From positions 35,518 through 99,517 of the IMG/VR virus record IMGVR_UViG_2974720701_000001: a stretch of 64,000 nt of DNA; one strand, given 5' to 3'. Below, piece after piece: positions 1 through 64,000 of the stretch. The position numbers were made by a program, and so were the translations under genes. Source of the stretch: a virus. Its lineage: Duplodnaviria; Caudoviricetes. The notes below the pieces were generated by a model. The model saw nothing but the letters and a program-made list of their open reading frames with translations. It ran no database searches and was not told where the DNA came from. The stretch's first letter is position 1; the number at the start of each line of letters is the position of its first letter.

Positions 1-1
1 T

Positions 2-784
2 GAATCACCTAATCCTCCTGGTTTAAGAAGAGCATTAAATATTGATTTTACATTAAAGCAAAATGTACCATTGGTAACGTTTGTGTATTCTGCTCCTTTT
101 ATTACCTTACTTGATGATCGTGAGTACCAGTATCTTATTCGTTTTTTAGTTAGAACACCAGAACAAAAGCATCAATATATAGATATTCAAGTAATATATA
201 GAGTTCCTACAGGAGGAGATCAAGGACCATTAATAGATAAAATGGTGATCGCTATAAATAATCATCCATATATAGGAGAGAAGGTTACAGCTGCCAGAGC
301 TGGTAACACATTGACGATCACTGAAAAAAATGATCATATTACTGATTTCGATATCAATGGAAAAGAGAAATTTAAAAGATTTGATTGCAGTGTTAGTATC
401 ATGCGTAATGATGTTTACAATCCCATTTTTCCTAAAGATGAACGATTTGTTGAACAGACTGTGAATTTAACCAGGACACCAGTTGAAGGCCTTGGTAATT
501 GGCAGCAAGTAGCTTCAGATGAGATAGCATACTTAGGAAGATCAGGTATTACTAACACAACAGAATTTCCTGTTGTTATACCAAAACCAAGAACTGAGAA
601 AGGCGAACGATATAGTCTTGTTGAGGTAACTAGCAATGCGAAATACCGTGATGCAGATTGTAAAGTAAAAGAACAGAGAGACAGAATAAAAGCATATGTA
701 AAAATCCTTGCTGCAGACACAGACCCTTCCGATTCATGGGCTAGGTTAACTCGTCAGTTAGGAACATTAATAAATATAAATTAG
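2..784 (+). CDS. Auxiliary capsid/decoration-like structural protein, paralogue 1 (5' end outside the window)
   Basis: The frame is open from base 2 (ESPNPPGLRRALNIDF...), so the TTG start at 71 is probably not the true start. It shares motifs with the next gene (NxHPxI...TAxRAG..[LI]TITEK; GxGxWQxV...E...GRxGITNxTEFPV..P...G..YS), resembling crAss-like auxiliary capsid proteins. Confidence 0.6.
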   Translation, partial: ESPNPPGLRRALNIDFTLKQNVPLVTFVYSAPFITLLDDREYQYLIRFLVRTPEQKHQYIDIQVIYRVPTGGDQGPLIDKMVIAINNHPYIGEKVTAARAGNTLTITEKNDHITDFDINGKEKFKRFDCSVSIMRNDVYNPIFPKDERFVEQTVNLTRTPVEGLGNWQQVASDEIAYLGRSGITNTTEFPVVIPKPRTEKGERYSLVEVTSNAKYRDADCKVKEQRDRIKAYVKILAADTDPSDSWARLTRQLGTLININ

Positions 785-798
785 AAACAAAATAAACC

Positions 799-1758
799 AT
801 GTATAATCCTTTACATAATGTTCTTCTGATTGGAACAACAATATCAACAAATACTGAAAATACTAGTGTTGATACCCTGACAGCAGGACAGCTTTCTCTT
901 GTATTTGCACGTACAGGAATAATAGTAAGAAGCAGCGGAAATATGGCTAATATAGCAGGATTGCCAGTTTATATGGCATACAAAAAGAACAATGGAGATT
1001 TAGTAGCATCGCCTGCTTTTAAAGTTGAAACTGCAGTCATAGCTCGTACAAAGGCTTATGTGCCGATGACGCCTAGAGCAGATACAGTCACATTACCAGG
1101 TACTTTCGCCGCAGGTTCGACATACACAATAAGCTTATTGCTTCAAATGCCTGACTTACCTAGGCCTTATACCGAATTTATGGTATCTATGGTTTCTGGA
1201 GGAACATTCACTACACAAGATGAATGCGCTATAGAATTAGCAAGATTACTTAATGCACATCCAGTAATTAAAAAAGCCATTACAGCAACTAGAGCAGGAG
1301 CAGTTATAACAATAACTGAAAAAATTCCTGACTATGATATTATGCAACGTCAACGGTTTGTAAGAAACCAGTATCAAATAAAAGCTACTGCAAAACTTGC
1401 TGCAGCTAATAGTCAACCAACAGCTCTAGTTCCGGCTTCAACAGCTGCATATACACCAGGACATGGAGCATGGCAGTTAGTATCAGACCTTGAAAAAAGA
1501 AGCCAAGGACGGTTTGGAATAACAAACATTACTGAATTCCCTGTCACATTGCCTTCTACAATGACTATTCAAGGAAGAGCTTATTCAGGAGTGTCAATAC
1601 AAGCTAGAATACCAGATCGCGATGCAGCTAATGCGCCTATAACACGAGACATATATATTCAAACATACCAATTTCGTGGTGATGGAGCCGATATGGCAGT
1701 AGATGCAGCAGCTGGGCTAACAGATATAACACAACAGCTTACTAACGCAGGTTTTTAA
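799..1758 (+). CDS. Auxiliary capsid/decoration-like structural protein, paralogue 2
   Basis: 319 aa, Thr/Ala-rich beta-type sequence with C-terminal GHGAWQLVSDLE...GRFGITNITEFPVTLP. A-rich leader with no Shine-Dalgarno sequence, adjacent to the capsid module. Confidence 0.6.
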   Translation: MYNPLHNVLLIGTTISTNTENTSVDTLTAGQLSLVFARTGIIVRSSGNMANIAGLPVYMAYKKNNGDLVASPAFKVETAVIARTKAYVPMTPRADTVTLPGTFAAGSTYTISLLLQMPDLPRPYTEFMVSMVSGGTFTTQDECAIELARLLNAHPVIKKAITATRAGAVITITEKIPDYDIMQRQRFVRNQYQIKATAKLAAANSQPTALVPASTAAYTPGHGAWQLVSDLEKRSQGRFGITNITEFPVTLPSTMTIQGRAYSGVSIQARIPDRDAANAPITRDIYIQTYQFRGDGADMAVDAAAGLTDITQQLTNAGF

Positions 1759-1786
1759 GATATAGATATATTTAAATTTTTAATCC

Positions 1787-2941
1787 ATGCCAGAGGAAAA
1801 CAGTGAAGTACTCGACTTGATGGATACTTCCAACGATTCATTCGCTGGAATGCCAAAGTGGAGTGACGAAACGGGGACAGACGGGCAACAACAAGCCCAG
1901 GATGGCACACCTGCACCTCAGCAGGCCCCACCAGAGCAGCCGCAGGCACAACAACCTGAAGCTAAGCCGGAACAGAAAGAGGAAAAGACAGAAGCTCAAG
2001 CACCTGAAGAAGATGCCTTCAAAGACCAGAAGCCTTATGATGAGGAAGAGGAGGAAGGCGGAGCTGATGAGCCTGCTCCACAAGAGCAAGGAGAGCCACT
2101 AACCGAAGAGGGCGAACTAGTTAATAAATGGTTCGACGTTTTGGTGGACGAATACGGTTGGGGAAATATACCCGAAGAAAATCGTCCAAAGGATATGAAA
2201 CAGTTTTCCGAGTATGTCGTAGACATTATTCGAGAGAATTCTGTTCCACAATATTCTCACCCAGATGTACAAGCTCTCGACGAGTATGTGAAGAATGGTG
2301 GAGACATTAACACTTATCTTCGCACGGCTTCTGAGATTAATTATGACAATGTCAACATCAATAATCCGCATGATTGCCAGATGGTTATCGCGCACAACTT
2401 GAGGTTGCAGGGTTTTAATGATAAGCAGATAGCCCACAAGATAAACAAGTACACTGAAGCAGGATTACTGCAAGACGAAGGTGCATCATCATTAGCAATA
2501 ATGAAGAGTTGGTCAAACAGCCAAAAGCAAGCACTCGTACAGAGACAGCAGCAAGAGGCGCAAGCAGCTCAACAACAGGATGCAGGGTTCGTACAGGCCG
2601 TAGCCAGTGTGATGGATCAGACACAAGAGGTGTTTGGCATGCCGCTCTCTAGGAGAGACAAAGCCGAGCTCTTTGAGTATATGTTCACTCCGGTGAATGA
2701 GTATGGTCACTCACGGTTTGCTTTAGATTACTCCAGCAATCCAGACTTCTTAGTCAGGAACGCTTACTTGTGTATGAAGAAAGATAAGGCGTCAAGGAAC
2801 CTCCGTTCAGCGGGAGAGAAAGATGCAATGAGTAGATTCAGGGATACTATTGCTAGACAGAATGTAACAAGAACAAAATCAGCTCCACGAAAGGGTCGCT
2901 CAGATGAGAGCCGTCCATTCTGGGAGATAGCTAAAATATAA
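1787..2941 (+). CDS. Putative capsid scaffolding protein (conserved crAss gene preceding the MCP)
   Basis: 384 aa with a long acidic, Gln/Pro-rich disordered N-terminus, a helical core (LDEYVKNGGDINTYL; KINKYTEAGLL) and a basic C-terminus. Lies directly upstream of the MCP. Confidence 0.7.
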   Translation: MPEENSEVLDLMDTSNDSFAGMPKWSDETGTDGQQQAQDGTPAPQQAPPEQPQAQQPEAKPEQKEEKTEAQAPEEDAFKDQKPYDEEEEEGGADEPAPQEQGEPLTEEGELVNKWFDVLVDEYGWGNIPEENRPKDMKQFSEYVVDIIRENSVPQYSHPDVQALDEYVKNGGDINTYLRTASEINYDNVNINNPHDCQMVIAHNLRLQGFNDKQIAHKINKYTEAGLLQDEGASSLAIMKSWSNSQKQALVQRQQQEAQAAQQQDAGFVQAVASVMDQTQEVFGMPLSRRDKAELFEYMFTPVNEYGHSRFALDYSSNPDFLVRNAYLCMKKDKASRNLRSAGEKDAMSRFRDTIARQNVTRTKSAPRKGRSDESRPFWEIAKI

Positions 2942-2958
2942 TTTAACTTAAATCAACA

Positions 2959-4431
2959 ATGGACAATTACATAAGCAAGATGCAGGTGTACCGCGGTGAA
3001 AGACTGCATGGCTTTGTGGATGAAACGATGTTAACAAACGCGTTGAAGTTGGCCCCTAAACAACTACCACAGACCATATCGTTAATCTACGGTACTCACT
3101 ATTCTAACTATTCTTCTGGATTGGATTTATTAACTGGAGGATTAGGCCATAAGATTGAGCTAGATAAGCCGTCTTATGAATGGACAATCGAGGTAGAAGA
3201 CACAGCACCAGTAGATGTTATTTGTGCTTACTCATTAGGCACATTAGTTTTAGCAGCTGCTAATGCAGGAAAGAACCTCGCAACTTTTCAAATAGTATTA
3301 AAGGAACCAGCATTCGGTGCAGGTGCAATAATAGAGCTAGATGATAAAAATTATCAGCTACGTATAATGAATGAACCAAATCCACGTGATGGATATTGGG
3401 AATATGATGTAGTAAATGCAACAGGAGACCCTACTTTGGAAATACCAGGCAAGTACCTTCAATCAACAAACAAGGTTACTCGTGCAGGTAGTGCATACGA
3501 AGAAGGATCAGACGAAGCAGATATCATCAGCTACTCAACTGGTATGAAATTCCGCAACTATCCAACGATCATGCGTTTGAAAGTTGATATTACCGGTTCA
3601 GCAAAGTCTGATGTATTAGCATTCGCTCTTAAAGACCCTGCTTCAGGCAAATCATCATACTTATGGGCAGACTTCCAGATATGGAAAGCTACTCGTGACT
3701 TCATGATGCGTCGTGATTACCAAGCATGGATGGACAAATCAACCGTTCGCGCTGATGGCACATTCTTATTGAGAGGTAAGAAAAATGTTATCAAACGTTC
3801 AGCTGGTATAGACGAACAGATTTCACCAACAAACATTCTTCAGTACACTGAATTGTCAGAAGAAATTCTAGACAACTTCACCATGATGTTATCATACGCT
3901 GTTAAAGGCATGAATGAACGTAAGTTCTTAGTCTTAACTGGCGAAATGGGAATGCGTGAATTTGACCGTGTATTGAAAGCTAAATTAGGAACATTGAACG
4001 TACATGTTGAAGACACTAAGTTTGTTAGCGGAAGCGGACAAAACTTGAGCTTCGGTGGACAATTCACCTCATGGAAGTTCCCTAATGGTATAGAAATCAA
4101 CTTAAAGTTGCTTCCTATATTAGATGACATTCAACACAACCGTCGTTTACATCCTGTATCAAAGAAGCCTATTTCTTCATACACTATGTATTTCATCGAC
4201 AACACGTTCCGTAATGGTCGTTCAAATATTGTTAAGCTTTACAAGAAAGACCGTGAGTTCGTATCTTGGGTTATTCCTGGTTCTTGCTCACCAAGCGGAT
4301 TCCAAAAAGGAACAAACTCTTTTGGAGCAAACCCAATCGACGGATATTCAGTACACTTCTTATCAGAAGTTAGCTATGCTATCCTAGACCCACGCGGATG
4401 TGGTAAGTTAGAGTACGCTCTAGCAGACTAA
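2959..4431 (+). CDS. Major capsid protein (crAss-type, HK97 fold)
   Basis: 490 aa. Motifs TGEMGMREFDR, LSFGGQFTSWKFPNGIEINL...PILDD, HPVSKKPISSY and DGYSVHFLSE...DP..CG match crAss-like MCPs, and codon usage looks like a highly expressed gene. Confidence 0.9.
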   Translation: MDNYISKMQVYRGERLHGFVDETMLTNALKLAPKQLPQTISLIYGTHYSNYSSGLDLLTGGLGHKIELDKPSYEWTIEVEDTAPVDVICAYSLGTLVLAAANAGKNLATFQIVLKEPAFGAGAIIELDDKNYQLRIMNEPNPRDGYWEYDVVNATGDPTLEIPGKYLQSTNKVTRAGSAYEEGSDEADIISYSTGMKFRNYPTIMRLKVDITGSAKSDVLAFALKDPASGKSSYLWADFQIWKATRDFMMRRDYQAWMDKSTVRADGTFLLRGKKNVIKRSAGIDEQISPTNILQYTELSEEILDNFTMMLSYAVKGMNERKFLVLTGEMGMREFDRVLKAKLGTLNVHVEDTKFVSGSGQNLSFGGQFTSWKFPNGIEINLKLLPILDDIQHNRRLHPVSKKPISSYTMYFIDNTFRNGRSNIVKLYKKDREFVSWVIPGSCSPSGFQKGTNSFGANPIDGYSVHFLSEVSYAILDPRGCGKLEYALAD

Positions 4432-4474
4432 GCGTAAGTATAAATTTCGGGGGTGACCCCATGACATAATAGAT

Positions 4475-5269
4475 ATGAACATCAAAGTAGATCATATACA
4501 AAGGAAAGACGGAACATCTCCAATGGTAAAATTTCCGGGATGTTCCACGACTTTAACACCATACATGACCAGAAGTGGTCAGATATTCACCGGTCTATCA
4601 GAAGATCGCGTAGAAGAGTTCTCAAAAAAACTGGGTATGCCAGCAGAGGCTCTCCGTCCACCTGAATTTAGGAATGCAACAAGTCCTGCGGGTAAGTACT
4701 GGAGGACCTTTTCTGTTTCTGTACCTCATGATGGACTCACCCTCGACACATCAGACCCGTTTGATGAGTTGGTTTATGTTTTTCTCTCTAGTCACCATTT
4801 GGTTGCTAAGGATGAACAGCATGTGACTGCACACCATCGGTTAGTTATGCGTAATGAGGATGCTGAAGCAGTAGTAAAGAACACTAAAGAAAAGATGATA
4901 CGTAAGTGTTATCGTGAACTAGATAAGATGTCTAGTGAACAGATGCGCACAGCACTCAGACTTCTTGGTGTACGTACAGTAGGCTTAAGCAACGAGATCG
5001 TTGAATCTAGACTGACAGAAAGGATAAAAACAGATCCTCAGTTATTTATTTCTCGCTGGATTGACGATAAAGACAAAGAAATCAAGAACTTTATCGAAAG
5101 AGCTATAGAGGACCGAATCATTACCAGGAATAAGAACATTTACACCTTTGGTACTGATACTCTAGCACACTCATTAAGCGAATGTGTAACATTCTTTAAG
5201 GATGCTAAAAATGCTGAGATGTATAAGATGATAAATCAAACATTAGAAGCAAAGCAGAAGATTAAGTGA
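4475..5269 (+). CDS. Conserved crAss capsid-module protein following the MCP (gene-75-like)
   Basis: 264 aa with motifs TGLSE...LG, YWRTF, LTLDTSDPFDEL.Y.FL, DPQLFI and AIEDRII.R....Y.FG. Position immediately after the MCP is as in crAss-like phages. Confidence 0.7.
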   Translation: MNIKVDHIQRKDGTSPMVKFPGCSTTLTPYMTRSGQIFTGLSEDRVEEFSKKLGMPAEALRPPEFRNATSPAGKYWRTFSVSVPHDGLTLDTSDPFDELVYVFLSSHHLVAKDEQHVTAHHRLVMRNEDAEAVVKNTKEKMIRKCYRELDKMSSEQMRTALRLLGVRTVGLSNEIVESRLTERIKTDPQLFISRWIDDKDKEIKNFIERAIEDRIITRNKNIYTFGTDTLAHSLSECVTFFKDAKNAEMYKMINQTLEAKQKIK

Positions 5270-6048
5270 AGATAAATATCAAAGCACTCAAGGATGCGTT
5301 CATGACTGAATGCAACAGAGTGACTAACCTTAGTATTGGTAGGGATTACTTTCAGGACTATGAGGTAGCCTCATTCCTGAACAATGCCTATTATAACTGT
5401 GTTAATAAGCGTTTATCTATACTAGACGAGCGGTTTATGCCTGCAGCTGCCAGACCACAAGCACCTCCAGGACCATCGTTAGCTAGTGATCAGCGTATAG
5501 TGCAGGAAATGGGCGATCTATATATTGGCGGACAAGCGTCCCTAATAGAAACCTATAATACACCTAGAGGAGTGAATGATCAGATAGCATATAAGGACAC
5601 AAGACATTTTGCTATTCCATTTATTAACTCAGCACCTTTATACTTATTAACAGTACAGATACTTGAACCTGGAAGTTCAAATACTCCAGCACAAGCATAT
5701 ATATGCAGACCATTAACAGTGTCTGATGCACCTAAGTTTACTATGTTGTACAGAGGGCAGAAATATATGCCATATATGTATTACCGTATACGTAAGAATG
5801 TTTTTGCTAAAGCAGCATCAAATGTCTGTTCAGGCAAGCCTACAGAAGAGTTCTATGTAGAGATCAATTGCCCATCAGCAGGAGGTGGAAAATTCGTTAT
5901 TGCATATGAAGGCATAGCTATGCCACCACCAATAACAGAGAATGATATAGCTATGGAATCAACAGCGAACGTAGCAGTATTATTTGGTTATGAGATAGCA
6001 GAAGAAGCAGCAATACTAGCCATGCGTAGCATGGGTGAAAAACACTAA
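5266..6048 (+). CDS. Tail ring (head-tail/tail barrel) protein paralogue A
   Basis: GTG start overlaps the upstream TGA (GTGA). N-terminal LKDAF...FQDYEVASFLNNA and C-terminal GYEIAEEAAILA are shared with the next two genes and typical of crAss ring proteins. Confidence 0.65.
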   Translation: MKINIKALKDAFMTECNRVTNLSIGRDYFQDYEVASFLNNAYYNCVNKRLSILDERFMPAAARPQAPPGPSLASDQRIVQEMGDLYIGGQASLIETYNTPRGVNDQIAYKDTRHFAIPFINSAPLYLLTVQILEPGSSNTPAQAYICRPLTVSDAPKFTMLYRGQKYMPYMYYRIRKNVFAKAASNVCSGKPTEEFYVEINCPSAGGGKFVIAYEGIAMPPPITENDIAMESTANVAVLFGYEIAEEAAILAMRSMGEKH

Positions 6049-6051
6049 GTT

Positions 6052-7101
6052 ATGAGACTGAATGTATACGACTTAAAAAACGCCTTCTTAGCGTTCTGTA
6101 ACAGACTATCTCAGGTGTCTATCACACAACACGGTACATCTCACGAAGGATATGATGTAACAGCACATAAGAGCTTACGTGGCACACCGAACCTAGATGA
6201 ACTACAAGAAAAGTCTGGTGTAACGGGTATAGAGTCACAGTTCCTTGCAGCTGGCATAGACTTCTTCACTATACACGAGATATGTGCATTCCTAAACACC
6301 GCCTGGGAGCGGTTACATGAAGAGAAAACAAGGGAGATTGCGTCTAGACTGATTGGTGATGCTGGTGTAGTAACATCAGTAGACTCATTAATCAAGGAGC
6401 ATGGTACATTAAACCGTATGACTCCACTGATTAAGGAGGTTGATGCTAAGACAGGATTACGTTTTGGTACTGCAAGATATAATGAACGTTCAGCAGAGAA
6501 TGCACGTATATTCGTCATTCCTAAAGAGATACGTGAGTTTGGTGAACCAACGATCATGTCTGTACAGATTGAAGGGTTTGATGCTAACAGGCTTAGTCAT
6601 AACTGGCCTAAGTTCTCTCGTATGTGTAGGTTCGTTGGTAGTAGCGAGATAACAACTCTTATCAATCTAGCATCTAACAGTAGGTACGCTGCAGGAGCAT
6701 TGTGCAGGCAACGTAGATGGCATGGAGAGATAGAGACGATAGATTCAGATAATTACAATGACTACAGAGGAACAACCAGGCCTGGGTATTCAGTTATAGA
6801 GGTTTTCCACTTCAATGATGAGTTTAATAGAGCTAACACATCTGGTGCTTTAGCTAACCTATGGAAAGCCAAAGAACTGTTTTGTGTGTTTAGTTATATT
6901 GCTTACCCACCACCATTACTTCCAGAACATTTTGATGAAAAACATGTATCAGCATACACAGAAGAAGAAGAGCTCAGAATGATACAAGAAAGAGATGCAA
7001 AAATCGTACCTTATAGGGTTTTAGAAGTTGAATATGGGTATCAGATAGCATACGAAGCGGCTAAGTTAGCCGTAGGATTTTCAGGCGGAGGTGGCTCATG
7101 A
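6052..7101 (+). CDS. Tail ring protein paralogue B
   Basis: LKNAF..FCNR ... FTIHEICAFLNTA ... GYQIAYEAAKLA, with an N-terminal insertion relative to paralogues A and C. Confidence 0.6.
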   Translation: MRLNVYDLKNAFLAFCNRLSQVSITQHGTSHEGYDVTAHKSLRGTPNLDELQEKSGVTGIESQFLAAGIDFFTIHEICAFLNTAWERLHEEKTREIASRLIGDAGVVTSVDSLIKEHGTLNRMTPLIKEVDAKTGLRFGTARYNERSAENARIFVIPKEIREFGEPTIMSVQIEGFDANRLSHNWPKFSRMCRFVGSSEITTLINLASNSRYAAGALCRQRRWHGEIETIDSDNYNDYRGTTRPGYSVIEVFHFNDEFNRANTSGALANLWKAKELFCVFSYIAYPPPLLPEHFDEKHVSAYTEEEELRMIQERDAKIVPYRVLEVEYGYQIAYEAAKLAVGFSGGGGS

Positions 7102-8045
7102 GGACAACAGTAGCAGATTTAAAAGCAGCATTCATTTCCAGCTGTGCAAGACAGAACGGCTTGCCAACAGGACGTACGCAGTTTCAAGACTTTGAGATTG
7201 CGCATTTCCTTAATATGGCATATGCAGACCTAGTCTACGAACGTGTAGAAGCACTAAGACTAGAGATGAAGAAGCTTACTATGGTAGCTAACACAGAGGT
7301 TTTATCGCGTGATGTAGCCTGTGGAGATATACTCATGGAGCTAGGCTCATTGCATGTTACTCTGCCTATGCAGACTGAACAGCATGACTTAGCTGGAGCA
7401 GTAACGTATAATGAATCTAAGCTATGGGGAAGAGACACAAGAACATTTGAAATCCTTCCTTATAATGGTGCTATGCCATACCTGATAGCAGCTGATCTAA
7501 TACAAAGAAGAGGTATAGCAGGGAATCCTGAAGGTCAAGGAGATCAGTTCTATTATTCGTTCCCTATAAGGATTTTTTATGGTCCAGAAGTGTTACAGCA
7601 TTCACTATTGCTTAGACAAGCAAACACAGGTCGATTACCATACAGGATTGGACGTGTACGACCAGAAAGCACAGCTCTTGCGCAGAATGTGACTTCTAGA
7701 GCAGTAACGTCTATATTTGGTAGGTTCCTGGGATTCTTTGGTATGGGAGGCGGCAGAGTAGACCCTTCTGGAGGTGGTGTAGATAGACCAGATGGATTAC
7801 GTACACAGATGTATTTGCTAGAGGTATTACATAGACGCACTTCTAACTCACGCAATGATGTAGAGTGTTGTATGGAGATCATTGGTAATCCTGAGGTCAT
7901 AGGAGAAGAAGAGATTATTAGAGAGGTACAAAGACCTATTGAGGTAGGTTTTGGATATAAGATTGCCGAGACGGCTGCACAGAAAGCCATGGCATCATTA
8001 AGCGGTGGTGCACAGTTGCCACCACAAACACAACAACGTACATAA
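7098..8045 (+). CDS. Tail ring protein paralogue C
   Basis: ATGA overlap with the upstream gene. LKAAF...GRTQFQDFEIAHFLNMA ... GYKIAETAAQKA. Confidence 0.6.
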   Translation: MRTTVADLKAAFISSCARQNGLPTGRTQFQDFEIAHFLNMAYADLVYERVEALRLEMKKLTMVANTEVLSRDVACGDILMELGSLHVTLPMQTEQHDLAGAVTYNESKLWGRDTRTFEILPYNGAMPYLIAADLIQRRGIAGNPEGQGDQFYYSFPIRIFYGPEVLQHSLLLRQANTGRLPYRIGRVRPESTALAQNVTSRAVTSIFGRFLGFFGMGGGRVDPSGGGVDRPDGLRTQMYLLEVLHRRTSNSRNDVECCMEIIGNPEVIGEEEIIREVQRPIEVGFGYKIAETAAQKAMASLSGGAQLPPQTQQRT

Positions 8046-10918
8046 TGGCACACGTAGGAAGTAACATACCACATCAACGATTATCCCTTCCTCCACAGAA
8101 GATTGGGATAAAGAAGAAGAACAAACAATGGAAGGAGGATTGTGTGGATTTTGTTATCAACACAGCTATGATAGCTAATCCTACATCTAACAACCCTCAT
8201 AGGGTAAGAAACATCATGGCCAATGAGGACATGTATGACGGCAAGTACAGTGAAGAAGAGATGAAGTACATCACTAACCCATTCAATGTTGAAGATGGTC
8301 TACCAGCAAGGCTCAAGGAGTACAACCTGATGAGACCGATGATTGACAGCATGATTGGTGAGGAAGTACGCAGACCATTAGCTTTCACAGTACATAGAAC
8401 ATCTGAAGCTGGCAGTAGTGAACGGTTCGAAAAACGTAAGGAGATGCTCATGCAGTATGTCCAAGCAGAGATCATGAACGCTATGGATCCACAAGGAGCA
8501 CAGCAGTTTCAGCAAGGCATGCAGGATGGCTCTATAATGCCACCAGAGGAAGTGCAAAAGTACATGACAGAAACATACAAGGATATATACGAAGTTTACG
8601 CATCCGCGCTCTTAAGGGCGTTAATAGCCAAGCTAGATGTGTCAGCAGAGTTCCACAAGGGGTACATAGACCTACTAAAGAACGATGAAGAAATCTTCTT
8701 CGTTGGAGAGGAGTATGGAAGGCCTAATGTTAGGCGTGTGAACCCAGCAATGTTCTCTTATGAGTGGTCACCAGACCTAGACTATATAGAGGATGCTACA
8801 TGGTGCTCAGAACGTATGTTCCTATCATTTGCGGAGATCCATGACCGGTACAGGGACGAGATCGACGATGATGATTACGATAAGATATTAGATTTGATCC
8901 AAGATACGGGCAGCAGCAATGGGGAGTTCAGGAAGAACAGCAAGGACCCATATCCATTGGATACACATCACATAGACAATATTGACTGGATGGGATTACC
9001 TCATCCGTATAATAGTATGAGTGCAGACTGCATAGAGGTATGGAAGGTACACTGGCGGTCATTTAGAAAGATATTCTTCGTTACTTTCAACGACCCAGCG
9101 ACTAACAAGCCTTATATAGAGGTTGTTGATGAAGGGTACGTGAAGACAGGAGACGAGGAGGAGATAGTAGAAGAATGGATCATGCATGTATGGCAGGGAT
9201 ACAGAGTAGCTGGAGATATCTACTTCGGTATACGACCTATCACCATGGCTACCGACTGGAGAGACCCAACAAGCATCAAGCTACCATATGTTGGTCAAGC
9301 TGCTAAGGGACGCTCAGTGGTTGAGTTGCTTAAGCCTATGCAAGTGACGTACTTATCTCTATGGTACAGGCTCGAACTACTTCTTGCGCGTGATAATGGA
9401 AGAGCACTGATCATGGATATAACACAAATCCCTAAGTCTTTAGGCATAGACGTTCAGCGCTGGGCACATATGCTTAAGTCTATGGGCGTTGTGATGGTTA
9501 ACCCATACGAGAACGCATGGAACATACCTGGTAGGGACGGTACTAGACCAGCATCCTTCAACGCTTTCAGTGCTATTGACCTGTCTATGGCTCAGAGCAT
9601 AACGATGTATATCGAGCTGATTAACAAGGTTGAACAGATGGCGCAAGCACTTATTGGGTTCAATCCACAGCGGCTAGGTCAGGTACAACACAGAGACAGT
9701 GTAGGTACAACACAGCATGCATTAGAAGAGTCATACAATACAACAGCATACCTGTTCTTTAAGCACGACAGGGTAAAGAAACGTGCTTTGACAATGTTGC
9801 TAAACACCGCTATGGGTGTGAAGTTTAGAGACGACGATACGTTCATATCATCTATCGGTGACGATGGGATGAAGATCTTTATGGATATGGAAGACATGCC
9901 TATGGAGAGCATGGATCTGTATGTGTCTAATAGTCAACAGGAACAGCAGAAATTACAACAATTACAACAACTATATCAGCCAGCTATGCAAAATGGTGCT
10001 ACATTGGTGGATATAGTTAATATGATGTCATACGATAACCTAACACAGATACGGCTTAAGTTGGAAGAGGTTGAGCGTCGTAAGCAAGAGATGATGCAGA
10101 AACAAGAAGAAGCTCAACAACAGACACAACAAGCTCAGATGCAACAAGTTGAGGCTGACAGACAGGTTAATATCGATCAAAAGAACGCTGATAGGAACCT
10201 TAAGAAGTACGAGTCTGACCTTGAAGCACAGACGAAGATACAAATCGCTGAGTTGCAAGCACAAACAGCTGCTATGGGCGCTGATAATGGTGCACAGCAA
10301 GAGCTTGAGAGAGCTAAGCTAGAGCTAGAATCAAGGAAGCTTGAGATGCAAGCGATGATGGAGCGTGAGAAGTTAGATAATGACGCAATGCTCAAAGAAC
10401 GTGAGTTAGAAACCCGTAGAGACACAGACATGGATAAGCTACAGATGGAGGCTGACAAGCTAAAAGCTGAGAAAGAGAAGCTAACCAAGGAGCTAGCTAT
10501 CGAGAAGCAAGAGATAATACTCAAGAAAGCCGAGCTGGAAGTAGAGAAAGCCATGAAGAACAAAGAGTTTGAAGAAGAACGTAAGAAGCTGCACTTAGAG
10601 CATGAGCAAGAGATGAAGAAGATCAAGCTCGAGCTAGAGGTTAGCCTGAAAGAGATGAAAGCGAAAGCAGAGGCTGATATCAAGATGCAAAGAGAGAAAG
10701 CAGCACATGATAAGAGTATATTAGCAAGTGAGCAGAAAGCTGCTGTAGTCACTCAGAAAGCTGAACAAGCACATGATCTGACTGTAGAGAAGATGCAAGC
10801 TAAGCTAGCAAGAGAACAGGAAGAGAACAAGCTAAAGATTGAGAACAAGAAGCTTCAGCAGGCGAAGATGAAAGAGAAGATGAAACCTAAACCTCCTAAA
10901 CCAAAAGCTAAGAAATAA
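8045..10918 (+). CDS. Portal protein with long C-terminal coiled-coil barrel
   Basis: N-terminus PHQRLSL...KKKNKQWKEDCVD, YITNPF...PARLKEYNL.RP.ID.MIGEE, VHWRS, VWQGY, KLPYVG and QRLGQV...VG match crAss portals. The last ~290 aa are a heptad-rich E/K/Q helix. Confidence 0.88.
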   Translation: MAHVGSNIPHQRLSLPPQKIGIKKKNKQWKEDCVDFVINTAMIANPTSNNPHRVRNIMANEDMYDGKYSEEEMKYITNPFNVEDGLPARLKEYNLMRPMIDSMIGEEVRRPLAFTVHRTSEAGSSERFEKRKEMLMQYVQAEIMNAMDPQGAQQFQQGMQDGSIMPPEEVQKYMTETYKDIYEVYASALLRALIAKLDVSAEFHKGYIDLLKNDEEIFFVGEEYGRPNVRRVNPAMFSYEWSPDLDYIEDATWCSERMFLSFAEIHDRYRDEIDDDDYDKILDLIQDTGSSNGEFRKNSKDPYPLDTHHIDNIDWMGLPHPYNSMSADCIEVWKVHWRSFRKIFFVTFNDPATNKPYIEVVDEGYVKTGDEEEIVEEWIMHVWQGYRVAGDIYFGIRPITMATDWRDPTSIKLPYVGQAAKGRSVVELLKPMQVTYLSLWYRLELLLARDNGRALIMDITQIPKSLGIDVQRWAHMLKSMGVVMVNPYENAWNIPGRDGTRPASFNAFSAIDLSMAQSITMYIELINKVEQMAQALIGFNPQRLGQVQHRDSVGTTQHALEESYNTTAYLFFKHDRVKKRALTMLLNTAMGVKFRDDDTFISSIGDDGMKIFMDMEDMPMESMDLYVSNSQQEQQKLQQLQQLYQPAMQNGATLVDIVNMMSYDNLTQIRLKLEEVERRKQEMMQKQEEAQQQTQQAQMQQVEADRQVNIDQKNADRNLKKYESDLEAQTKIQIAELQAQTAAMGADNGAQQELERAKLELESRKLEMQAMMEREKLDNDAMLKERELETRRDTDMDKLQMEADKLKAEKEKLTKELAIEKQEIILKKAELEVEKAMKNKEFEEERKKLHLEHEQEMKKIKLELEVSLKEMKAKAEADIKMQREKAAHDKSILASEQKAAVVTQKAEQAHDLTVEKMQAKLAREQEENKLKIENKKLQQAKMKEKMKPKPPKPKAKK

Positions 10919-13900
10919 TGGCAGCAGCTAACGAAGGAACAACATACTTTTATGATCCAAAGACCGGTAAGTATTTTACACGTGTTGGTAATGATATAGT
11001 ATTTGTTAATGGTGATCCTACTGGAGGGGCTGGTGGGTCTGGTATGATAAGCAATATGCTAAACAAGAAGAAAGAAAAGCCATCTGTCGTAGACAAGGAA
11101 TCATTGTATGATGAGGAATTGTATGGCCACGGATTACAGGAGGAACGTGAGAAAGAGTCTGAACGTATATCAATGGACAAGAACAGGGCTTTACGCCTTG
11201 AGTATGCTGCTATGGAACGGATGATGAATGAACGTCAACGTCAAGCAGGTATGTCGGGTATCAATCAGATGCGTTATGATGCTAATCATATGCCTATGCA
11301 GGGATTTGGTTATGCACATGGTGGTCAGGTGCCAAGATATGAGTCTGGAGGTGATCAAGGGTATCAAGGAGATTTTATTCCTATTGGAGCTGGACCAAGG
11401 GTGATAATGATTCAGAGCCCTGAACAGAAGAAGAAAGAGGAAGAAAAAAGCTTATGGCAGAAGATTAAAGATGCGGCAACAGGCTTAGGAGCAGGTATAG
11501 TCACACCTGTAGCAGCTGCTTGGGCAATGCAGAAGTGGGGACCGAATAGAGATAGGGATAATACAGGTAAATCAGCTACACCAGATCAATCAAGTGATTC
11601 AATACCGAACCTTTCTCCTGCACAGATAAGAGAGAATCAACTAGAGAGGTTTCATAACGAGATTTTTCCACAAGTTAGGAATTTCAATAGTCGTGCAGAA
11701 AGAACAAGATTCTTACAGCATCATTCTCCGCAGTATAGAGATTTTATTGGTGGTGATAAGGATATATATGACGCATATCGTGACTATATCAACAGAACAC
11801 CTGAAGGAGTTACGTTAGAACAATCACCTGAAAATGAAGCTCAATGGGTTTACAATAATAACATAGCTCCTCGGTTTGAGAGAGTGCGTAATATAGACCC
11901 TAATGCTACATGGGAACAATATAGTGCCTTAACAGGTGGCAAGGAAAACAGGATTATGACTCCTGAAAGGCCATTGAGTTTCTTGATGGATAGGTTTAAT
12001 AACTGGGAACGACGTACGTATCCAGATGATGTACAAGGCTTACGTTTTAATCCAGCGCATTACCCTCAGACACATGCCGAAGAGATGTATGGAGGGATAT
12101 TGCCTGAACATAATGGAGCTGGGTTTGATGCAATAAGATATTTAGATGATACTGGATTTCCTCCTTATGTTCCTACTCCGCCAGCAGCAGCTTATGGAGG
12201 TGCAGTGCCAAGATATGCCGATGGAGGTAGGGTAAGTGATATAACCAGCCGTATACAGCCTAGCGAAGGAGTGATGAAGCTTGGTAGAGACCTGATAGCT
12301 AAGTACAAAAATCCAAATATTCAGTCATTTGCTAAAGGTGGCACATTAAGTAATATTGATAACTACATGGCTGAGAAGACCGGTAAATGGCGTTATCCAA
12401 TATACGGTGGTGGAGGCTTATTAGCTCTCTATGGAGGGTATAAAGCATTACCTGGAGGCATCAAGCTAGGTAAGTTCCTAAAACACAAGTTTGATGAATG
12501 GCGTGCTAAACAGCAGAAGGAAGAAGCTAAACCAGCTGACCCAACTCCTGCAGCAACAGCACCTCAGACACCTGATCCACACAAGAGTCCATTAGTTCAA
12601 AGCACATCTAGCCAACCTGAGTTAGATAGCGAATTCTCAATGCAAGATCTTCCAGAATCTGAACCAAGTACATTCTTCCAAGAAGAAAATATGTATTCTC
12701 CACATTCTATGCCGAATGAACAAGCTGACTATTCTGCGCATTCTGAACCACCATCTGAACATCCTGAACCACCTCAACCACCAGCATGGGCACCATACGA
12801 GAAACAGTTTAAGAACATTTATGGAATTGCTAATGCTGCTTCTAATAAAGAAGAGATGCTAAATGATATGCTTGGTGTTAATGAAGATATTATGCCTGGG
12901 TATACTGACCTTTATAATCAATATGCTCAAGCTAGAGCAGATCATCCAAGTGCATTTGAATCAGCTGGAATACCTATGGAAGCACATGGTGGTGTAGTAC
13001 CAAGATATAGCAACCCATTCATTCCTTCATATGCTGCCGGAGGTAAGAAGAGTAATTCATTGGCTTATAGCGATAATCAAAACGATACTGTTCCGTTAAG
13101 TATAGCAGCAGGAGGAGTAACAACCGGTGTTGGTGCGGGGTTTTTATATGATTATATCATGAGCAAGCGCAGGGAAAAGGAAGAACAAGAACGTCTAGCT
13201 AATATTCCTTTTGACGAAGATGCATTTCATAAACAATATCCAGATGCAGACTTTTTGTATGATCACATAATAAATCATCAAAGTGCTAGAAATCAGTATG
13301 GTGAGCTAACAAGGACGCTTCCTAAGGGTAAAGATCGTAGATTTGGATTAGACAGATTAAGAGCTTGGGAACAAAAAAAGTACCCAGGTCAGCCATCAAG
13401 GATAGCATTTGATATTGGAGAAGATGGCCAACCGATATTTCATAATGAGATTAGACAAAATGATCCAGTAGATAATCCACGCGTATTTGCTACTCCGCAA
13501 GATATAAAAGATAAAGGCGAAGCAGAGGTAAAACTATGGAGAACGAACAGGAGTGATGATGTTACAAGAAATAAGATTCGTGTGAATCAAGCATCTGCTA
13601 AAATGACTGGTAATAATGATTATATAAACGTTAATTCAGAACCAGGGATAGAACCTTTAGAGGTTGCTCCATCATGGAGGGCTGATCAAATACCTGCGCC
13701 TATGCGTTCTAGAGAAGATATAGACAGGATACAAGCAGCGAACAAACCATGGAATGCTGATCCTGTTGTAGCTAATAATGTGTACAAGCAAATGAGAAGG
13801 TATCAGTTACGCAATCCTGCTAATCATGATGATGCTATTAGTGCTGTACAAGCTGCTGGTCATCCAGGACTTGTTTCAGGATATAATGACTGGATGGCAA

Positions 13901-16900
13901 ATAAGCCTGCTGATTACATACCTTCTGATGCATATGGTGGTGTAGTACCACGTTACGCACAGGGAGGTAGTGCAAAGAAGTTTGCTCGTGATGCATGGGG
14001 AAGAGTACAAGGAGCAGGGCGTACAATAGGTGGCAAGATAGCAAAGTTTGACGATGAGATGGATAGGAGGGTTGGTCCTTTACGCTTTCCCATATATGGA
14101 GCAGGAGCAGTTGGTCTAGAAGAGCTCATTCGTCGTACAGCAAAGCATTTCTGGAACAAGAGAAAAGGTAATCAAGAAGCAGCTGCTGATGAAGGTGGTG
14201 ATGCGCCATCCTCAGGCGGTCTAGGAGGATTTTGGCCTGGTGCTGGAGGTAGTGATAGTACAAGTAGTAGCAGCAGTAGTGGAGGTGACCAAGGAGACTT
14301 TGAATCATCAGGAAGTGTAACTTCAGAAGGTCATCCAAAACATTACGTGCGTCCACCAGAGCCAACATTTAGTAGTAGTGAATATGAAAGCTCACTTGGC
14401 AAGTTCGTGCCAGTTCAGAGAAAAATGAATCCTGCAACAAATAAGATAGAAACTGTTCCAGGAACAGGTGTTTTTGTGCAAGGACCTGTGATGAAGAAAA
14501 AGATTGCAAGCACTAGAGATCCAGTAAAACAAGCTCATCAGTACAGGGAAGATTGGATAAGAGAACAGAGAGAAGCTGAAAATGATTTTAACTATGATCA
14601 AGAACAAAGGCATAAAAACAAAGTACCAAAAATAAAACCGCCAAAATCAAAATTGCCAAACCAGATACCTTTAACTATACCTGACGGGCCATTACCACCA
14701 GATCCTAATATTGATGTTGATTCTTTATGGGAAAATGCTGATGTAGAGTCAAGTTCTTCATCACCAGTTGTATCACCCCGTACACGTATACGTAAAGCGA
14801 ATCAGGAACGTATATCTGATATAGGAAAAAGTTATCGTAATATTGATGACTTAGAACTATCTGAAGGACTTCCTCAATCAACCAGGCCAAACAGGATAAG
14901 ATTTGCTCATCCACCTAGAGATGTAAATGAATGGCCAGAACACATCTCTCCACCTGGATCAGCTAGATACAGATTACCACTTAAAGACAAGGAAGAATTT
15001 TTTAAATCTAATATACCTACTGTTAGACATACGACTGCAGGGCCACGTGCTAATCCGCATAAGGTAGGTGATGAAGGTCTTATTAGGCCGGCGACTACAT
15101 CAAGGGTATTGCAACCCGATGGTGGTTATACAGAACGTCCTATTGATGCTTTGTATGGTGTATATGTTCCTGGTGATAGACATTACCCAGGAGGCATAAA
15201 GAAAGATGCTTATGGACCAAATATGCCTAGGAGGGACTTAGCTGACCGTAAACCTTTGTTGTATTCTGGAACGATGGATATGTGGAACAATCCTGCGAGA
15301 CGTAATGACTTTTACTTACTTAGCAATAGTGATTCGGACGAACAGTACAGAGGCGCTACAGAAGCTGATTGGCAGGATTATCAAAATAGCATAAGGCAAG
15401 ATGATCTAGATAGAAATCAAGCAGCTATTGATAATGAGATAATGACTGAATATGGTAATCCACATCTTATCATTGATCCTGGAGAAAGATACCAACATCC
15501 GCATCAAGACAGAGTAACGAAACATGGTGAGTTTTCCAGAAACCCAAAAGGTAGTGGATTTACTCGGCAACCTTACTGGGATGTTCATGATGAGCATTGG
15601 TATAATAAAACAAAAGATAACTTTGTACCTGCAACAGCTGATATGGAGCTTATTGGGAGAGGTGGAACTGATCTAAGATCAGGAAAGCCTATTTCAGCCG
15701 AAATAATAAATAAACGTACAAGTCCTTTCAAGATCTATCCTCCTGCTCCTAAGCCGGTAATAGATAATTTTATTTCAAATACAGATATAGCTCTTAAGGA
15801 CCTTCGCGATAATGCGAAAAGTCGCATAGTAAGCATGGTTAATCGTTCACCTCTTCTTCCTTATCCAATTGTAGAAAAAACTAGAAGTAGGTATGATAAA
15901 CATGGCGTAGCAGGAAAGGCAAAAATGGTAGAAGATACAAGACAGCAGGCAATAGATTTATTGCATGGACATTCTAGTTTTGGACCTAGCACTTCTTTAA
16001 GGCCTTCGTCAGATGGGATATTTACTATGAGGTATGGAAGGAATCATGTGATGCCGCCTATATCACGTGAAAAATATGAAGGGATTTATAAAGATACAAG
16101 CACCCAGACAGATCAATACTTTGGTAATCCTATTGATTTACCACAGAACGCTCAACACACTTTTCCTAAGATGTGGAGAGCAGCACAAGGGCAATATGAT
16201 CCAAATGTTGGAGAAGCTCGTTTACGTAGAAATCTAAAATTAGCAGCTAATGATGAGCCATTTGTTGAAACTCCTCAGTTTGCTCAAGAGCCTATAGACA
16301 CACCACGAGCGATGGAGTTGATTAGACTTAAAGGTCATAGAGGTACTGATAATCCGCCAGCACCAGGATCTTCTTTGCATGAATATCATAGACATGGAGA
16401 AGGTATCAATCATCGCCATCGTGTGATGGGATCAGATATGGATGTATATCATAGAGGGATAGATTTTCCTGCTCATGATGATTCGTCTGATGGAGTACTT
16501 ACCCCTTATCATTTACAGCCTATCAGACAGATTGCTGTTAATGATAATGATGTTCAAAATATGTTAATACAACGTGGGCTTAGATCTGCTGAAGAAGAAG
16601 GTATGTCACCTGCTTCTTTGCCAGATGCACCATCTGAAGCATACGGAGGTTCAGTACGTAGGTTTGCACAAGGAGGGTCGTTTGATGGACCATTAAAAGG
16701 TAATGATATATACAAGAAAGGTCAGTGGAAAATACCTAGGAAGGCTGAACCAATTGCTGGTGGAGCATTATTAACAGCTGCTTCTATACCATTAATCAGA
16801 GGGATACATAGGATGACTCAGGGTAAACCATTCCTAAGGAGTCATAAGTTTGAAGATGAATATCTTGATTACCGTAAGAATTTGAATGATCCGTTCTTTC

Positions 16901-17895
16901 AGGCGCTTGATCCTGATTCACAAGAAAACTACAGGCAGTCAGCATTAATGCAGAAGGGAGATAGAAACTTCATGACTAGATTTGCTGATTATAATGACTG
17001 GACAGAAAAGAACAAAGACTGGTTAGATAAGAACTTCCCTGATACTCCTATTAATTGGATACCATCAAGGAGACCGGCTGATCCATCGCTAACACAGTCG
17101 ATTGATCATAGTAGGTTGCATCATGGAGATTTACCTGAGACAAGTTCAGATAGTATACACCTTAGCAGCAGCGGAGACGTACCACATGTTCATAGGAATG
17201 TGTTAGATCAACGTCCATCAATGGCATTTATTAATCAACCTATTCCACCACAGAGTACTATGTTAACACTAGGTGCTCCGCAAGTGTCGAAACCAGCTCC
17301 ATTAGCATATGGAGGACGTGTGCCTAGATATGCTTTTGGTGGGTTCACATATGACACTAGCAAGGATGCTCGTAGGGAAGGCGATCGTTCATCAGAACCG
17401 ATCTTTGGAAAGGGATCATATACTATGGGAGGTACGTTGAGGACAGATACCTATCAACCAACTAACCCATTAGACTATGCTCATCATCAGTATCAGAGTG
17501 CACAGAAGGGCACCTATGGATTTCCTATGTCACTAGCTACTAATGTTGCTCCTTTAGGGCTGTCATTATACAGACCGATGGTAGGAGCGAGCATCAATGC
17601 AGCAACAAATCTTATGTCTGGAAACCTCACAGGTGCACTTATGAACACCTGGCCATTGTTTAGAGGAAGAAAGGCAGCACAGGCAGCAGGAACAAGCTTC
17701 TTTGGCACCCCTGGACTATTGTCAAATCCTTCAAGATTACTTAATTTTGACTATAGAACACCGGGTGGCAAAGCGAACATGATAAACATGGGTATGATGG
17801 CTCTTCCTCCAGCTTTGGGCATATTATCTAGGGCAAATCAGAGACCGTATAACTATAATGAATCGCTAACTAACCAAATGGGATCATATTACTAG
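10918..17895 (+). CDS. Giant modular putative ejection/cargo protein (2325 aa; 6 copies of the GG-tag)
   Basis: Long uninterrupted ORF coupled to the portal by TAATG. Low-complexity, Pro/Ser-rich, with repeated AxGGxVxR[YF]xxGG tags followed by hydrophobic Gly-rich helices. Confidence 0.6.
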   Translation: MAAANEGTTYFYDPKTGKYFTRVGNDIVFVNGDPTGGAGGSGMISNMLNKKKEKPSVVDKESLYDEELYGHGLQEEREKESERISMDKNRALRLEYAAMERMMNERQRQAGMSGINQMRYDANHMPMQGFGYAHGGQVPRYESGGDQGYQGDFIPIGAGPRVIMIQSPEQKKKEEEKSLWQKIKDAATGLGAGIVTPVAAAWAMQKWGPNRDRDNTGKSATPDQSSDSIPNLSPAQIRENQLERFHNEIFPQVRNFNSRAERTRFLQHHSPQYRDFIGGDKDIYDAYRDYINRTPEGVTLEQSPENEAQWVYNNNIAPRFERVRNIDPNATWEQYSALTGGKENRIMTPERPLSFLMDRFNNWERRTYPDDVQGLRFNPAHYPQTHAEEMYGGILPEHNGAGFDAIRYLDDTGFPPYVPTPPAAAYGGAVPRYADGGRVSDITSRIQPSEGVMKLGRDLIAKYKNPNIQSFAKGGTLSNIDNYMAEKTGKWRYPIYGGGGLLALYGGYKALPGGIKLGKFLKHKFDEWRAKQQKEEAKPADPTPAATAPQTPDPHKSPLVQSTSSQPELDSEFSMQDLPESEPSTFFQEENMYSPHSMPNEQADYSAHSEPPSEHPEPPQPPAWAPYEKQFKNIYGIANAASNKEEMLNDMLGVNEDIMPGYTDLYNQYAQARADHPSAFESAGIPMEAHGGVVPRYSNPFIPSYAAGGKKSNSLAYSDNQNDTVPLSIAAGGVTTGVGAGFLYDYIMSKRREKEEQERLANIPFDEDAFHKQYPDADFLYDHIINHQSARNQYGELTRTLPKGKDRRFGLDRLRAWEQKKYPGQPSRIAFDIGEDGQPIFHNEIRQNDPVDNPRVFATPQDIKDKGEAEVKLWRTNRSDDVTRNKIRVNQASAKMTGNNDYINVNSEPGIEPLEVAPSWRADQIPAPMRSREDIDRIQAANKPWNADPVVANNVYKQMRRYQLRNPANHDDAISAVQAAGHPGLVSGYNDWMANKPADYIPSDAYGGVVPRYAQGGSAKKFARDAWGRVQGAGRTIGGKIAKFDDEMDRRVGPLRFPIYGAGAVGLEELIRRTAKHFWNKRKGNQEAAADEGGDAPSSGGLGGFWPGAGGSDSTSSSSSSGGDQGDFESSGSVTSEGHPKHYVRPPEPTFSSSEYESSLGKFVPVQRKMNPATNKIETVPGTGVFVQGPVMKKKIASTRDPVKQAHQYREDWIREQREAENDFNYDQEQRHKNKVPKIKPPKSKLPNQIPLTIPDGPLPPDPNIDVDSLWENADVESSSSSPVVSPRTRIRKANQERISDIGKSYRNIDDLELSEGLPQSTRPNRIRFAHPPRDVNEWPEHISPPGSARYRLPLKDKEEFFKSNIPTVRHTTAGPRANPHKVGDEGLIRPATTSRVLQPDGGYTERPIDALYGVYVPGDRHYPGGIKKDAYGPNMPRRDLADRKPLLYSGTMDMWNNPARRNDFYLLSNSDSDEQYRGATEADWQDYQNSIRQDDLDRNQAAIDNEIMTEYGNPHLIIDPGERYQHPHQDRVTKHGEFSRNPKGSGFTRQPYWDVHDEHWYNKTKDNFVPATADMELIGRGGTDLRSGKPISAEIINKRTSPFKIYPPAPKPVIDNFISNTDIALKDLRDNAKSRIVSMVNRSPLLPYPIVEKTRSRYDKHGVAGKAKMVEDTRQQAIDLLHGHSSFGPSTSLRPSSDGIFTMRYGRNHVMPPISREKYEGIYKDTSTQTDQYFGNPIDLPQNAQHTFPKMWRAAQGQYDPNVGEARLRRNLKLAANDEPFVETPQFAQEPIDTPRAMELIRLKGHRGTDNPPAPGSSLHEYHRHGEGINHRHRVMGSDMDVYHRGIDFPAHDDSSDGVLTPYHLQPIRQIAVNDNDVQNMLIQRGLRSAEEEGMSPASLPDAPSEAYGGSVRRFAQGGSFDGPLKGNDIYKKGQWKIPRKAEPIAGGALLTAASIPLIRGIHRMTQGKPFLRSHKFEDEYLDYRKNLNDPFFQALDPDSQENYRQSALMQKGDRNFMTRFADYNDWTEKNKDWLDKNFPDTPINWIPSRRPADPSLTQSIDHSRLHHGDLPETSSDSIHLSSSGDVPHVHRNVLDQRPSMAFINQPIPPQSTMLTLGAPQVSKPAPLAYGGRVPRYAFGGFTYDTSKDARREGDRSSEPIFGKGSYTMGGTLRTDTYQPTNPLDYAHHQYQSAQKGTYGFPMSLATNVAPLGLSLYRPMVGASINAATNLMSGNLTGALMNTWPLFRGRKAAQAAGTSFFGTPGLLSNPSRLLNFDYRTPGGKANMINMGMMALPPALGILSRANQRPYNYNESLTNQMGSYY

Positions 17896-17896
17896 T

Positions 17897-19183
17897 ATGG
17901 CAAGAAAAATATTACCTCCACGTTCTCGTGGCTACCATCCAATGGATGACTACGAGGGCGAAGAAGAAGAAGAACGTGGCAGTAGAGGCGGCGGTGGCGG
18001 CGGTGATGGCTGGTGGGTAGCACCATTAGCAGCAACTGGAGCAGGAGCAGCAATAGGTGGAACGAGTGCGCTATGGTATAAACCTAGACCAATGCATTCG
18101 GTCAATCTAAACATGACTATGACGCCTACACAGCAAGAGATAGTAGCTAAGGGTAAGCAGATAAAGAAAGACATACCTAAGGTTATTAAGTCTGTTTCTG
18201 GTGAAGATAATCAGATCATGAATGCTATGTGGAAAGGGTTTCATCAGATGCCATATTATAAGCATGATGCTAAGACAGTTAATCAGGTATCTCATCAGAC
18301 ACATATGTTTGATCCTATTAAGGGTATGATGATGCCTCGTAGCGCTATGCAAGCATCATCAATGCGTGATTTTCCTGTATTAGCAGGACGTGTTGGAGGT
18401 CATTATGTTAATGCAGCTGCTATGCAGCACTTATATCCACGCTTTAACTTTGACAAGTCTTACGATGAGAATGTAGGAGATAAGCTCTATCCTAATGAAG
18501 GCACATTTGAACGGTTCTATAAAGCAAATGGAGGTAGAAACCCAAAAGCAGTAGCGCATATAAATGCAGCTGATAGAGACAAGATAAGTGATCAGATACA
18601 GACTCAGCTAGGACGTTTTCAAGACAGGTACGGACTTAGTCCGAGGTTGTTAACTCACATAGCTGAAGGTAGGAGATCGAACATCTTTGACATGGATGAC
18701 AAGCAAGGAGGAGTAAGCTTGAAACACTTGTTGTACGATATGGCATTTGATGATCAGAAGTTTCCTAATTTCCATCCGGGTGATAGACAAGCACTTAAGA
18801 GTCATTTGATCAGCACAGGACTGTTTAATGACCAAGGTCAGTGGTATCAGCCAGGGGTAAATTTAACAAAGAACCCAGCTCCGCATCCAGAAGATATAGG
18901 TAGGGTAAGTGGATATGGGCACTTTAAAGACCCGATGTCATGGTCATTAGCAGACAGAGGAGGGACATTTACTAACTGGACAGATGAGCATGATAAGAAG
19001 CTAACGAAATTCTTTAGCACATATAATACACCAGGAGAGAACGGTATATCACCTATGCAGAAGCATATAACTGATGCGTTATCTCCACATTTTGCGAACA
19101 TGAACTTACAGAACTTTAAGCAAGCTCAAGACTCGATCAATAATGCAGGGTCGTCTCTAGGCTTTCAGAATTTTTTAAACTAA
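17897..19183 (+). CDS. Putative cargo protein with N-terminal Gly-rich hydrophobic segment (428 aa)
   Basis: Acidic/poly-Gly N-terminus followed by WWVAPLAATGAGAAIGGTSALWYKPR. Lies inside the cargo cluster and has no GG-tag. Confidence 0.55.
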   Translation: MARKILPPRSRGYHPMDDYEGEEEEERGSRGGGGGGDGWWVAPLAATGAGAAIGGTSALWYKPRPMHSVNLNMTMTPTQQEIVAKGKQIKKDIPKVIKSVSGEDNQIMNAMWKGFHQMPYYKHDAKTVNQVSHQTHMFDPIKGMMMPRSAMQASSMRDFPVLAGRVGGHYVNAAAMQHLYPRFNFDKSYDENVGDKLYPNEGTFERFYKANGGRNPKAVAHINAADRDKISDQIQTQLGRFQDRYGLSPRLLTHIAEGRRSNIFDMDDKQGGVSLKHLLYDMAFDDQKFPNFHPGDRQALKSHLISTGLFNDQGQWYQPGVNLTKNPAPHPEDIGRVSGYGHFKDPMSWSLADRGGTFTNWTDEHDKKLTKFFSTYNTPGENGISPMQKHITDALSPHFANMNLQNFKQAQDSINNAGSSLGFQNFLN

Positions 19184-19198
19184 GTAAAATAACAGACA

Positions 19199-21850
19199 AT
19201 GGGTAAATACACATCGTCACCATCATATAATAGTATGTCAGATTTATCTAAAAGAAGAGAATACAAGGATTACATGTATAATCCTGCCCCATCTGATTGG
19301 GTACCACCAAGTCAGAGAGGAAGTGCTTTCGGTAGGTTCATGAAGAAGCCGTATGTTAAATGGCCATTAATGGGTGTAGGAACAGCCTTTGCTGGTGGAT
19401 TAGTCCCATGGATGATTAACAAGTGGTGGAACAGTCGAGGGCAAGAACAACCAGAATCAGCAGAACCAGATCCTAGGAATATATTCCAGAAAACCAAAGA
19501 CTTCATGGTAGACCGTACCAAGGAAGGATGGGAAATGGAGAAAGGACTAGGTAAGGCAGCTTATAACAAAGCAGCTGAATATGTCCCTGAGGCAGTTACG
19601 CAAGCAAGACAACAATACATCGACCCAATAGCACAGACAGCATGGTCTGGAGCAAAAGCTGGTGGTAGTTACTTGTTGGATAAGGCTAAGAGTATGCTTC
19701 CAGCATCAGGACCAGTACAATCAACAGCACATGGAGGTCAAGTACCTAGGTATGCAGCTGGAGGACAAGGAAGAGATCCTGAATGGACCAACACAGCAGC
19801 AAAGGTTGGTGGTGGAGCAGTAGGAGCATTGGCTACATATGGACTAGGTTCAGGTATAGCACGTAAAATAGACAAGAAACCATTCTTTCCTACAGCATAT
19901 AATGAAGATGACTATTTGAGGTTCTTAAGACTTACTAGAGGTAATCCTACTCATGAAGATCTTCATGCACAATTCATGTTGCCAAAACCAGATCATGCAG
20001 ACTTATTCAATCAGTATAAAACCGGAAAAATAAGTCCAGATGACTATTATGCTGCTACTGAAAAGAATACAGCAATGGAGAAAGCTCGTTATAGACAGTG
20101 GTATAAGGACAATAAAGAATGGGCAGATAAGTACGTAGAAGGAAAGTATGGTCAATATAATCTTCCTAATCTTTCATCATCAACATCAGCATCATCGTCG
20201 GGGGTTGGTGCTAATCCTGTTATGAATAAGGTTCCAATAGATCTATCATCAGACAGTAGTTCATCTTTACAACAACAAGCACATGGAGGTTCAGTACCAA
20301 GGTTCTGGAAGGGAGGATTATTATCTAACCTAGCAAAAGGAGCTATGGGAGCTAAAGCAGCTTATGATATGGTTGGTCGTGGACAAGATGCATGGAGGAT
20401 GCTTAATGGTGGCAGACGTAGACGTAATGACTACTATGATGACAGAGGGCGTGGTAGAAGACATAACTTCATCACTGGCTTAACAGACACAGTGCATGAC
20501 GTACGTGAACTAGGAGACACCTTGGGTGTAGGACTAGGAGACATAACAGGAATGGTGAAGAAAAAACCTGGATATGGAGAGATGCTTGGTGGACAATTAG
20601 GAAAGATGTTCTACCATACACCACAGGGATTGATAATGAACGCATTTGGTTTGAATGCACCGGCTAGGTTCCTAGACACATTAGGAGGCTTTGTTGGTAA
20701 ACAAGCAGATAGGTTCATCCCTCAGTACTTACAACGTAAAGGCTACTATAATCCAGACAATACCTGGGGAGATACAGCAATGAACATTGTCGATAAAGGT
20801 GTTGGTGCAGTAGGCTCAGGGTTAAGTCGTCTAGGTCAAGGAGCTAAGTACTTAGGTAATAAAGTCTACGAAGGAGCTAAGGCAGTTGGTCAAGGAGCAT
20901 ATGACTATGCTAAGTCTGGTATACAAGCAATGAATGATTATGAATACAACGCAGGTAATCAAATGAGAAATAATGGTTTAGTTGTTGGTGGAGGTACTCA
21001 CTTTGATCCAACCTTCAATCAAACACAACAAAAAGCTTATCCAGGATTAGTTTCTAAGTATGGAAATGTAGGAGGTACAACAACACCATCTCCTAGAAAC
21101 TATAGTCAAGGAGCAGGAGTTTCTATGGCTACACCAGCAGGACCAATAGAAGGAGGGTTTAATACACCATATAAACAGCAAACTGCAATACCACAAGGCA
21201 TGACATTGGATCAGGCCAAATCGCAATATAGTACTGCCCCAGGAGGATTAGGAGCACCAAGAGCAAATTACACATATCCTCAAGTAGGAGCACAAAATAG
21301 GCCAGCAATGCAATTAAGTGGTGTTAATCTTCATGATCCAGGAGCTTCAGTGTTTGCTGAAAACAAGAATGATTTAGGTGGTACACGTGTTGGCCCTCAA
21401 CAAACCACAATGGTAAATTCACAAAATCCAACAACAATAACGCAACTATCAAGTAAGCCACTTCTTCAAACTCCTCAAACTACTGCTACTGCATTCACTG
21501 ACCCTCAAGCACCAGCACAAGCTTATGGAGGTATGGTTCCTCGTTATGTACAAGGTGGTTATGATTCTAATTCTAGGGTTAACCCATCAATCATGGGTGC
21601 TGGATTAGGCTCATTAGTAGGAGGAGCATATGGGTTGTATGCACAAGGACAAGAACAACGTATGAAGTTACTTGAATGGTTAGCACAGCAGCAGAAGATG
21701 CAAGAAAAAGGACAACCTATTGGAATGGACGAGATGGGACAAGGTATACCGGCAGAGTTAACTGAAGAACCATCATGGTACAGTGGCTGGCCACATGCAT
21801 TAGGTGGAGCAGCGATCGGAGGCGGTTTAGGAGCATTATTCGGAGGATAA
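19199..21850 (+). CDS. Modular putative cargo protein (883 aa; 3 GG-tags, glycine-zipper C-terminus)
   Basis: Tags at 19727, 20279 and 21521. Hydrophobic segments WPLMGVGTAFAGGLVPW, VGGGAVGALATYGLG, GAGLGSLVGGAYGLY and ALGGAAIGGGLGALFGG. Confidence 0.6.
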   Translation: MGKYTSSPSYNSMSDLSKRREYKDYMYNPAPSDWVPPSQRGSAFGRFMKKPYVKWPLMGVGTAFAGGLVPWMINKWWNSRGQEQPESAEPDPRNIFQKTKDFMVDRTKEGWEMEKGLGKAAYNKAAEYVPEAVTQARQQYIDPIAQTAWSGAKAGGSYLLDKAKSMLPASGPVQSTAHGGQVPRYAAGGQGRDPEWTNTAAKVGGGAVGALATYGLGSGIARKIDKKPFFPTAYNEDDYLRFLRLTRGNPTHEDLHAQFMLPKPDHADLFNQYKTGKISPDDYYAATEKNTAMEKARYRQWYKDNKEWADKYVEGKYGQYNLPNLSSSTSASSSGVGANPVMNKVPIDLSSDSSSSLQQQAHGGSVPRFWKGGLLSNLAKGAMGAKAAYDMVGRGQDAWRMLNGGRRRRNDYYDDRGRGRRHNFITGLTDTVHDVRELGDTLGVGLGDITGMVKKKPGYGEMLGGQLGKMFYHTPQGLIMNAFGLNAPARFLDTLGGFVGKQADRFIPQYLQRKGYYNPDNTWGDTAMNIVDKGVGAVGSGLSRLGQGAKYLGNKVYEGAKAVGQGAYDYAKSGIQAMNDYEYNAGNQMRNNGLVVGGGTHFDPTFNQTQQKAYPGLVSKYGNVGGTTTPSPRNYSQGAGVSMATPAGPIEGGFNTPYKQQTAIPQGMTLDQAKSQYSTAPGGLGAPRANYTYPQVGAQNRPAMQLSGVNLHDPGASVFAENKNDLGGTRVGPQQTTMVNSQNPTTITQLSSKPLLQTPQTTATAFTDPQAPAQAYGGMVPRYVQGGYDSNSRVNPSIMGAGLGSLVGGAYGLYAQGQEQRMKLLEWLAQQQKMQEKGQPIGMDEMGQGIPAELTEEPSWYSGWPHALGGAAIGGGLGALFGG

Positions 21851-21853
21851 TAT

Positions 21854-24800
21854 ATGAGCAGCAAAAGCAGTAAGATAAAAAGTGGTATAGGATATGGAGC
21901 GTCAGCTCCATTGTCTATATTATCAGGCTGGGCAGCCAGGGAAGGTATTAAGGCATTCAAGAGCCGTAATACACTTGATGATGACGTAGAGCTCAAGAAG
22001 ATGAATGAGAGGGGCGAAGCGAAGTATATCGATCGTCCATGGCTCAAAGGGACTAAGTACAGAGATGCTGTACGTGACTACATCAAGGATGCTGAGAACC
22101 CAGAGGTATTAACCAAGCTATATAAGGATAAGCGTATTAGCGGTAACACAGTATTCAAGAGTCATGCACAACCATGGAGTAACCGTACTGTAGCTTTTCA
22201 TCCAGAGTTCGCTAACAGACGTGTGTTTGGAGCAAACTTCAAGGATGATGGTTCAGAAGCGCGTTACTATGATACTCTTGGACGTGTGATGAATCAGTCT
22301 AACTACGACCAGTACAAGCAGAACGTAAATGAGCTCTTTGGTCCTATGCAGAACGTTGCTTTAGCTATACAAAAAGCTACAGCCAAGAGGAATATGTATG
22401 TTAATGCCAAGAACGCTCTTGGTACAACTACTGAAGGTGATAAGACAGGGTATTTAAATAAGTTCAAGGAAGACGATATAATCAATGAATATAACCTAGG
22501 TGATCGTTTCTCTACTGAACATTTGAATGCAGCAGAGGATGCGCTTAGAGCAGTTAAATACGCAAGGAAGAAAGGTTATGATGACTACATCACTAAGAAA
22601 GGTCTTCCTGATATAGATATAGTAGCTGAGGAACAACGCACACGTAATCCATTCTCACCAGAGGTTAGGGATAGGCTGGCTAGGCAATCAGTTAATCCAG
22701 AGGCACAAGTATTACCAGATAGTGAATCAGCTGGACCAGAGATGCCACCAGTTGAAGGTGTAGCACCACCAATGATCAATGCTTCAGGCTTTCGTATGCC
22801 ATCAGAAGCTAGTGCAGGCAGTCTAGCACATGGAGGATCGATACCTAGATACTCACAAGGTGGACAGATGCCAGCATATGAGGATGGAGGATTAGCTACC
22901 GGTCTTCTTGGTCGTAGATTACAGAACAGTGACTTAGCATACTTAGGTAGTGCAGCAGGGTACAAGGGAGCAAAAGATTACTTGGCTAAGTATAATTACC
23001 CTTCATACGAGAATGTTCTTCAGGATCGTATAGGACGTATATTTGGTAATGGTGATCTAGCTAAGAGTGCTGTACGTCAAGCATCTAGGTTAGGCAGAAC
23101 AGCTAATAACTACTTGAAAAAGATCGGTATGGCTGGACAGAACTGGATCACTGAAGGAGGCTTTGCTCCTAAGGAAGGTGAACCAAACAAGCTACAGTCA
23201 GCAGGTAATACAGCAGTTAAGACAGTATCTGATGCAGCTGTAAACATGGCTAATGAAAGGCAGAAGGTTGATGATGAGATGATGATGAACCCAGGCAAGT
23301 ACTTTGAAAGCAAAGGATATATACCTGGCACATACGCATTTGATCAGGCTATGTATAGACACATGAATGGTCTACCTGTAAGCACAGGTAATGACTATCT
23401 TGGATATAATGTTGACTACACAGCTCCAGTTGGAAGAACTAATATGGCTACAGCAACTGGAGCTCCAGCAGCACCACAGGCAAACCCACATACAGGAACA
23501 CAGTCAACAGCACGGGCAGATATACCTGATGGTGTAGATGATATGGATGATGCACAAGCAGCTACACAAGCAGCTACTCCTGCTGCTACACCACAACGAA
23601 ATCTTGCGTCATTCTATAACATAGGAGATGAGATACCAGATGAAGTAGAGATGCCACCACAACCACAAGATCAGGACTCAGCATACTACGTTAATAGGAC
23701 TGGTAGTCGTTTCAGCTTACCAGAAGATGTTAATGAAGCTCCACGGAACTTTCATACTATGCAAGAGCTTAGCCTTAATGCTCCACGTGAATGGCCTAAT
23801 TATAAAGGGTTAAATAAGAACATAACTGTTCCTTATCAAGACAGAAGAAATCGTGAAGACACGCGTGATCTTGGCAATCCTGTTACACGTGAAGGCGTAC
23901 CTCAGGAATTACCTGGATCACTACCATTTGATTTAGATGTTCCGCCAGTAGCAAAAGCTGGGCTAAGAAATTTTCCACAATTTGCGCGTAATGTAAGTAA
24001 TGGAGGACGTACGTATATTGGAGCCGGAGGAGTAGAATTATCAACAGGTGATAATCCTAACGATCCATTTGCTCATCTTATTGAAGACCCTAATGACCCA
24101 TTAGGATATACTGAGCAAAATAGATTTACAGGTATTAATCCTAATGCTGGAGGTCGTCTTGTTGCTGGTCCTATTCCAGTAGACAGACGTCCAACGACAA
24201 CTACATATCGAAGTCATTTCACTCCTGAAAGGAGTACGATATTGGAACCGAACCCTACATCAATGAGTACACTAAATCCTGGGTATTCTAGTAGACCAGG
24301 TAATTGGTCAAATCCACCAGTTAATCGAACACCTGGTTATCAGCCACGTTTTCAACCAGTAGGATATACATTACCTGGAATACCAGAACCACCTGACTAT
24401 GGAGCGACGACAGTTATGGGCGGACAGCCAGGACCTGGATTTGTTGCTCCACCAACAGACCCTATAGGTGCACCAGGAGAATTAGGAGCACCAAGAGTAC
24501 AAAGAAGGGCTGCTAATAATACTACTCCAGCACAATCTTCTGTTGCTCCTCCTGGAGCGTTTAATACTAATACTCAACCTAATGCACCAGGAGCGTTACA
24601 ACCAACACCACCTCCAGCAGGACCAACTACGCCATCAACAGCGTATGCAACACCTACTGGAACACCTGGTAGCACAGTAGCACCTGCTAGATCTAGGTTG
24701 CAGTTATCAACACCGCAAGCGCAGAACACACCTGGAGCAAGCATATATGGTAATACAGCATTACCATATACAGAACATGATCAAGGCTATATGAGTGCTG

Positions 24801-26701
24801 GAGGAAACCTTCTTCCTGACGATACAGCAGCAGCATCTACTAGGACCACAGGAACGCAGAACAATGCCTATGGAGGAGAAGTACGGAGATATGCTGACGG
24901 AGGTACATTAACGGGATTGAATGGGCTTAGATATCCACTATATGGTATCAAGCAACGTGATGATATCCCTCAGTACGGTCTAGGTGGCTGGCTTAAAGAT
25001 CAGATGAGTAGTATGGGTAAAGGGTTAAAGAACGCAGGTAGAGAGATCAACCGTGGAGCACATAACCTAGCACATAATGTTACTCATCCAGGACAATGGA
25101 TAAGACATGCTATACGTAGTGCTATTGAACATGGTAAGCAACTTCCTTCAGTACTAAGGAACGCTGGTAAGCTAGCTAACTGGGCTATTCATCATCCAGG
25201 ACAAGCATTGATGGCTGGAGGTAAACAGTTACTACATAGCTTAAACCCATTCAAGTTAGACTTCTGGAAGTCTATTGTAGACCCTACGTACAACTTTAGA
25301 AGAGGATATAAGTGGCTTGAAGGTGATGATTCGCAAGGCGGTCGTAGGGAAGGGTTAGCTGAACGAGATAAGGGATTACCAGAGGCACCTGCAGGTCAAG
25401 AACAGGAAGAAGATCAAGAAAACTACGGAGCAGGTGGAGGAGCAGGCGGTGAAGGCGCAGCATTAGATGAAAGAGACATGAACTCTAGCGTACGTAACCC
25501 ATGGGACGAAGCTAAACAACGTAGAGATACTGATCGTGATACTGGAGCAGCAGCTATGTCTGGCACCAGAGGACAGGATACATATAGACAGATGATGTAC
25601 TACCTCAACCAGCAACAACCACATATGCCTATACAAGCTCATGGTGGATATGTGCCTAGATATGCTGAAGGAGGAAGGCAAGATAAACAAAGTGTAGCAC
25701 CTAACATTTCTGGTGTTGCTACTGGAGCAGCAAGCACTATACCTATATACTATGGTGTACGCGGACTTTCTAGGTGGCATGATGAAAAGCCATTCTTCAA
25801 GTCTCATCCTGAAGAAAATAGGTATTTACGTATTGCAGATCAGATTCGTAGAATGCGTGCTCAAAACCCAGAATTATTAGCAGCTGATAATGCACATGAT
25901 AATATTGTTGGGTCTCATTTTTTAGATCAAATTCCTTTTAATGGAATTCCTACTCGAAATGCTTACCATAATTTTGTGGAAAATAAAGTAGGAGATTATA
26001 GTACGTGGTTTGAAAAAAATCGTAAATGGGTAGATAAATATTTAGATAAAAGATATAAGGCATTAGAAGAGGGCTTAAGTGCACCTAACCAAAACACAAT
26101 GATGACATCAAATGGACCACTTAATGTCAATATAGAACAACCAAATGGTGATATGCCACAAAATCCTTTACCAGATGTTGGGCTAGGACAAGCATATGGC
26201 GGTCGTGTTCAGCGCTACGCTAACGGTGGCTACACTAATCCTTTTGCAGTACCTGCATATGGTTTTGGTGGTTACGCACAGCAGATGCAACAACAGATGC
26301 AACAACAGGCTATGGCGCAGCAAGCACAAGCACAGTCACAACAGTTTCAAACTGAGATGGCTAGATCAATGATGGAAGGTCAACAACAAGAACAAAATGC
26401 TGGTATGCAAGACTATAGAGGACGGTTGCTGATGGAGCAATACATGAACCAAGGACAGGGACAAGGACAAGGTTCGTACGCACAGTCTGGTGTCTATGAC
26501 CCAACCGGTCAGGGAGGTAATCAGATGAGCCCACAAGGACCACAGCAGTCACAACAGGTTGAAGCACAAGCAGCACAGGTAGACCCACGTATACGAGCAC
26601 GTATACCATACTACCAGATGATGTATCAGAAGAAGTCAGCGCAGGTATCAAACCCTAAAGGAGCGATGAAGCGTGTTATGCCACCTAGAATGAGAGGATA
26701 A
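21854..26701 (+). CDS. Modular putative cargo protein (1615 aa; 4 GG-tags)
   Basis: Tags at 22826, 24866, 25637 and 26192, long Pro/Thr/Ala-rich linkers and a Gln-rich C-terminus. Confidence 0.6.
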   Translation: MSSKSSKIKSGIGYGASAPLSILSGWAAREGIKAFKSRNTLDDDVELKKMNERGEAKYIDRPWLKGTKYRDAVRDYIKDAENPEVLTKLYKDKRISGNTVFKSHAQPWSNRTVAFHPEFANRRVFGANFKDDGSEARYYDTLGRVMNQSNYDQYKQNVNELFGPMQNVALAIQKATAKRNMYVNAKNALGTTTEGDKTGYLNKFKEDDIINEYNLGDRFSTEHLNAAEDALRAVKYARKKGYDDYITKKGLPDIDIVAEEQRTRNPFSPEVRDRLARQSVNPEAQVLPDSESAGPEMPPVEGVAPPMINASGFRMPSEASAGSLAHGGSIPRYSQGGQMPAYEDGGLATGLLGRRLQNSDLAYLGSAAGYKGAKDYLAKYNYPSYENVLQDRIGRIFGNGDLAKSAVRQASRLGRTANNYLKKIGMAGQNWITEGGFAPKEGEPNKLQSAGNTAVKTVSDAAVNMANERQKVDDEMMMNPGKYFESKGYIPGTYAFDQAMYRHMNGLPVSTGNDYLGYNVDYTAPVGRTNMATATGAPAAPQANPHTGTQSTARADIPDGVDDMDDAQAATQAATPAATPQRNLASFYNIGDEIPDEVEMPPQPQDQDSAYYVNRTGSRFSLPEDVNEAPRNFHTMQELSLNAPREWPNYKGLNKNITVPYQDRRNREDTRDLGNPVTREGVPQELPGSLPFDLDVPPVAKAGLRNFPQFARNVSNGGRTYIGAGGVELSTGDNPNDPFAHLIEDPNDPLGYTEQNRFTGINPNAGGRLVAGPIPVDRRPTTTTYRSHFTPERSTILEPNPTSMSTLNPGYSSRPGNWSNPPVNRTPGYQPRFQPVGYTLPGIPEPPDYGATTVMGGQPGPGFVAPPTDPIGAPGELGAPRVQRRAANNTTPAQSSVAPPGAFNTNTQPNAPGALQPTPPPAGPTTPSTAYATPTGTPGSTVAPARSRLQLSTPQAQNTPGASIYGNTALPYTEHDQGYMSAGGNLLPDDTAAASTRTTGTQNNAYGGEVRRYADGGTLTGLNGLRYPLYGIKQRDDIPQYGLGGWLKDQMSSMGKGLKNAGREINRGAHNLAHNVTHPGQWIRHAIRSAIEHGKQLPSVLRNAGKLANWAIHHPGQALMAGGKQLLHSLNPFKLDFWKSIVDPTYNFRRGYKWLEGDDSQGGRREGLAERDKGLPEAPAGQEQEEDQENYGAGGGAGGEGAALDERDMNSSVRNPWDEAKQRRDTDRDTGAAAMSGTRGQDTYRQMMYYLNQQQPHMPIQAHGGYVPRYAEGGRQDKQSVAPNISGVATGAASTIPIYYGVRGLSRWHDEKPFFKSHPEENRYLRIADQIRRMRAQNPELLAADNAHDNIVGSHFLDQIPFNGIPTRNAYHNFVENKVGDYSTWFEKNRKWVDKYLDKRYKALEEGLSAPNQNTMMTSNGPLNVNIEQPNGDMPQNPLPDVGLGQAYGGRVQRYANGGYTNPFAVPAYGFGGYAQQMQQQMQQQAMAQQAQAQSQQFQTEMARSMMEGQQQEQNAGMQDYRGRLLMEQYMNQGQGQGQGSYAQSGVYDPTGQGGNQMSPQGPQQSQQVEAQAAQVDPRIRARIPYYQMMYQKKSAQVSNPKGAMKRVMPPRMRG

Positions 26702-26703
26702 TT

Positions 26704-27531
26704 ATGATAATGCATTTTGAAAAACCCGAGGTTATATTAGAGAAGCTAATCACTGATTTGGATCTTAAGGACAACCAGTTCAGTATGAAGAAGTTCATGC
26801 GTTGGGGAGGAGAAGCTATTGCGCACATAGGTGCATTGCATAGACTACCTATTTTGAATAATGAGATTGAACAAAACATAGAAGATGGATCAATTCAATT
26901 ACCATTATATGCTAAACAGCTTCACTATGTAGGCTATCAGAATGCAGACGTTAATGATGATGATTTTGATTCTACAAAATTCATAGAAATTAAAAAGTAT
27001 GTAGGAGCGAACATAGTTATGGATGATCCTGCAGATCCTCCAATATTTTACCTACATCTTTTGGCTAAAGAAGAAGGAGGAGAACCTATAATAACATCCG
27101 TAGCATTTAACAAATCTACTGGTGCTGGAGTAGCTCGTTTTAGCAGTATACCAGTTAGTAAAGACAGATGGCTTGTTCCAACATTAGAATCTTATCAAGA
27201 AGCAGTCTATTGGTACATAGTCATGAAGGTGCTTTACCAGGAGGTTTTTCGTGGCAAACAAGAGAAGATACAACCATACACATATGCAGCTGGTATGTGG
27301 AGCAATTTCCGTAACTTAGCATATGGCGAACTGATGATGCCAGACAAGTGGGAGATGGATGATCTTGGTCAAGAGTTGTCATTGGGCATATCTTACAGTG
27401 GGCTTAACCCTCGTAGGACACCATTACTACCTGACCAATCAGCATACACTAACATACCTATCGTCATCAATGAGACACACTTAGGATCAGGATTACCTGA
27501 CCCTGTTATACCGATCAAAAAAGATAAATAA
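26704..27531 (+). CDS. Tail ring protein 1 / tail tubular protein (Ttub, P22 gp4-like head-tail adaptor)
   Basis: VILEKLITDLDL...RWGGEAIAHIG...IQLP...YQEAVYWYIVMKVLY.E...G...Y.YA..MW...R..AYGELMMP matches the crAss Ttub/ring-1 family pattern. Confidence 0.78.
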   Translation: MIMHFEKPEVILEKLITDLDLKDNQFSMKKFMRWGGEAIAHIGALHRLPILNNEIEQNIEDGSIQLPLYAKQLHYVGYQNADVNDDDFDSTKFIEIKKYVGANIVMDDPADPPIFYLHLLAKEEGGEPIITSVAFNKSTGAGVARFSSIPVSKDRWLVPTLESYQEAVYWYIVMKVLYQEVFRGKQEKIQPYTYAAGMWSNFRNLAYGELMMPDKWEMDDLGQELSLGISYSGLNPRRTPLLPDQSAYTNIPIVINETHLGSGLPDPVIPIKKDK

Positions 27532-30500
27532 TGGCAGTAGATTACACAAAAGCAGCCGTCAGTAAAGGCGAGATATACCGCAAGTGGGGTGAGATAAAGA
27601 AGGTCACTAAGGGCCATGGAGCTACCGCGGACAATGTTATGGTGAACACATCACCTGACTTTGCTGTTCTAGGTAATACCATACATCCACTCTATGGAGT
27701 ACCGTTTAAGACTCTTGGAGAGAGGTTATATAGACGGTTTAACAATCCATTCTATCAGGACGGTGATGAGCTGTCTGAGTCTTCTAAAGCATTGAACCAC
27801 AAGGTGGTTAATGAGGAGTTTGATAAGCTATTGCAACAGCAGGAGCAAGTCAATCAGATGGAAGGTAATAATAAGCAGTTCGCTGATGTGAGCTCTACAC
27901 AGTATCAACAGAACGCGTATGGAGGTGCAGTTCCTAGGTATGCACAAGGCGGGAGTAAGAAGAAGAGTGAATGGGAGTCATTCAAGGAAGGCACAAGAGA
28001 GGTTGGTTCGTCCTTTGCTGACCTTGGTAGACAAGTGAAAGAAAACTTCTGGGATCCAATGCCTAGATGGGGTAAGTACGCTACTGCTGGTGTGGGTGCA
28101 GGACTAGCAGGACTAGGTGGATACTATGGCATGATACGTCCATTATATAGGAAGTACAAGAGCTGGAAAGAAGCCAAGGAAGCAGCAGAAGCAAAGAGAA
28201 AAGCAGATATAGCAGCTGCACAACGAGGCAAGCCAATGGCTGAAAATGAAGTTATTGGAACAAATGAACCAGCAGGTCCTAAGCCAGATACATTAGATAA
28301 ATCAGTACCAAAGAAAACCAGCTTACCAACACAGACAGGCGAAGAAAAGAGCATCATCACTCCTACTGAAACACCTGAAGTGAAGATGGTTGGGCCTAAT
28401 GCTATGACTGTCAAGCAACCAAAGATTAAGTTTGGTAAGTCAGCTGCAGTACAAGAACACAGGTTAGATGAAAACAATGACATCAATGATGCGATAGATA
28501 AGGCAAACAGAGCTAAAAGGGCAGCAAATAAACAAGTAAGGCTTAAAGTCACGCCAACGATAGATAAGCCAAGACCTCTTATCGTAGGAGATAACCGTCC
28601 TGACTATAACCCTGAAGGTGCTATCTATCCTCCAAACATGAAGATTGTTAGAGGGTTTAAGAATGTTAGACATATTACTCCAGGCGAACCAAAAGCACCT
28701 AGCTTTGGTCTTAAGCAAGATAATCCAATGCTCAAGCAGCCGCTCACTAATGAGCAGGCGCAAGAGAAAATGGCTCAGCAATTAGTTGATCAGGATGAAT
28801 TCGGAAAGGTTAAACACGACTCAGATACTGCAGGAAAGAACATTGAACAATGGCCACCATTGAAGACCAAGTACATGGATTTCCCTTCAGATTCAGGAGA
28901 CGAGCCTAGAGCGACTGATCTATATCCACCATTCGATGAACCACCAAAGGGTGTACGTATAAAAGGAGAAAGATTTTTCAATCCTTTTGAAGTGAAAGAA
29001 TTTTCAAAGCCTGTCAATCCTATCATGGGGCGTAATCCTGCTAGGGTTCATACTAACAAGCTAGACCTAAACCCTAAAGTACAGAACAAAGGACTTACGC
29101 TAGAGGAGATGTATGCTCCAGCAAGCGAAGGTGGACGTAAGTTATCAGACAAGGACGTACAGAAGCTATTCAAAAGAGAAAGAGCCTCCATCAATGGTAA
29201 AGGAGTAGAAAAACCACATAGCTATAAGCCAGCTAACTGGTTTGGTACAGGGTTCGAAGGTGGCGAAGGAAAGACAAAGTTCACTCCTCATCCAAGAACA
29301 ACAGAAAGAACACCTGTATATTCAGAGAAGTTCTTCCCTCATGGTAGTCCAGAAGAGCCAAGAGCTAATCAGTATGGAAATTTAGAAAATACAATATACG
29401 AACCAACCGGTAAGGACGTACTTGGTAATGTAGTTGATTACGATGCTACAGGACAGAGAGATGAGAAGGGTAACTTTATTGTTCCTAAGAAACCATCTGT
29501 TGTTAAGCAAAGACCACCTCATAAACATAGAGGCAGAGGATCATATCAATTAGATGACAGCGACCTTGAGCTCTTAGGTTCAGATACAGATACTCCATAT
29601 GCAGGAGGTCAAGCATTACTTGGTGATCCTGTTGGACATCTGTATGAAGACATGGGCCCTGGACTACAAGGCACAGTAAACCCATTCGTAGCAGCTAAAC
29701 GACGTCAGAAGCTAATAGATAGTGATTCTGATGTTCTAACAAAAGCTCAGTTTGATGCACTACCTACAGACCAAGATGGTTATTCAATAGGGCCTGATGT
29801 TAATGAGCAACAGGCCATTAATCAAGGCGTTGATGCTGCTAATAGGGACCTACCTTATGATACAACATGGTTTAATCCAGGATATGGTGACCAACCGTTT
29901 GCAGAGATAAGAGAGCTTAAGCGCACTAATCCTATTGAGTACATAGATGCAGTAAATGCTATGCATGCTATTAGCCCATCTGACTATAAGCGTTTCTCTA
30001 ACTGGCATGGTATTCATCATCCAGGCGAAGATGTAGAAGACAAGACTGTACTTAATGCTGCTATACCACAATTTGAAGAACGTGGTAAATTCCCTTATGG
30101 CTACAGAGCTCCTACATTAGCTCAGATGCAGAGAGAACCAATGTTCCCTTTTAACTATGAAGAGAAGCCTATTGTACACAAGCTTACTCCTGCGGCTATA
30201 AAAGTCAGTCAAGGCAAGAAAGCTTTGGGTCTGACTGAGGCTACTCCAGTTGAACGACAGGTGGAAGCACGTATGGAATCATTAGGAAATTTCAATGACT
30301 TCTATAAATGGGCTAAGGAAGATAATGATCGCTATCTACGGTTCAGACGAGCACAGCAGCTTAAGAACCCAGATGCATTTAGAGACTTTGACACATGGAG
30401 AAATGACTATTATCCTGAGTGGGACGAGAACCCAAGGTTGTTTGCTCCGTATGATGTGCCTTCATTAAAAAATGTACCTGCTAAACCAAGACAAGCGGAG

Positions 30501-32030
30501 TTTTACGAAAACCATCCAACCCAAGTTGGTGAGCAGGATATACATGCATTGCTTGATCAACCAGGATTAGATACATATTACTCCGATCCAGGAGCATTTC
30601 CTATAGGTCTTATACCTCAAGGATCACCTACAAGAGTAGGTAATGTAAGAGGGATAAGAGGAGAGATGCAGTATGGTGATCGTTCTGGACTTGGTGTTAA
30701 CCATATGGATCCTTATGTTGGTTCATTCATGAGAATAGCGCTTATGGATCCAGTACAACAGCAAAAAGTAAGACAACAAATGTCTCCTGCTGCTAATATG
30801 CAGTTTGATAACTGGTTGTTGGCTTATCAAGATCAAGTTACACAAGCGCAATTAAACAAAGCTAATCCTATTCAGAGACCTACTTGGGGTGGCGGAGGCG
30901 ACCAAGGACCTGTTCTAGGAAATGACGGACAACCATTACCTGAGCCAAGTAAAGGGTTGACTATGCACTTAGACCAGAACTACAAAGCTACTGGTATGGG
31001 GTCAGGTTTTAGTGATATAGCTAATATGCTTAATAGCCGTCCACAAGGCCAGATTGATGAAGCTATGCAAGGAGTTTTTGGTGGTAAGAATGCACCGCAT
31101 AGGGATCAGTTTATTGAATGGACTGCAAATCATGACCCAGATTTGTACAGACAGATCACCGGTCAAGAACCTCCTGACAGTCTTGCACAGAGCAGTGCTG
31201 CTATTCCTCCAGCTACTCAGACTCCTGGTTTTTCAAGTATTGTTCCTCCTAGCCCTTATCAGCAAACTGGTAGTGCTCCTCAAGGTGGTCCAAGCCCTGA
31301 TAACACACCACAAAACACGATGTATCCAATAGTGTATAACCCAGCACCAACTGGTAGCGATAATCATCCGGATTTTGCAAATAACCTTCCTGATTATCAA
31401 GCAGATCCACAAGGATTCATGGATTATATTGATTCGTTTAGAAACGACGATTCAGCCGAGGCATTAATGGATTATGTAGGTGAGAATGAGCCTAATTATC
31501 CAGGTATACAAGAAAGATATGCTGCTGCTCAGCAAACACTTGCTAATCAAGCAACTATGGGAGCGGGGCAGACATTTACTCCGCCACCACAACAGCAACC
31601 TCCTATACAGCAGCCTGTGCAGCAACAACCTGATCAGTTTACATCTAATGTAGGTGTTGGTCCTCAGGTTAATCAGCAGCCAATACAGCATTCGCCTAAT
31701 AGGTATCCTCTAACATTTAATCAAATGCAAGGGGTATTAGGAGTGTCCCCTTATTCTGGTACTGATGGGTTTGGAGATACACCAATTGATACGTACGCAA
31801 GTGATGGAGGAACGTTGTATGATAACCAAGGAATGCCAACAGGCGATAGTATACCAAACTTCGTTCCGCAACATCCTGCTTTAGTTACTCCTCTTGGTGG
31901 ACAGCAACAACAGCCTCCTGTGCAGCAGCAACAGCAACAACCTATACAACAACCTGTACAACAACAGCCTCCACAGGTTCAATGGGGTGCTTCACATCAG
32001 TATGCTCCATGGGGAAGACCAGGACAATGA
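27531..32030 (+). CDS. Cargo-protein-1-like ejection protein (1499 aa; conserved N-terminal domain, 1 GG-tag)
   Basis: N-terminal AAVSKGE...G...DNV.V......VLGN..HP..G.PF......N...FDKLLQQQ resembles the conserved domain of crAss cargo protein 1. Tag at 27915 is followed by the hydrophobic ATAGVGAGLAGLGGYYGMI; Gln/Pro-rich end. Confidence 0.6.
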   Translation: MAVDYTKAAVSKGEIYRKWGEIKKVTKGHGATADNVMVNTSPDFAVLGNTIHPLYGVPFKTLGERLYRRFNNPFYQDGDELSESSKALNHKVVNEEFDKLLQQQEQVNQMEGNNKQFADVSSTQYQQNAYGGAVPRYAQGGSKKKSEWESFKEGTREVGSSFADLGRQVKENFWDPMPRWGKYATAGVGAGLAGLGGYYGMIRPLYRKYKSWKEAKEAAEAKRKADIAAAQRGKPMAENEVIGTNEPAGPKPDTLDKSVPKKTSLPTQTGEEKSIITPTETPEVKMVGPNAMTVKQPKIKFGKSAAVQEHRLDENNDINDAIDKANRAKRAANKQVRLKVTPTIDKPRPLIVGDNRPDYNPEGAIYPPNMKIVRGFKNVRHITPGEPKAPSFGLKQDNPMLKQPLTNEQAQEKMAQQLVDQDEFGKVKHDSDTAGKNIEQWPPLKTKYMDFPSDSGDEPRATDLYPPFDEPPKGVRIKGERFFNPFEVKEFSKPVNPIMGRNPARVHTNKLDLNPKVQNKGLTLEEMYAPASEGGRKLSDKDVQKLFKRERASINGKGVEKPHSYKPANWFGTGFEGGEGKTKFTPHPRTTERTPVYSEKFFPHGSPEEPRANQYGNLENTIYEPTGKDVLGNVVDYDATGQRDEKGNFIVPKKPSVVKQRPPHKHRGRGSYQLDDSDLELLGSDTDTPYAGGQALLGDPVGHLYEDMGPGLQGTVNPFVAAKRRQKLIDSDSDVLTKAQFDALPTDQDGYSIGPDVNEQQAINQGVDAANRDLPYDTTWFNPGYGDQPFAEIRELKRTNPIEYIDAVNAMHAISPSDYKRFSNWHGIHHPGEDVEDKTVLNAAIPQFEERGKFPYGYRAPTLAQMQREPMFPFNYEEKPIVHKLTPAAIKVSQGKKALGLTEATPVERQVEARMESLGNFNDFYKWAKEDNDRYLRFRRAQQLKNPDAFRDFDTWRNDYYPEWDENPRLFAPYDVPSLKNVPAKPRQAEFYENHPTQVGEQDIHALLDQPGLDTYYSDPGAFPIGLIPQGSPTRVGNVRGIRGEMQYGDRSGLGVNHMDPYVGSFMRIALMDPVQQQKVRQQMSPAANMQFDNWLLAYQDQVTQAQLNKANPIQRPTWGGGGDQGPVLGNDGQPLPEPSKGLTMHLDQNYKATGMGSGFSDIANMLNSRPQGQIDEAMQGVFGGKNAPHRDQFIEWTANHDPDLYRQITGQEPPDSLAQSSAAIPPATQTPGFSSIVPPSPYQQTGSAPQGGPSPDNTPQNTMYPIVYNPAPTGSDNHPDFANNLPDYQADPQGFMDYIDSFRNDDSAEALMDYVGENEPNYPGIQERYAAAQQTLANQATMGAGQTFTPPPQQQPPIQQPVQQQPDQFTSNVGVGPQVNQQPIQHSPNRYPLTFNQMQGVLGVSPYSGTDGFGDTPIDTYASDGGTLYDNQGMPTGDSIPNFVPQHPALVTPLGGQQQQPPVQQQQQQPIQQPVQQQPPQVQWGASHQYAPWGRPGQ
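31580..31980 (+). repeat. Gln/Pro low-complexity repeats (QQPPIQQPVQQQP)
   Basis: Two blocks of CAA/CAG/CCT repeats at about 31580-31632 and 31902-31975. Confidence 0.7.
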
Positions 32031-33551
32031 ATGAAACCTTTCTATAATTATACCGACCCTAGAGATAATAGATTTGTATTTAAAGGCAGCGAAAATAGAC
32101 CGAGTGCTGTGGCTATGGAAGATATTGTTAGAGGAGCAAAAAATAATCCTACTTTTATTGATTTCCAAGAACGCCAGTATCCTGGAACAAAGAAAGCATT
32201 TAGAAAATGGCTTGCTTATGATCCTCAGCGTATGATTGATCCTGCAACTAATATGCCATATGATCTAGCTGCTTGGAATGTTCCTACTGAGATGCCATCA
32301 GATACACCTATTGATTTCCTTTCTCCTACTGCTAAGCACGGAGGATCGGTACAGAGGTTCGCACATGGTGGTAGCATAAGTGGACTAGATGGGTTCAAGT
32401 ACCCTATCCGACGCTATGCTACTGGTGGTTCAGCAGCCGTACCTGCATCAGGCACATTAGAAGCTATTGCAGCAGCATCTGCAGCAGCAGACAAAGCAAC
32501 AGCTAAGGGTGGCTCATGGGGAGACTTTGCTAACACAGCAGCACAGACAGTGAACAGCTCAGGCGTGTCTATTTCAGACATGATACGTAACCTCTTCAGG
32601 AAGAGACCTACAGTAGGAGCAAATGACTACTACTACAAGGTCATGGAAGAAGCTCTACGTGGTAGCTTAGCTAAAGCACAGTCAGGTAGGGGAGCAGACC
32701 TATTACCTCCTACTAAACCACAGGATATAGAAGCAGAGCCAGATATCGATCCAGCATACATGACCAGTGAACGTAACAACATGACTGGTGTAGTAGCTAA
32801 AGCCTTGATGGACAAGATCAAAGATACTGACAGTGAACGTTCAGACGCTCTTGAACGTCTAGCATCACGACGCAGGGAAGCAGGTAGAGCAGGCGATGCA
32901 CCAACTAGGTTAGCAATGATCCTTGAAGCTCAACGCCAGTACGGTAACGAGATGAAAGGGGCTAGAGCAGCAGCTGATGCAAGCAACAGAGATACCAGAG
33001 CAGAGTTCGCTCGTACCATGGCAGCTATAGGTGATGCAGACAGTGCTAAAGCAATGGAAGCATCTAGGCACAATATTGAAGAGAAGACACGTGTTGACGA
33101 CCTTAACGCACGCAGGCATGCAGCGCATAGACAAGCGAGATCAGCACAGAACTACGCGTACGAACAAGAGAAGAGAGCATTCAATAACCAGCAGCGCATG
33201 GACGAGTACAACAGAAGTAAAGAGTCTGACGCTCTTAGACTACAACTAGCTGAGTTACATGGCCGTAGAGGTCAGGAAGCAGACCTAGCTAAGGAGATGG
33301 CTAAGGAGAACAGGTGGAAGAGCTGGCGTACATGGCTCAAGCTATTAGGCATGGGTGCAGGAGCTACCATTGGTGGAATGACTGGTGGTGTAGCAGGTGC
33401 AGGACTAGGGTTATCTCTAGGTAGTGTGCTTAAACATGGTGGTTCAGTACGTAGATATAGCAAAGGAGGTATGCAAAACGCCTGGATGAATCAAGGAAAA
33501 GATATAGATTTGTATGTACGAACAAAGAAACAACGAAATCCGTTTAGATAA
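32031..33551 (+). CDS. Putative cargo protein (506 aa; 2 GG-tags, coiled coil, glycine zipper); in frame with the upstream ORF
   Basis: The ATG immediately follows the upstream TGA in the same frame. Tags at 32334 and 33432; LLGMGAGATIGGMTGGVAGAGLGLSLGSVL. Confidence 0.6.
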   Translation: MKPFYNYTDPRDNRFVFKGSENRPSAVAMEDIVRGAKNNPTFIDFQERQYPGTKKAFRKWLAYDPQRMIDPATNMPYDLAAWNVPTEMPSDTPIDFLSPTAKHGGSVQRFAHGGSISGLDGFKYPIRRYATGGSAAVPASGTLEAIAAASAAADKATAKGGSWGDFANTAAQTVNSSGVSISDMIRNLFRKRPTVGANDYYYKVMEEALRGSLAKAQSGRGADLLPPTKPQDIEAEPDIDPAYMTSERNNMTGVVAKALMDKIKDTDSERSDALERLASRRREAGRAGDAPTRLAMILEAQRQYGNEMKGARAAADASNRDTRAEFARTMAAIGDADSAKAMEASRHNIEEKTRVDDLNARRHAAHRQARSAQNYAYEQEKRAFNNQQRMDEYNRSKESDALRLQLAELHGRRGQEADLAKEMAKENRWKSWRTWLKLLGMGAGATIGGMTGGVAGAGLGLSLGSVLKHGGSVRRYSKGGMQNAWMNQGKDIDLYVRTKKQRNPFR

Positions 33552-35191
33552 TGGGTGTATACGATCAAATTAACGAGTATGATAATATCCCTAGCCCATC
33601 AGGTGGGGGATACAGTAGCTCAGGCTACACATCATCAAATGTAAGTGGAGCAGCCAAGTGGAATCCAATGTTCAATCCGTTCCCTGCCACAGCTAATATG
33701 GCACCGGAGCCAGATGTGAACTTCAGTGTTCCTATGAAAGCACAGGTTGCTGCAGCTAAGGAACCGTTCTATGGAGACCTAGAGAAAGGCATACAGATGA
33801 ATGGGATCACTAACCCGCATATCATTGATCATCTATCTAAGAACGTCCTACAACCAGCTGAGGAATTAGCAGGCAAGATTGCTAAGTTACAAGAACGTGG
33901 CATTGATGCTACGTCACAGATTAACGCACTCAAGCTATACCTCAAAGGACCCTTTGTCAAGGGTGAGCTAGCGAAAGCAAAGAACATGCAGGACCAGATT
34001 GATACGATGAGCAAGCAGTTTGAGAAGATGACCGGCTCACAGATGAAAGGCCTAGACAATCCAAACTTCCTCGATCCATATGATGGAGGGTTTGAAGCTA
34101 TGGCACGTAGGTATCATCCATCAGAGCTAGAAGCATTAGAGAAGAAGTTCAGAGACACTAGAGATCATAGCAACGATAATGAGTATGGCTTAACTAGAGG
34201 ACAAGCACAACGTAACCTTGCTGGAGCGCATGAGCTACATGATGAGGATACGATGGCAGCTGTAGCTAGTGAGATCATGCAGAAACGCTTCCCTGACCTA
34301 GCTAAGAAGGTTGACAGAGGAGAAGCATTGACTAAGAAAGAAGCACAACAAGTACAGAATGAGGTACATAAACGTATTGCTCGTATGGAATCTGACTACG
34401 TTAATCAGATGGCACATACCAAGCACGTACCTAAGGAGAGAGCACCAGTGACACATATACACATGGGTAACACCTATTCAGAAGATGGTCGTGGAGGACC
34501 TCCAGCATTGTCTGAACTAGCAGTGGCTACTTTCCAAGCACAACGCTCAGGTAAGCATAAGCCGATCAACGATAAGATAGCCCAGCTATACTTTGGTGAT
34601 AACAAGTCACACTCATTAGATGTAGTAGGTGGTCATGGCGGAGTAAACAACTTAAACTATACACACGTCACTAACGCTGATGCTATATACCCTGGTATGA
34701 CAACCAAAGGCAAGTACAATAATGCATATAGTGAGCTTATACACCATGTTAAGTCATCAGGAGCTAAGATATTGCTGAATGGTAATACGCATGTTGATGC
34801 ACATGATGGAGGACGTAGTGTAAAAGGAGACTTATTAATATCTAGAGAACAACTAGAAAACGCATATGAAGCATACAGAAGCCGTCATCCTAAGCAGTTT
34901 GGTGAGAAGAAGCACATCTTCGGAGTAGGCGTACCATTCACCGGAGAGAACCACGAAGAGAACTTGAAGAAGTTCATGGATATGGTTGGCGGTGTTAAAG
35001 AGCTAGGACATGCGTCTAAACCAGGTAAGCAGCTAGATGATAGTCAGAAGATGTACTCAGTTAAAGCGTTCATTCGCAATCCATTAGCTGACCGGTTACC
35101 GCATAATATCGCTATGGGGCAAGATATAAAGGCTGAGAGCCAGCCAAGTAAGATTAAAGCTGAACAAGAAAGAGTATTAAATAGAAGATAA
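33551..35191 (+). CDS. Putative ejection/cargo protein preceding the virion RNAP (546 aa)
   Basis: TAATG-coupled on both sides, with a helical N-terminal half. Occupies the syntenic position of crAss cargo genes before the RNAP. Confidence 0.55.
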   Translation: MGVYDQINEYDNIPSPSGGGYSSSGYTSSNVSGAAKWNPMFNPFPATANMAPEPDVNFSVPMKAQVAAAKEPFYGDLEKGIQMNGITNPHIIDHLSKNVLQPAEELAGKIAKLQERGIDATSQINALKLYLKGPFVKGELAKAKNMQDQIDTMSKQFEKMTGSQMKGLDNPNFLDPYDGGFEAMARRYHPSELEALEKKFRDTRDHSNDNEYGLTRGQAQRNLAGAHELHDEDTMAAVASEIMQKRFPDLAKKVDRGEALTKKEAQQVQNEVHKRIARMESDYVNQMAHTKHVPKERAPVTHIHMGNTYSEDGRGGPPALSELAVATFQAQRSGKHKPINDKIAQLYFGDNKSHSLDVVGGHGGVNNLNYTHVTNADAIYPGMTTKGKYNNAYSELIHHVKSSGAKILLNGNTHVDAHDGGRSVKGDLLISREQLENAYEAYRSRHPKQFGEKKHIFGVGVPFTGENHEENLKKFMDMVGGVKELGHASKPGKQLDDSQKMYSVKAFIRNPLADRLPHNIAMGQDIKAESQPSKIKAEQERVLNRR

Positions 35192-38100
35192 TGGCTGTTC
35201 CATCGAATTTCATACCTCATTTTAATGAGATTCAAGAAGGGTTCGCTGCTGCACAGAGAGCAGATGAGATTAGGCATCAGCACGAGACTAACAACCGTGT
35301 TCTGCAAGCTACCACAACGCTACTGAAGCACACGAACAATAAGGCTATGGCTGATCAGCAGTTCAACACACGCCTAGACGACCGTGATGAACGTGCTTAT
35401 CAAGCATGGAAGCAACATATCCCTAACCACATGCGTGCGCAGGAGGGAGTATATGATCTACGTGGTTACTACATCCATTACGCTAATAACCCGGATGTAC
35501 GAAACCCAGACATGAAGAAGCTTCCTGAGACATGGAAGAAGCCTAACCATCCAGAGTTCAGTAAGTTCTCTATCTACTCAGACCAACAGACACCTGGAGG
35601 TGAGTATAGGAAGATGAAAGGCAAGGATGGTAAGGATCATACATTCTTCATGCCACCAGAAGCTCTTGCCTATGAGAAAGACCTTAAGTGGAAACAGAAC
35701 CAGGATAAGCATCAACAATCTGAATGGGATCCATACAGCCAAGGTAGTGGCTTTGGTTTATTAGGAGGAATCATCTCTAAGACCCTAAGAAACGCTGATG
35801 AGCATCTTGCACAGATGACACCAGAGCAGAAGAAGGAAGAGCTATATAAGCTACGTAAGGACCCAATGAAAGCTGTTGGTGGACATACTAAGGTTAACGA
35901 ACGTTCATGGTATGGTGCTATAGGAGCATCGGTACCTGCAGGTGTATTATCTACTATGGCAGATGTGTTTGATATAGCTTCTAAGGTTCATGTTAATCCT
36001 CAAAATGCTTTTGGTTTATTAGACGAGCCTAAGCTTAACAAGTCTAGATACGTATCTGAGTTCTTTAGAGGTTTATCTGAAGAGGTTCAAGGTAAGGTGC
36101 CTACTATAAAGAATAAACTAGGCAATATCGCCGAACAAGCAGCTGTTGGCGCAGGGCATTTAGCAGGTGAAATAATGGGTTTAAATCCTGTTATTGATGC
36201 AGGTAAGGCTGTTGCTGGGTTAACCATGAATGCAATCAAGTTTGGCATAGCAGCACGTGGAGCAGAGATGCTTGCTGGTGTAGGCGAGGTAGTGCCAAAA
36301 GCTAAGTTCCTCTATGGAGCAGGCAAGACAACGGCTGAAGCAGCTGAGACCTTCTCTGCTATAGGACATTCAAAGACCATACAAGGAATAGAAAAGGTTG
36401 GCAAGGCAGTGCTTAAGCACACAAGTGATCCAATGGACTGGGCCTTTGTTATGACTAACACATCTAAGCATACTAATGAGCTTTACGACACTGTTAATGA
36501 CCTAGTTAAACATGGAGTACCTAAGGATGCTACACCAGAAGAACAACAATACTATCAGAGCTTACTAGCTAATAAAGACAAGATCAAGATGGACGGCTAT
36601 GCTAACCTATTAGCTAACAGCTTGGCTTTCATGGGATTAGGTAAAGCAGCATTGCTACAGAAGATGATGCGTCCATTAACAAAGGAGTTTGGTGCTGATG
36701 CAACAAGCAAGTGGCTCACTAGGCACCTAACAGAACAGTTTGGTCCAGAGGGCATGCTAAGTAAGCTCACTGAGGGAGCAGAACACATGGCTGAAACAGC
36801 AGCGTCAGCAGCTAAGGAAGGAGCACAGTTCGCAATGATCGGTGCTATACCAAGCATAACAGACGCTATTGTACAGAACTCGTTGTTTAACAAGAAGATA
36901 GACATGAAGCAAGAGCTTACTAATGTAGGTAAGTCCTTTGCTACAGGTGCTTTCATGGGTGGTATACCTAAGCTTATCACTGGTCCTGAGGTTAAGATAC
37001 CTAAAGCTGGTGAGATGCGTAAGGAGGTCAGTCCAGTTGTTGAAGCAACGTATGAAGCAGCTAACATGGCTGGTGCACCTGAGTTCACTCGTATGGACAC
37101 AATGAAAGGCTATGACCAGGACCCAGCTGTACAAGGAACAAAGGAGCACATAAGACAGAAGTTCGGTGTTGATAACGAAGCAGCATTAGACCATATCACA
37201 TCTTACCTGTTCAAAGCTAAGGATGATGTCAAGGAAGTGCTTGAACAGACACAAGAAGCTAAGTCACGCACATGGCAGCAAGCAGAAGAACAGTTACAAA
37301 ATATTAGGCCAGAAGATTCCCGCAGACTAATACGTAAAGCACACGAAGCTGAACGTATGATGGAGCGTCGATTCAATGACCCAACCAAACCATTTGAAGA
37401 AAAACGATTTAATGAGATCTTCTCTTTATACATGCGAGGTGAGAAAGACGCCAAAGCTGTTGAGCGGATCCATGACACGCTATACGACATTGTCCATCTT
37501 AACGAAGCAACTAAGACATTGAACGCTAAGATGGAGAAGCTAGACATTGACAACCTCGATCCTAAGGGAATTGATTGGTTTGTTAAGAACAGTAGCTTCC
37601 TTTCTACCCTATCTAACGAGTCTATATACAAAGAGGTCAAGAGTCGCATTGGTGAAGACCCATTTACCAATCCGGATGCGGACGTAGAAAATTTACCTAG
37701 CTCTCAGCCTACACCTGACGAAATGCAAGCACAGCAGCCAACTGATCCATCCATTCAGCAACAAGATGCAGCAGCTGCAGCCTCAGAGGGCAAAAACGAA
37801 GAGACTGAACCAGCAGAGCCTGAGAACGTCCCAACAGAGGGTATAGACCATGTAATAGCACAAGTGAAAGATATTTTGCCTCAAGACGGCGACGTTTTGG
37901 CAAGAAAAGCCATCGATTCTATCGAACGTAACATAGCGGCCTTCGTCGGATTGGAAGATTCGATGCAACCGCGTGAGTACGAAGATAAGATCGAGGACTT
38001 GAGATATACGATATATAAAAGTGACCAAGGTTTTCATATGGAGATCTCAGACTTCGCTGGCAATAACCAGCAGGAGTTTGATGGATCTACATCGCAGGAT

Positions 38101-41100
38101 ATCATGCAATCATATGCCAACTACCTCACTGAAAGACAAGCAGACAAATTGGGTGACCCAACAGTGCTTCCACCGTTAGCCGACCATGGCACAAAAGAGG
38201 ATTTCCTCGAACGTGCACAAGGCGGCTTATTACGTGGTACACCTAAACGGTTCGAGACAGCTGTACTGAACTATCAGAGAACAGCTAATAGAACATGGGA
38301 AAAGGTCAACTCTCTCACAACACCCGATGGAGACCTGCAAGGCAAGCTAGAGATTAGCAAGAACTGGCAACAGGTAGTCCACCCAGAGTCACGTGGTATG
38401 ACACAATCAGCTATCAACGAAGCCATGGGAATCATGGTGTTAAACGATAGAGAGGAGAGAAAACGTGCTGTCGAACGACTAAAAGAGACAGACACATGGA
38501 CGAACATTGTCGCTAACCTACCATTATATATCAACGCACGTATAGGCAATATATTCATTAACGATGGTCATGCTAATGAACCTATGACTCCTGAGTACCA
38601 GACAGCAAGATCAAACTTCTTAGAGAAGTGGCTTGTTGATGGTAATGACGGTATCAAGGTCAGACGTATATACGGAGACTTTGACAGAGGTACCAGCCGC
38701 TCACTCAAGGAGAGGGTGTCTTTTATGCAGACACACCCTCACTCATTCGAAAAGATCGAGGACGATTTCCACCAAGCCATGACTGGCCGATACACGCTAG
38801 ATATAGCTGGACATAAGATGGAGGTATTCAGATCTAAGATGGGCTACGATGAGCATACAGGCAAAGACCCGGGATTATCTGGTCCATTAGCTGCCCTTAT
38901 AGTAGATAATGCTATCAATGACAACAACTTAGAGATCAACAAGGACAATCAGACAGCCTACGGTATCAAGCTCCCAACAGACAAGCCTATGCTTGCTAGG
39001 GACATCATTGGCCTCTTCCTCGAACCAGCTGTATTAGAAACACCTACACCAGTATCTGCTGACCATATAGCTAAGGGATACATGCAGAACACCAATAACT
39101 ACCGTGACCTAGCTGACCAGTTCATACAGATCAACCCAAACCAGATCAACTATTACTACGAAGGGGCATACAGGAGCGAGAGCATACAGAACATGCCTAG
39201 AGAAGACCTTATACCTATCGTAGAAAGCATATTAAAGAAGAAAGGCATCTTCCCTGCAGCAGACAAGATCAACCAACCGCAACCAGGGTTACAGATTGGT
39301 AATGTCAAGCTAGATAAGGGCAAGAAGCTCAGTGCAGCATTAGTAGATAACGACCTGCTACACACCAACTTAGATATCCAACGACCATTCAGTTGGGCTA
39401 CTGTGGAAGTCACCACGGCGGATAATCCGATAACCACACCACAGCCTGTAGATACTACTGACCTACGCCCAGTGAGAGCTGAGGAAGTAGAGAAGATCAA
39501 CAAGGCTAACACTAAGGGAGGTATAATAGCCGAAGCTGATGTGTCATCTATGCGTGATGAGCTAGGAGACGTACCTATCAGGCTATACAAGTCTTCTAAC
39601 CAGAATCCGTACCTTACCTGTAATGAGCGTCTACTGCAAGCTATTGACGGCCTGAACATCCCAGAGGCCGGTACTAGTTCGACCTATGTACAAGACTCCA
39701 CGATTGTACGTAATCAGCTTATGGAAGCTCTAGCAGGAAGGTTCACTAACAGAGATGAGTTTCAGGAGCTACTAGCTAACCTATCACAGCAGAGCGATAC
39801 GTTCAAGAACTTCAACGATGCCCTCTATGGTGTTGATGGAGACGAGAACCTACGCACAGCAGCTATGAGCTTCTTCAATAAGGAACGTAGCTCATTTGTG
39901 TCTATCAGCAAGGACTGGCGCACTGGAGCAATGGCGGTTGCACCTGCATCAGCCAGACCAGGTGAGCTATTTGTTAATGATGGTATGGGAGACAAACGTT
40001 ACGTCGTTCATGAACCAGCAGCTATAGACAGACATATCAATACTAACCTTAAGGACCGCGTATACGTTGATCGTGTGCTTAAGGACCCATACTTCTCTCA
40101 TAATCAGACACTTACTAGACTACGTGATGACAAGAACGCGCAGGTAGCTATGCATGAGGTGATATCTATAGACACCGCATCAGGCAAGACTAACTATGGT
40201 AAACTATCTAATATTGACCGTGCAGTGCTTGTCGCTAATCACGCGTTAGACATCACCAAACCAGCTGTTGTCAGGCAGATATCCGACAAGGATAGGCTCT
40301 TCCTTTTTGATGGTCTATCTAGGAGGAACATGAAGACTGATGGCAGTGAAGCACCATTCTTCCTCTCTACCTATGGTAAGGATGAACGTACTACTGTGCT
40401 TAAGGAGATAGAGAAACGCAGAGATGTGTTACGTATGCTCCTTGGTGACAACCCTCTAGACGACAACATGGCTAAGTGGGCTTCTCTCACACCAGAGGAA
40501 CAGCATGGAGTACTTGCTGGACGCAGTCTTAAGGGCATGGGACTGATTGGTGGATACCATTACGACTATGTGCCTATGATTGGTCATAGCGGACTAGAAG
40601 GCTGGAAGATCGACCTTGAAGGTGGTGCATACCATCCACGCCTATTCGGTTCTGTCTGGGGAGAGGACTACTACACTGGACTTGAATGGGATAACATGAC
40701 TGCTGCACACCTGGAAGGGTTACGTAGCAGCGAATCAGATATTGTCAACGACGACACCATAGGCAAGATGAACGCACATCTAGCTATACTTGAAGATAAG
40801 TACCTTAACGACTTAGCTGCCATGGGATTAGTCAAGCTCGGAGAAGGCAAGAAGTCAGCAGCTGAACGCCTCTTATCCGTAGCAACAACAACAGACGGCA
40901 AGCCATACATTGGTTTAGACACCGACCCAGAACGGTTCCTTAATAACGTCAAACGTATTATCCTCCATAACCTACATAATCAGCTCGAGCTCAACGGGTT
41001 ACTCTTCGGCGACCCTGCGTTATTCGGTTCATGGGGGAACCAAACTAAACGTATCGGACAAGCGTTCTCTACAGGAACAGCGTTCGTTAATGACTTCCCT

Positions 41101-44100
41101 GCTGGACATGAGCTAGCAGATAGAAAGACCTATAAGTCCCTCAGTGTGCATGACATGTTCTTCCACGATAAGGAAGGCTACGATGCACTAGCGACATTAC
41201 GTGCTAGCACAGGACTAGATGCATCATCACTTAAAGGGGTATTAGACAGCATGCCTACAGACGGACAGAGCTTCATGACTCCTGCTATGGCAAGAGAGAT
41301 GGAGATACGTCTAGGACGCTGGTCAGAAGTGAAGGAGGATATATATAAACAGATTAAGAAAGGTGAAGACGTAGGCGAATGGGGACACCGACCACTGTTC
41401 ACCGTTATGAAATGTGCTTACTGGGGTGATGAGATGCTTGGAGGCAAGACAGGAACAAAGATCGCCAAGACATCCTACAAGACCTTACTACCAGATGAGT
41501 ACCCTACCCTACAGCCATTAGTCAAATGGATGGACAAAAACGATATCGGAGTGCTACATTTCGGTAGTGCCATCAAGTCATGGAACACCGATAGGGCAGA
41601 GCTGTTTGATAATAACGGCATCTTCCTAGGCACCGATGACCTAAACGATAACTACGTCTCTACCCACTCATGGGATAACCTCCGCTGGCAGTTACCTATG
41701 GACATACACCCAATCAGGGAACGTGGTCTAAGTGTACAGCTCATCAAGACGTTATCTGATGATGTAGCCTTACACCCAATCATCAACAAGATGTCTGAAC
41801 GTAAGGCATTAGACATGGAGGATGAACGTATACCTAACAAGCTCGTCTTCTACGGAGCTAGACCAACCAATGCTACGGATAATGTGTTACATGCAGCTGA
41901 GGATGGAGCTAGTGTATTAGCTTTCAAGGGCTTAGGTAAGCTACGTTCAAGTATTAGTGGACTTGCCGCTACCGTACGCACTGATTTACAAGGTGGTGCG
42001 TTCGTTCGTACAGCTGCAGTAGGCCGTCAGGACCTACGTTACATGGATGAGCATGGCCTAACAGAGGCTGTTGTCAACCCATCTACATTAGCTAATATCA
42101 TGCCTCATGGCATACCGTTCTCCATGCAGAAGCAAGTATTTGAAAAGATTAAGTCTGACCTTGGTGGCGCTGTCGAGTTGCTTGTACACCGTACACCGCT
42201 CAATGGGCTCCAGTCAGCAGCAAAGTGTAATATAAAGGACCTATCTACCGAGAGCACAGGCCAGAACATCCAATTACCACACATCATGACCTCTATACTA
42301 GGTGATGATAATGACGGTGACAAGCTGTTCTTCGCTATGCCATACTTCAAGTGGATACCTGTAGGTGACGTCAAGGGTAAGTGGTACCCAGACGCAGAAG
42401 CAAAGAACAGGTTCGATGAGTACACTAACTCAAGGAAGATCGTCCATGATGAAGAAGACATGGGCTTAGGTAGAGTAAAGGATCAAATAACCTACGATAA
42501 GATCACTGAAGCTCATAGGTTTGCAGCCAGAGATGGCACCTTACTCTATGACGACAGAAGAGACACGTTCTACCGTATCATACCTGGCGCGAACAGACAA
42601 GAGAAGATTGGTTATTTCCTAGACAACGTTAAAGCTGTTAAGCAGACTGGTGACCACCATGGTGCGTTAGGCAATGCTTTCCTTGCACAAGCGTTTGACT
42701 ATATGGATAATCCACAAGGTCTCATCTCTCGTACATCACCAGTAGATGCACAGACAACACATGTTAAGGATCTAATTAGCAAGTACAGTACACTATACGA
42801 ACCATTCGGTCTTGAACAGATCTCCCCTATGGCAGCTGTCAAGGAGGTCGACTTCAACCTTGGTGGGCAGGAGGTTATCTCAACCTATGCTTTAGCTAAC
42901 TCGCTTAAACACTTGAAGGACAGGTACATAACAACACCTGATTTCTCTTCAACTAAGTTCAAGTGGTATGATGGCAAGATGAACCATGAGTACAGCTTCC
43001 CTAACCTGATCAAGAAAGGCGACAGGACGATAAACATGCAAGGGGGATTCATTGCTGACGATCTAGGCGCTATGCTTTCCTTAGCCGTAGACGCTAGCAA
43101 AGACCCAATCATGCTACAGGGTAATAACAATACCATCACAGCTAATGCTATCGCTACACTCCTTCTCAATGGCTATGGTGACTCAGCTAGCTTGATTGCT
43201 ATGACACCTGTTATAAGAGACTATGTTGATGCTGTAAACGCAAAGAAGTTCTCTGGCGAGAGCTATAGGAACCCTTATATAGACACATTTGAAAAGTACG
43301 CACGTGCATTTGGCTACCAAGGTAAGGGTGGCTTGACAGCATTTTTTGATGACATAAAAAACCATATAAACAAGGTGGGTGATAAACTATTAGACGACAA
43401 GTATCTACGAGCAATCTGTGAGAAGTTTAAGGAATACAAAGAAAGCGGTCTCAGCATTGAGGACTGGAGTGAGAAGTTCAAGCTTGACCAAGGGGCTATC
43501 CTGTCACAGTTCTATATTGGTGACATGATGTCCAAGGAAGTATCTAAGCTTAAGGTTTTCAATAACTTAGACAAAGGCAAGATGTCCAGCTTCCATGACT
43601 ACTACAGTGCTCTCAAGCAGCTAACAGGTAAGAAAGACGGAGATCCAATCAGTTTATCACGAGCAGATGTAGATGAAGCAGCAGTAAACATTGATGGTTC
43701 AATCAATGAGATACCGTACTTCATCAAGAAAGCATTATCCTTCGTACAGGGCAGTGCTATACTTAACGATACTCTTGGTATGGAGTTCTCCAGAACAGCC
43801 TTAACCACCTATGGCAAGCTTCTGCGCTCCATGCCTAATGAATCACGTAATGACTCCAACCAGCAACGCTTACTAAGCAATGCCTTACATTCACAGATGT
43901 GGCTAGAAGCACTACGCGAGGTTGGCTTTACCAAAGACTATCTAGATGATATGTACACTGGTGAGAAGTCATTAGCTAGCCAGTGGCAGACACTTAACGA
44001 TATCAACCCAGGCTCAGACCTAGCACAGTACTTCAAGATTAACTCTATTGGTGAGGATGGTAATATAAAAGGAACAGTCAAGATCGACCTACGTGAGATT

Positions 44101-45636
44101 GAACGCTCAGGTAGCGAGAAGCATTTCTACGACTCGCTTAACAACTTCGGTACTGATAAGCTCATTCCAGAAGCTAGGGTCCTATGGGATCGGTTCATGC
44201 ATGACTATGTCATCCATAGCTACATCACCGAAGGCAATAGTGTTGCTCCGCACCTCATACCACAGGATTTCATCACTAAGCACGAGATGATCACTAATGC
44301 CTCACAGGTCTTTGCTAACCCTACGGATGTGTTAGAAGGTAAGGTCTATGACAATACCAAACGCTTCCTAGCTAGTGTGAAGAACAACAGGCTATATGAT
44401 ATACAGATCACCCCTGCACCAGGTGGAGTGAACATCAACGGTATAGAAGCTAAGGACTACACCATGTCTGACGGCCAGGTCATGACCTTCACTGTTGAGC
44501 CTACAGGCAAGACCGAGCGGTTCCTTGTAGCTAAGGAAGGCCGTGGCAAAGCACTCTTTGCTCATGTAGGAGACAATAAGTACACACGTATACCTAACCC
44601 AAGCAATTCAGTTGACGCAGATATGCCGGTCTATATCCACTCTATCCCTGATGATATCAGCTCAGACGAGCTAGATGCCTTCAAGGAGATTGGTGATATG
44701 CTAGGCACAAAGAACAATAATGGTGGTAATGTTGAGTCTGTACCTACCCCTGAACCGCTAGGTGAGAGTGATACACCATTACAAGGCTACTTCGATCCTG
44801 CATACGATAACATGCCTAATGCTGATGAGGTAACCGCTTACGATGCTATGATGGCGCAAGACGAGACTATAGCACCTAATGATGTTATACCGATCACCAT
44901 CACCAAGACACGTAATATGAACCTTAAGGAGAAAGGCACGCTTGAGTTCCCTAATGACCCAGTGCCTAAGGTAGCCACACAACATATCCTTGCTATGCAT
45001 AGACAAGGCTTTGGTGAACTACCAGAGAAAGCATTGATTACAAGCGACTTAAGCTTCTCACGTTATACTAAAGCTTTAAAGCTCCACGGCATCAAGACCG
45101 AGAGGGATGCTGAGGGCTGGGTAACGTTCAGCTATGACCGTACCTACGACTCTACCATGGTACGTAAGGAAACACCTGTCTCTGATGAACTACGTACAGA
45201 CGAGCTACCATCTATCAACCCAGGTGACAGCATGTCTCGTTTCCTAAGCACAGTAGAGAACAATATCATGTTCAAGAACGAGTACCGTGACCTGTTTGGC
45301 AAGAACGGTATCATACGTAACCAGGCTGAGTTTGAACAGTTCGCTAGTGAGCCATTCTTAGCGCATAAGGAGTTCTTCACTCTTGTCTCATCGCTCAATG
45401 CTGATGAAGCACCAGTGACCTACCTCAGTAAGGTGTATAAGGACGTCGTTGGTACTATTGACGGCTTCACAGGATATGTTAATAATATCAAAGACCGATT
45501 ACTCAAGAACAGTGATAATCAGCTCGTTTCCAGGCTGGTAAACAAAGCAAATGACTTACCTTTGGATGATCCTTACTGGGATACACTGAGTCACAAACAA
45601 AAATCTGATTTACTAGACCATCTACTTAACTGCTAA
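35191..45636 (+). CDS. Virion-associated (ejected) double-psi beta-barrel RNA polymerase, crAss-type, with N-terminal cargo regions
   Basis: Ordered motifs LLFGDPALF...KR, TDGQSFMTP...RLGRW (41257), K.AYWG...KTS, HRTP....S (42187), GDDNDGDKL (42301-42327) and LAVDASKDP (43081) follow the pattern of crAss/phi14:2 gp66-like RNAPs. Confidence 0.85.
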   Translation: MAVPSNFIPHFNEIQEGFAAAQRADEIRHQHETNNRVLQATTTLLKHTNNKAMADQQFNTRLDDRDERAYQAWKQHIPNHMRAQEGVYDLRGYYIHYANNPDVRNPDMKKLPETWKKPNHPEFSKFSIYSDQQTPGGEYRKMKGKDGKDHTFFMPPEALAYEKDLKWKQNQDKHQQSEWDPYSQGSGFGLLGGIISKTLRNADEHLAQMTPEQKKEELYKLRKDPMKAVGGHTKVNERSWYGAIGASVPAGVLSTMADVFDIASKVHVNPQNAFGLLDEPKLNKSRYVSEFFRGLSEEVQGKVPTIKNKLGNIAEQAAVGAGHLAGEIMGLNPVIDAGKAVAGLTMNAIKFGIAARGAEMLAGVGEVVPKAKFLYGAGKTTAEAAETFSAIGHSKTIQGIEKVGKAVLKHTSDPMDWAFVMTNTSKHTNELYDTVNDLVKHGVPKDATPEEQQYYQSLLANKDKIKMDGYANLLANSLAFMGLGKAALLQKMMRPLTKEFGADATSKWLTRHLTEQFGPEGMLSKLTEGAEHMAETAASAAKEGAQFAMIGAIPSITDAIVQNSLFNKKIDMKQELTNVGKSFATGAFMGGIPKLITGPEVKIPKAGEMRKEVSPVVEATYEAANMAGAPEFTRMDTMKGYDQDPAVQGTKEHIRQKFGVDNEAALDHITSYLFKAKDDVKEVLEQTQEAKSRTWQQAEEQLQNIRPEDSRRLIRKAHEAERMMERRFNDPTKPFEEKRFNEIFSLYMRGEKDAKAVERIHDTLYDIVHLNEATKTLNAKMEKLDIDNLDPKGIDWFVKNSSFLSTLSNESIYKEVKSRIGEDPFTNPDADVENLPSSQPTPDEMQAQQPTDPSIQQQDAAAAASEGKNEETEPAEPENVPTEGIDHVIAQVKDILPQDGDVLARKAIDSIERNIAAFVGLEDSMQPREYEDKIEDLRYTIYKSDQGFHMEISDFAGNNQQEFDGSTSQDIMQSYANYLTERQADKLGDPTVLPPLADHGTKEDFLERAQGGLLRGTPKRFETAVLNYQRTANRTWEKVNSLTTPDGDLQGKLEISKNWQQVVHPESRGMTQSAINEAMGIMVLNDREERKRAVERLKETDTWTNIVANLPLYINARIGNIFINDGHANEPMTPEYQTARSNFLEKWLVDGNDGIKVRRIYGDFDRGTSRSLKERVSFMQTHPHSFEKIEDDFHQAMTGRYTLDIAGHKMEVFRSKMGYDEHTGKDPGLSGPLAALIVDNAINDNNLEINKDNQTAYGIKLPTDKPMLARDIIGLFLEPAVLETPTPVSADHIAKGYMQNTNNYRDLADQFIQINPNQINYYYEGAYRSESIQNMPREDLIPIVESILKKKGIFPAADKINQPQPGLQIGNVKLDKGKKLSAALVDNDLLHTNLDIQRPFSWATVEVTTADNPITTPQPVDTTDLRPVRAEEVEKINKANTKGGIIAEADVSSMRDELGDVPIRLYKSSNQNPYLTCNERLLQAIDGLNIPEAGTSSTYVQDSTIVRNQLMEALAGRFTNRDEFQELLANLSQQSDTFKNFNDALYGVDGDENLRTAAMSFFNKERSSFVSISKDWRTGAMAVAPASARPGELFVNDGMGDKRYVVHEPAAIDRHINTNLKDRVYVDRVLKDPYFSHNQTLTRLRDDKNAQVAMHEVISIDTASGKTNYGKLSNIDRAVLVANHALDITKPAVVRQISDKDRLFLFDGLSRRNMKTDGSEAPFFLSTYGKDERTTVLKEIEKRRDVLRMLLGDNPLDDNMAKWASLTPEEQHGVLAGRSLKGMGLIGGYHYDYVPMIGHSGLEGWKIDLEGGAYHPRLFGSVWGEDYYTGLEWDNMTAAHLEGLRSSESDIVNDDTIGKMNAHLAILEDKYLNDLAAMGLVKLGEGKKSAAERLLSVATTTDGKPYIGLDTDPERFLNNVKRIILHNLHNQLELNGLLFGDPALFGSWGNQTKRIGQAFSTGTAFVNDFPAGHELADRKTYKSLSVHDMFFHDKEGYDALATLRASTGLDASSLKGVLDSMPTDGQSFMTPAMAREMEIRLGRWSEVKEDIYKQIKKGEDVGEWGHRPLFTVMKCAYWGDEMLGGKTGTKIAKTSYKTLLPDEYPTLQPLVKWMDKNDIGVLHFGSAIKSWNTDRAELFDNNGIFLGTDDLNDNYVSTHSWDNLRWQLPMDIHPIRERGLSVQLIKTLSDDVALHPIINKMSERKALDMEDERIPNKLVFYGARPTNATDNVLHAAEDGASVLAFKGLGKLRSSISGLAATVRTDLQGGAFVRTAAVGRQDLRYMDEHGLTEAVVNPSTLANIMPHGIPFSMQKQVFEKIKSDLGGAVELLVHRTPLNGLQSAAKCNIKDLSTESTGQNIQLPHIMTSILGDDNDGDKLFFAMPYFKWIPVGDVKGKWYPDAEAKNRFDEYTNSRKIVHDEEDMGLGRVKDQITYDKITEAHRFAARDGTLLYDDRRDTFYRIIPGANRQEKIGYFLDNVKAVKQTGDHHGALGNAFLAQAFDYMDNPQGLISRTSPVDAQTTHVKDLISKYSTLYEPFGLEQISPMAAVKEVDFNLGGQEVISTYALANSLKHLKDRYITTPDFSSTKFKWYDGKMNHEYSFPNLIKKGDRTINMQGGFIADDLGAMLSLAVDASKDPIMLQGNNNTITANAIATLLLNGYGDSASLIAMTPVIRDYVDAVNAKKFSGESYRNPYIDTFEKYARAFGYQGKGGLTAFFDDIKNHINKVGDKLLDDKYLRAICEKFKEYKESGLSIEDWSEKFKLDQGAILSQFYIGDMMSKEVSKLKVFNNLDKGKMSSFHDYYSALKQLTGKKDGDPISLSRADVDEAAVNIDGSINEIPYFIKKALSFVQGSAILNDTLGMEFSRTALTTYGKLLRSMPNESRNDSNQQRLLSNALHSQMWLEALREVGFTKDYLDDMYTGEKSLASQWQTLNDINPGSDLAQYFKINSIGEDGNIKGTVKIDLREIERSGSEKHFYDSLNNFGTDKLIPEARVLWDRFMHDYVIHSYITEGNSVAPHLIPQDFITKHEMITNASQVFANPTDVLEGKVYDNTKRFLASVKNNRLYDIQITPAPGGVNINGIEAKDYTMSDGQVMTFTVEPTGKTERFLVAKEGRGKALFAHVGDNKYTRIPNPSNSVDADMPVYIHSIPDDISSDELDAFKEIGDMLGTKNNNGGNVESVPTPEPLGESDTPLQGYFDPAYDNMPNADEVTAYDAMMAQDETIAPNDVIPITITKTRNMNLKEKGTLEFPNDPVPKVATQHILAMHRQGFGELPEKALITSDLSFSRYTKALKLHGIKTERDAEGWVTFSYDRTYDSTMVRKETPVSDELRTDELPSINPGDSMSRFLSTVENNIMFKNEYRDLFGKNGIIRNQAEFEQFASEPFLAHKEFFTLVSSLNADEAPVTYLSKVYKDVVGTIDGFTGYVNNIKDRLLKNSDNQLVSRLVNKANDLPLDDPYWDTLSHKQKSDLLDHLLNC

Positions 45637-48600
45637 TGAAGTGTATACAACGAAATAGTGATGAGTACCGCGATCTGCTCAATCAGGCGGATGGTAACAA
45701 GCTGTTAGCTGACAACGCTATCTATACCTATTGGACAGAGAACGAGTCAGCTGACAAGCATGGAGCATTCCCACCACCTGTATGGATGGAGTCCTTCATG
45801 GCTGCATCTAGGGAGGATATCAATAACCTCCTAGGCAAGAGCAGGGACAACCTCTCTGAGGAGGAGAAACGTATGAACGACTTCTTCGAGCTCAGCACCA
45901 GTGGCGAGCCAGACGATGAAGCTGTAGAGCCAGACAAGCCTTATGAGGTGGATATCAAGTACACCACTGAGGAAGCTGCTGGTATAGCTGGGTTATTACG
46001 CAAGGACCTAGCGTTCACCCCACACAAAGGAGAGAGCAACATGCCTACTGGTATCACATCGCTCTTCGATAAGGAGGTCTATGACCCACGTGACGGTGCT
46101 ATAGTACACAAGGAAACACCTAACACCCATGCTGGTAGCTTGATACACAAGCTGTTAGAGCAAGCACTCAATGAAGCGGATACTGACTGGGCTGCACTAG
46201 CACGTAAGTATCATCTAGTCAAGATGGATGACGATGCTATGGTACGCATAGCTAATAAGGTCTTTAACATTGCCGACAGTATCCACCGTAACTTCGACGT
46301 TATTGCTACCGAGCTACCTCTCAAGGTTAATGTAGATGGTCAGGAAAGACACGGTTTCGTGGACCTAGTAGTAAGGAACAAGTGGGATGGAAAGATTGGT
46401 ATCATTGACTACAAGACCTCTGCTGAGGACGACTACGTGACCAATACTAAGTTCATGAAGATGGCAGATAACACCTCTAAGGAGCGTGGAACTAAGTGGG
46501 ATAAGCTACAGGAGCAGACTCTTGCTTACCAGCTCACCATGAACGATACCGTACGTCAGTCTGCAGGCTCAACAGAACGCTATGTCGACTACCGTGCTTT
46601 CATGCCTATATCACTAGACATGGACAAGAGTGGTAACCTAAAGGACCTTAACATGCCTGTTGTGCATGACCTAGACAAGGTCGTTCCGGATATCTACCTA
46701 CTCAAGAACACTGCGTACCATATGGACACAGTCAAGAACGCTTTAGGCATAGAACTAGACTTCGACCCAGACAGACCATTAGCGTTTGAGAACCAGGTAC
46801 GTGAGGTACAAGGACTACTCTCTCGTATTAGTAATGAATGGATACAAATGAAACTCCCGCAGCGAGCATTAGATATCAAGCCATTCATCAGCGGCCTCAA
46901 CATCCTTGGTGAGCCAGACAAGACATTGATGGGATTGGATAAGTACATCGACACCAGCATGAAGTCCGTCATGGAGGCCGCAGAGACAGACAGAACAGAC
47001 ATTATACAAAAGGTCGGTAGTGATATAGATATCATGTCCAGACCAATAGCCACATTATCTACTTTCGACCGTGAAGCTATGGGCAGCCTGTTGCTTAACG
47101 TGCACGAGGTAGACCCAGACAGAGTAAAGGAACACGTAGATGCTATGGAGAACCTGGTGTTCAACCTAAAGAACAAGTTCGATCGCCTAAACGCTGAGAT
47201 GGCTAAAGCCAGAGCGATGATCGTACGTAATGAGCTTGACTCACCAGAGACAACCACTAACCTCTACCTACAGTTCGCACAAGACCAGTACTTCAAGGAG
47301 CAGATGGCTAAGAAACGTGCTGAGCTACCTGCAGGAAGGGATATACGCCTGTACGACCATGAGCAAGAGCTCAAGCAGTCCTTCGCTGAGGTTATACAGA
47401 ACCCACAGAACAGGTATGCCTCATCTATCAACCGTATCAAGGACGCTATTGTCGGTATTGGCTCAGCTAGTGACATAGCTCTAGACCAAGCACGTACATT
47501 ACTTGCTAACCTATCAGGACGTAGCATACCACTCTTCAGCAAGCTAGGCCCAGCAAAGAACATCGCTCATCCAGTAGGACGAATGATCATACACAAGCTT
47601 GACACTGCATGGAAGAGCATGATTGACCGCACACAGCAGGAGCATAACACTATCACCGACCTAGCCAAAGGGGTCTTCAAGGTCGCTAGAACACGCTTCC
47701 CGCGTAAGGCCTACGACTTCATGATTGATGTACGCACAGATGCACAAGGCAATCAGGGTGTCTATTGTGTAAGCGAGATCGACTGGGACAAGTGGGAGGT
47801 GTATAAGCAAGCGAACCTACTAAACAAGATTGAAGGCATGCCTAAGCTAGACCGCTGGGGCAGAGCCAACCCAGACATAGCTAGGGAGATGTACGAGTTT
47901 GAGCGCAAGACAATGCAGATTAAGGATCCTAACGACATACTCAGGTCTGACAGAGGCCTGATCGACTGGGACACAGCTATCAACCCTCTACACCGCACTA
48001 ACCAGTGGGCTAGGGTAACAGGTGGACAGCTATCTCCACGAGATACAGAGTTCGTTGCTGCTAGACACGCAGCTAGGAAGCTCAGCAAGCTAGTATCTGA
48101 GTTAGCAGACCAGAAGAAGATCAACCAAGCACAGATGCGTGAGGCTAACTACCATATACAAAACATGAAAACCCTGCAGGAGATTGCTCCAGCCAGAGCA
48201 ACAGATGATGTGTTACAGATATATAACTACCTCAATGACGCCCTAGGACAGGTCAAGAGCAATGTCTTACTCACACCAGAGCAGTTCAGGTCAGACAAGT
48301 ACAAGCAGCTCATGGCATTAGACGATGATGACCCACGTAAGCTGTTCTATGAGCACTACCTTGAGGTCAAGGAGATGTACGACATGGTTGTCCCTGAGGT
48401 TAAGAGACTAGGAGACAACTTCCCATCTGTGTATAGGAGCAAGCGTGAACAAGGTATAGCTGTCATGCCTGTACGTAGAGACAGACTAGCAGATGACTAT
48501 AGAAAGAACGTAGGAGACCGTGGAGGGTGGCTGATAGGCAAGAAGATGTTCTCTCAACCATGGCAGGACAAGTGGCTCAATGGCCGTGAGGACTGGGAGA

Positions 48601-50291
48601 TGATGCACCGTGCATGGGAGTATGGCTCATCCATCCCTCTACCGTACTCAGGCTATCCTATCGACCCTAATGACCGGTCATATGATATGGGCTACACACT
48701 CTTCAAGCTCGCTAGCAGCTTTGAACGGTATAAGGCTTTCGCTCCGGTAGTACCAGAGATGGAGCTACTCCACGACACATGGCAGAAGAATGCTCCAACG
48801 ATGATTAAGAAGAGCAAGGCACAGCAGGTTGTCGGACAAGACGAGATTGACAAGACACGTAAGGTGATGGACTACATGGTCTATGGTAAGGACAATAGTG
48901 GTAAGCTAGCCAGTGTGCTATCTAACTACTCAGCTATAGTAGCCTTCGCATTACTAGCATACAAGACTTGGTTAGCGGCTAAGTCACATGTTATGTCTGG
49001 CACCTCCTTACGTGCATTAGCTTACTATAGCCGCCCAGGTGAGTTCTCACAGAAAGCACTGTTCAGAACGAATATGCAACACGCTATTGATGTTGCTCCA
49101 CATATCTACGAAGCAGCTACAGGCAAGGCAGTGACTAAGGGCACTAAAGCATTGAACTACTTCAATTTACAGACAGGTGATAGAATACTCTACGAAGGTA
49201 TACTAGGCAGTAATAAGCCTACTAATATCCTCTCTCGTGCAGCACAAGCATACTATGAGCATGGCTATGACCTGCTATGGCTCACTGACACTATCCACCT
49301 CAACACAGCATTACAGACGTACATGCGTGAAAAACGCGTCTATGACGTCAATGGTAAAGACTTAGGAACCATGTGGGATAACTTTAAGGAATACGATAAA
49401 GGACAGCTCAGCTTGAATCCTAAGGTCAATTTCATGAACCCTGAACGCACAGTAGCATATAGCAAGGAGAACGTACAGCGCACGATAGAAGAGATCATTG
49501 GTTCGACAACGAGCGTGAAGAACCCATTAGACAGACCTATAGCAGCGATGGACAAGTTCGACAAGCTGCATATACTTATTAAGACTATTGGCCTTAACGG
49601 CATGGCAGAGTGGTTTGCTAACCCACACTTTGATGAGAAGCGTGGTATAGTCACCATGGGTCCATTCAGGCAGTTCCTTGGTAAGGATGCATCACAGTCA
49701 TGGCGAGCACTAGGAGGCAAGCTCTTTGGGTTCACCAAGCTAGCGGATATGTTTGACAGGGTTATCACAGCGAACAAGTTTAAAGGCACGTATGGTCATC
49801 GGTCAGCTACCAGTGACCTAACAAGCGAGGAGATGGGGCGTATCAACGCAGTAGCGTTTGCATTACGTTATGTCTCTGCCTTCACTCTCATGGGCTGGTT
49901 GATGTCAGGTAATGAGTCACCAGATGATAAGAAGAATAGGCTTAACCCATTGAATAACAAGGACTATTGGATGGAGAACGCAGCCTTAGTCATGGGTAAC
50001 GCTATTGAGTCACAGCTCAGTCCTATAGGTATAGGTAAAGCAGCACTTGAAGCATACTCATTTGATATTGCACTCAGTCCGATAAAGAACAGTATTAAGT
50101 TCGGTGCGCAGGTACTAAAAGATGCGTATCTTATATCACAAGGACAAGACGCAGAGAAATTCACAACAGGGTTCAACAAGGACAAGTACCGTTCTATTGA
50201 GCTAGCGAAGAAGCTACTGCCATACTACGGTAATGATAGGTCATTGTTTCATCCTGAGTTAACACTTAAATATCAAGAAATTCAAAGATGA
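45636..50291 (+). CDS. Large cargo/ejection protein with a PD-(D/E)xK (RecB/Cas4-like) nuclease domain
   Basis: GSLIHKLLE...IATELPL...HGFVDLVV...IIDYKT...EQTLAY at about 46130-46530. The MKC...SDEY..L start and helical C-terminal region with hydrophobic segments fit the last crAss cargo gene. Confidence 0.75.
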   Translation: MKCIQRNSDEYRDLLNQADGNKLLADNAIYTYWTENESADKHGAFPPPVWMESFMAASREDINNLLGKSRDNLSEEEKRMNDFFELSTSGEPDDEAVEPDKPYEVDIKYTTEEAAGIAGLLRKDLAFTPHKGESNMPTGITSLFDKEVYDPRDGAIVHKETPNTHAGSLIHKLLEQALNEADTDWAALARKYHLVKMDDDAMVRIANKVFNIADSIHRNFDVIATELPLKVNVDGQERHGFVDLVVRNKWDGKIGIIDYKTSAEDDYVTNTKFMKMADNTSKERGTKWDKLQEQTLAYQLTMNDTVRQSAGSTERYVDYRAFMPISLDMDKSGNLKDLNMPVVHDLDKVVPDIYLLKNTAYHMDTVKNALGIELDFDPDRPLAFENQVREVQGLLSRISNEWIQMKLPQRALDIKPFISGLNILGEPDKTLMGLDKYIDTSMKSVMEAAETDRTDIIQKVGSDIDIMSRPIATLSTFDREAMGSLLLNVHEVDPDRVKEHVDAMENLVFNLKNKFDRLNAEMAKARAMIVRNELDSPETTTNLYLQFAQDQYFKEQMAKKRAELPAGRDIRLYDHEQELKQSFAEVIQNPQNRYASSINRIKDAIVGIGSASDIALDQARTLLANLSGRSIPLFSKLGPAKNIAHPVGRMIIHKLDTAWKSMIDRTQQEHNTITDLAKGVFKVARTRFPRKAYDFMIDVRTDAQGNQGVYCVSEIDWDKWEVYKQANLLNKIEGMPKLDRWGRANPDIAREMYEFERKTMQIKDPNDILRSDRGLIDWDTAINPLHRTNQWARVTGGQLSPRDTEFVAARHAARKLSKLVSELADQKKINQAQMREANYHIQNMKTLQEIAPARATDDVLQIYNYLNDALGQVKSNVLLTPEQFRSDKYKQLMALDDDDPRKLFYEHYLEVKEMYDMVVPEVKRLGDNFPSVYRSKREQGIAVMPVRRDRLADDYRKNVGDRGGWLIGKKMFSQPWQDKWLNGREDWEMMHRAWEYGSSIPLPYSGYPIDPNDRSYDMGYTLFKLASSFERYKAFAPVVPEMELLHDTWQKNAPTMIKKSKAQQVVGQDEIDKTRKVMDYMVYGKDNSGKLASVLSNYSAIVAFALLAYKTWLAAKSHVMSGTSLRALAYYSRPGEFSQKALFRTNMQHAIDVAPHIYEAATGKAVTKGTKALNYFNLQTGDRILYEGILGSNKPTNILSRAAQAYYEHGYDLLWLTDTIHLNTALQTYMREKRVYDVNGKDLGTMWDNFKEYDKGQLSLNPKVNFMNPERTVAYSKENVQRTIEEIIGSTTSVKNPLDRPIAAMDKFDKLHILIKTIGLNGMAEWFANPHFDEKRGIVTMGPFRQFLGKDASQSWRALGGKLFGFTKLADMFDRVITANKFKGTYGHRSATSDLTSEEMGRINAVAFALRYVSAFTLMGWLMSGNESPDDKKNRLNPLNNKDYWMENAALVMGNAIESQLSPIGIGKAALEAYSFDIALSPIKNSIKFGAQVLKDAYLISQGQDAEKFTTGFNKDKYRSIELAKKLLPYYGNDRSLFHPELTLKYQEIQR

Positions 50292-50896
50292 AAAAAGATC
50301 CAAACATGTGGACAATAACATTCATTGTATTAGTTATTGCCTCATTGTTTTTTATGAATATAAGATGTGATGACTTTTACATCGACAACCCACCTAATGT
50401 TATTAGAATAGAGAAGCATAAAGATTACATGGGTAACCATAACGATGGTTCATCACGCTTCCAATGGTGGTACAACGGCTATACTGAAGACGAATGTGCT
50501 CCAGGCAGGTGGTTCAGGAATGAACGTAACTGTAAAAAGATCGTCGTTTACATGGACGATGGACGTGTGTTATGTACTCATAATGCATTAGATGTTGAGC
50601 AAGGATGGTTGACACGTGACGATAAGTTTGTTCATTCACAGCCAAAAGAGCTTGGGTGTTGTAAGTGTATATGCATATACGCATACAAGGCGCATGATAT
50701 CAATATCATAGCTGATGAAGTACAGAACTGGATTGAAGATCTTTATTTAACAAGGTACTATTCAAACTTCTTTGCCAATAGAGTATATGTAAAGGACGAT
50801 GGGCACATTAAGTTGATGAATAAGGATGAATGGCTAGTGCTCAAATGGGAGCTAAAAGATAAATTAATTGATATGTATTGGTATAATCGCAAATGA
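50288..50896 (+). CDS. Hypothetical membrane-anchored/secreted Cys-rich protein
   Basis: ATGA overlaps at both ends. N-terminal hydrophobic helix WTITFIVLVIASLFF; Cys cluster CCKCIC. Confidence 0.6.
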   Translation: MKKDPNMWTITFIVLVIASLFFMNIRCDDFYIDNPPNVIRIEKHKDYMGNHNDGSSRFQWWYNGYTEDECAPGRWFRNERNCKKIVVYMDDGRVLCTHNALDVEQGWLTRDDKFVHSQPKELGCCKCICIYAYKAHDINIIADEVQNWIEDLYLTRYYSNFFANRVYVKDDGHIKLMNKDEWLVLKWELKDKLIDMYWYNRK

Positions 50897-53800
50897 AAAA
50901 GTTTATAAAGAAGATCGACGGTGGGCTAGACCTTGACGTACAGATTGAGCGTCTAGGGGTAAATAAGCTATCTGATGCGATCAATGTATCTAGTCACAAT
51001 TTCAACCGTAAGCAAGGAGAGCTTAATGCCTCACTAGGCTTCAGCAATGATGGCTGGTCATTACATAGTAAATGCCTAGGCCAGACCATTGGTGGGATAG
51101 AGAAGTGGAGCATGGCTAATTCTGCCGAGCTGTTCTCTAAATGTGTGTTTGTTCACTCGCATGATGCTGGTGATCAATCCTTCATTGTTGCTAATGGCTT
51201 GCTTGGCACAAACACTAAGTACACTGCTTTCTACACTGCCGAGAGGCATAAGGCCGATGTACCAGAGAAAGTGCCTGAGCAACTAGCAGACCATAATGTA
51301 TGGAACCTCACTGAGGTGTATGTGCATGAGGGTGAGTTCATTGATGAATCATTCTCTTTCGCTACCTACTCGTTCTACGAGGAGAAGTTCATGTTCATCA
51401 CCAAGGATAATTTCGCTATGCGTGTGCTTGTCAATGGTGCTAATGTCAAGACTGAGCTCACATCCTTCAACTACGACCCATTACGTGAGTCATCACCGAT
51501 AATCAAGAATGTACGTACCGGACCATCTATGGCTATACCATCCATGACCAGGTATGTGTATAGGATACTGTATATCGATGGTACACACGGCCCATTCTCA
51601 TCTGTATCGAACATTATCACCATACCAGCCGACTATCCTGAGGAGTGGTCAAGTGATGAGACAATGAAATGGTCTGACCCTAAGTACGCTAGGCTAATCA
51701 AATCTAATATCCTTGTCACTGTACATGTTGATGTGCATGCTGAGGAGAACGTTGCTCGTATAGAGCTATATGCTATGCGTTATATCACTAATGAAGGTCT
51801 CTCACCAGGCCCAGCTATCGTTGAGCTTGTTGGTGACAGCGCTAATGGTAAGATAATAGACTTTATCGATGGTGTAGCACACTTCCCTACTGAGGTGACT
51901 AACTCAGATATAGAGGTTGAGGTACTCATCCCACCTGTGTTCGAGTCTGGTGCTGTATGTGCTATCAAGGACGAGATACTCTATGTTGGTAACACACGTG
52001 AACACCTTGACTCAGACACTAAGAACGCTGCTTTTGATGCGTGGGACGCACGTGTATGGCAGCTCAATAGTGATAAGAAAGCTATTGACTCAACAGGTAC
52101 TGAGTACACACTAGAGCAACTATATGAGCTAACCACATCACCTACATGGCTACAGATACAGAACTGTCTACTTGGTAGAGACTCAAGCACCTCAACCATA
52201 CCACTCCTTGATAATGCAGGCCAGCCAGGTGCAATAGGGAAGAACATCCACATAGGCTTCATCAAAGGCAAGCTAGAGGTTGGTGGTGTATACCCAGAAG
52301 CTTATCAGTCTCAATCACCAACAACAACCAGCTATGGCATGAGCTACGAGAACTGTAATGTAGCCTCATACTTCCGTGGTCTATGTGCACCATCACACTC
52401 ATCTGGTATGGATACATACGATGGTCAATGGTACGCAGACAATACCACCAAGGCTGGTGTATCTACACAGAAAACTGTTGACTTCACTGATGGTGAGGAT
52501 GCGTATGTAGCATCACAGGACTTCGCTAGTGATGGCGAGCCATTAGGACACTCCTTCGCTAACCCACGCTTCGCCTCTAGGTATAGAAGTATGCAGCACG
52601 ACAGTGTATACCGTATAGGTATCTACTTCATTGATGAGCGTGAGAGTGCGTCACAGATCAAGTGGCTAGGAGATATACGTACACCATCCCTGAACACTTA
52701 TGGCTTCCGGCTATGTGATAATGCTCGCCCAGTAGATAATGGCAAAGCTGTGACATGGAAGAGCAACACCTACACCCAGTTCACTGAGATGGTCATGTAT
52801 CCTATCTATATGCTTGTCAAGCTAGGTAGTATACCTGCACCATACACCAGAGCACGTATTGTCTATGCTAAGCGTGAGCTATACAACCGCAATGTCATCC
52901 TCACTGGTGTCATGCATGCATTAGCTAACCCTATTGAACCTCAGTACCTACAGAACAGACACTTCCGTGACTGTCAGCGCCACTCATTACCACCATTACC
53001 ACATATCAACAGCAGTCAATGGTTCTTTGGTGGACGTGAGGGGATAGTATCTTTTGATGGTACCAATGCTGGTAGTGATATGCGTTGGGCTATGTCCGAC
53101 TCACACACGCCAGGACAGAACGCTGATGTGTCTACCCTGAACGTGGATGAGAACTACGTCTATGCAGGTGTATGGCGCACACTCAAGCCATCATCTAAGG
53201 ACGAGCGTGTGATGAAGATGCTAACAGCTATCAGTGATAACTACTTGAATATCAAGAACCCACCTGCTATGACTGAGTCAGCGTTACCATGTAGTGGTGC
53301 CACAGCCACAGCAGTGTTAGGTGTCAAGGGTGTAGTAGGAGACTTCACTTCCAAGGTCACACGCACAGAGGAGCATAGCAAGACCAGTGCAGATGGCACA
53401 ACAACATCATCTAGTGGATGGTCTGAGACTGAGTCACATACACCAAATGAGCAGAAGCACTTTAACATGGTCTGTTCAGCACGTTTCCGTGCACACCCAG
53501 TGGAGATCAACGCCATGACAGCAGGTACAGCAAGGAAGAGGTTATACAATTTCTACGCTCCTGAGCTAGACCATACGGATGATGCTGACAACCCCTTCAT
53601 CAGCTCCATGGCTGAACAGAACATCTCTTTTGCTAGCGACCATTCAGTATGCACACACGCGTTCCTCACATCCCTCATGGCATCTACTAGCCTAGGTAAG
53701 GAGATAGCTGCAGTGCATTCCATACAGAACAAGACTGCTGATCGTAACACACGTGGTGAGTCATGGGTACACTCTATGGGGTACTTCCGTGATGCACAGC

Positions 53801-56800
53801 TAGTGACTAACGAATACAGCAATACCAAGTACGACCACAACACGTTCGCAGGTACTAACTATGCTGGCATGGAGACCTACTGGGTCACATCAGGCATAAC
53901 CAGACAGCCTAGGGCAATCAACTTCTACGAAGACACTGAGGGGTATAAGGATGACATGGTCAAGACCTTCAACTCCTCTGTCTCACTCAAGACAGCTAAG
54001 TACTTCATCATGTGGGACCAGCTACAGGGTGGTGAAGATGTAACAACACTCAACCTAACTATCAAGGCAGGCAGGTACTCACCATCACCTATCAAGCTCA
54101 GTGAAGACATGTTCCAGTACCTATGGCCATGCACGTTCTCTGCACATGTCCCTCCAGCATACCCTGGTGGTGCTTTTCCACAGAAGATTGAAGCGGTAGA
54201 TGTAGGTACGAACTCATTTGTTAATATATGCCCACTATGGTCAGGTAAGTTCATCCCTACCCACGCCTTTGGTGAGGCTAAGAGTCTTATGTTTGCTGAG
54301 ACTATGATGTACACTGAGATGACAGATAAGAGCAGGAATCATATGTTCTCCTTGTACCGTACAGCCATGGCAACAAGCAAGTTCAAGAAATCATCCTCTA
54401 CCATCAGTAACCTCTATGGCTGCCCATTTGGTTTAGCCTGGGCTAATAGGGATGCGTTCATCACACCACTATCTGACCATGGAGCAGAGAACTTCGTTGA
54501 TGTAGACAATATCAAGTTCGGTGATGGTGCAGATGGCAAGGCTAACAAACCATTTGCTAAGAGCAAGTTCGTCTATGACAGCGCACGTGTGCATTATCCA
54601 TACACACTACAGACACCTAGCAGACTATACTCACCACTAACAAACAGAGACATCATCGTCAGCTATGGTAGTGGCTACCCAACAAAGAACGACTACGTGT
54701 TCCCTGATGTGTCATGGGTGAACTATATCAGCCTACTCAATGACTATATCCCACCATTCTGTTTCGGTGGCTACACCTCAGGCTCATCACCAGTGTTCCC
54801 TAATGGCAACTTCAAAGGCATGATAGCAGATATGTACGATGATGTCAGCAAGGTCGTTAGAGAAACCATGGGTCCAGGCACATCACCAGACACCTTTGAG
54901 AACTTCACCATGACACTAGACCTAGTCAGTGGGCTTAACTACCATGGGTACGGGGGTAATGCGATAACATTTGATTTTGATAGTAACATACCAGCCTTTG
55001 AAGATAAGTTCCGTGTCTCGCACGACAAGAGTGGTCATCACCTGTTCAAACGTACTCATGGAGCTACATCAGCATGGGGTGGGGATTACATGGTTCATTA
55101 CAGTACTGCTGATAGCCAGGTCGAACCAGACTATCTTGATCATGCTATACACCGTGCATCACATGTTGTTCTTTCTACCGTACGTTCTAAGGTCGTGCCA
55201 TTCAAGAGTGACTATATCGAGATGGCTGACTGGATCGAGTGTGCACCAGAGAGTGAGATAACACTCAATGAGGATGGTAACCCAATAGCTACCATCATAA
55301 CAGGTTTTGACATGTTCGTAGGGATACATAAACGTATGTATATGAACGCTTTCTATGCTAATGGTGTTGGTGCACGCTCAGATGCATCACTATCATCATC
55401 AGCACCTATACAGATGATGTTCCCTACAGAGACGATGATCAACCTTGACATTGCTAACCCATGCTCAGAGCTACGCAGCCCAGCGAACAGGAACAATGCT
55501 ATCACACCACGTATATCCCACTTTGCTGGGTATAAGTTCCCTATTGCTGGCTATACACAGAAGAAGAAAGACTTCACCTACAACAGCGTGTTCTCATCTG
55601 AGTTCAGCAGCAAGAACCAACTCGTTGTTAATCAGATGATTAGGCGTGAGGTGTTCTTCAACAGGCTATGGTACGCCACCTTCAACCACAATGCAGGGCG
55701 GTTCAACGCTTTCAAGGCGGGGGATAGCATTGACCTAGACAGACAGTACGGGGCTATCACAGGTATAGTACCTAGCATGGACAGGCTTGTTGTCTTACAA
55801 GAACGTGCTATGTGTGTGCTTAACCCATCACAACCAACGGTATTAGCTGATGCAGCACAAGAACAACGACCGGTATATATAGGCTCAGGGAGGCTCTTCG
55901 CTTCAGGTATACGTTACACCACCACTGACTCGGGCATGGCTAAGGGCGACCGTGCATACCCATTCCTTGAGAAGGTCTACTGGGTTGACAGGGATAACCA
56001 ACGTATCATGCGGTTCAATCAGGAAGAGACAGCAGATATAAGTACCATACATGGTGTACGATCATGGGTTAAGGACATACTCACTGTACAGCCTCAGGCA
56101 CCATACCGTATGCATGAGCTAGAGGATGGTAATAGGAGGCTGGCTTTCAATCATTCCCGTGAGCTATGGGGCACCTTCAAGTTCAGGCCATGGGTACAAC
56201 GTAACTGTATGGAGATCAATGAGTCACGTGATGCGTTCATGTCATTCATCACCATTGGCGCACCGATAGTATCTAATATATCAGGTAAGAACATGTACCT
56301 CTACAATGCACATTTCATCACTGATGATTCAGAGCCTGATGGACGTAATGACAGGGAGTACACTAACAGGGTCTTCAGTGATGGGCGTTATGATGCGTAC
56401 TACTACTACGAGGATAGAGACGTAGACCCATCAGTAGGTATGTTCATCAACCCTATGGGGGATATCAAGACAGACAAGGAGTTCAACGGTATCAGCGTGC
56501 CTATCGTGGGTACAGGCGAGAAGAGGCTCGTGTTTGATATGGAGATGAAGCTCATGCCTGAGGATGCAGGAGGGTTATTAACTGTCAGACGATGCATGCA
56601 GACATTCATGTACCCATACACCACCAAGGATAATAAGGGTGAGAAGATGACTGATGATGCTATAGTTAGCTTGGTTGAGAACCAGGTACCTAAGGTTATC
56701 TCTGATGCTATCATGCATCCTAAGACCGGTGCAGCAATAGACGGGTTCACCAGTAAGGTGCTTAAGCAGGTTAAGAAGACCGACATGGTCAATCAGCATG

Positions 56801-57150
56801 GTCGTCAGCTAGGCACAGCAGTACCTTTTGGTTACTATGTGTACGTACCACTTAACAAGGTTGATCAACAGTCTGAGGTGTATCGTATGATGAAACCATT
56901 CATTGGTAACACGCCGGTAGATGCGTTCTACACAGTCAATATACCTATCCGGGGGTTTGGTTTTCATCTAAACATGCGTATGCATGACTTTAGTGAGAGC
57001 AGCACTAACATGCTTGGACAGAAGTTCGATACTAAGGTGTTTAGGGTCCCAACCAACCTAGGTGTACGTACGCGTATAGAAGCGTATTTCAACGATATCA
57101 GTGTAGCCTACGCAGCACTTATTGAGCATGAGACAGAGACAGGAGGGTAA
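50893..57150 (+). CDS. Muzzle / tail stabilisation protein (P22 gp10-like, crAss Tstab)
   Basis: IDGGLDLD...DAINV start, YVYRILYIDG...FS, IKDEILYVGN, RSMQHDSVYRIGIYF, FKAGDSIDLDRQYGAIT and VYWVD...IMRF match the crAss muzzle pattern. Confidence 0.8.
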   Translation: MKKFIKKIDGGLDLDVQIERLGVNKLSDAINVSSHNFNRKQGELNASLGFSNDGWSLHSKCLGQTIGGIEKWSMANSAELFSKCVFVHSHDAGDQSFIVANGLLGTNTKYTAFYTAERHKADVPEKVPEQLADHNVWNLTEVYVHEGEFIDESFSFATYSFYEEKFMFITKDNFAMRVLVNGANVKTELTSFNYDPLRESSPIIKNVRTGPSMAIPSMTRYVYRILYIDGTHGPFSSVSNIITIPADYPEEWSSDETMKWSDPKYARLIKSNILVTVHVDVHAEENVARIELYAMRYITNEGLSPGPAIVELVGDSANGKIIDFIDGVAHFPTEVTNSDIEVEVLIPPVFESGAVCAIKDEILYVGNTREHLDSDTKNAAFDAWDARVWQLNSDKKAIDSTGTEYTLEQLYELTTSPTWLQIQNCLLGRDSSTSTIPLLDNAGQPGAIGKNIHIGFIKGKLEVGGVYPEAYQSQSPTTTSYGMSYENCNVASYFRGLCAPSHSSGMDTYDGQWYADNTTKAGVSTQKTVDFTDGEDAYVASQDFASDGEPLGHSFANPRFASRYRSMQHDSVYRIGIYFIDERESASQIKWLGDIRTPSLNTYGFRLCDNARPVDNGKAVTWKSNTYTQFTEMVMYPIYMLVKLGSIPAPYTRARIVYAKRELYNRNVILTGVMHALANPIEPQYLQNRHFRDCQRHSLPPLPHINSSQWFFGGREGIVSFDGTNAGSDMRWAMSDSHTPGQNADVSTLNVDENYVYAGVWRTLKPSSKDERVMKMLTAISDNYLNIKNPPAMTESALPCSGATATAVLGVKGVVGDFTSKVTRTEEHSKTSADGTTTSSSGWSETESHTPNEQKHFNMVCSARFRAHPVEINAMTAGTARKRLYNFYAPELDHTDDADNPFISSMAEQNISFASDHSVCTHAFLTSLMASTSLGKEIAAVHSIQNKTADRNTRGESWVHSMGYFRDAQLVTNEYSNTKYDHNTFAGTNYAGMETYWVTSGITRQPRAINFYEDTEGYKDDMVKTFNSSVSLKTAKYFIMWDQLQGGEDVTTLNLTIKAGRYSPSPIKLSEDMFQYLWPCTFSAHVPPAYPGGAFPQKIEAVDVGTNSFVNICPLWSGKFIPTHAFGEAKSLMFAETMMYTEMTDKSRNHMFSLYRTAMATSKFKKSSSTISNLYGCPFGLAWANRDAFITPLSDHGAENFVDVDNIKFGDGADGKANKPFAKSKFVYDSARVHYPYTLQTPSRLYSPLTNRDIIVSYGSGYPTKNDYVFPDVSWVNYISLLNDYIPPFCFGGYTSGSSPVFPNGNFKGMIADMYDDVSKVVRETMGPGTSPDTFENFTMTLDLVSGLNYHGYGGNAITFDFDSNIPAFEDKFRVSHDKSGHHLFKRTHGATSAWGGDYMVHYSTADSQVEPDYLDHAIHRASHVVLSTVRSKVVPFKSDYIEMADWIECAPESEITLNEDGNPIATIITGFDMFVGIHKRMYMNAFYANGVGARSDASLSSSAPIQMMFPTETMINLDIANPCSELRSPANRNNAITPRISHFAGYKFPIAGYTQKKKDFTYNSVFSSEFSSKNQLVVNQMIRREVFFNRLWYATFNHNAGRFNAFKAGDSIDLDRQYGAITGIVPSMDRLVVLQERAMCVLNPSQPTVLADAAQEQRPVYIGSGRLFASGIRYTTTDSGMAKGDRAYPFLEKVYWVDRDNQRIMRFNQEETADISTIHGVRSWVKDILTVQPQAPYRMHELEDGNRRLAFNHSRELWGTFKFRPWVQRNCMEINESRDAFMSFITIGAPIVSNISGKNMYLYNAHFITDDSEPDGRNDREYTNRVFSDGRYDAYYYYEDRDVDPSVGMFINPMGDIKTDKEFNGISVPIVGTGEKRLVFDMEMKLMPEDAGGLLTVRRCMQTFMYPYTTKDNKGEKMTDDAIVSLVENQVPKVISDAIMHPKTGAAIDGFTSKVLKQVKKTDMVNQHGRQLGTAVPFGYYVYVPLNKVDQQSEVYRMMKPFIGNTPVDAFYTVNIPIRGFGFHLNMRMHDFSESSTNMLGQKFDTKVFRVPTNLGVRTRIEAYFNDISVAYAALIEHETETGG

Positions 57151-57159
57151 AAGATTACG

Positions 57160-57194
57160 CTTGCAAAACGGGTAGGAATGTGTTATTATTGCAG
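57160..57194 (+). promoter_or_regulatory. Candidate Bacteroidota housekeeping-sigma promoter (cTTG-N20-TAttaTTG)
   Basis: CTTG at 57160-57163 and TATTATTGCA at 57184-57193, one mismatch in each box against the TTTG-N19-21-TAnnTTTG consensus. The same bases also read as TTGCAA-N17-TATTAT. Confidence 0.45.
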
Positions 57195-57258
57195 ACCATA
57201 AACTTCCAAAGACACTTTTGTAATTTTTCTATTTTCTAACAAACCTGTATTTCACTAT

Positions 57259-57289
57259 AAGCCAGGCTTCGACTCCTGGCTTTCTTTAT
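57259..57289 (+). terminator. Rho-independent terminator (+ strand)
   Basis: Stem AAGCCAGG / CCTGGCTT with loop CTTCGACT, followed by TCTTTAT. Confidence 0.7.
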
Positions 57290-57300
57290 GTATAGGCAAC

Positions 57301-57335
57301 AAAAAAAGGAGATGGTATGAGTTGCATCTCCTTTT
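57301..57335 (-). terminator. Intrinsic terminator for the minus-strand operon (probably bidirectional)
   Basis: Perfect 11-bp stem AAAAGGAGATG / CATCTCCTTTT with a 10-nt loop. A7 on the + strand gives a U7 tail on the - strand. Lies between convergent genes. Confidence 0.75.
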
Positions 57336-57417
57336 CCTGAAATTATAAAAAATTACTATGAAATACTAAAATAAATGTTTCTCAATACTATGGTAATAAT
57401 GAGATAACAAATATACC

Positions 57418-57792
57418 CTACTTACTATCTTTTGTCAAGTCTTTTTTAGATTTTTTGTTATAAGTCTTTGGCTTTGATTCTGTTATAGTTTTCTCCATCT
57501 CCTTACGCACTTCTTCAGCACATTCTTTTACTGTCATTGGCTTATCTTTCCTCTGTGCTGCATCATTGAACTTCTTCATTGCTTCCTTCACACGGTCACA
57601 GTGTTTCTTTCTTATCTCTTCAGCGCGTTCATTTGATAGTGTATCTTCCTTAGGCTTACATGTGTCATTGCATTCTTTATTACAGTCTTTTTGATGGTTC
57701 TTAAAGCATTTGAATGCTATGAATAACAGCACCACCAGCACTATACCAGCAATCACTTCTACTCTCCACAATTGTTCGAATTTGTTCATCAT
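57418..57792 (-). CDS. Small single-pass membrane protein (possible lysis accessory, spanin/holin-like)
   Basis: TM helix VIAGIVLVVLLFIAF followed by a Cys-containing, Lys-rich helical tail. ATGA-coupled to the upstream gene; function inferred only. Confidence 0.55.
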   Translation of the reverse strand: MMNKFEQLWRVEVIAGIVLVVLLFIAFKCFKNHQKDCNKECNDTCKPKEDTLSNERAEEIRKKHCDRVKEAMKKFNDAAQRKDKPMTVKECAEEVRKEMEKTITESKPKTYNKKSKKDLTKDSK

Positions 57793-59066
57793 AATGGTTT
57801 ACGTCTTCTAAATTTTGTTAATGTATAAGTTAATAACACTTGGGGCACATCCAAGTCATACCTGTATTTAAATAGTGCCTTCGCCATGGCTATCTTGTTA
57901 TCGTCTTTAGCCATGAACTCTGTAAATGTCTTTATATCAAGCAGCTCATGCTTATGCTTTTTTAGTTTCTTTATTATCTCCTCATCCACCTCATACACCT
58001 TCAGCATATCCTCCACATCCTTGTTATGATGCTGTGCATACATGCTAAACCTGTTATATACAGCTCTTATCGCATTCAATGGGTGGGGGAACAATGATGC
58101 TTTCTTCATTAGGGGGCAGTAGTGTGGCACACTATCGTACTTCACCTCTGTCGCATCCTCAAATAGCTTCTTCAGCTTCTTCCTCTGTCTGAACATACGC
58201 AACCGTGATGGTTTGATGTTAAAGCAAAAGAATGGGTATGACAATGGCAAATGTGGCTTCTCACGTTGATTGTGGATGTACTCACTGAAATGTTTAACAA
58301 TTACATATACCCACTCAGCTGATGTCTTATATGGCGCGTCAATGGCATCTGCAGCCTTCATAACCCATGGGTACTCACTGAGGAAGCTCATCCATCCTGT
58401 ACGGCTACGTAAGAGCCTATTTGATGGAGGCATGAGCAGGTCATTGATCTCTTCTATCTTATAGTCAGATATATCCGGATACAGGTTATACACCTCATCC
58501 TTCACCATTGCTTCCTGTTGCAAACCGAACATCATCTTTATCCCATGTGGTGACTTAAGTAACATACGGTACATGCTATGCTTAATGCCTATCTCACTGT
58601 GTATACGTAGATAGAACATCTTACCAGCTGGTTCTTCCCTATACACCATCTTACCGGTCTTCTTTGTTTCTATCCAGTCTATACGTTTCTTATAGTACGG
58701 CATCATATCTCCCAGGCTGCGTCTATAACGTACACAACCTATCACACCTATTGTCTCAGGTAGCATTATTGGATGGCCTTGTAGGAGGTATGATAACATC
58801 TCCCTACTAGCTACCCGGTGCCATTTGCAGAATGTGCCCCATTCACGTAGGTGCTTCTGGGTCTCTTTTGTTATTATCTCTCTACATGCAGAGAAGTAGT
58901 TATTAAGAGAGTATGATGGCGCTCTGAATATCTTCTCTAATGCGTGTATACGCTCATTTGTCCATTGGACGTCATTAGCATCTTTAATGTCCAGTTGATC
59001 CGTATCCTCCTTTTCCTCTCTCTGTTTCCGTGAGTTCACCTGTTTGGTTCCATTCGACTGTTTCAT
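57789..59066 (-). CDS. crAss-type IHF/HU-like DNA-binding protein, apparently two IHF-like units fused
   Basis: LLQGHPIMLPETIGVI...KKRIDWIETKKTGKMVY matches the crAss IHF-like gene-54 pattern. A second unit, VMKAADAIDAP...VYVIVKHFSEYI...LSYPFFCFNIK, is weakly similar to the gene-53 type. Confidence 0.6.
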   Translation of the reverse strand: MKQSNGTKQVNSRKQREEKEDTDQLDIKDANDVQWTNERIHALEKIFRAPSYSLNNYFSACREIITKETQKHLREWGTFCKWHRVASREMLSYLLQGHPIMLPETIGVIGCVRYRRSLGDMMPYYKKRIDWIETKKTGKMVYREEPAGKMFYLRIHSEIGIKHSMYRMLLKSPHGIKMMFGLQQEAMVKDEVYNLYPDISDYKIEEINDLLMPPSNRLLRSRTGWMSFLSEYPWVMKAADAIDAPYKTSAEWVYVIVKHFSEYIHNQREKPHLPLSYPFFCFNIKPSRLRMFRQRKKLKKLFEDATEVKYDSVPHYCPLMKKASLFPHPLNAIRAVYNRFSMYAQHHNKDVEDMLKVYEVDEEIIKKLKKHKHELLDIKTFTEFMAKDDNKIAMAKALFKYRYDLDVPQVLLTYTLTKFRRRKPL

Positions 59067-59424
59067 ATTTCACTATTATTAGTTGGGCTATACGATAGCC
59101 TGATTTTATTTCTAGTTCATCCTTCCTGCTCGTATTGAACAGGGTAACCATAACTTCTCCTCTATAGTCTGAGTCTATCACACCCGGGCTATTAGGTATT
59201 ATAACACCTTGCTTGCATGCCAGTGAGCTGCGGGGAACTATGAAACCCACATAGCCATCTGGTATAGCAAGGTATAAGCCTGTCTTAAATGTCCACTTAT
59301 CTAATGGACGTATACGTATTGAATCTTTGTTTCCTGGCAGTATAGGTACTAGGTCCATTCCTGCTGCTCCTGGTGTCTGCGCTTGAGGCATACATCCAGT
59401 GGTGCTATATGCATTAATAATCAT
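58984..59424 (-). CDS. dut: Trimeric dUTP diphosphatase
   Basis: All five motifs are present: AAGMDL, PRSSLA, GVIDSDYRGE, RIAQL and RGKGGYGSTG. Confidence 0.96.
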   Translation of the reverse strand: MIINAYSTTGCMPQAQTPGAAGMDLVPILPGNKDSIRIRPLDKWTFKTGLYLAIPDGYVGFIVPRSSLACKQGVIIPNSPGVIDSDYRGEVMVTLFNTSRKDELEIKSGYRIAQLIIVKYETVEWNQTGELTETERGKGGYGSTGH

Positions 59425-59645
59425 CTTTTATCCCTTATTTCTATTTCCAAGCCTAGTAGGTCCAACAGCTTAAACAGTGTATGTGTTGTTGTCTTACCCG
59501 ACTCTTCGATGTTTCTAATAAGCACGCTGTTCCATCCAGCATGTTTTGTACGCCCTCTCAACACTATATTGTGTATGCTCTTACCCTCACGTGTTCTACG
59601 TTCCTTCAGGCAAGCACCAAGGGCTTTTATATCTGTTATTATCAT
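59421..59645 (-). CDS. XRE/HipB-like helix-turn-helix protein
   Basis: Start reassigned to the ATG at 59645 (ATGA overlap with the upstream stop). IKALGACLKERRTREGKS...IRNIEE...TTHTLFKLLDLLGLEIEI is HTH_3-like. Confidence 0.7.
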   Translation of the reverse strand: MIITDIKALGACLKERRTREGKSIHNIVLRGRTKHAGWNSVLIRNIEESGKTTTHTLFKLLDLLGLEIEIRDKR

Positions 59646-59884
59646 GATAGCGGTAATGTTTGCCATGCTGTCCATGTACCATCTTCCTTGCTCCGTCTAC
59701 GTTGTACTACAGGTGAGTCACCTGACTCATCAATCATGAATTGTATCACTTCCTTGCTGTTCTTTGTATCATTAGTCACAGCTAGTACATGTGTCAGTGC
59801 ATTCTCTCTGTACACACTATATACGCCGGTAGCTTTTATCTGGTCGGCTTCAGCCCTGGGGTCTTTTAAAAATGTTCTTTTCAT
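59642..59884 (-). CDS. Stand-alone tail-fibre knob-like (pyocin-knob-like) domain protein, copy 2
   Basis: ADQIKATGVYSV...VLAV...VIQFMIDES...QRR...GTWTAW; paralogue of 60770-61117. Confidence 0.55.
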   Translation of the reverse strand: MKRTFLKDPRAEADQIKATGVYSVYRENALTHVLAVTNDTKNSKEVIQFMIDESGDSPVVQRRRSKEDGTWTAWQTLPLS

Positions 59885-60813
59885 CTCTTATATTTACTTG
59901 GGTCTGGTGGAGTAGGGTCTTGAACCTCTATACCCCATGGTCTATCTGGTGTATCATCATCAGCCATACGTATCCACACATCCATAGCCATATAGCTACC
60001 CATGAATCGCATATACTCTTCAGGGCCTTGTATAGCATACATCAGTCCGAACACATCCATCTCACGAGCAAGTATACCACCTGGGCGTACTATATGTAGC
60101 TCAGGTGCTTTCTGTTCTTTAGGCGCACTTGTGTGTTGTGTCTGCATTTTCTCTCTCTCTATCTGCGCCTTCTGTTCAGCTTCTTCCTGCTCTTTTATCA
60201 GTTTCTCAAATGCTTTTCTTGCTTTCTCTACCTCAGCCTGATGGGCATGTGTTGAATGATACCCTGGGTTAGGGTTTGGACCAGGTGGGTTAGGTGGGTT
60301 AGGGCTACTCTTATCAGCTTCAACAGCTGCTTCCTTATCTTGTAAGTCAGGTATAACCCATGGCCACTTATCTGCCATAGTCACATCATATATCACTTCC
60401 ATACCTAAGCAGTACTCAGGCATCTCATCTATATCTCTGTTCATACGTAGGTACTCAGGTAATCCTATTATCCATCCTCTACGTGTCCATGATGCATTAG
60501 GTGCATCACCACCAATACTATCACCAACCTTTAGGTTCTTAGCTTTAGCTAATATCCATTCTTTTGAATATGGTAAAGGGAATGGCTTAGGTGGGCTAGG
60601 TGGTTGAGGAACTCTAGGTATCTCTATTGGAGCTGGTCCCACTGGTCTATATCTTGTTGGACTAGGCGGATCAGGAGGCGTAGGAGGTGTAGGAGGTTCA
60701 GGTTCGGGTATAGGTATTGGGTATACCAAAAAATCATTCGTTGGTATATGTAATAAACGTTGAAATATCTCATTGTACTGGTTTACCCTTGACTTTATCT
60801 CCTTTATGTCCAT
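59881..60813 (-). CDS. Hypothetical Pro-rich protein
   Basis: 310 aa with PEP/PTP/PNP linkers separating two small Met/aromatic-rich units and a short coiled coil. Confidence 0.6.
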   Translation of the reverse strand: MDIKEIKSRVNQYNEIFQRLLHIPTNDFLVYPIPIPEPEPPTPPTPPDPPSPTRYRPVGPAPIEIPRVPQPPSPPKPFPLPYSKEWILAKAKNLKVGDSIGGDAPNASWTRRGWIIGLPEYLRMNRDIDEMPEYCLGMEVIYDVTMADKWPWVIPDLQDKEAAVEADKSSPNPPNPPGPNPNPGYHSTHAHQAEVEKARKAFEKLIKEQEEAEQKAQIEREKMQTQHTSAPKEQKAPELHIVRPGGILAREMDVFGLMYAIQGPEEYMRFMGSYMAMDVWIRMADDDTPDRPWGIEVQDPTPPDPSKYKR

Positions 60814-61117
60814 TGCTTATTGGTATTCGTTTAGTCTCTTTCTTTCCTGGTGGTGGTGGAGGAGGTGGTGGTACTACTGCAAATGAATAGTTTGTCCACT
60901 CTGTCCAATTACCATTCTGGTCTACGTATCTCCTCTTTGCTGTTACTGGATTAACAGACTCATCAATGAGGTACTGTATAATCTGAGGAGGGTCAGCACT
61001 ACCTGATGCGGCATGTACTAATAGTACAGCAGCTAGTTTTCTATCTGTATACACGGTATATATACCATTTTTCTTTATTAAATCCTTTGCATCATCTTGT
61101 ACAAATATTCTCTTCAT
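60770..61117 (-). CDS. Stand-alone tail-fibre knob-like domain protein, copy 1, with poly-Pro tail
   Basis: DLIKKNGIYTVY...VLLV...IIQYLIDES...KRRY....GNWTEW followed by a poly-Pro run; ATGA-coupled. Confidence 0.55.
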   Translation of the reverse strand: MKRIFVQDDAKDLIKKNGIYTVYTDRKLAAVLLVHAASGSADPPQIIQYLIDESVNPVTAKRRYVDQNGNWTEWTNYSFAVVPPPPPPPPGKKETKRIPISNGHKGDKVKGKPVQ

Positions 61118-61524
61118 GACAGCTCAGGTATCCATTTTTTGAATACAGATGCTATTAGGTTCTTATCCACCTTATCAGCATAGTTTCCTTCAAAGTGTAC
61201 TATAGCTAGAGCAATATCTTTTAGTTTGCTTAGTACATAGATATTCTCTGATGCTGTGTACCCAGTGAACTTAGTCACAAAGCGTATGTACGCCTCGGTA
61301 TCATTCTCACTTGGTGGTGCATAAGCTGTTATGAGCTTAGTTATTGTATTATGGCTCTTAGCTTGATGAACCATGTTAAGACACCCTGCACGTGTACCAT
61401 TGGTTAGGGTATCAAACATACAGAATCCTTCTGTTGTGCCTGTTTCCCCCTGCCATTTATCTTTTGTAGCCCTTAGAGACATTGGATTATTACTGTTCTT
61501 TAGACTTTCTAAGTATCTACCCAT
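61114..61524 (-). CDS. Lysozyme-like peptidoglycan hydrolase of the PM2 'structural protein P5' type (candidate endolysin)
   Basis: Start reassigned to the ATG at 61524 (MGRYLE). SNNPMSLR...WQG...F..F...GTRAG...TITKLITAYAPPSENDTEAYIRFV...AIVHFEG matches the NNPGNI/RA/WAP..ENDT..Y family pattern. Confidence 0.75.
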   Translation of the reverse strand: MGRYLESLKNSNNPMSLRATKDKWQGETGTTEGFCMFDTLTNGTRAGCLNMVHQAKSHNTITKLITAYAPPSENDTEAYIRFVTKFTGYTASENIYVLSKLKDIALAIVHFEGNYADKVDKNLIASVFKKWIPELS

Positions 61525-62203
61525 TTGTTTGATTATTTTGCGGATAACGCTGTGCCTGACCTTGTTGTTGTCCCTGTCGATATGCTTGTCCTTGACCTTG
61601 GTTGTAACCTTGGGTTTGACCTTGGTTCTGGGTTTGACCTTGAGGACGGGCTTGCGGTTGGGCTTGACGAGGTTGCGGCGGTCTGATTGGACCTCCTTGT
61701 CCTTGTGGCCGTTGTTGTCCTTGTTGATTACTACTTGGTGTGGCTTGCGGCTTGTTCTGACCTCCTTGTTGAATAGGTTTCTCAGGTGCATCAGGGACAA
61801 TGCGTTCCTCAATATTGAAGGTTGGCATAGCTGACTTTTTGAGAGGAATAATCCCAAACAGATGAGGTGCAGTCTCAGGCGGCTCCACGACGTTTGATCT
61901 AACTTCATACTGTATATAGAAGCCCCAGTTCGCTAGCTGACTTTCGGTTGGGTACTGAAATGTGTTATCAACCGTCATTGATTGCTGTGATCTGTGAAGA
62001 GATAAGAAGTTAGCTGTAGGAGTGTCATATATGAGTCCGAACTCGTCATCCTCAAAAACTAACTTGTAGCCTGTAAAATATACTATAGCAGGCTGTAAAT
62101 CATGCTTATTAAGCATACGGCCGGATATAAACTTGAATCTCAAGCCTAGACCGTCAGATATTACCTCTTTGGCGTCCTTATGTACCTTGATTAATTTTAT
62201 CAT
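61517..62203 (-). CDS. Degenerate dUTPase-fold protein with Gln/Gly-rich tail
   Basis: MIKLIKVHKDAK...VYFTGYKLVFEDDEFGLIY...TVDNTF aligns by eye with the neighbouring dUTPase (TGLYLAIPDGYVGFIV...VIDSDY) but lacks AGxDL, RSS, RIAQ and RGxxGxGSTG. Confidence 0.55.
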   Translation of the reverse strand: MIKLIKVHKDAKEVISDGLGLRFKFISGRMLNKHDLQPAIVYFTGYKLVFEDDEFGLIYDTPTANFLSLHRSQQSMTVDNTFQYPTESQLANWGFYIQYEVRSNVVEPPETAPHLFGIIPLKKSAMPTFNIEERIVPDAPEKPIQQGGQNKPQATPSSNQQGQQRPQGQGGPIRPPQPRQAQPQARPQGQTQNQGQTQGYNQGQGQAYRQGQQQGQAQRYPQNNQTNG

Positions 62204-62221
62204 TGTTTAAATTGTTTAGCG

Positions 62222-62229
62222 CAAACATA
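62222..62229 (-). promoter_or_regulatory. Bacteroidota -7 promoter element TAnnTTTG driving the 62203-57418 operon
   Basis: The minus strand reads TATGTTTG(CGC), a perfect TAnnTTTG, 18 nt upstream of the ATG at 62203. No clear -33 box. Confidence 0.6.
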
Positions 62230-62365
62230 AGAAAAAAATCTTTCTTTTTATGCATGTTTTAAATCAATTTCTACTGTCGTCAGACAAAGATAGTTATAAA
62301 TCAACAGAATATGAAATAGCATTTATTTGCATTTAGGTAAAATACTACCATTGATAATCAAGGAT

Positions 62366-62405
62366 AAAAAAAAGAAAGCAAGGAGAAAGGGGAAACTCCT
62401 TGCTT
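62366..62405 (-). terminator. Intrinsic terminator (minus strand)
   Basis: 10-bp stem AAGCAAGGAG / CTCCTTGCTT with an A-run on the + strand side (U-tract on the - strand). Confidence 0.7.
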
Positions 62406-62409
62406 GTTG

Positions 62410-62484
62410 GGGGCCTATTCAGAATAGAATTGAGTTGATATTATGAACGAACGTGAAACTGCGAAAAGCTCACGACACGGCCCC
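62410..62484 (-). ncRNA. Candidate small structured RNA between two terminators
   Basis: Terminal GGGGCC/GGCCCC pairing encloses the hairpins CGTGAGCT...AGTTTCACG and CTATT...AATAG; GC-rich ends in an AT-rich spacer. Confidence 0.3.
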
Positions 62485-62500
62485 GCACTGGTTACAGGAT

Positions 62501-62538
62501 AAGAAAAAAAATATAGGAAAGTTGCCTTTCCTATATTT
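62501..62538 (-). terminator. Intrinsic terminator downstream of the exonuclease gene
   Basis: 13-bp stem AAATATAGGAAAG / CTTTCCTATATTT with a 4-nt loop and an adjacent A-run. Confidence 0.75.
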
Positions 62539-62629
62539 GTCATGTGTTTATCGACGGCCACCACCACCACATTTATTAATGGCAGTACCATTCAATTTCT
62601 TCATATTGTTTATTGTCATTTAAGTATGC

Positions 62630-63643
62630 TCAAAGATAATCTATATTAACTGTAAAATCCAAGCCATTATTGTCATAATAGCCCTTGCCTCTCCCTATGT
62701 TCCTCTCTTTCAAGCAGCTTTTTATCTCTTCTAGCTTATCTCTTATCATCTGACATTCATACCCAATAGCCATGTTCAGCTGTATCAAATACACTGATGG
62801 ATTGGTTGTGTTCCTATCACTGCTGATATATATTATATCATGAAACAACCTGTATTCACTTGGATATACCTTATTCTTCTCCTTATGTGCTTCTATATGA
62901 GCATATAAGCCCATGCTATAGAATGCAAGCTGTTGTATATACCAGTTATTACGTTGTTGTACATTCTTAATAAACTCTTTTGGGCTCTTGCTACTGGTCT
63001 TTAGGTCTAGTATATGTATGTTACCATCCTTATCTTCTCTCACTGCATCAGCCATACATTTACATTTTATCCCTTCTTGCTCCCATCTATATTCCCACTC
63101 ATTTAACCCATCTGACCTGTATATGAGCTTATCAATCTCTTTGTGCTCTTCCATGGCTCTGACAATGCCTTTAAGCACATCATTCTCTTTCTCTGATATA
63201 ACTCCTCCACCTGCTTCTACATGCTTGATAATGGCTTTATAACCCTTCATTTCTTCATATAGTGCACGTGCTCTATTGAGTATCTCTTTCTTATCTAGAC
63301 CTGTGCATGTATAGCATCTCTTGTATGTATCCATTAGGTCTTGCTTAAAATCTATTGATGTATCTTCATCAGCAATGTTTCTTATAAAGTCCTCAGCATT
63401 CTTGCTCTTGGGCTTACTCTTATTAGCTATCATGTAGTTATTCTTAAACCTCTTAGGCTGTAGCACATACATATGTACTGCTTTACCCCATTCCATATAG
63501 CTATTTGTTTCCTCGCTTATGCCGTTATACCACACATCCCAGAACTTTATTGGGTCTTCTTGCCACAAGCCCAACAGCGAGTTATTTACGTGTTCTGTTA
63601 CTGCGAAGTAATCGGTTTCGTATAGGTCTCTCTTTATCCACAT
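62630..63643 (-). CDS. RecE/ExoVIII-like (DUF3799-type) PD-(D/E)xK exonuclease
   Basis: NNSLL...WGKAVHMYVLQP...NEWEYRW...KCKCMAD...ILDLKTS...YIQQLAFY. Likely start is the ATG at 63643 (TTG at 63658 is the alternative). Confidence 0.8.
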   Translation of the reverse strand: MWIKRDLYETDYFAVTEHVNNSLLGLWQEDPIKFWDVWYNGISEETNSYMEWGKAVHMYVLQPKRFKNNYMIANKSKPKSKNAEDFIRNIADEDTSIDFKQDLMDTYKRCYTCTGLDKKEILNRARALYEEMKGYKAIIKHVEAGGGVISEKENDVLKGIVRAMEEHKEIDKLIYRSDGLNEWEYRWEQEGIKCKCMADAVREDKDGNIHILDLKTSSKSPKEFIKNVQQRNNWYIQQLAFYSMGLYAHIEAHKEKNKVYPSEYRLFHDIIYISSDRNTTNPSVYLIQLNMAIGYECQMIRDKLEEIKSCLKERNIGRGKGYYDNNGLDFTVNIDYL

Positions 63644-63998
63644 GATTACCTTCTTCAATAATGTTTAACATATTAACTAAATCTTTTTCGTTTTTAATAA
63701 TTATATACTTATAGTTTGTCATGCCATTTATACATAGATAGTTCATGAATAGCTTCTTCTTAATCATGAACACCTCTGTTGCATAGCCTTTGCATTCAAT
63801 AATGTAATTGATATTGTTTTTAATTACAATAATGTCTGGAGTATACGTTATAGGCATATATTTCTTATTATCCCATGTAAATCCATCCATTATTGTAAAT
63901 GTTGTAGGCTCATAATGAGGATTGAGCTTCAATCCCTTGAGTATTGTGTATACGCGTGATTCTAGCTTTGAGCGGAACGCTATATCCGCTACTCTTAC
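63582..63998 (-). CDS. DUF1064/endonuclease-I-like PD-(D/E)xK nuclease (5' end outside the window)
   Basis: The frame is open to the window edge: ...DIAFRSKLESRVY...YEP...PITYTPDI...IIECKGYATEVFMIKKKLF. Confidence 0.75.
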   Translation of the reverse strand, partial: VRVADIAFRSKLESRVYTILKGLKLNPHYEPTTFTIMDGFTWDNKKYMPITYTPDIIVIKNNINYIIECKGYATEVFMIKKKLFMNYLCINGMTNYKYIIIKNEKDLVNMLNIIEEGNHVDKERPIRNRLLRSNRTRK

Positions 63999-64000
63999 AG

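Follow-up and report, generated by a model that had tools for sequence, protein, structure and literature searches.

A repeated 13-residue glycine motif between the modules of five giant ORFs in a crAss-like phage

By sequence comparison, five giant open reading frames (ORFs) of a divergent crAss-like phage consist of cassettes separated by a conserved 13-residue linear motif, hereafter the tag, with 16 copies over 11314-33470 of the window (the whole 64,000-nucleotide stretch of DNA analysed). At the sequence level, the tag is a member of a widespread family of phage-protein motifs with two known kinds, one in tape measure proteins (TMPs; a single copy lying about 100-140 aa before the C-terminus) and the other in homologues of crAss cargo protein 1 (one copy after the CARG1 domain). 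Our leading explanation, drawn by analogy and given not quite an even chance of being right, is that the tag may be a conserved processing or hinge motif of tail-expelled proteins, repeated so that giant precursors would give about 21 modules.

The tagged ORFs and their gene block

The window contains the virion module of the phage, whose genome has 99,517 bases (99.5 kb). Its place among Crassvirales is indicated by a Crass-type major capsid protein (Pfam Crass_capsid, E 2e-201) and by ring 1, ring 2 (CrAss_Ring_2, E 1e-43, genome 33319-34041) and muzzle proteins (crAss_MUZ, E 8e-35). No phage record exceeds 47% identity to the major capsid protein, and the nearest one is in Suoliviridae. The five tag-bearing ORFs lie between the portal gene and a giant RNAP-like ORF (Table 1) and total 6828 aa, in line with the "about 7000 aa" of arrays given in the initial annotation. 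None of the five was assigned to a family in Pfam or PHROGs, including PhageMin_Tail and the TMP PHROG profiles, and none had phmmer similarity to crAss001 gp45 or gp46. The CARG1 domain gave no Pfam match at E<=0.01 in eight ORFs of the block and none at E<=10 genome-wide. Their gene position within the virion module suggests that the five ORFs encode virion cargo. The tagless 3481-aa ORF, earlier read as an RNAP, gave no match in Pfam, PHROGs or PDB; it is a candidate at motif level only, through a single DxDxD (ILGDDNDGDKLFF) similar in context to that of crAss001 gp50 (LSGSDFDVDKLYI).

The strict tag pattern, [AK][HY]GG.[VI][PRQ]R[YF]..GG, has 15 matches (5, 3, 4, 1 and 2 in the five ORFs in order), with the core GG-x-[VI]-P-R-[YF]-x-x-G-G. 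A degenerate copy at aa 689 of the first ORF, which lacks the closing GG and is followed by SYAAGG 8 aa further on, brings the number to 16, exactly the count and span of the initial annotation, in which it was the sixth copy of that ORF. All six half-copies listed there (SFAKGG, SYAAGG, PAYEDGG, PQYGLGG, PAYGFGG and RRYATGG) were also found. A further 16 ORFs that were examined, among them the 3481-aa ORF and those of capsid, portal, ring 1 and muzzle, had no strict match, and a six-frame scan of the whole genome found the tag nowhere outside the five cargo ORFs, so the reported absence from the capsid, ring, 3481-aa and muzzle ORFs holds. The window holds 8 matches to the back-translated DNA tag pattern, versus 0.00 expected from 100 dinucleotide shuffles. 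Between tag copies, codons vary at synonymous positions, and therefore selection acts on the peptide, as had been argued.

Table 1. Positions in the window of the tags, the ORFs that bear them and neighbouring features
Feature	Position	Strand	Remarks
Portal protein	8045..10918	+	Pfam P22_portal; phrog_6547, E 3e-265; phmmer to crAss001 gp20, E 7e-57
2325-aa tag-bearing ORF	10918..17895	+	5 strict and 1 degenerate tag; directly after portal gene; no Pfam/PHROG family; no PDB sequence match
Tag 1, AHGGQVPRYESGG	11314..11352	+	
Tag 2, AYGGAVPRYADGG	12190..12228	+	
Tag 3 (degenerate), AHGGVVPRYSNPF then IPSYAAGG	12982..13047	+	aa 689, nt 12982; borders cassette absent from orthologue P0003
Tag 4, AYGGVVPRYAQGG	13930..13968	+	
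Tag 5, AYGGSVRRFAQGG	16639..16677	+	opens repeated module
Tag 6, AYGGRVPRYAFGG	17305..17343	+	closes repeated module
883-aa tag-bearing ORF	19199..21850	+	3 tags; Gly-rich uncharged segments at aa 55, 203, 796, 867
Tag-to-tag module, one copy	19691..20323	+	order: tag, Gly-rich hydrophobic helix, KPFF, small helical domain, variable linker, next tag
Paralogous copies of tag-to-tag module	16603-17352 and 25601-26239		identity between paralogues 27-32%
Tag 7, AHGGQVPRYAAGG	19727..19765	+	
Tag 8, AHGGSVPRFWKGG	20279..20317	+	
Tag 9, AYGGMVPRYVQGG	21521..21559	+	
1615-aa tag-bearing ORF	21854..26701	+	4 tags
Tag 10, AHGGSIPRYSQGG	22826..22864	+	
Tag 11, AYGGEVRRYADGG	24866..24904	+	
Tag 12, AHGGYVPRYAEGG	25637..25675	+	
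Tag 13, AYGGRVQRYANGG	26192..26230	+	
Tail ring protein 1	26704..27531	+	no tags; inside cargo block; Pfam CrAss_Ring_1, E 1e-58
1499-aa tag-bearing ORF	27531..32030	+	1 tag; conserved N-terminal domain (aa 1-128) ends at tag
Tag 14, AYGGAVPRYAQGG	27915..27953	+	homologous position occupied in relative's 1076-aa ORF
506-aa tag-bearing ORF	32031..33551	+	2 tags, the second 26 aa from C-terminus
Tag 15, KHGGSVQRFAHGG	32334..32372	+	
Gly-zipper-like segment	33342..33431	+	30 aa, uncharged, directly before tag 16
Tag 16, KHGGSVRRYSKGG	33432..33470	+	
3481-aa ORF	35191..45636	+	no tags

The segments that hold the tags are of low complexity and have low model confidence. In the 20 aa preceding a tag there is a P/Q/S/T/N fraction of 0.42, versus 0.30 at random positions (reached in 1 of 2000 randomisations), and a charged fraction of 0.13 versus 0.23. 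An AF2 model of the module at 19691..20323 had a mean pLDDT of 45.7 with helices at residues 44-153, and in both modelled modules the tags fell within segments of pLDDT <50. Where relatives differ by cassette gain or loss, indels or fusions, tags stand at the borders. The earlier description of tags as ending disordered linkers and opening modules agrees with these linkers, module borders and tag-bounded indels.

Conservation of the peptide extends to crAss-like relatives. For the 883-aa ORF, a search of proteins of 485-1546 aa among 5.8 billion proteins found only one relative beyond its own cluster (P0002), which is 86% identical and keeps 3/3 tags, with indels in the linkers. In the syntenic relative LSPY01000006.1 (portal 53%, ring 1 33% and giant ORF 28% identical), the cargo ORFs are barely alignable, yet the same genes carry 6 tags by the strict pattern and 15 by the tag HMM. 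The N-terminal 136 aa of the 1499-aa ORF are 50% identical to the syntenic relative, and over its aa 1-156 the identity to P0007 is 76%. Among 70 tags of relatives, the kept residues were G5 (66), V/I8 (65), P9 (65), R10 (69), Y11 (66) and G14 (68).

The motif in tape measure proteins and CARG1 cargo

A crAss-specific system is not supported, the motif being widespread in other phages: the DNA tag pattern was found at 58 loci in viral contigs, versus 0 for a codon-order-reversed control pattern. For this analysis we defined the TMP/cargo motif family by its core, GG-x-[VI]-[PRQ]-R-[YF]-x-x-GG, lying within a linker of low complexity, as seen in the 16 copies. We found no Pfam or NCBIfam model covering the motif and no published description of it.

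A tape measure annotation was carried by 23 of the 25 matches listed, from 29 tblastn records in cultured phages, and metagenomic TMPs have the full 13-mer. In many siphophage TMPs a single copy stands about 130 aa before the C-terminal end. PhageMin_Tail or TMP PHROGs were matched by 3 of 9 tested proteins, the PHROG matches covering the tag. Of 28 TMP-type proteins, 27 have the start of the tag 99-141 aa before the C-terminus. In 30 of 103 unique contexts the tag is followed by a GE[YF]V module, many of these 30 coming from related TMP families and thus not being independent. The tagged window ORFs resemble the C-terminal maturation region of siphophage TMPs (T5 pb2 to pb2* plus pb2C; lambda gpH to gpH* plus gpHC), where the same motif family follows a hydrophobic Gly-rich stretch and precedes a C-terminal module. 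They differ in that TMPs combine a single copy with the GE[YF]V "hook" module, and their phage is a podovirus of crAss type that has ring and muzzle proteins. Ten window proteins were examined for GE[YF][VIM] and none had it, and a Pfam scan of 31 ORFs gave no TMP signal.

In T5, the pb2 maturation cut is placed after R1127 (PMC10038345), where the sequence reads NSFVPR/AEGG, the slash marking the cut. The HMM of the window tags, run on the 1219-aa T5 pb2, reported a sole domain at 1125-1134 with an insignificant score of -3.2 bits; the match is short, consisting of VPR plus GG, one residue shorter than the tag. This cut, which lies on the best match to the tag profile, is the only mapped TMP maturation cut. 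In lambda, gpH loses about 14 kDa of its Gly-rich C-terminal region, with site and catalyst described as unknown in a 2025 account (PMC12617516). An HMM of the tag-bearing TMP module aligned to gpH 733-815 with 19.4 bits, placing FATGG (733-737) on the second half of the tag. The computed fragment would be 12.7 kDa for a cut at 733 and 14.4 kDa for a cut at 713, the cut being located no more closely than to about 10-20 residues. Cleavage is now suspected to be a general feature of TMPs (PMC11972413).

The second kind is crassvirus cargo protein 1 (gp45 in crAss001; Pfam crAss_CARG1, PF25725), which is likewise a large protein whose gene lies together with the portal, muzzle and RNAP-like genes in one virion block. 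Ten of ten CARG1 homologues carry an AAYGGPI[RH][KR]Y..GG-like tag variant just after the portal-binding domain; in the protein L015, CARG1 spans 582-684 and the tag lies at 695. In crAss001 gp45, where the resolved portal-bound domain covers 425-552, FAYGG survives as a vestige shortly beyond it, at 559-563, and there are three FxxGG half motifs; the full tag was absent from the first 100 kb of the 102.7-kb crAss001 genome. Unlike the CARG1 family, the window ORFs have no detectable CARG1 and bear 1-6 tags each instead of one. According to the crAss001 structural work, gp45 has a predicted membrane helix and is thought to be ejected first, forming a channel (PMC10172136). The same source describes the podovirus ejection proteins (T7 gp14-16, P22 gp7/16/20) as internal virion proteins expelled before the DNA to form a trans-envelope conduit (PMC10172136). 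We found no description of a repeated-tag architecture for these T7 and P22 proteins.

Cleavage, hinge and other possible roles

The processing form of our leading explanation takes T5 pb2 and lambda gpH as its models: every tag would be cleaved, probably on the C-terminal side of its invariant Arg, and the five precursors would fall into about 21 modules, 31-1363 aa in length. A glycine-zipper helix suited to insertion into the host envelope follows about a third of the tags. Cutting might be done by an enzyme of the host or an unrecognised one of the phage, or the proteins might cleave themselves within the confined lumen of the virion. Without a cut, the tags may instead be flexible hinges between modules of very long ejected chains. 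Some tag variants of other phages have Ser in place of the window's Arg (e.g. ..VRSY.., ..IQSF..), and therefore a basic residue before the cut is not universal.

The initial annotation had proposed a protease site with cleavage after GG. The protease site gains indirect support from the same motif family at the T5 cut and in the estimated lambda cut region, while the position after GG does not stand. Double-glycine leaders are N-terminal, 15-30 aa long and cut directly after GG in company with a C39 ABC exporter. The tags share with them a GG pair in a putative processing signal and differ in being internal, with a VPRY core flanked by two GG pairs, and the genome encodes no C39; the mapped analogous cut falls after Arg, between the GG pairs. 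Capsid-targeting sequences of T4 internal proteins and of giant-phage ejection proteins (such as those of SPN3US) have short consensus sites at which a prohead protease of S77 type, cutting after Glu, trims the proteins in the course of assembly. Such substrates resemble the window proteins in being packaged, ejected and trimmed, as proposed here, and differ in that the motif is unrelated and the phage encodes no S77/S78. Peptidase_S78 (PF04586), S77 (PF03420), CLP_protease (PF00574) and Peptidase_C39 were absent from the genome at E<=1, as was Trypsin_2 from the genome, and no peptidase was found among the 31 ORFs scanned with Pfam. The virion mass spectrometry of crAss001 used a tryptic in-gel digest and is blind to a cut after Arg.

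A bolder version, which we consider doubtful, would make the motif a general maturation-cleavage signal of virion proteins that leave through the tail, from lambda and T5 TMPs to crassvirus cargo. It would be multiplied here to give five polyprotein-like giants cut in the particle into about 21 ejection modules, many of them single glycine-zipper membrane pieces, which would multiply the channel-forming units loadable by a 12-fold portal; it would also name the long-sought gpH to gpH* cut site in lambda.

A rather unlikely alternative is that the tag is never cut and acts after ejection, its R/aromatic core and flexible GG pairs serving as an interfacial or anchoring element beside glycine-zipper helices that aids insertion of the chain into, or its hold on, the host envelope or tail exit while the DNA conduit forms. 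Across 16 multi-tag proteins, 22 of 68 tags have a Gly-rich segment, hydrophobic and uncharged, in the 40 aa after them, versus 8.3 expected by random placement, although by this crude criterion two thirds of the tags have no such segment nearby. In the window, Gly-zipper-like segments also occur within about 55 aa after tags 1, 3, 7, 9, 12 and 14. The tag often adjoins a Gly-rich hydrophobic helix in P0004, P0012 and P0020, and such a helix directly precedes the motif in the 506-aa ORF and lambda gpH. In P0008 and P0018 the tag lies within the first 20 residues, which fits a functional element of a working module better than a mere cut site. In TMP alignments, moreover, the motif precedes the "hook" module, which the JBD30 authors propose to anchor the TMP in the baseplate (PMC11445458). 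Against an uncut anchor, the CARG1-family tag follows a portal-bound domain, inside the capsid in crAss001, and not a membrane helix, and the T5 cut coincidence is left unexplained.

That same placement, about 10 residues after the domain binding the portal wing in crAss001, is what could be expected if each tag bound the inner capsid wall, portal or scaffold and loaded its cassette into the head, as the initial annotation had also suggested, and the most conserved part of the 1499-aa ORF is indeed an N-terminal domain ending in a tag. We consider such docking improbable. TMPs have the motif too, and structural papers describe them as filling the tail tube, their C-terminus in the baseplate, and do not place them in the capsid; a docking role common to both kinds of protein is therefore unlikely. 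In the crAss001 portal it is the folded CARG1 domain that is seen, the tag-like residues after it not being resolved, and 16 sites on five chains would exceed the need of a single threading chain. Least credible of all, and very improbable, is a passive module border, a linker end of no biochemical role itself, kept because recombination between tag-coding stretches shuffles cassettes. The tags do bound indels and fusions between relatives, and the degenerate copy at aa 689 resembles a junction scar, but the synonymous differences leave little DNA identity for recombination, and the peptide is kept across phages with unalignable flanks and in unrelated TMPs.

Few phages of the gut are as abundant as crassviruses, for which the delivery of protein and DNA into the host is a current question; the cutting of lambda and T5 TMPs near the C-terminus has been known since the 1970s. 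According to the crAss001 atlas, only fragments of the cargo are resolved (PMC10172136). A short conserved motif found at the one mapped cut, and again in the cargo of an unrelated phage order, offers workers on both subjects a defined sequence for mutagenesis and for mass-spectral searches, and its 16-fold repetition provides a natural test bed. Should the tags be cut, polyprotein-like ejection proteins would be known for the first time from a podovirus; otherwise the motif would be a new functional element of ejected chains.

The virion module and its tagged giant ORFs

The source virus record (99,517 bases, rated complete; positions 35518-99517 analysed here) carries the virion module summarized in the table, with the ring 2 gene located just upstream of the window. 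The capsid protein shares at most 47% identity with any among 120 matching phage records, the nearest being a Suoliviridae genome, and phmmer comparison with crAss001 revealed that the portal is the only protein resembling its counterpart; by these comparisons, the virus counts as a divergent member of the crAss-like phages. The capsid gene of its nearest named relative, Besingivirus (H1, MT774379.1 81638-83464), is annotated as two CDS pieces about 480 bases apart, which suggests an intervening element.

Features of the virion module, with positions in the window and the supporting matches
Feature	Position	Support
Major capsid protein, crass-type	2959-4431	Pfam Crass_capsid, E 2e-201
phrog_37554 ORF	5266-6048	E 4e-141
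phrog_37554 ORF	6052-7101	E 3e-07
phrog_37554 ORF	7098-8045	E 4e-190
Portal	8045-10918	
2325-aa tag ORF	10918-17895	5 pattern matches
883-aa tag ORF	19199-21850	3 pattern matches
1615-aa tag ORF	21854-26701	4 pattern matches
Tail ring 1	26704-27531	
1499-aa tag ORF	27531-32030	1 pattern match
506-aa tag ORF	32031-33551	2 pattern matches
3481-aa ORF	35191-45636	DxDxD at aa 2373
1551-aa ORF	45636-50291	PD-(D/E)XK nuclease domain, aa 163-307, Pfam E 1.6e-06
Muzzle protein	50893-57150	

The initial annotation had named the 3481-aa ORF as RNAP. That assignment has support at motif level: its one DxDxD (ILGDDNDGDKLFF) is similar to those of crAss001 gp50 (LSGSDFDVDKLYI) and of a relative's 3571-aa ORF (VLGSDKDGDTLYG), a motif that marks the catalytic site in such polymerases; the family-level side of it was not borne out in Pfam, PHROG or PDB, where the ORF has no match. 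The 1551-aa ORF adjoining it may be a nuclease encoded within the virion module. The three adjacent ORFs between the capsid and portal genes, the middle one matching phrog_37554 within its first 26 residues alone, look like tandem paralogues with a common N-terminus, an arrangement often found in tail-fibre-like or adaptor sets. Upstream of the window, a 1203-aa ORF (L161, genome 9543-13154) matches Pfam 'avian adenovirus fibre N-terminal' at aa 596-629 (E 2.4e-10), probably through the fibre-shaft repeat of a tail fibre.

A selected short linear motif marks cassette borders in five giant ORFs of this module. The tag pattern of the initial annotation, [AK][HY]GG.[VI][PRQ]R[YF]..GG, was recovered 15 times, and the first ORF has a sixteenth, degenerate copy at aa 689 (AHGGVVPRYSNPF, then IPSYAAGG). 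The same annotation proved accurate in most descriptive points: the half copies it listed are all present, the five ORFs total 6828 aa (about 7000 had been given), and the tag does not occur in other virion genes (0 matches in 16 further ORFs). Tags also end linkers as claimed, the preceding 20 residues being charge-poor and rich in P/Q/S/T/N (0.42 vs 0.30; 1 of 2000 randomisations as high). Scanning the complete genome in all six frames gave no copies beyond the five ORFs. With 15 pattern matches, 8 matches of the back-translated DNA pattern vs 0.00 expected and none of a reversed-codon control in viral contigs, chance or low complexity was ruled out; a DNA-level repeat was ruled out as well, because synonymous sites vary between the copies, as the initial annotation had noted.

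None of the five ORFs matches Pfam, PHROGs or NCBIfam, and sequence searches of the PDB with three giant ORFs, the 3481-aa one among them, gave no match. A module of about 200 aa that extends from tag to tag recurs in three of the five tag ORFs; its paralogues are 27-32% identical and run from the tag through a Gly-rich hydrophobic helix, KPFF, a small helical domain in which DYxxWxxKNKxWxDKY is conserved, and a variable linker to the next tag. Six tags are followed, at a distance of up to about 55 aa, by an uncharged Gly-rich segment of 17-30 aa, and another such segment immediately precedes tag 16. The AF2 model of a window module (7-sequence alignment; mean pLDDT 45.7) placed helices within residues 44-153 and gave pLDDT below 50 to the segments holding the two tags, and that of a tape measure protein (TMP) module with its tag (mean pLDDT 51.9) left the tag disordered; both models were too poor for fold searches. 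For the 506-aa ORF, ESM Atlas returned weak leads alone (scores at most 0.87), one of them a cluster of CARG1, the portal-binding domain of crAss cargo protein 1.

Tag-bearing relatives

A search of 5.8 billion proteins between 485 and 1546 aa long found a single relative of the 883-aa ORF outside that ORF's own cluster: P0002, which is 86% identical, keeps all three tags and has indels in the linker before each. A database copy of this ORF listed at 100% identity (P0001) differs by one residue (S vs N, in LTRG[S/N]PTHEDL). Phage records gave no tblastn match to the 883-aa ORF, and a related-loci search with the 1615-aa ORF found no relative. The metagenome contig LSPY01000006.1 is syntenic with the window (identity of portal 53%, ring 1 33%, giant ORF 28%); the ORFs at its cargo position can hardly be aligned with those of the window, yet contain 6 strict tags (15 by HMM). 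The tag following the N-terminal conserved domain of the 1499-aa ORF occupies an equal position in both phages.

A profile of the 16 tags gave 22 matches at E<=0.001 among 1.84 billion representative proteins, in a search where proteins with a single tag could not reach significance. Of these, six belong to the window itself or are close orthologues, and ten, more distant, are giants of 846-2152 aa with several tags, in which the profile matched 3-10 stretches (10 in P0004). Another three are further tag-repeat or TMP-like proteins. The last three were rejected as artefacts: P0021 (cadherin-like repeats), P0023 and P0016, a 213-aa protein with the repeat VSVPRTADGGLL and variable spacers that resembles the translation of a CRISPR-type repeat array and was caught by the profile. 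A different mode of half-motif multiplication is shown by P0022 (1611 aa), which has overlapping tandem GGSV[RQ][GS]Y[AK][QE]GG mid-protein and at the C-terminus, HGYAEGG at the N-terminus and a duplicated N-terminal region.

The core GG-x-[VI]-P-R-Y-x-x-G is conserved to at least 90% in a set of 70 tags from relatives. Tags form the borders of indels and fusions between relatives: P0003 is without the cassette that tags 3 and 4 enclose, in P0011 the 2325-aa ORF is present in reduced form, and P0007 is a fusion in which the N-terminal domain of the 1499-aa ORF is followed by the 506-aa ORF's C-terminal part.

The motif in tape measure and CARG1 proteins

The strict DNA pattern of the tag had no match in viral contigs, and relatives were recovered with a relaxed pattern only (58 loci in viral and 97 in metagenome contigs); the control with reversed codon order gave 0 in viral contigs. 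In 103 unique contexts, a GE[YF]V module came next in 30, 48 lay in other frames of at least 200 aa, and 25, all in metagenome contigs, lay in frames below 200 aa and are probably chance matches in other frames. A Pfam and PHROGs scan of nine single-tag proteins identified three as TMPs (PhageMin_Tail and TMP PHROGs, the PHROG matches spanning the tag) and one with crAss_CARG1 at 582-684 and the tag directly after at 695, while four (L017, L022, L023 and L051) had no Pfam or PHROG family. The sole family signal in the ninth, a 794-aa tag-bearing viral protein (L005:4979-7360, minus strand), is a C-terminal pretoxin-HINT (PT-HINT; E 1.6e-05, below the Pfam cut-off), a domain of self-cleaving type.

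The tag-plus-module segment matched 29 cultured-phage records. Among the matches listed, 23 of 25 are annotated as tape measure protein, and the hosts are Mycobacterium, Gordonia, Rhodococcus, Burkholderia, Dinoroseobacter, Paracoccus, Rhizobium and Pseudomonas. In 27 of the 28 TMP-type proteins whose 3' end is complete, many of them in related families, 99-141 aa (median 132) separate the start of the tag from the C-terminus. All ten homologues of the CARG1 protein carry AAYGGPI[RH][KR]Y..GG or a close variant. No full tag was found in the first 100 kb of the 102.7-kb crAss001 genome; its cargo protein gp45 contains three half motifs of the form FxxGG, as well as FAYGG at 559-563, just past the portal-bound domain (425-552) resolved by cryo-EM. 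On L095, a 33.7-kb marine contig, a 602-aa ORF (8260-10068) matches five PHROGs across their TMP motif region with its C-terminus, and two genes later an ORF that bears the tag and exceeds 1207 aa (11111-14731) lies amid virion structural genes; such phages may divide TMP-like functions among several proteins. The tag is common to the five giant ORFs, crass cargo protein 1 homologues and TMPs.

Neither Pfam nor NCBIfam has a model for the motif, and the PHROG TMP families contain it silently. Literature searches turned up no account of it or of a processing motif in TMPs or ejection proteins; a tape-measure paper on Avs18 was discarded as such an account, its subject being a central helical segment (PMC13581612).

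Processing, hinge and rival readings

Our preferred but tentative reading, which we hold somewhat short of even confidence, is that the tag serves for processing or, at the least, as a hinge, and is multiplied here so that giant precursors give many modules. T5 pb2 is reported to be cut after R1127, between a hydrophobic stretch and a peptidase motif (PMC10038345), at NSFVPR|AEGGMMY. The HMM of the window's 16 tags gave a single domain in pb2 (1219 aa), at 1125-1134, with a score insignificant in itself; this best match coincides with the sole mapped cut. A hand estimate from rough residue frequencies gives [VI]PR-x(1-2)-x-GG a probability of about 3e-5 of falling no more than 10 residues from any one specified site. 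Lambda gpH has, in order, FHFATGG (731-737), a GEFV module and RGYATGG (776-782), and the HMM of the tag-bearing TMP module aligns to 733-815 (19.4 bits), with FATGG on the second half of the tag. This protein is reported to lose about 14 kDa from its Gly-rich C-terminal region (PMC12617516); the calculated fragments are 12.7 kDa for a cut at 733 and 14.4 kDa for one at 713. In the PDB, the module that follows the tag is matched in sequence by the TMPs of Douge (8zdo) and JBD30 (8rk3), and the motif is absent from any structure because solved TMP structures span the last 33-42 residues only (42 modelled in Douge, 33 in JBD30). The JBD30 authors predicted that the module following the motif includes a 'hook', and they speculated on a cut behind it (PMC11445458).

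Against cleavage count the lack of an encoded protease of five tested families, the Ser that replaces Arg in some variants elsewhere and the tag's position at the very start of some proteins. The crAss001 virion MS used a tryptic digest, and we found nothing relevant in the literature on crass-like virion protein processing. The main rival, which we consider rather unlikely, is an element that stays uncleaved and acts beside membrane helices after ejection; in relatives' multi-tag proteins, an uncharged hydrophobic segment follows within 40 aa of 22 of 68 tags vs 8.3 expected. Capsid-wall docking, proposed in the initial annotation, fits poorly with the motif's presence in tail-lumen proteins (TMPs) and is improbable, and the analogy to double-glycine leaders drawn there fails on the tag position, the mapped T5 cut and the absence of Peptidase_C39.

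Expulsion through the tail has been reported for TMPs and proposed for crAss cargo protein 1 (PMC10172136). We rate the tag array as belonging with known virion cargo or ejection proteins and TMP maturation. A hypothetical cut after the Arg of every tag would yield, by computation, 21 pieces of 31-1363 aa; if the tags are cut, the giant precursors would be split into many modules, about one third of which would begin with a glycine-zipper helix.
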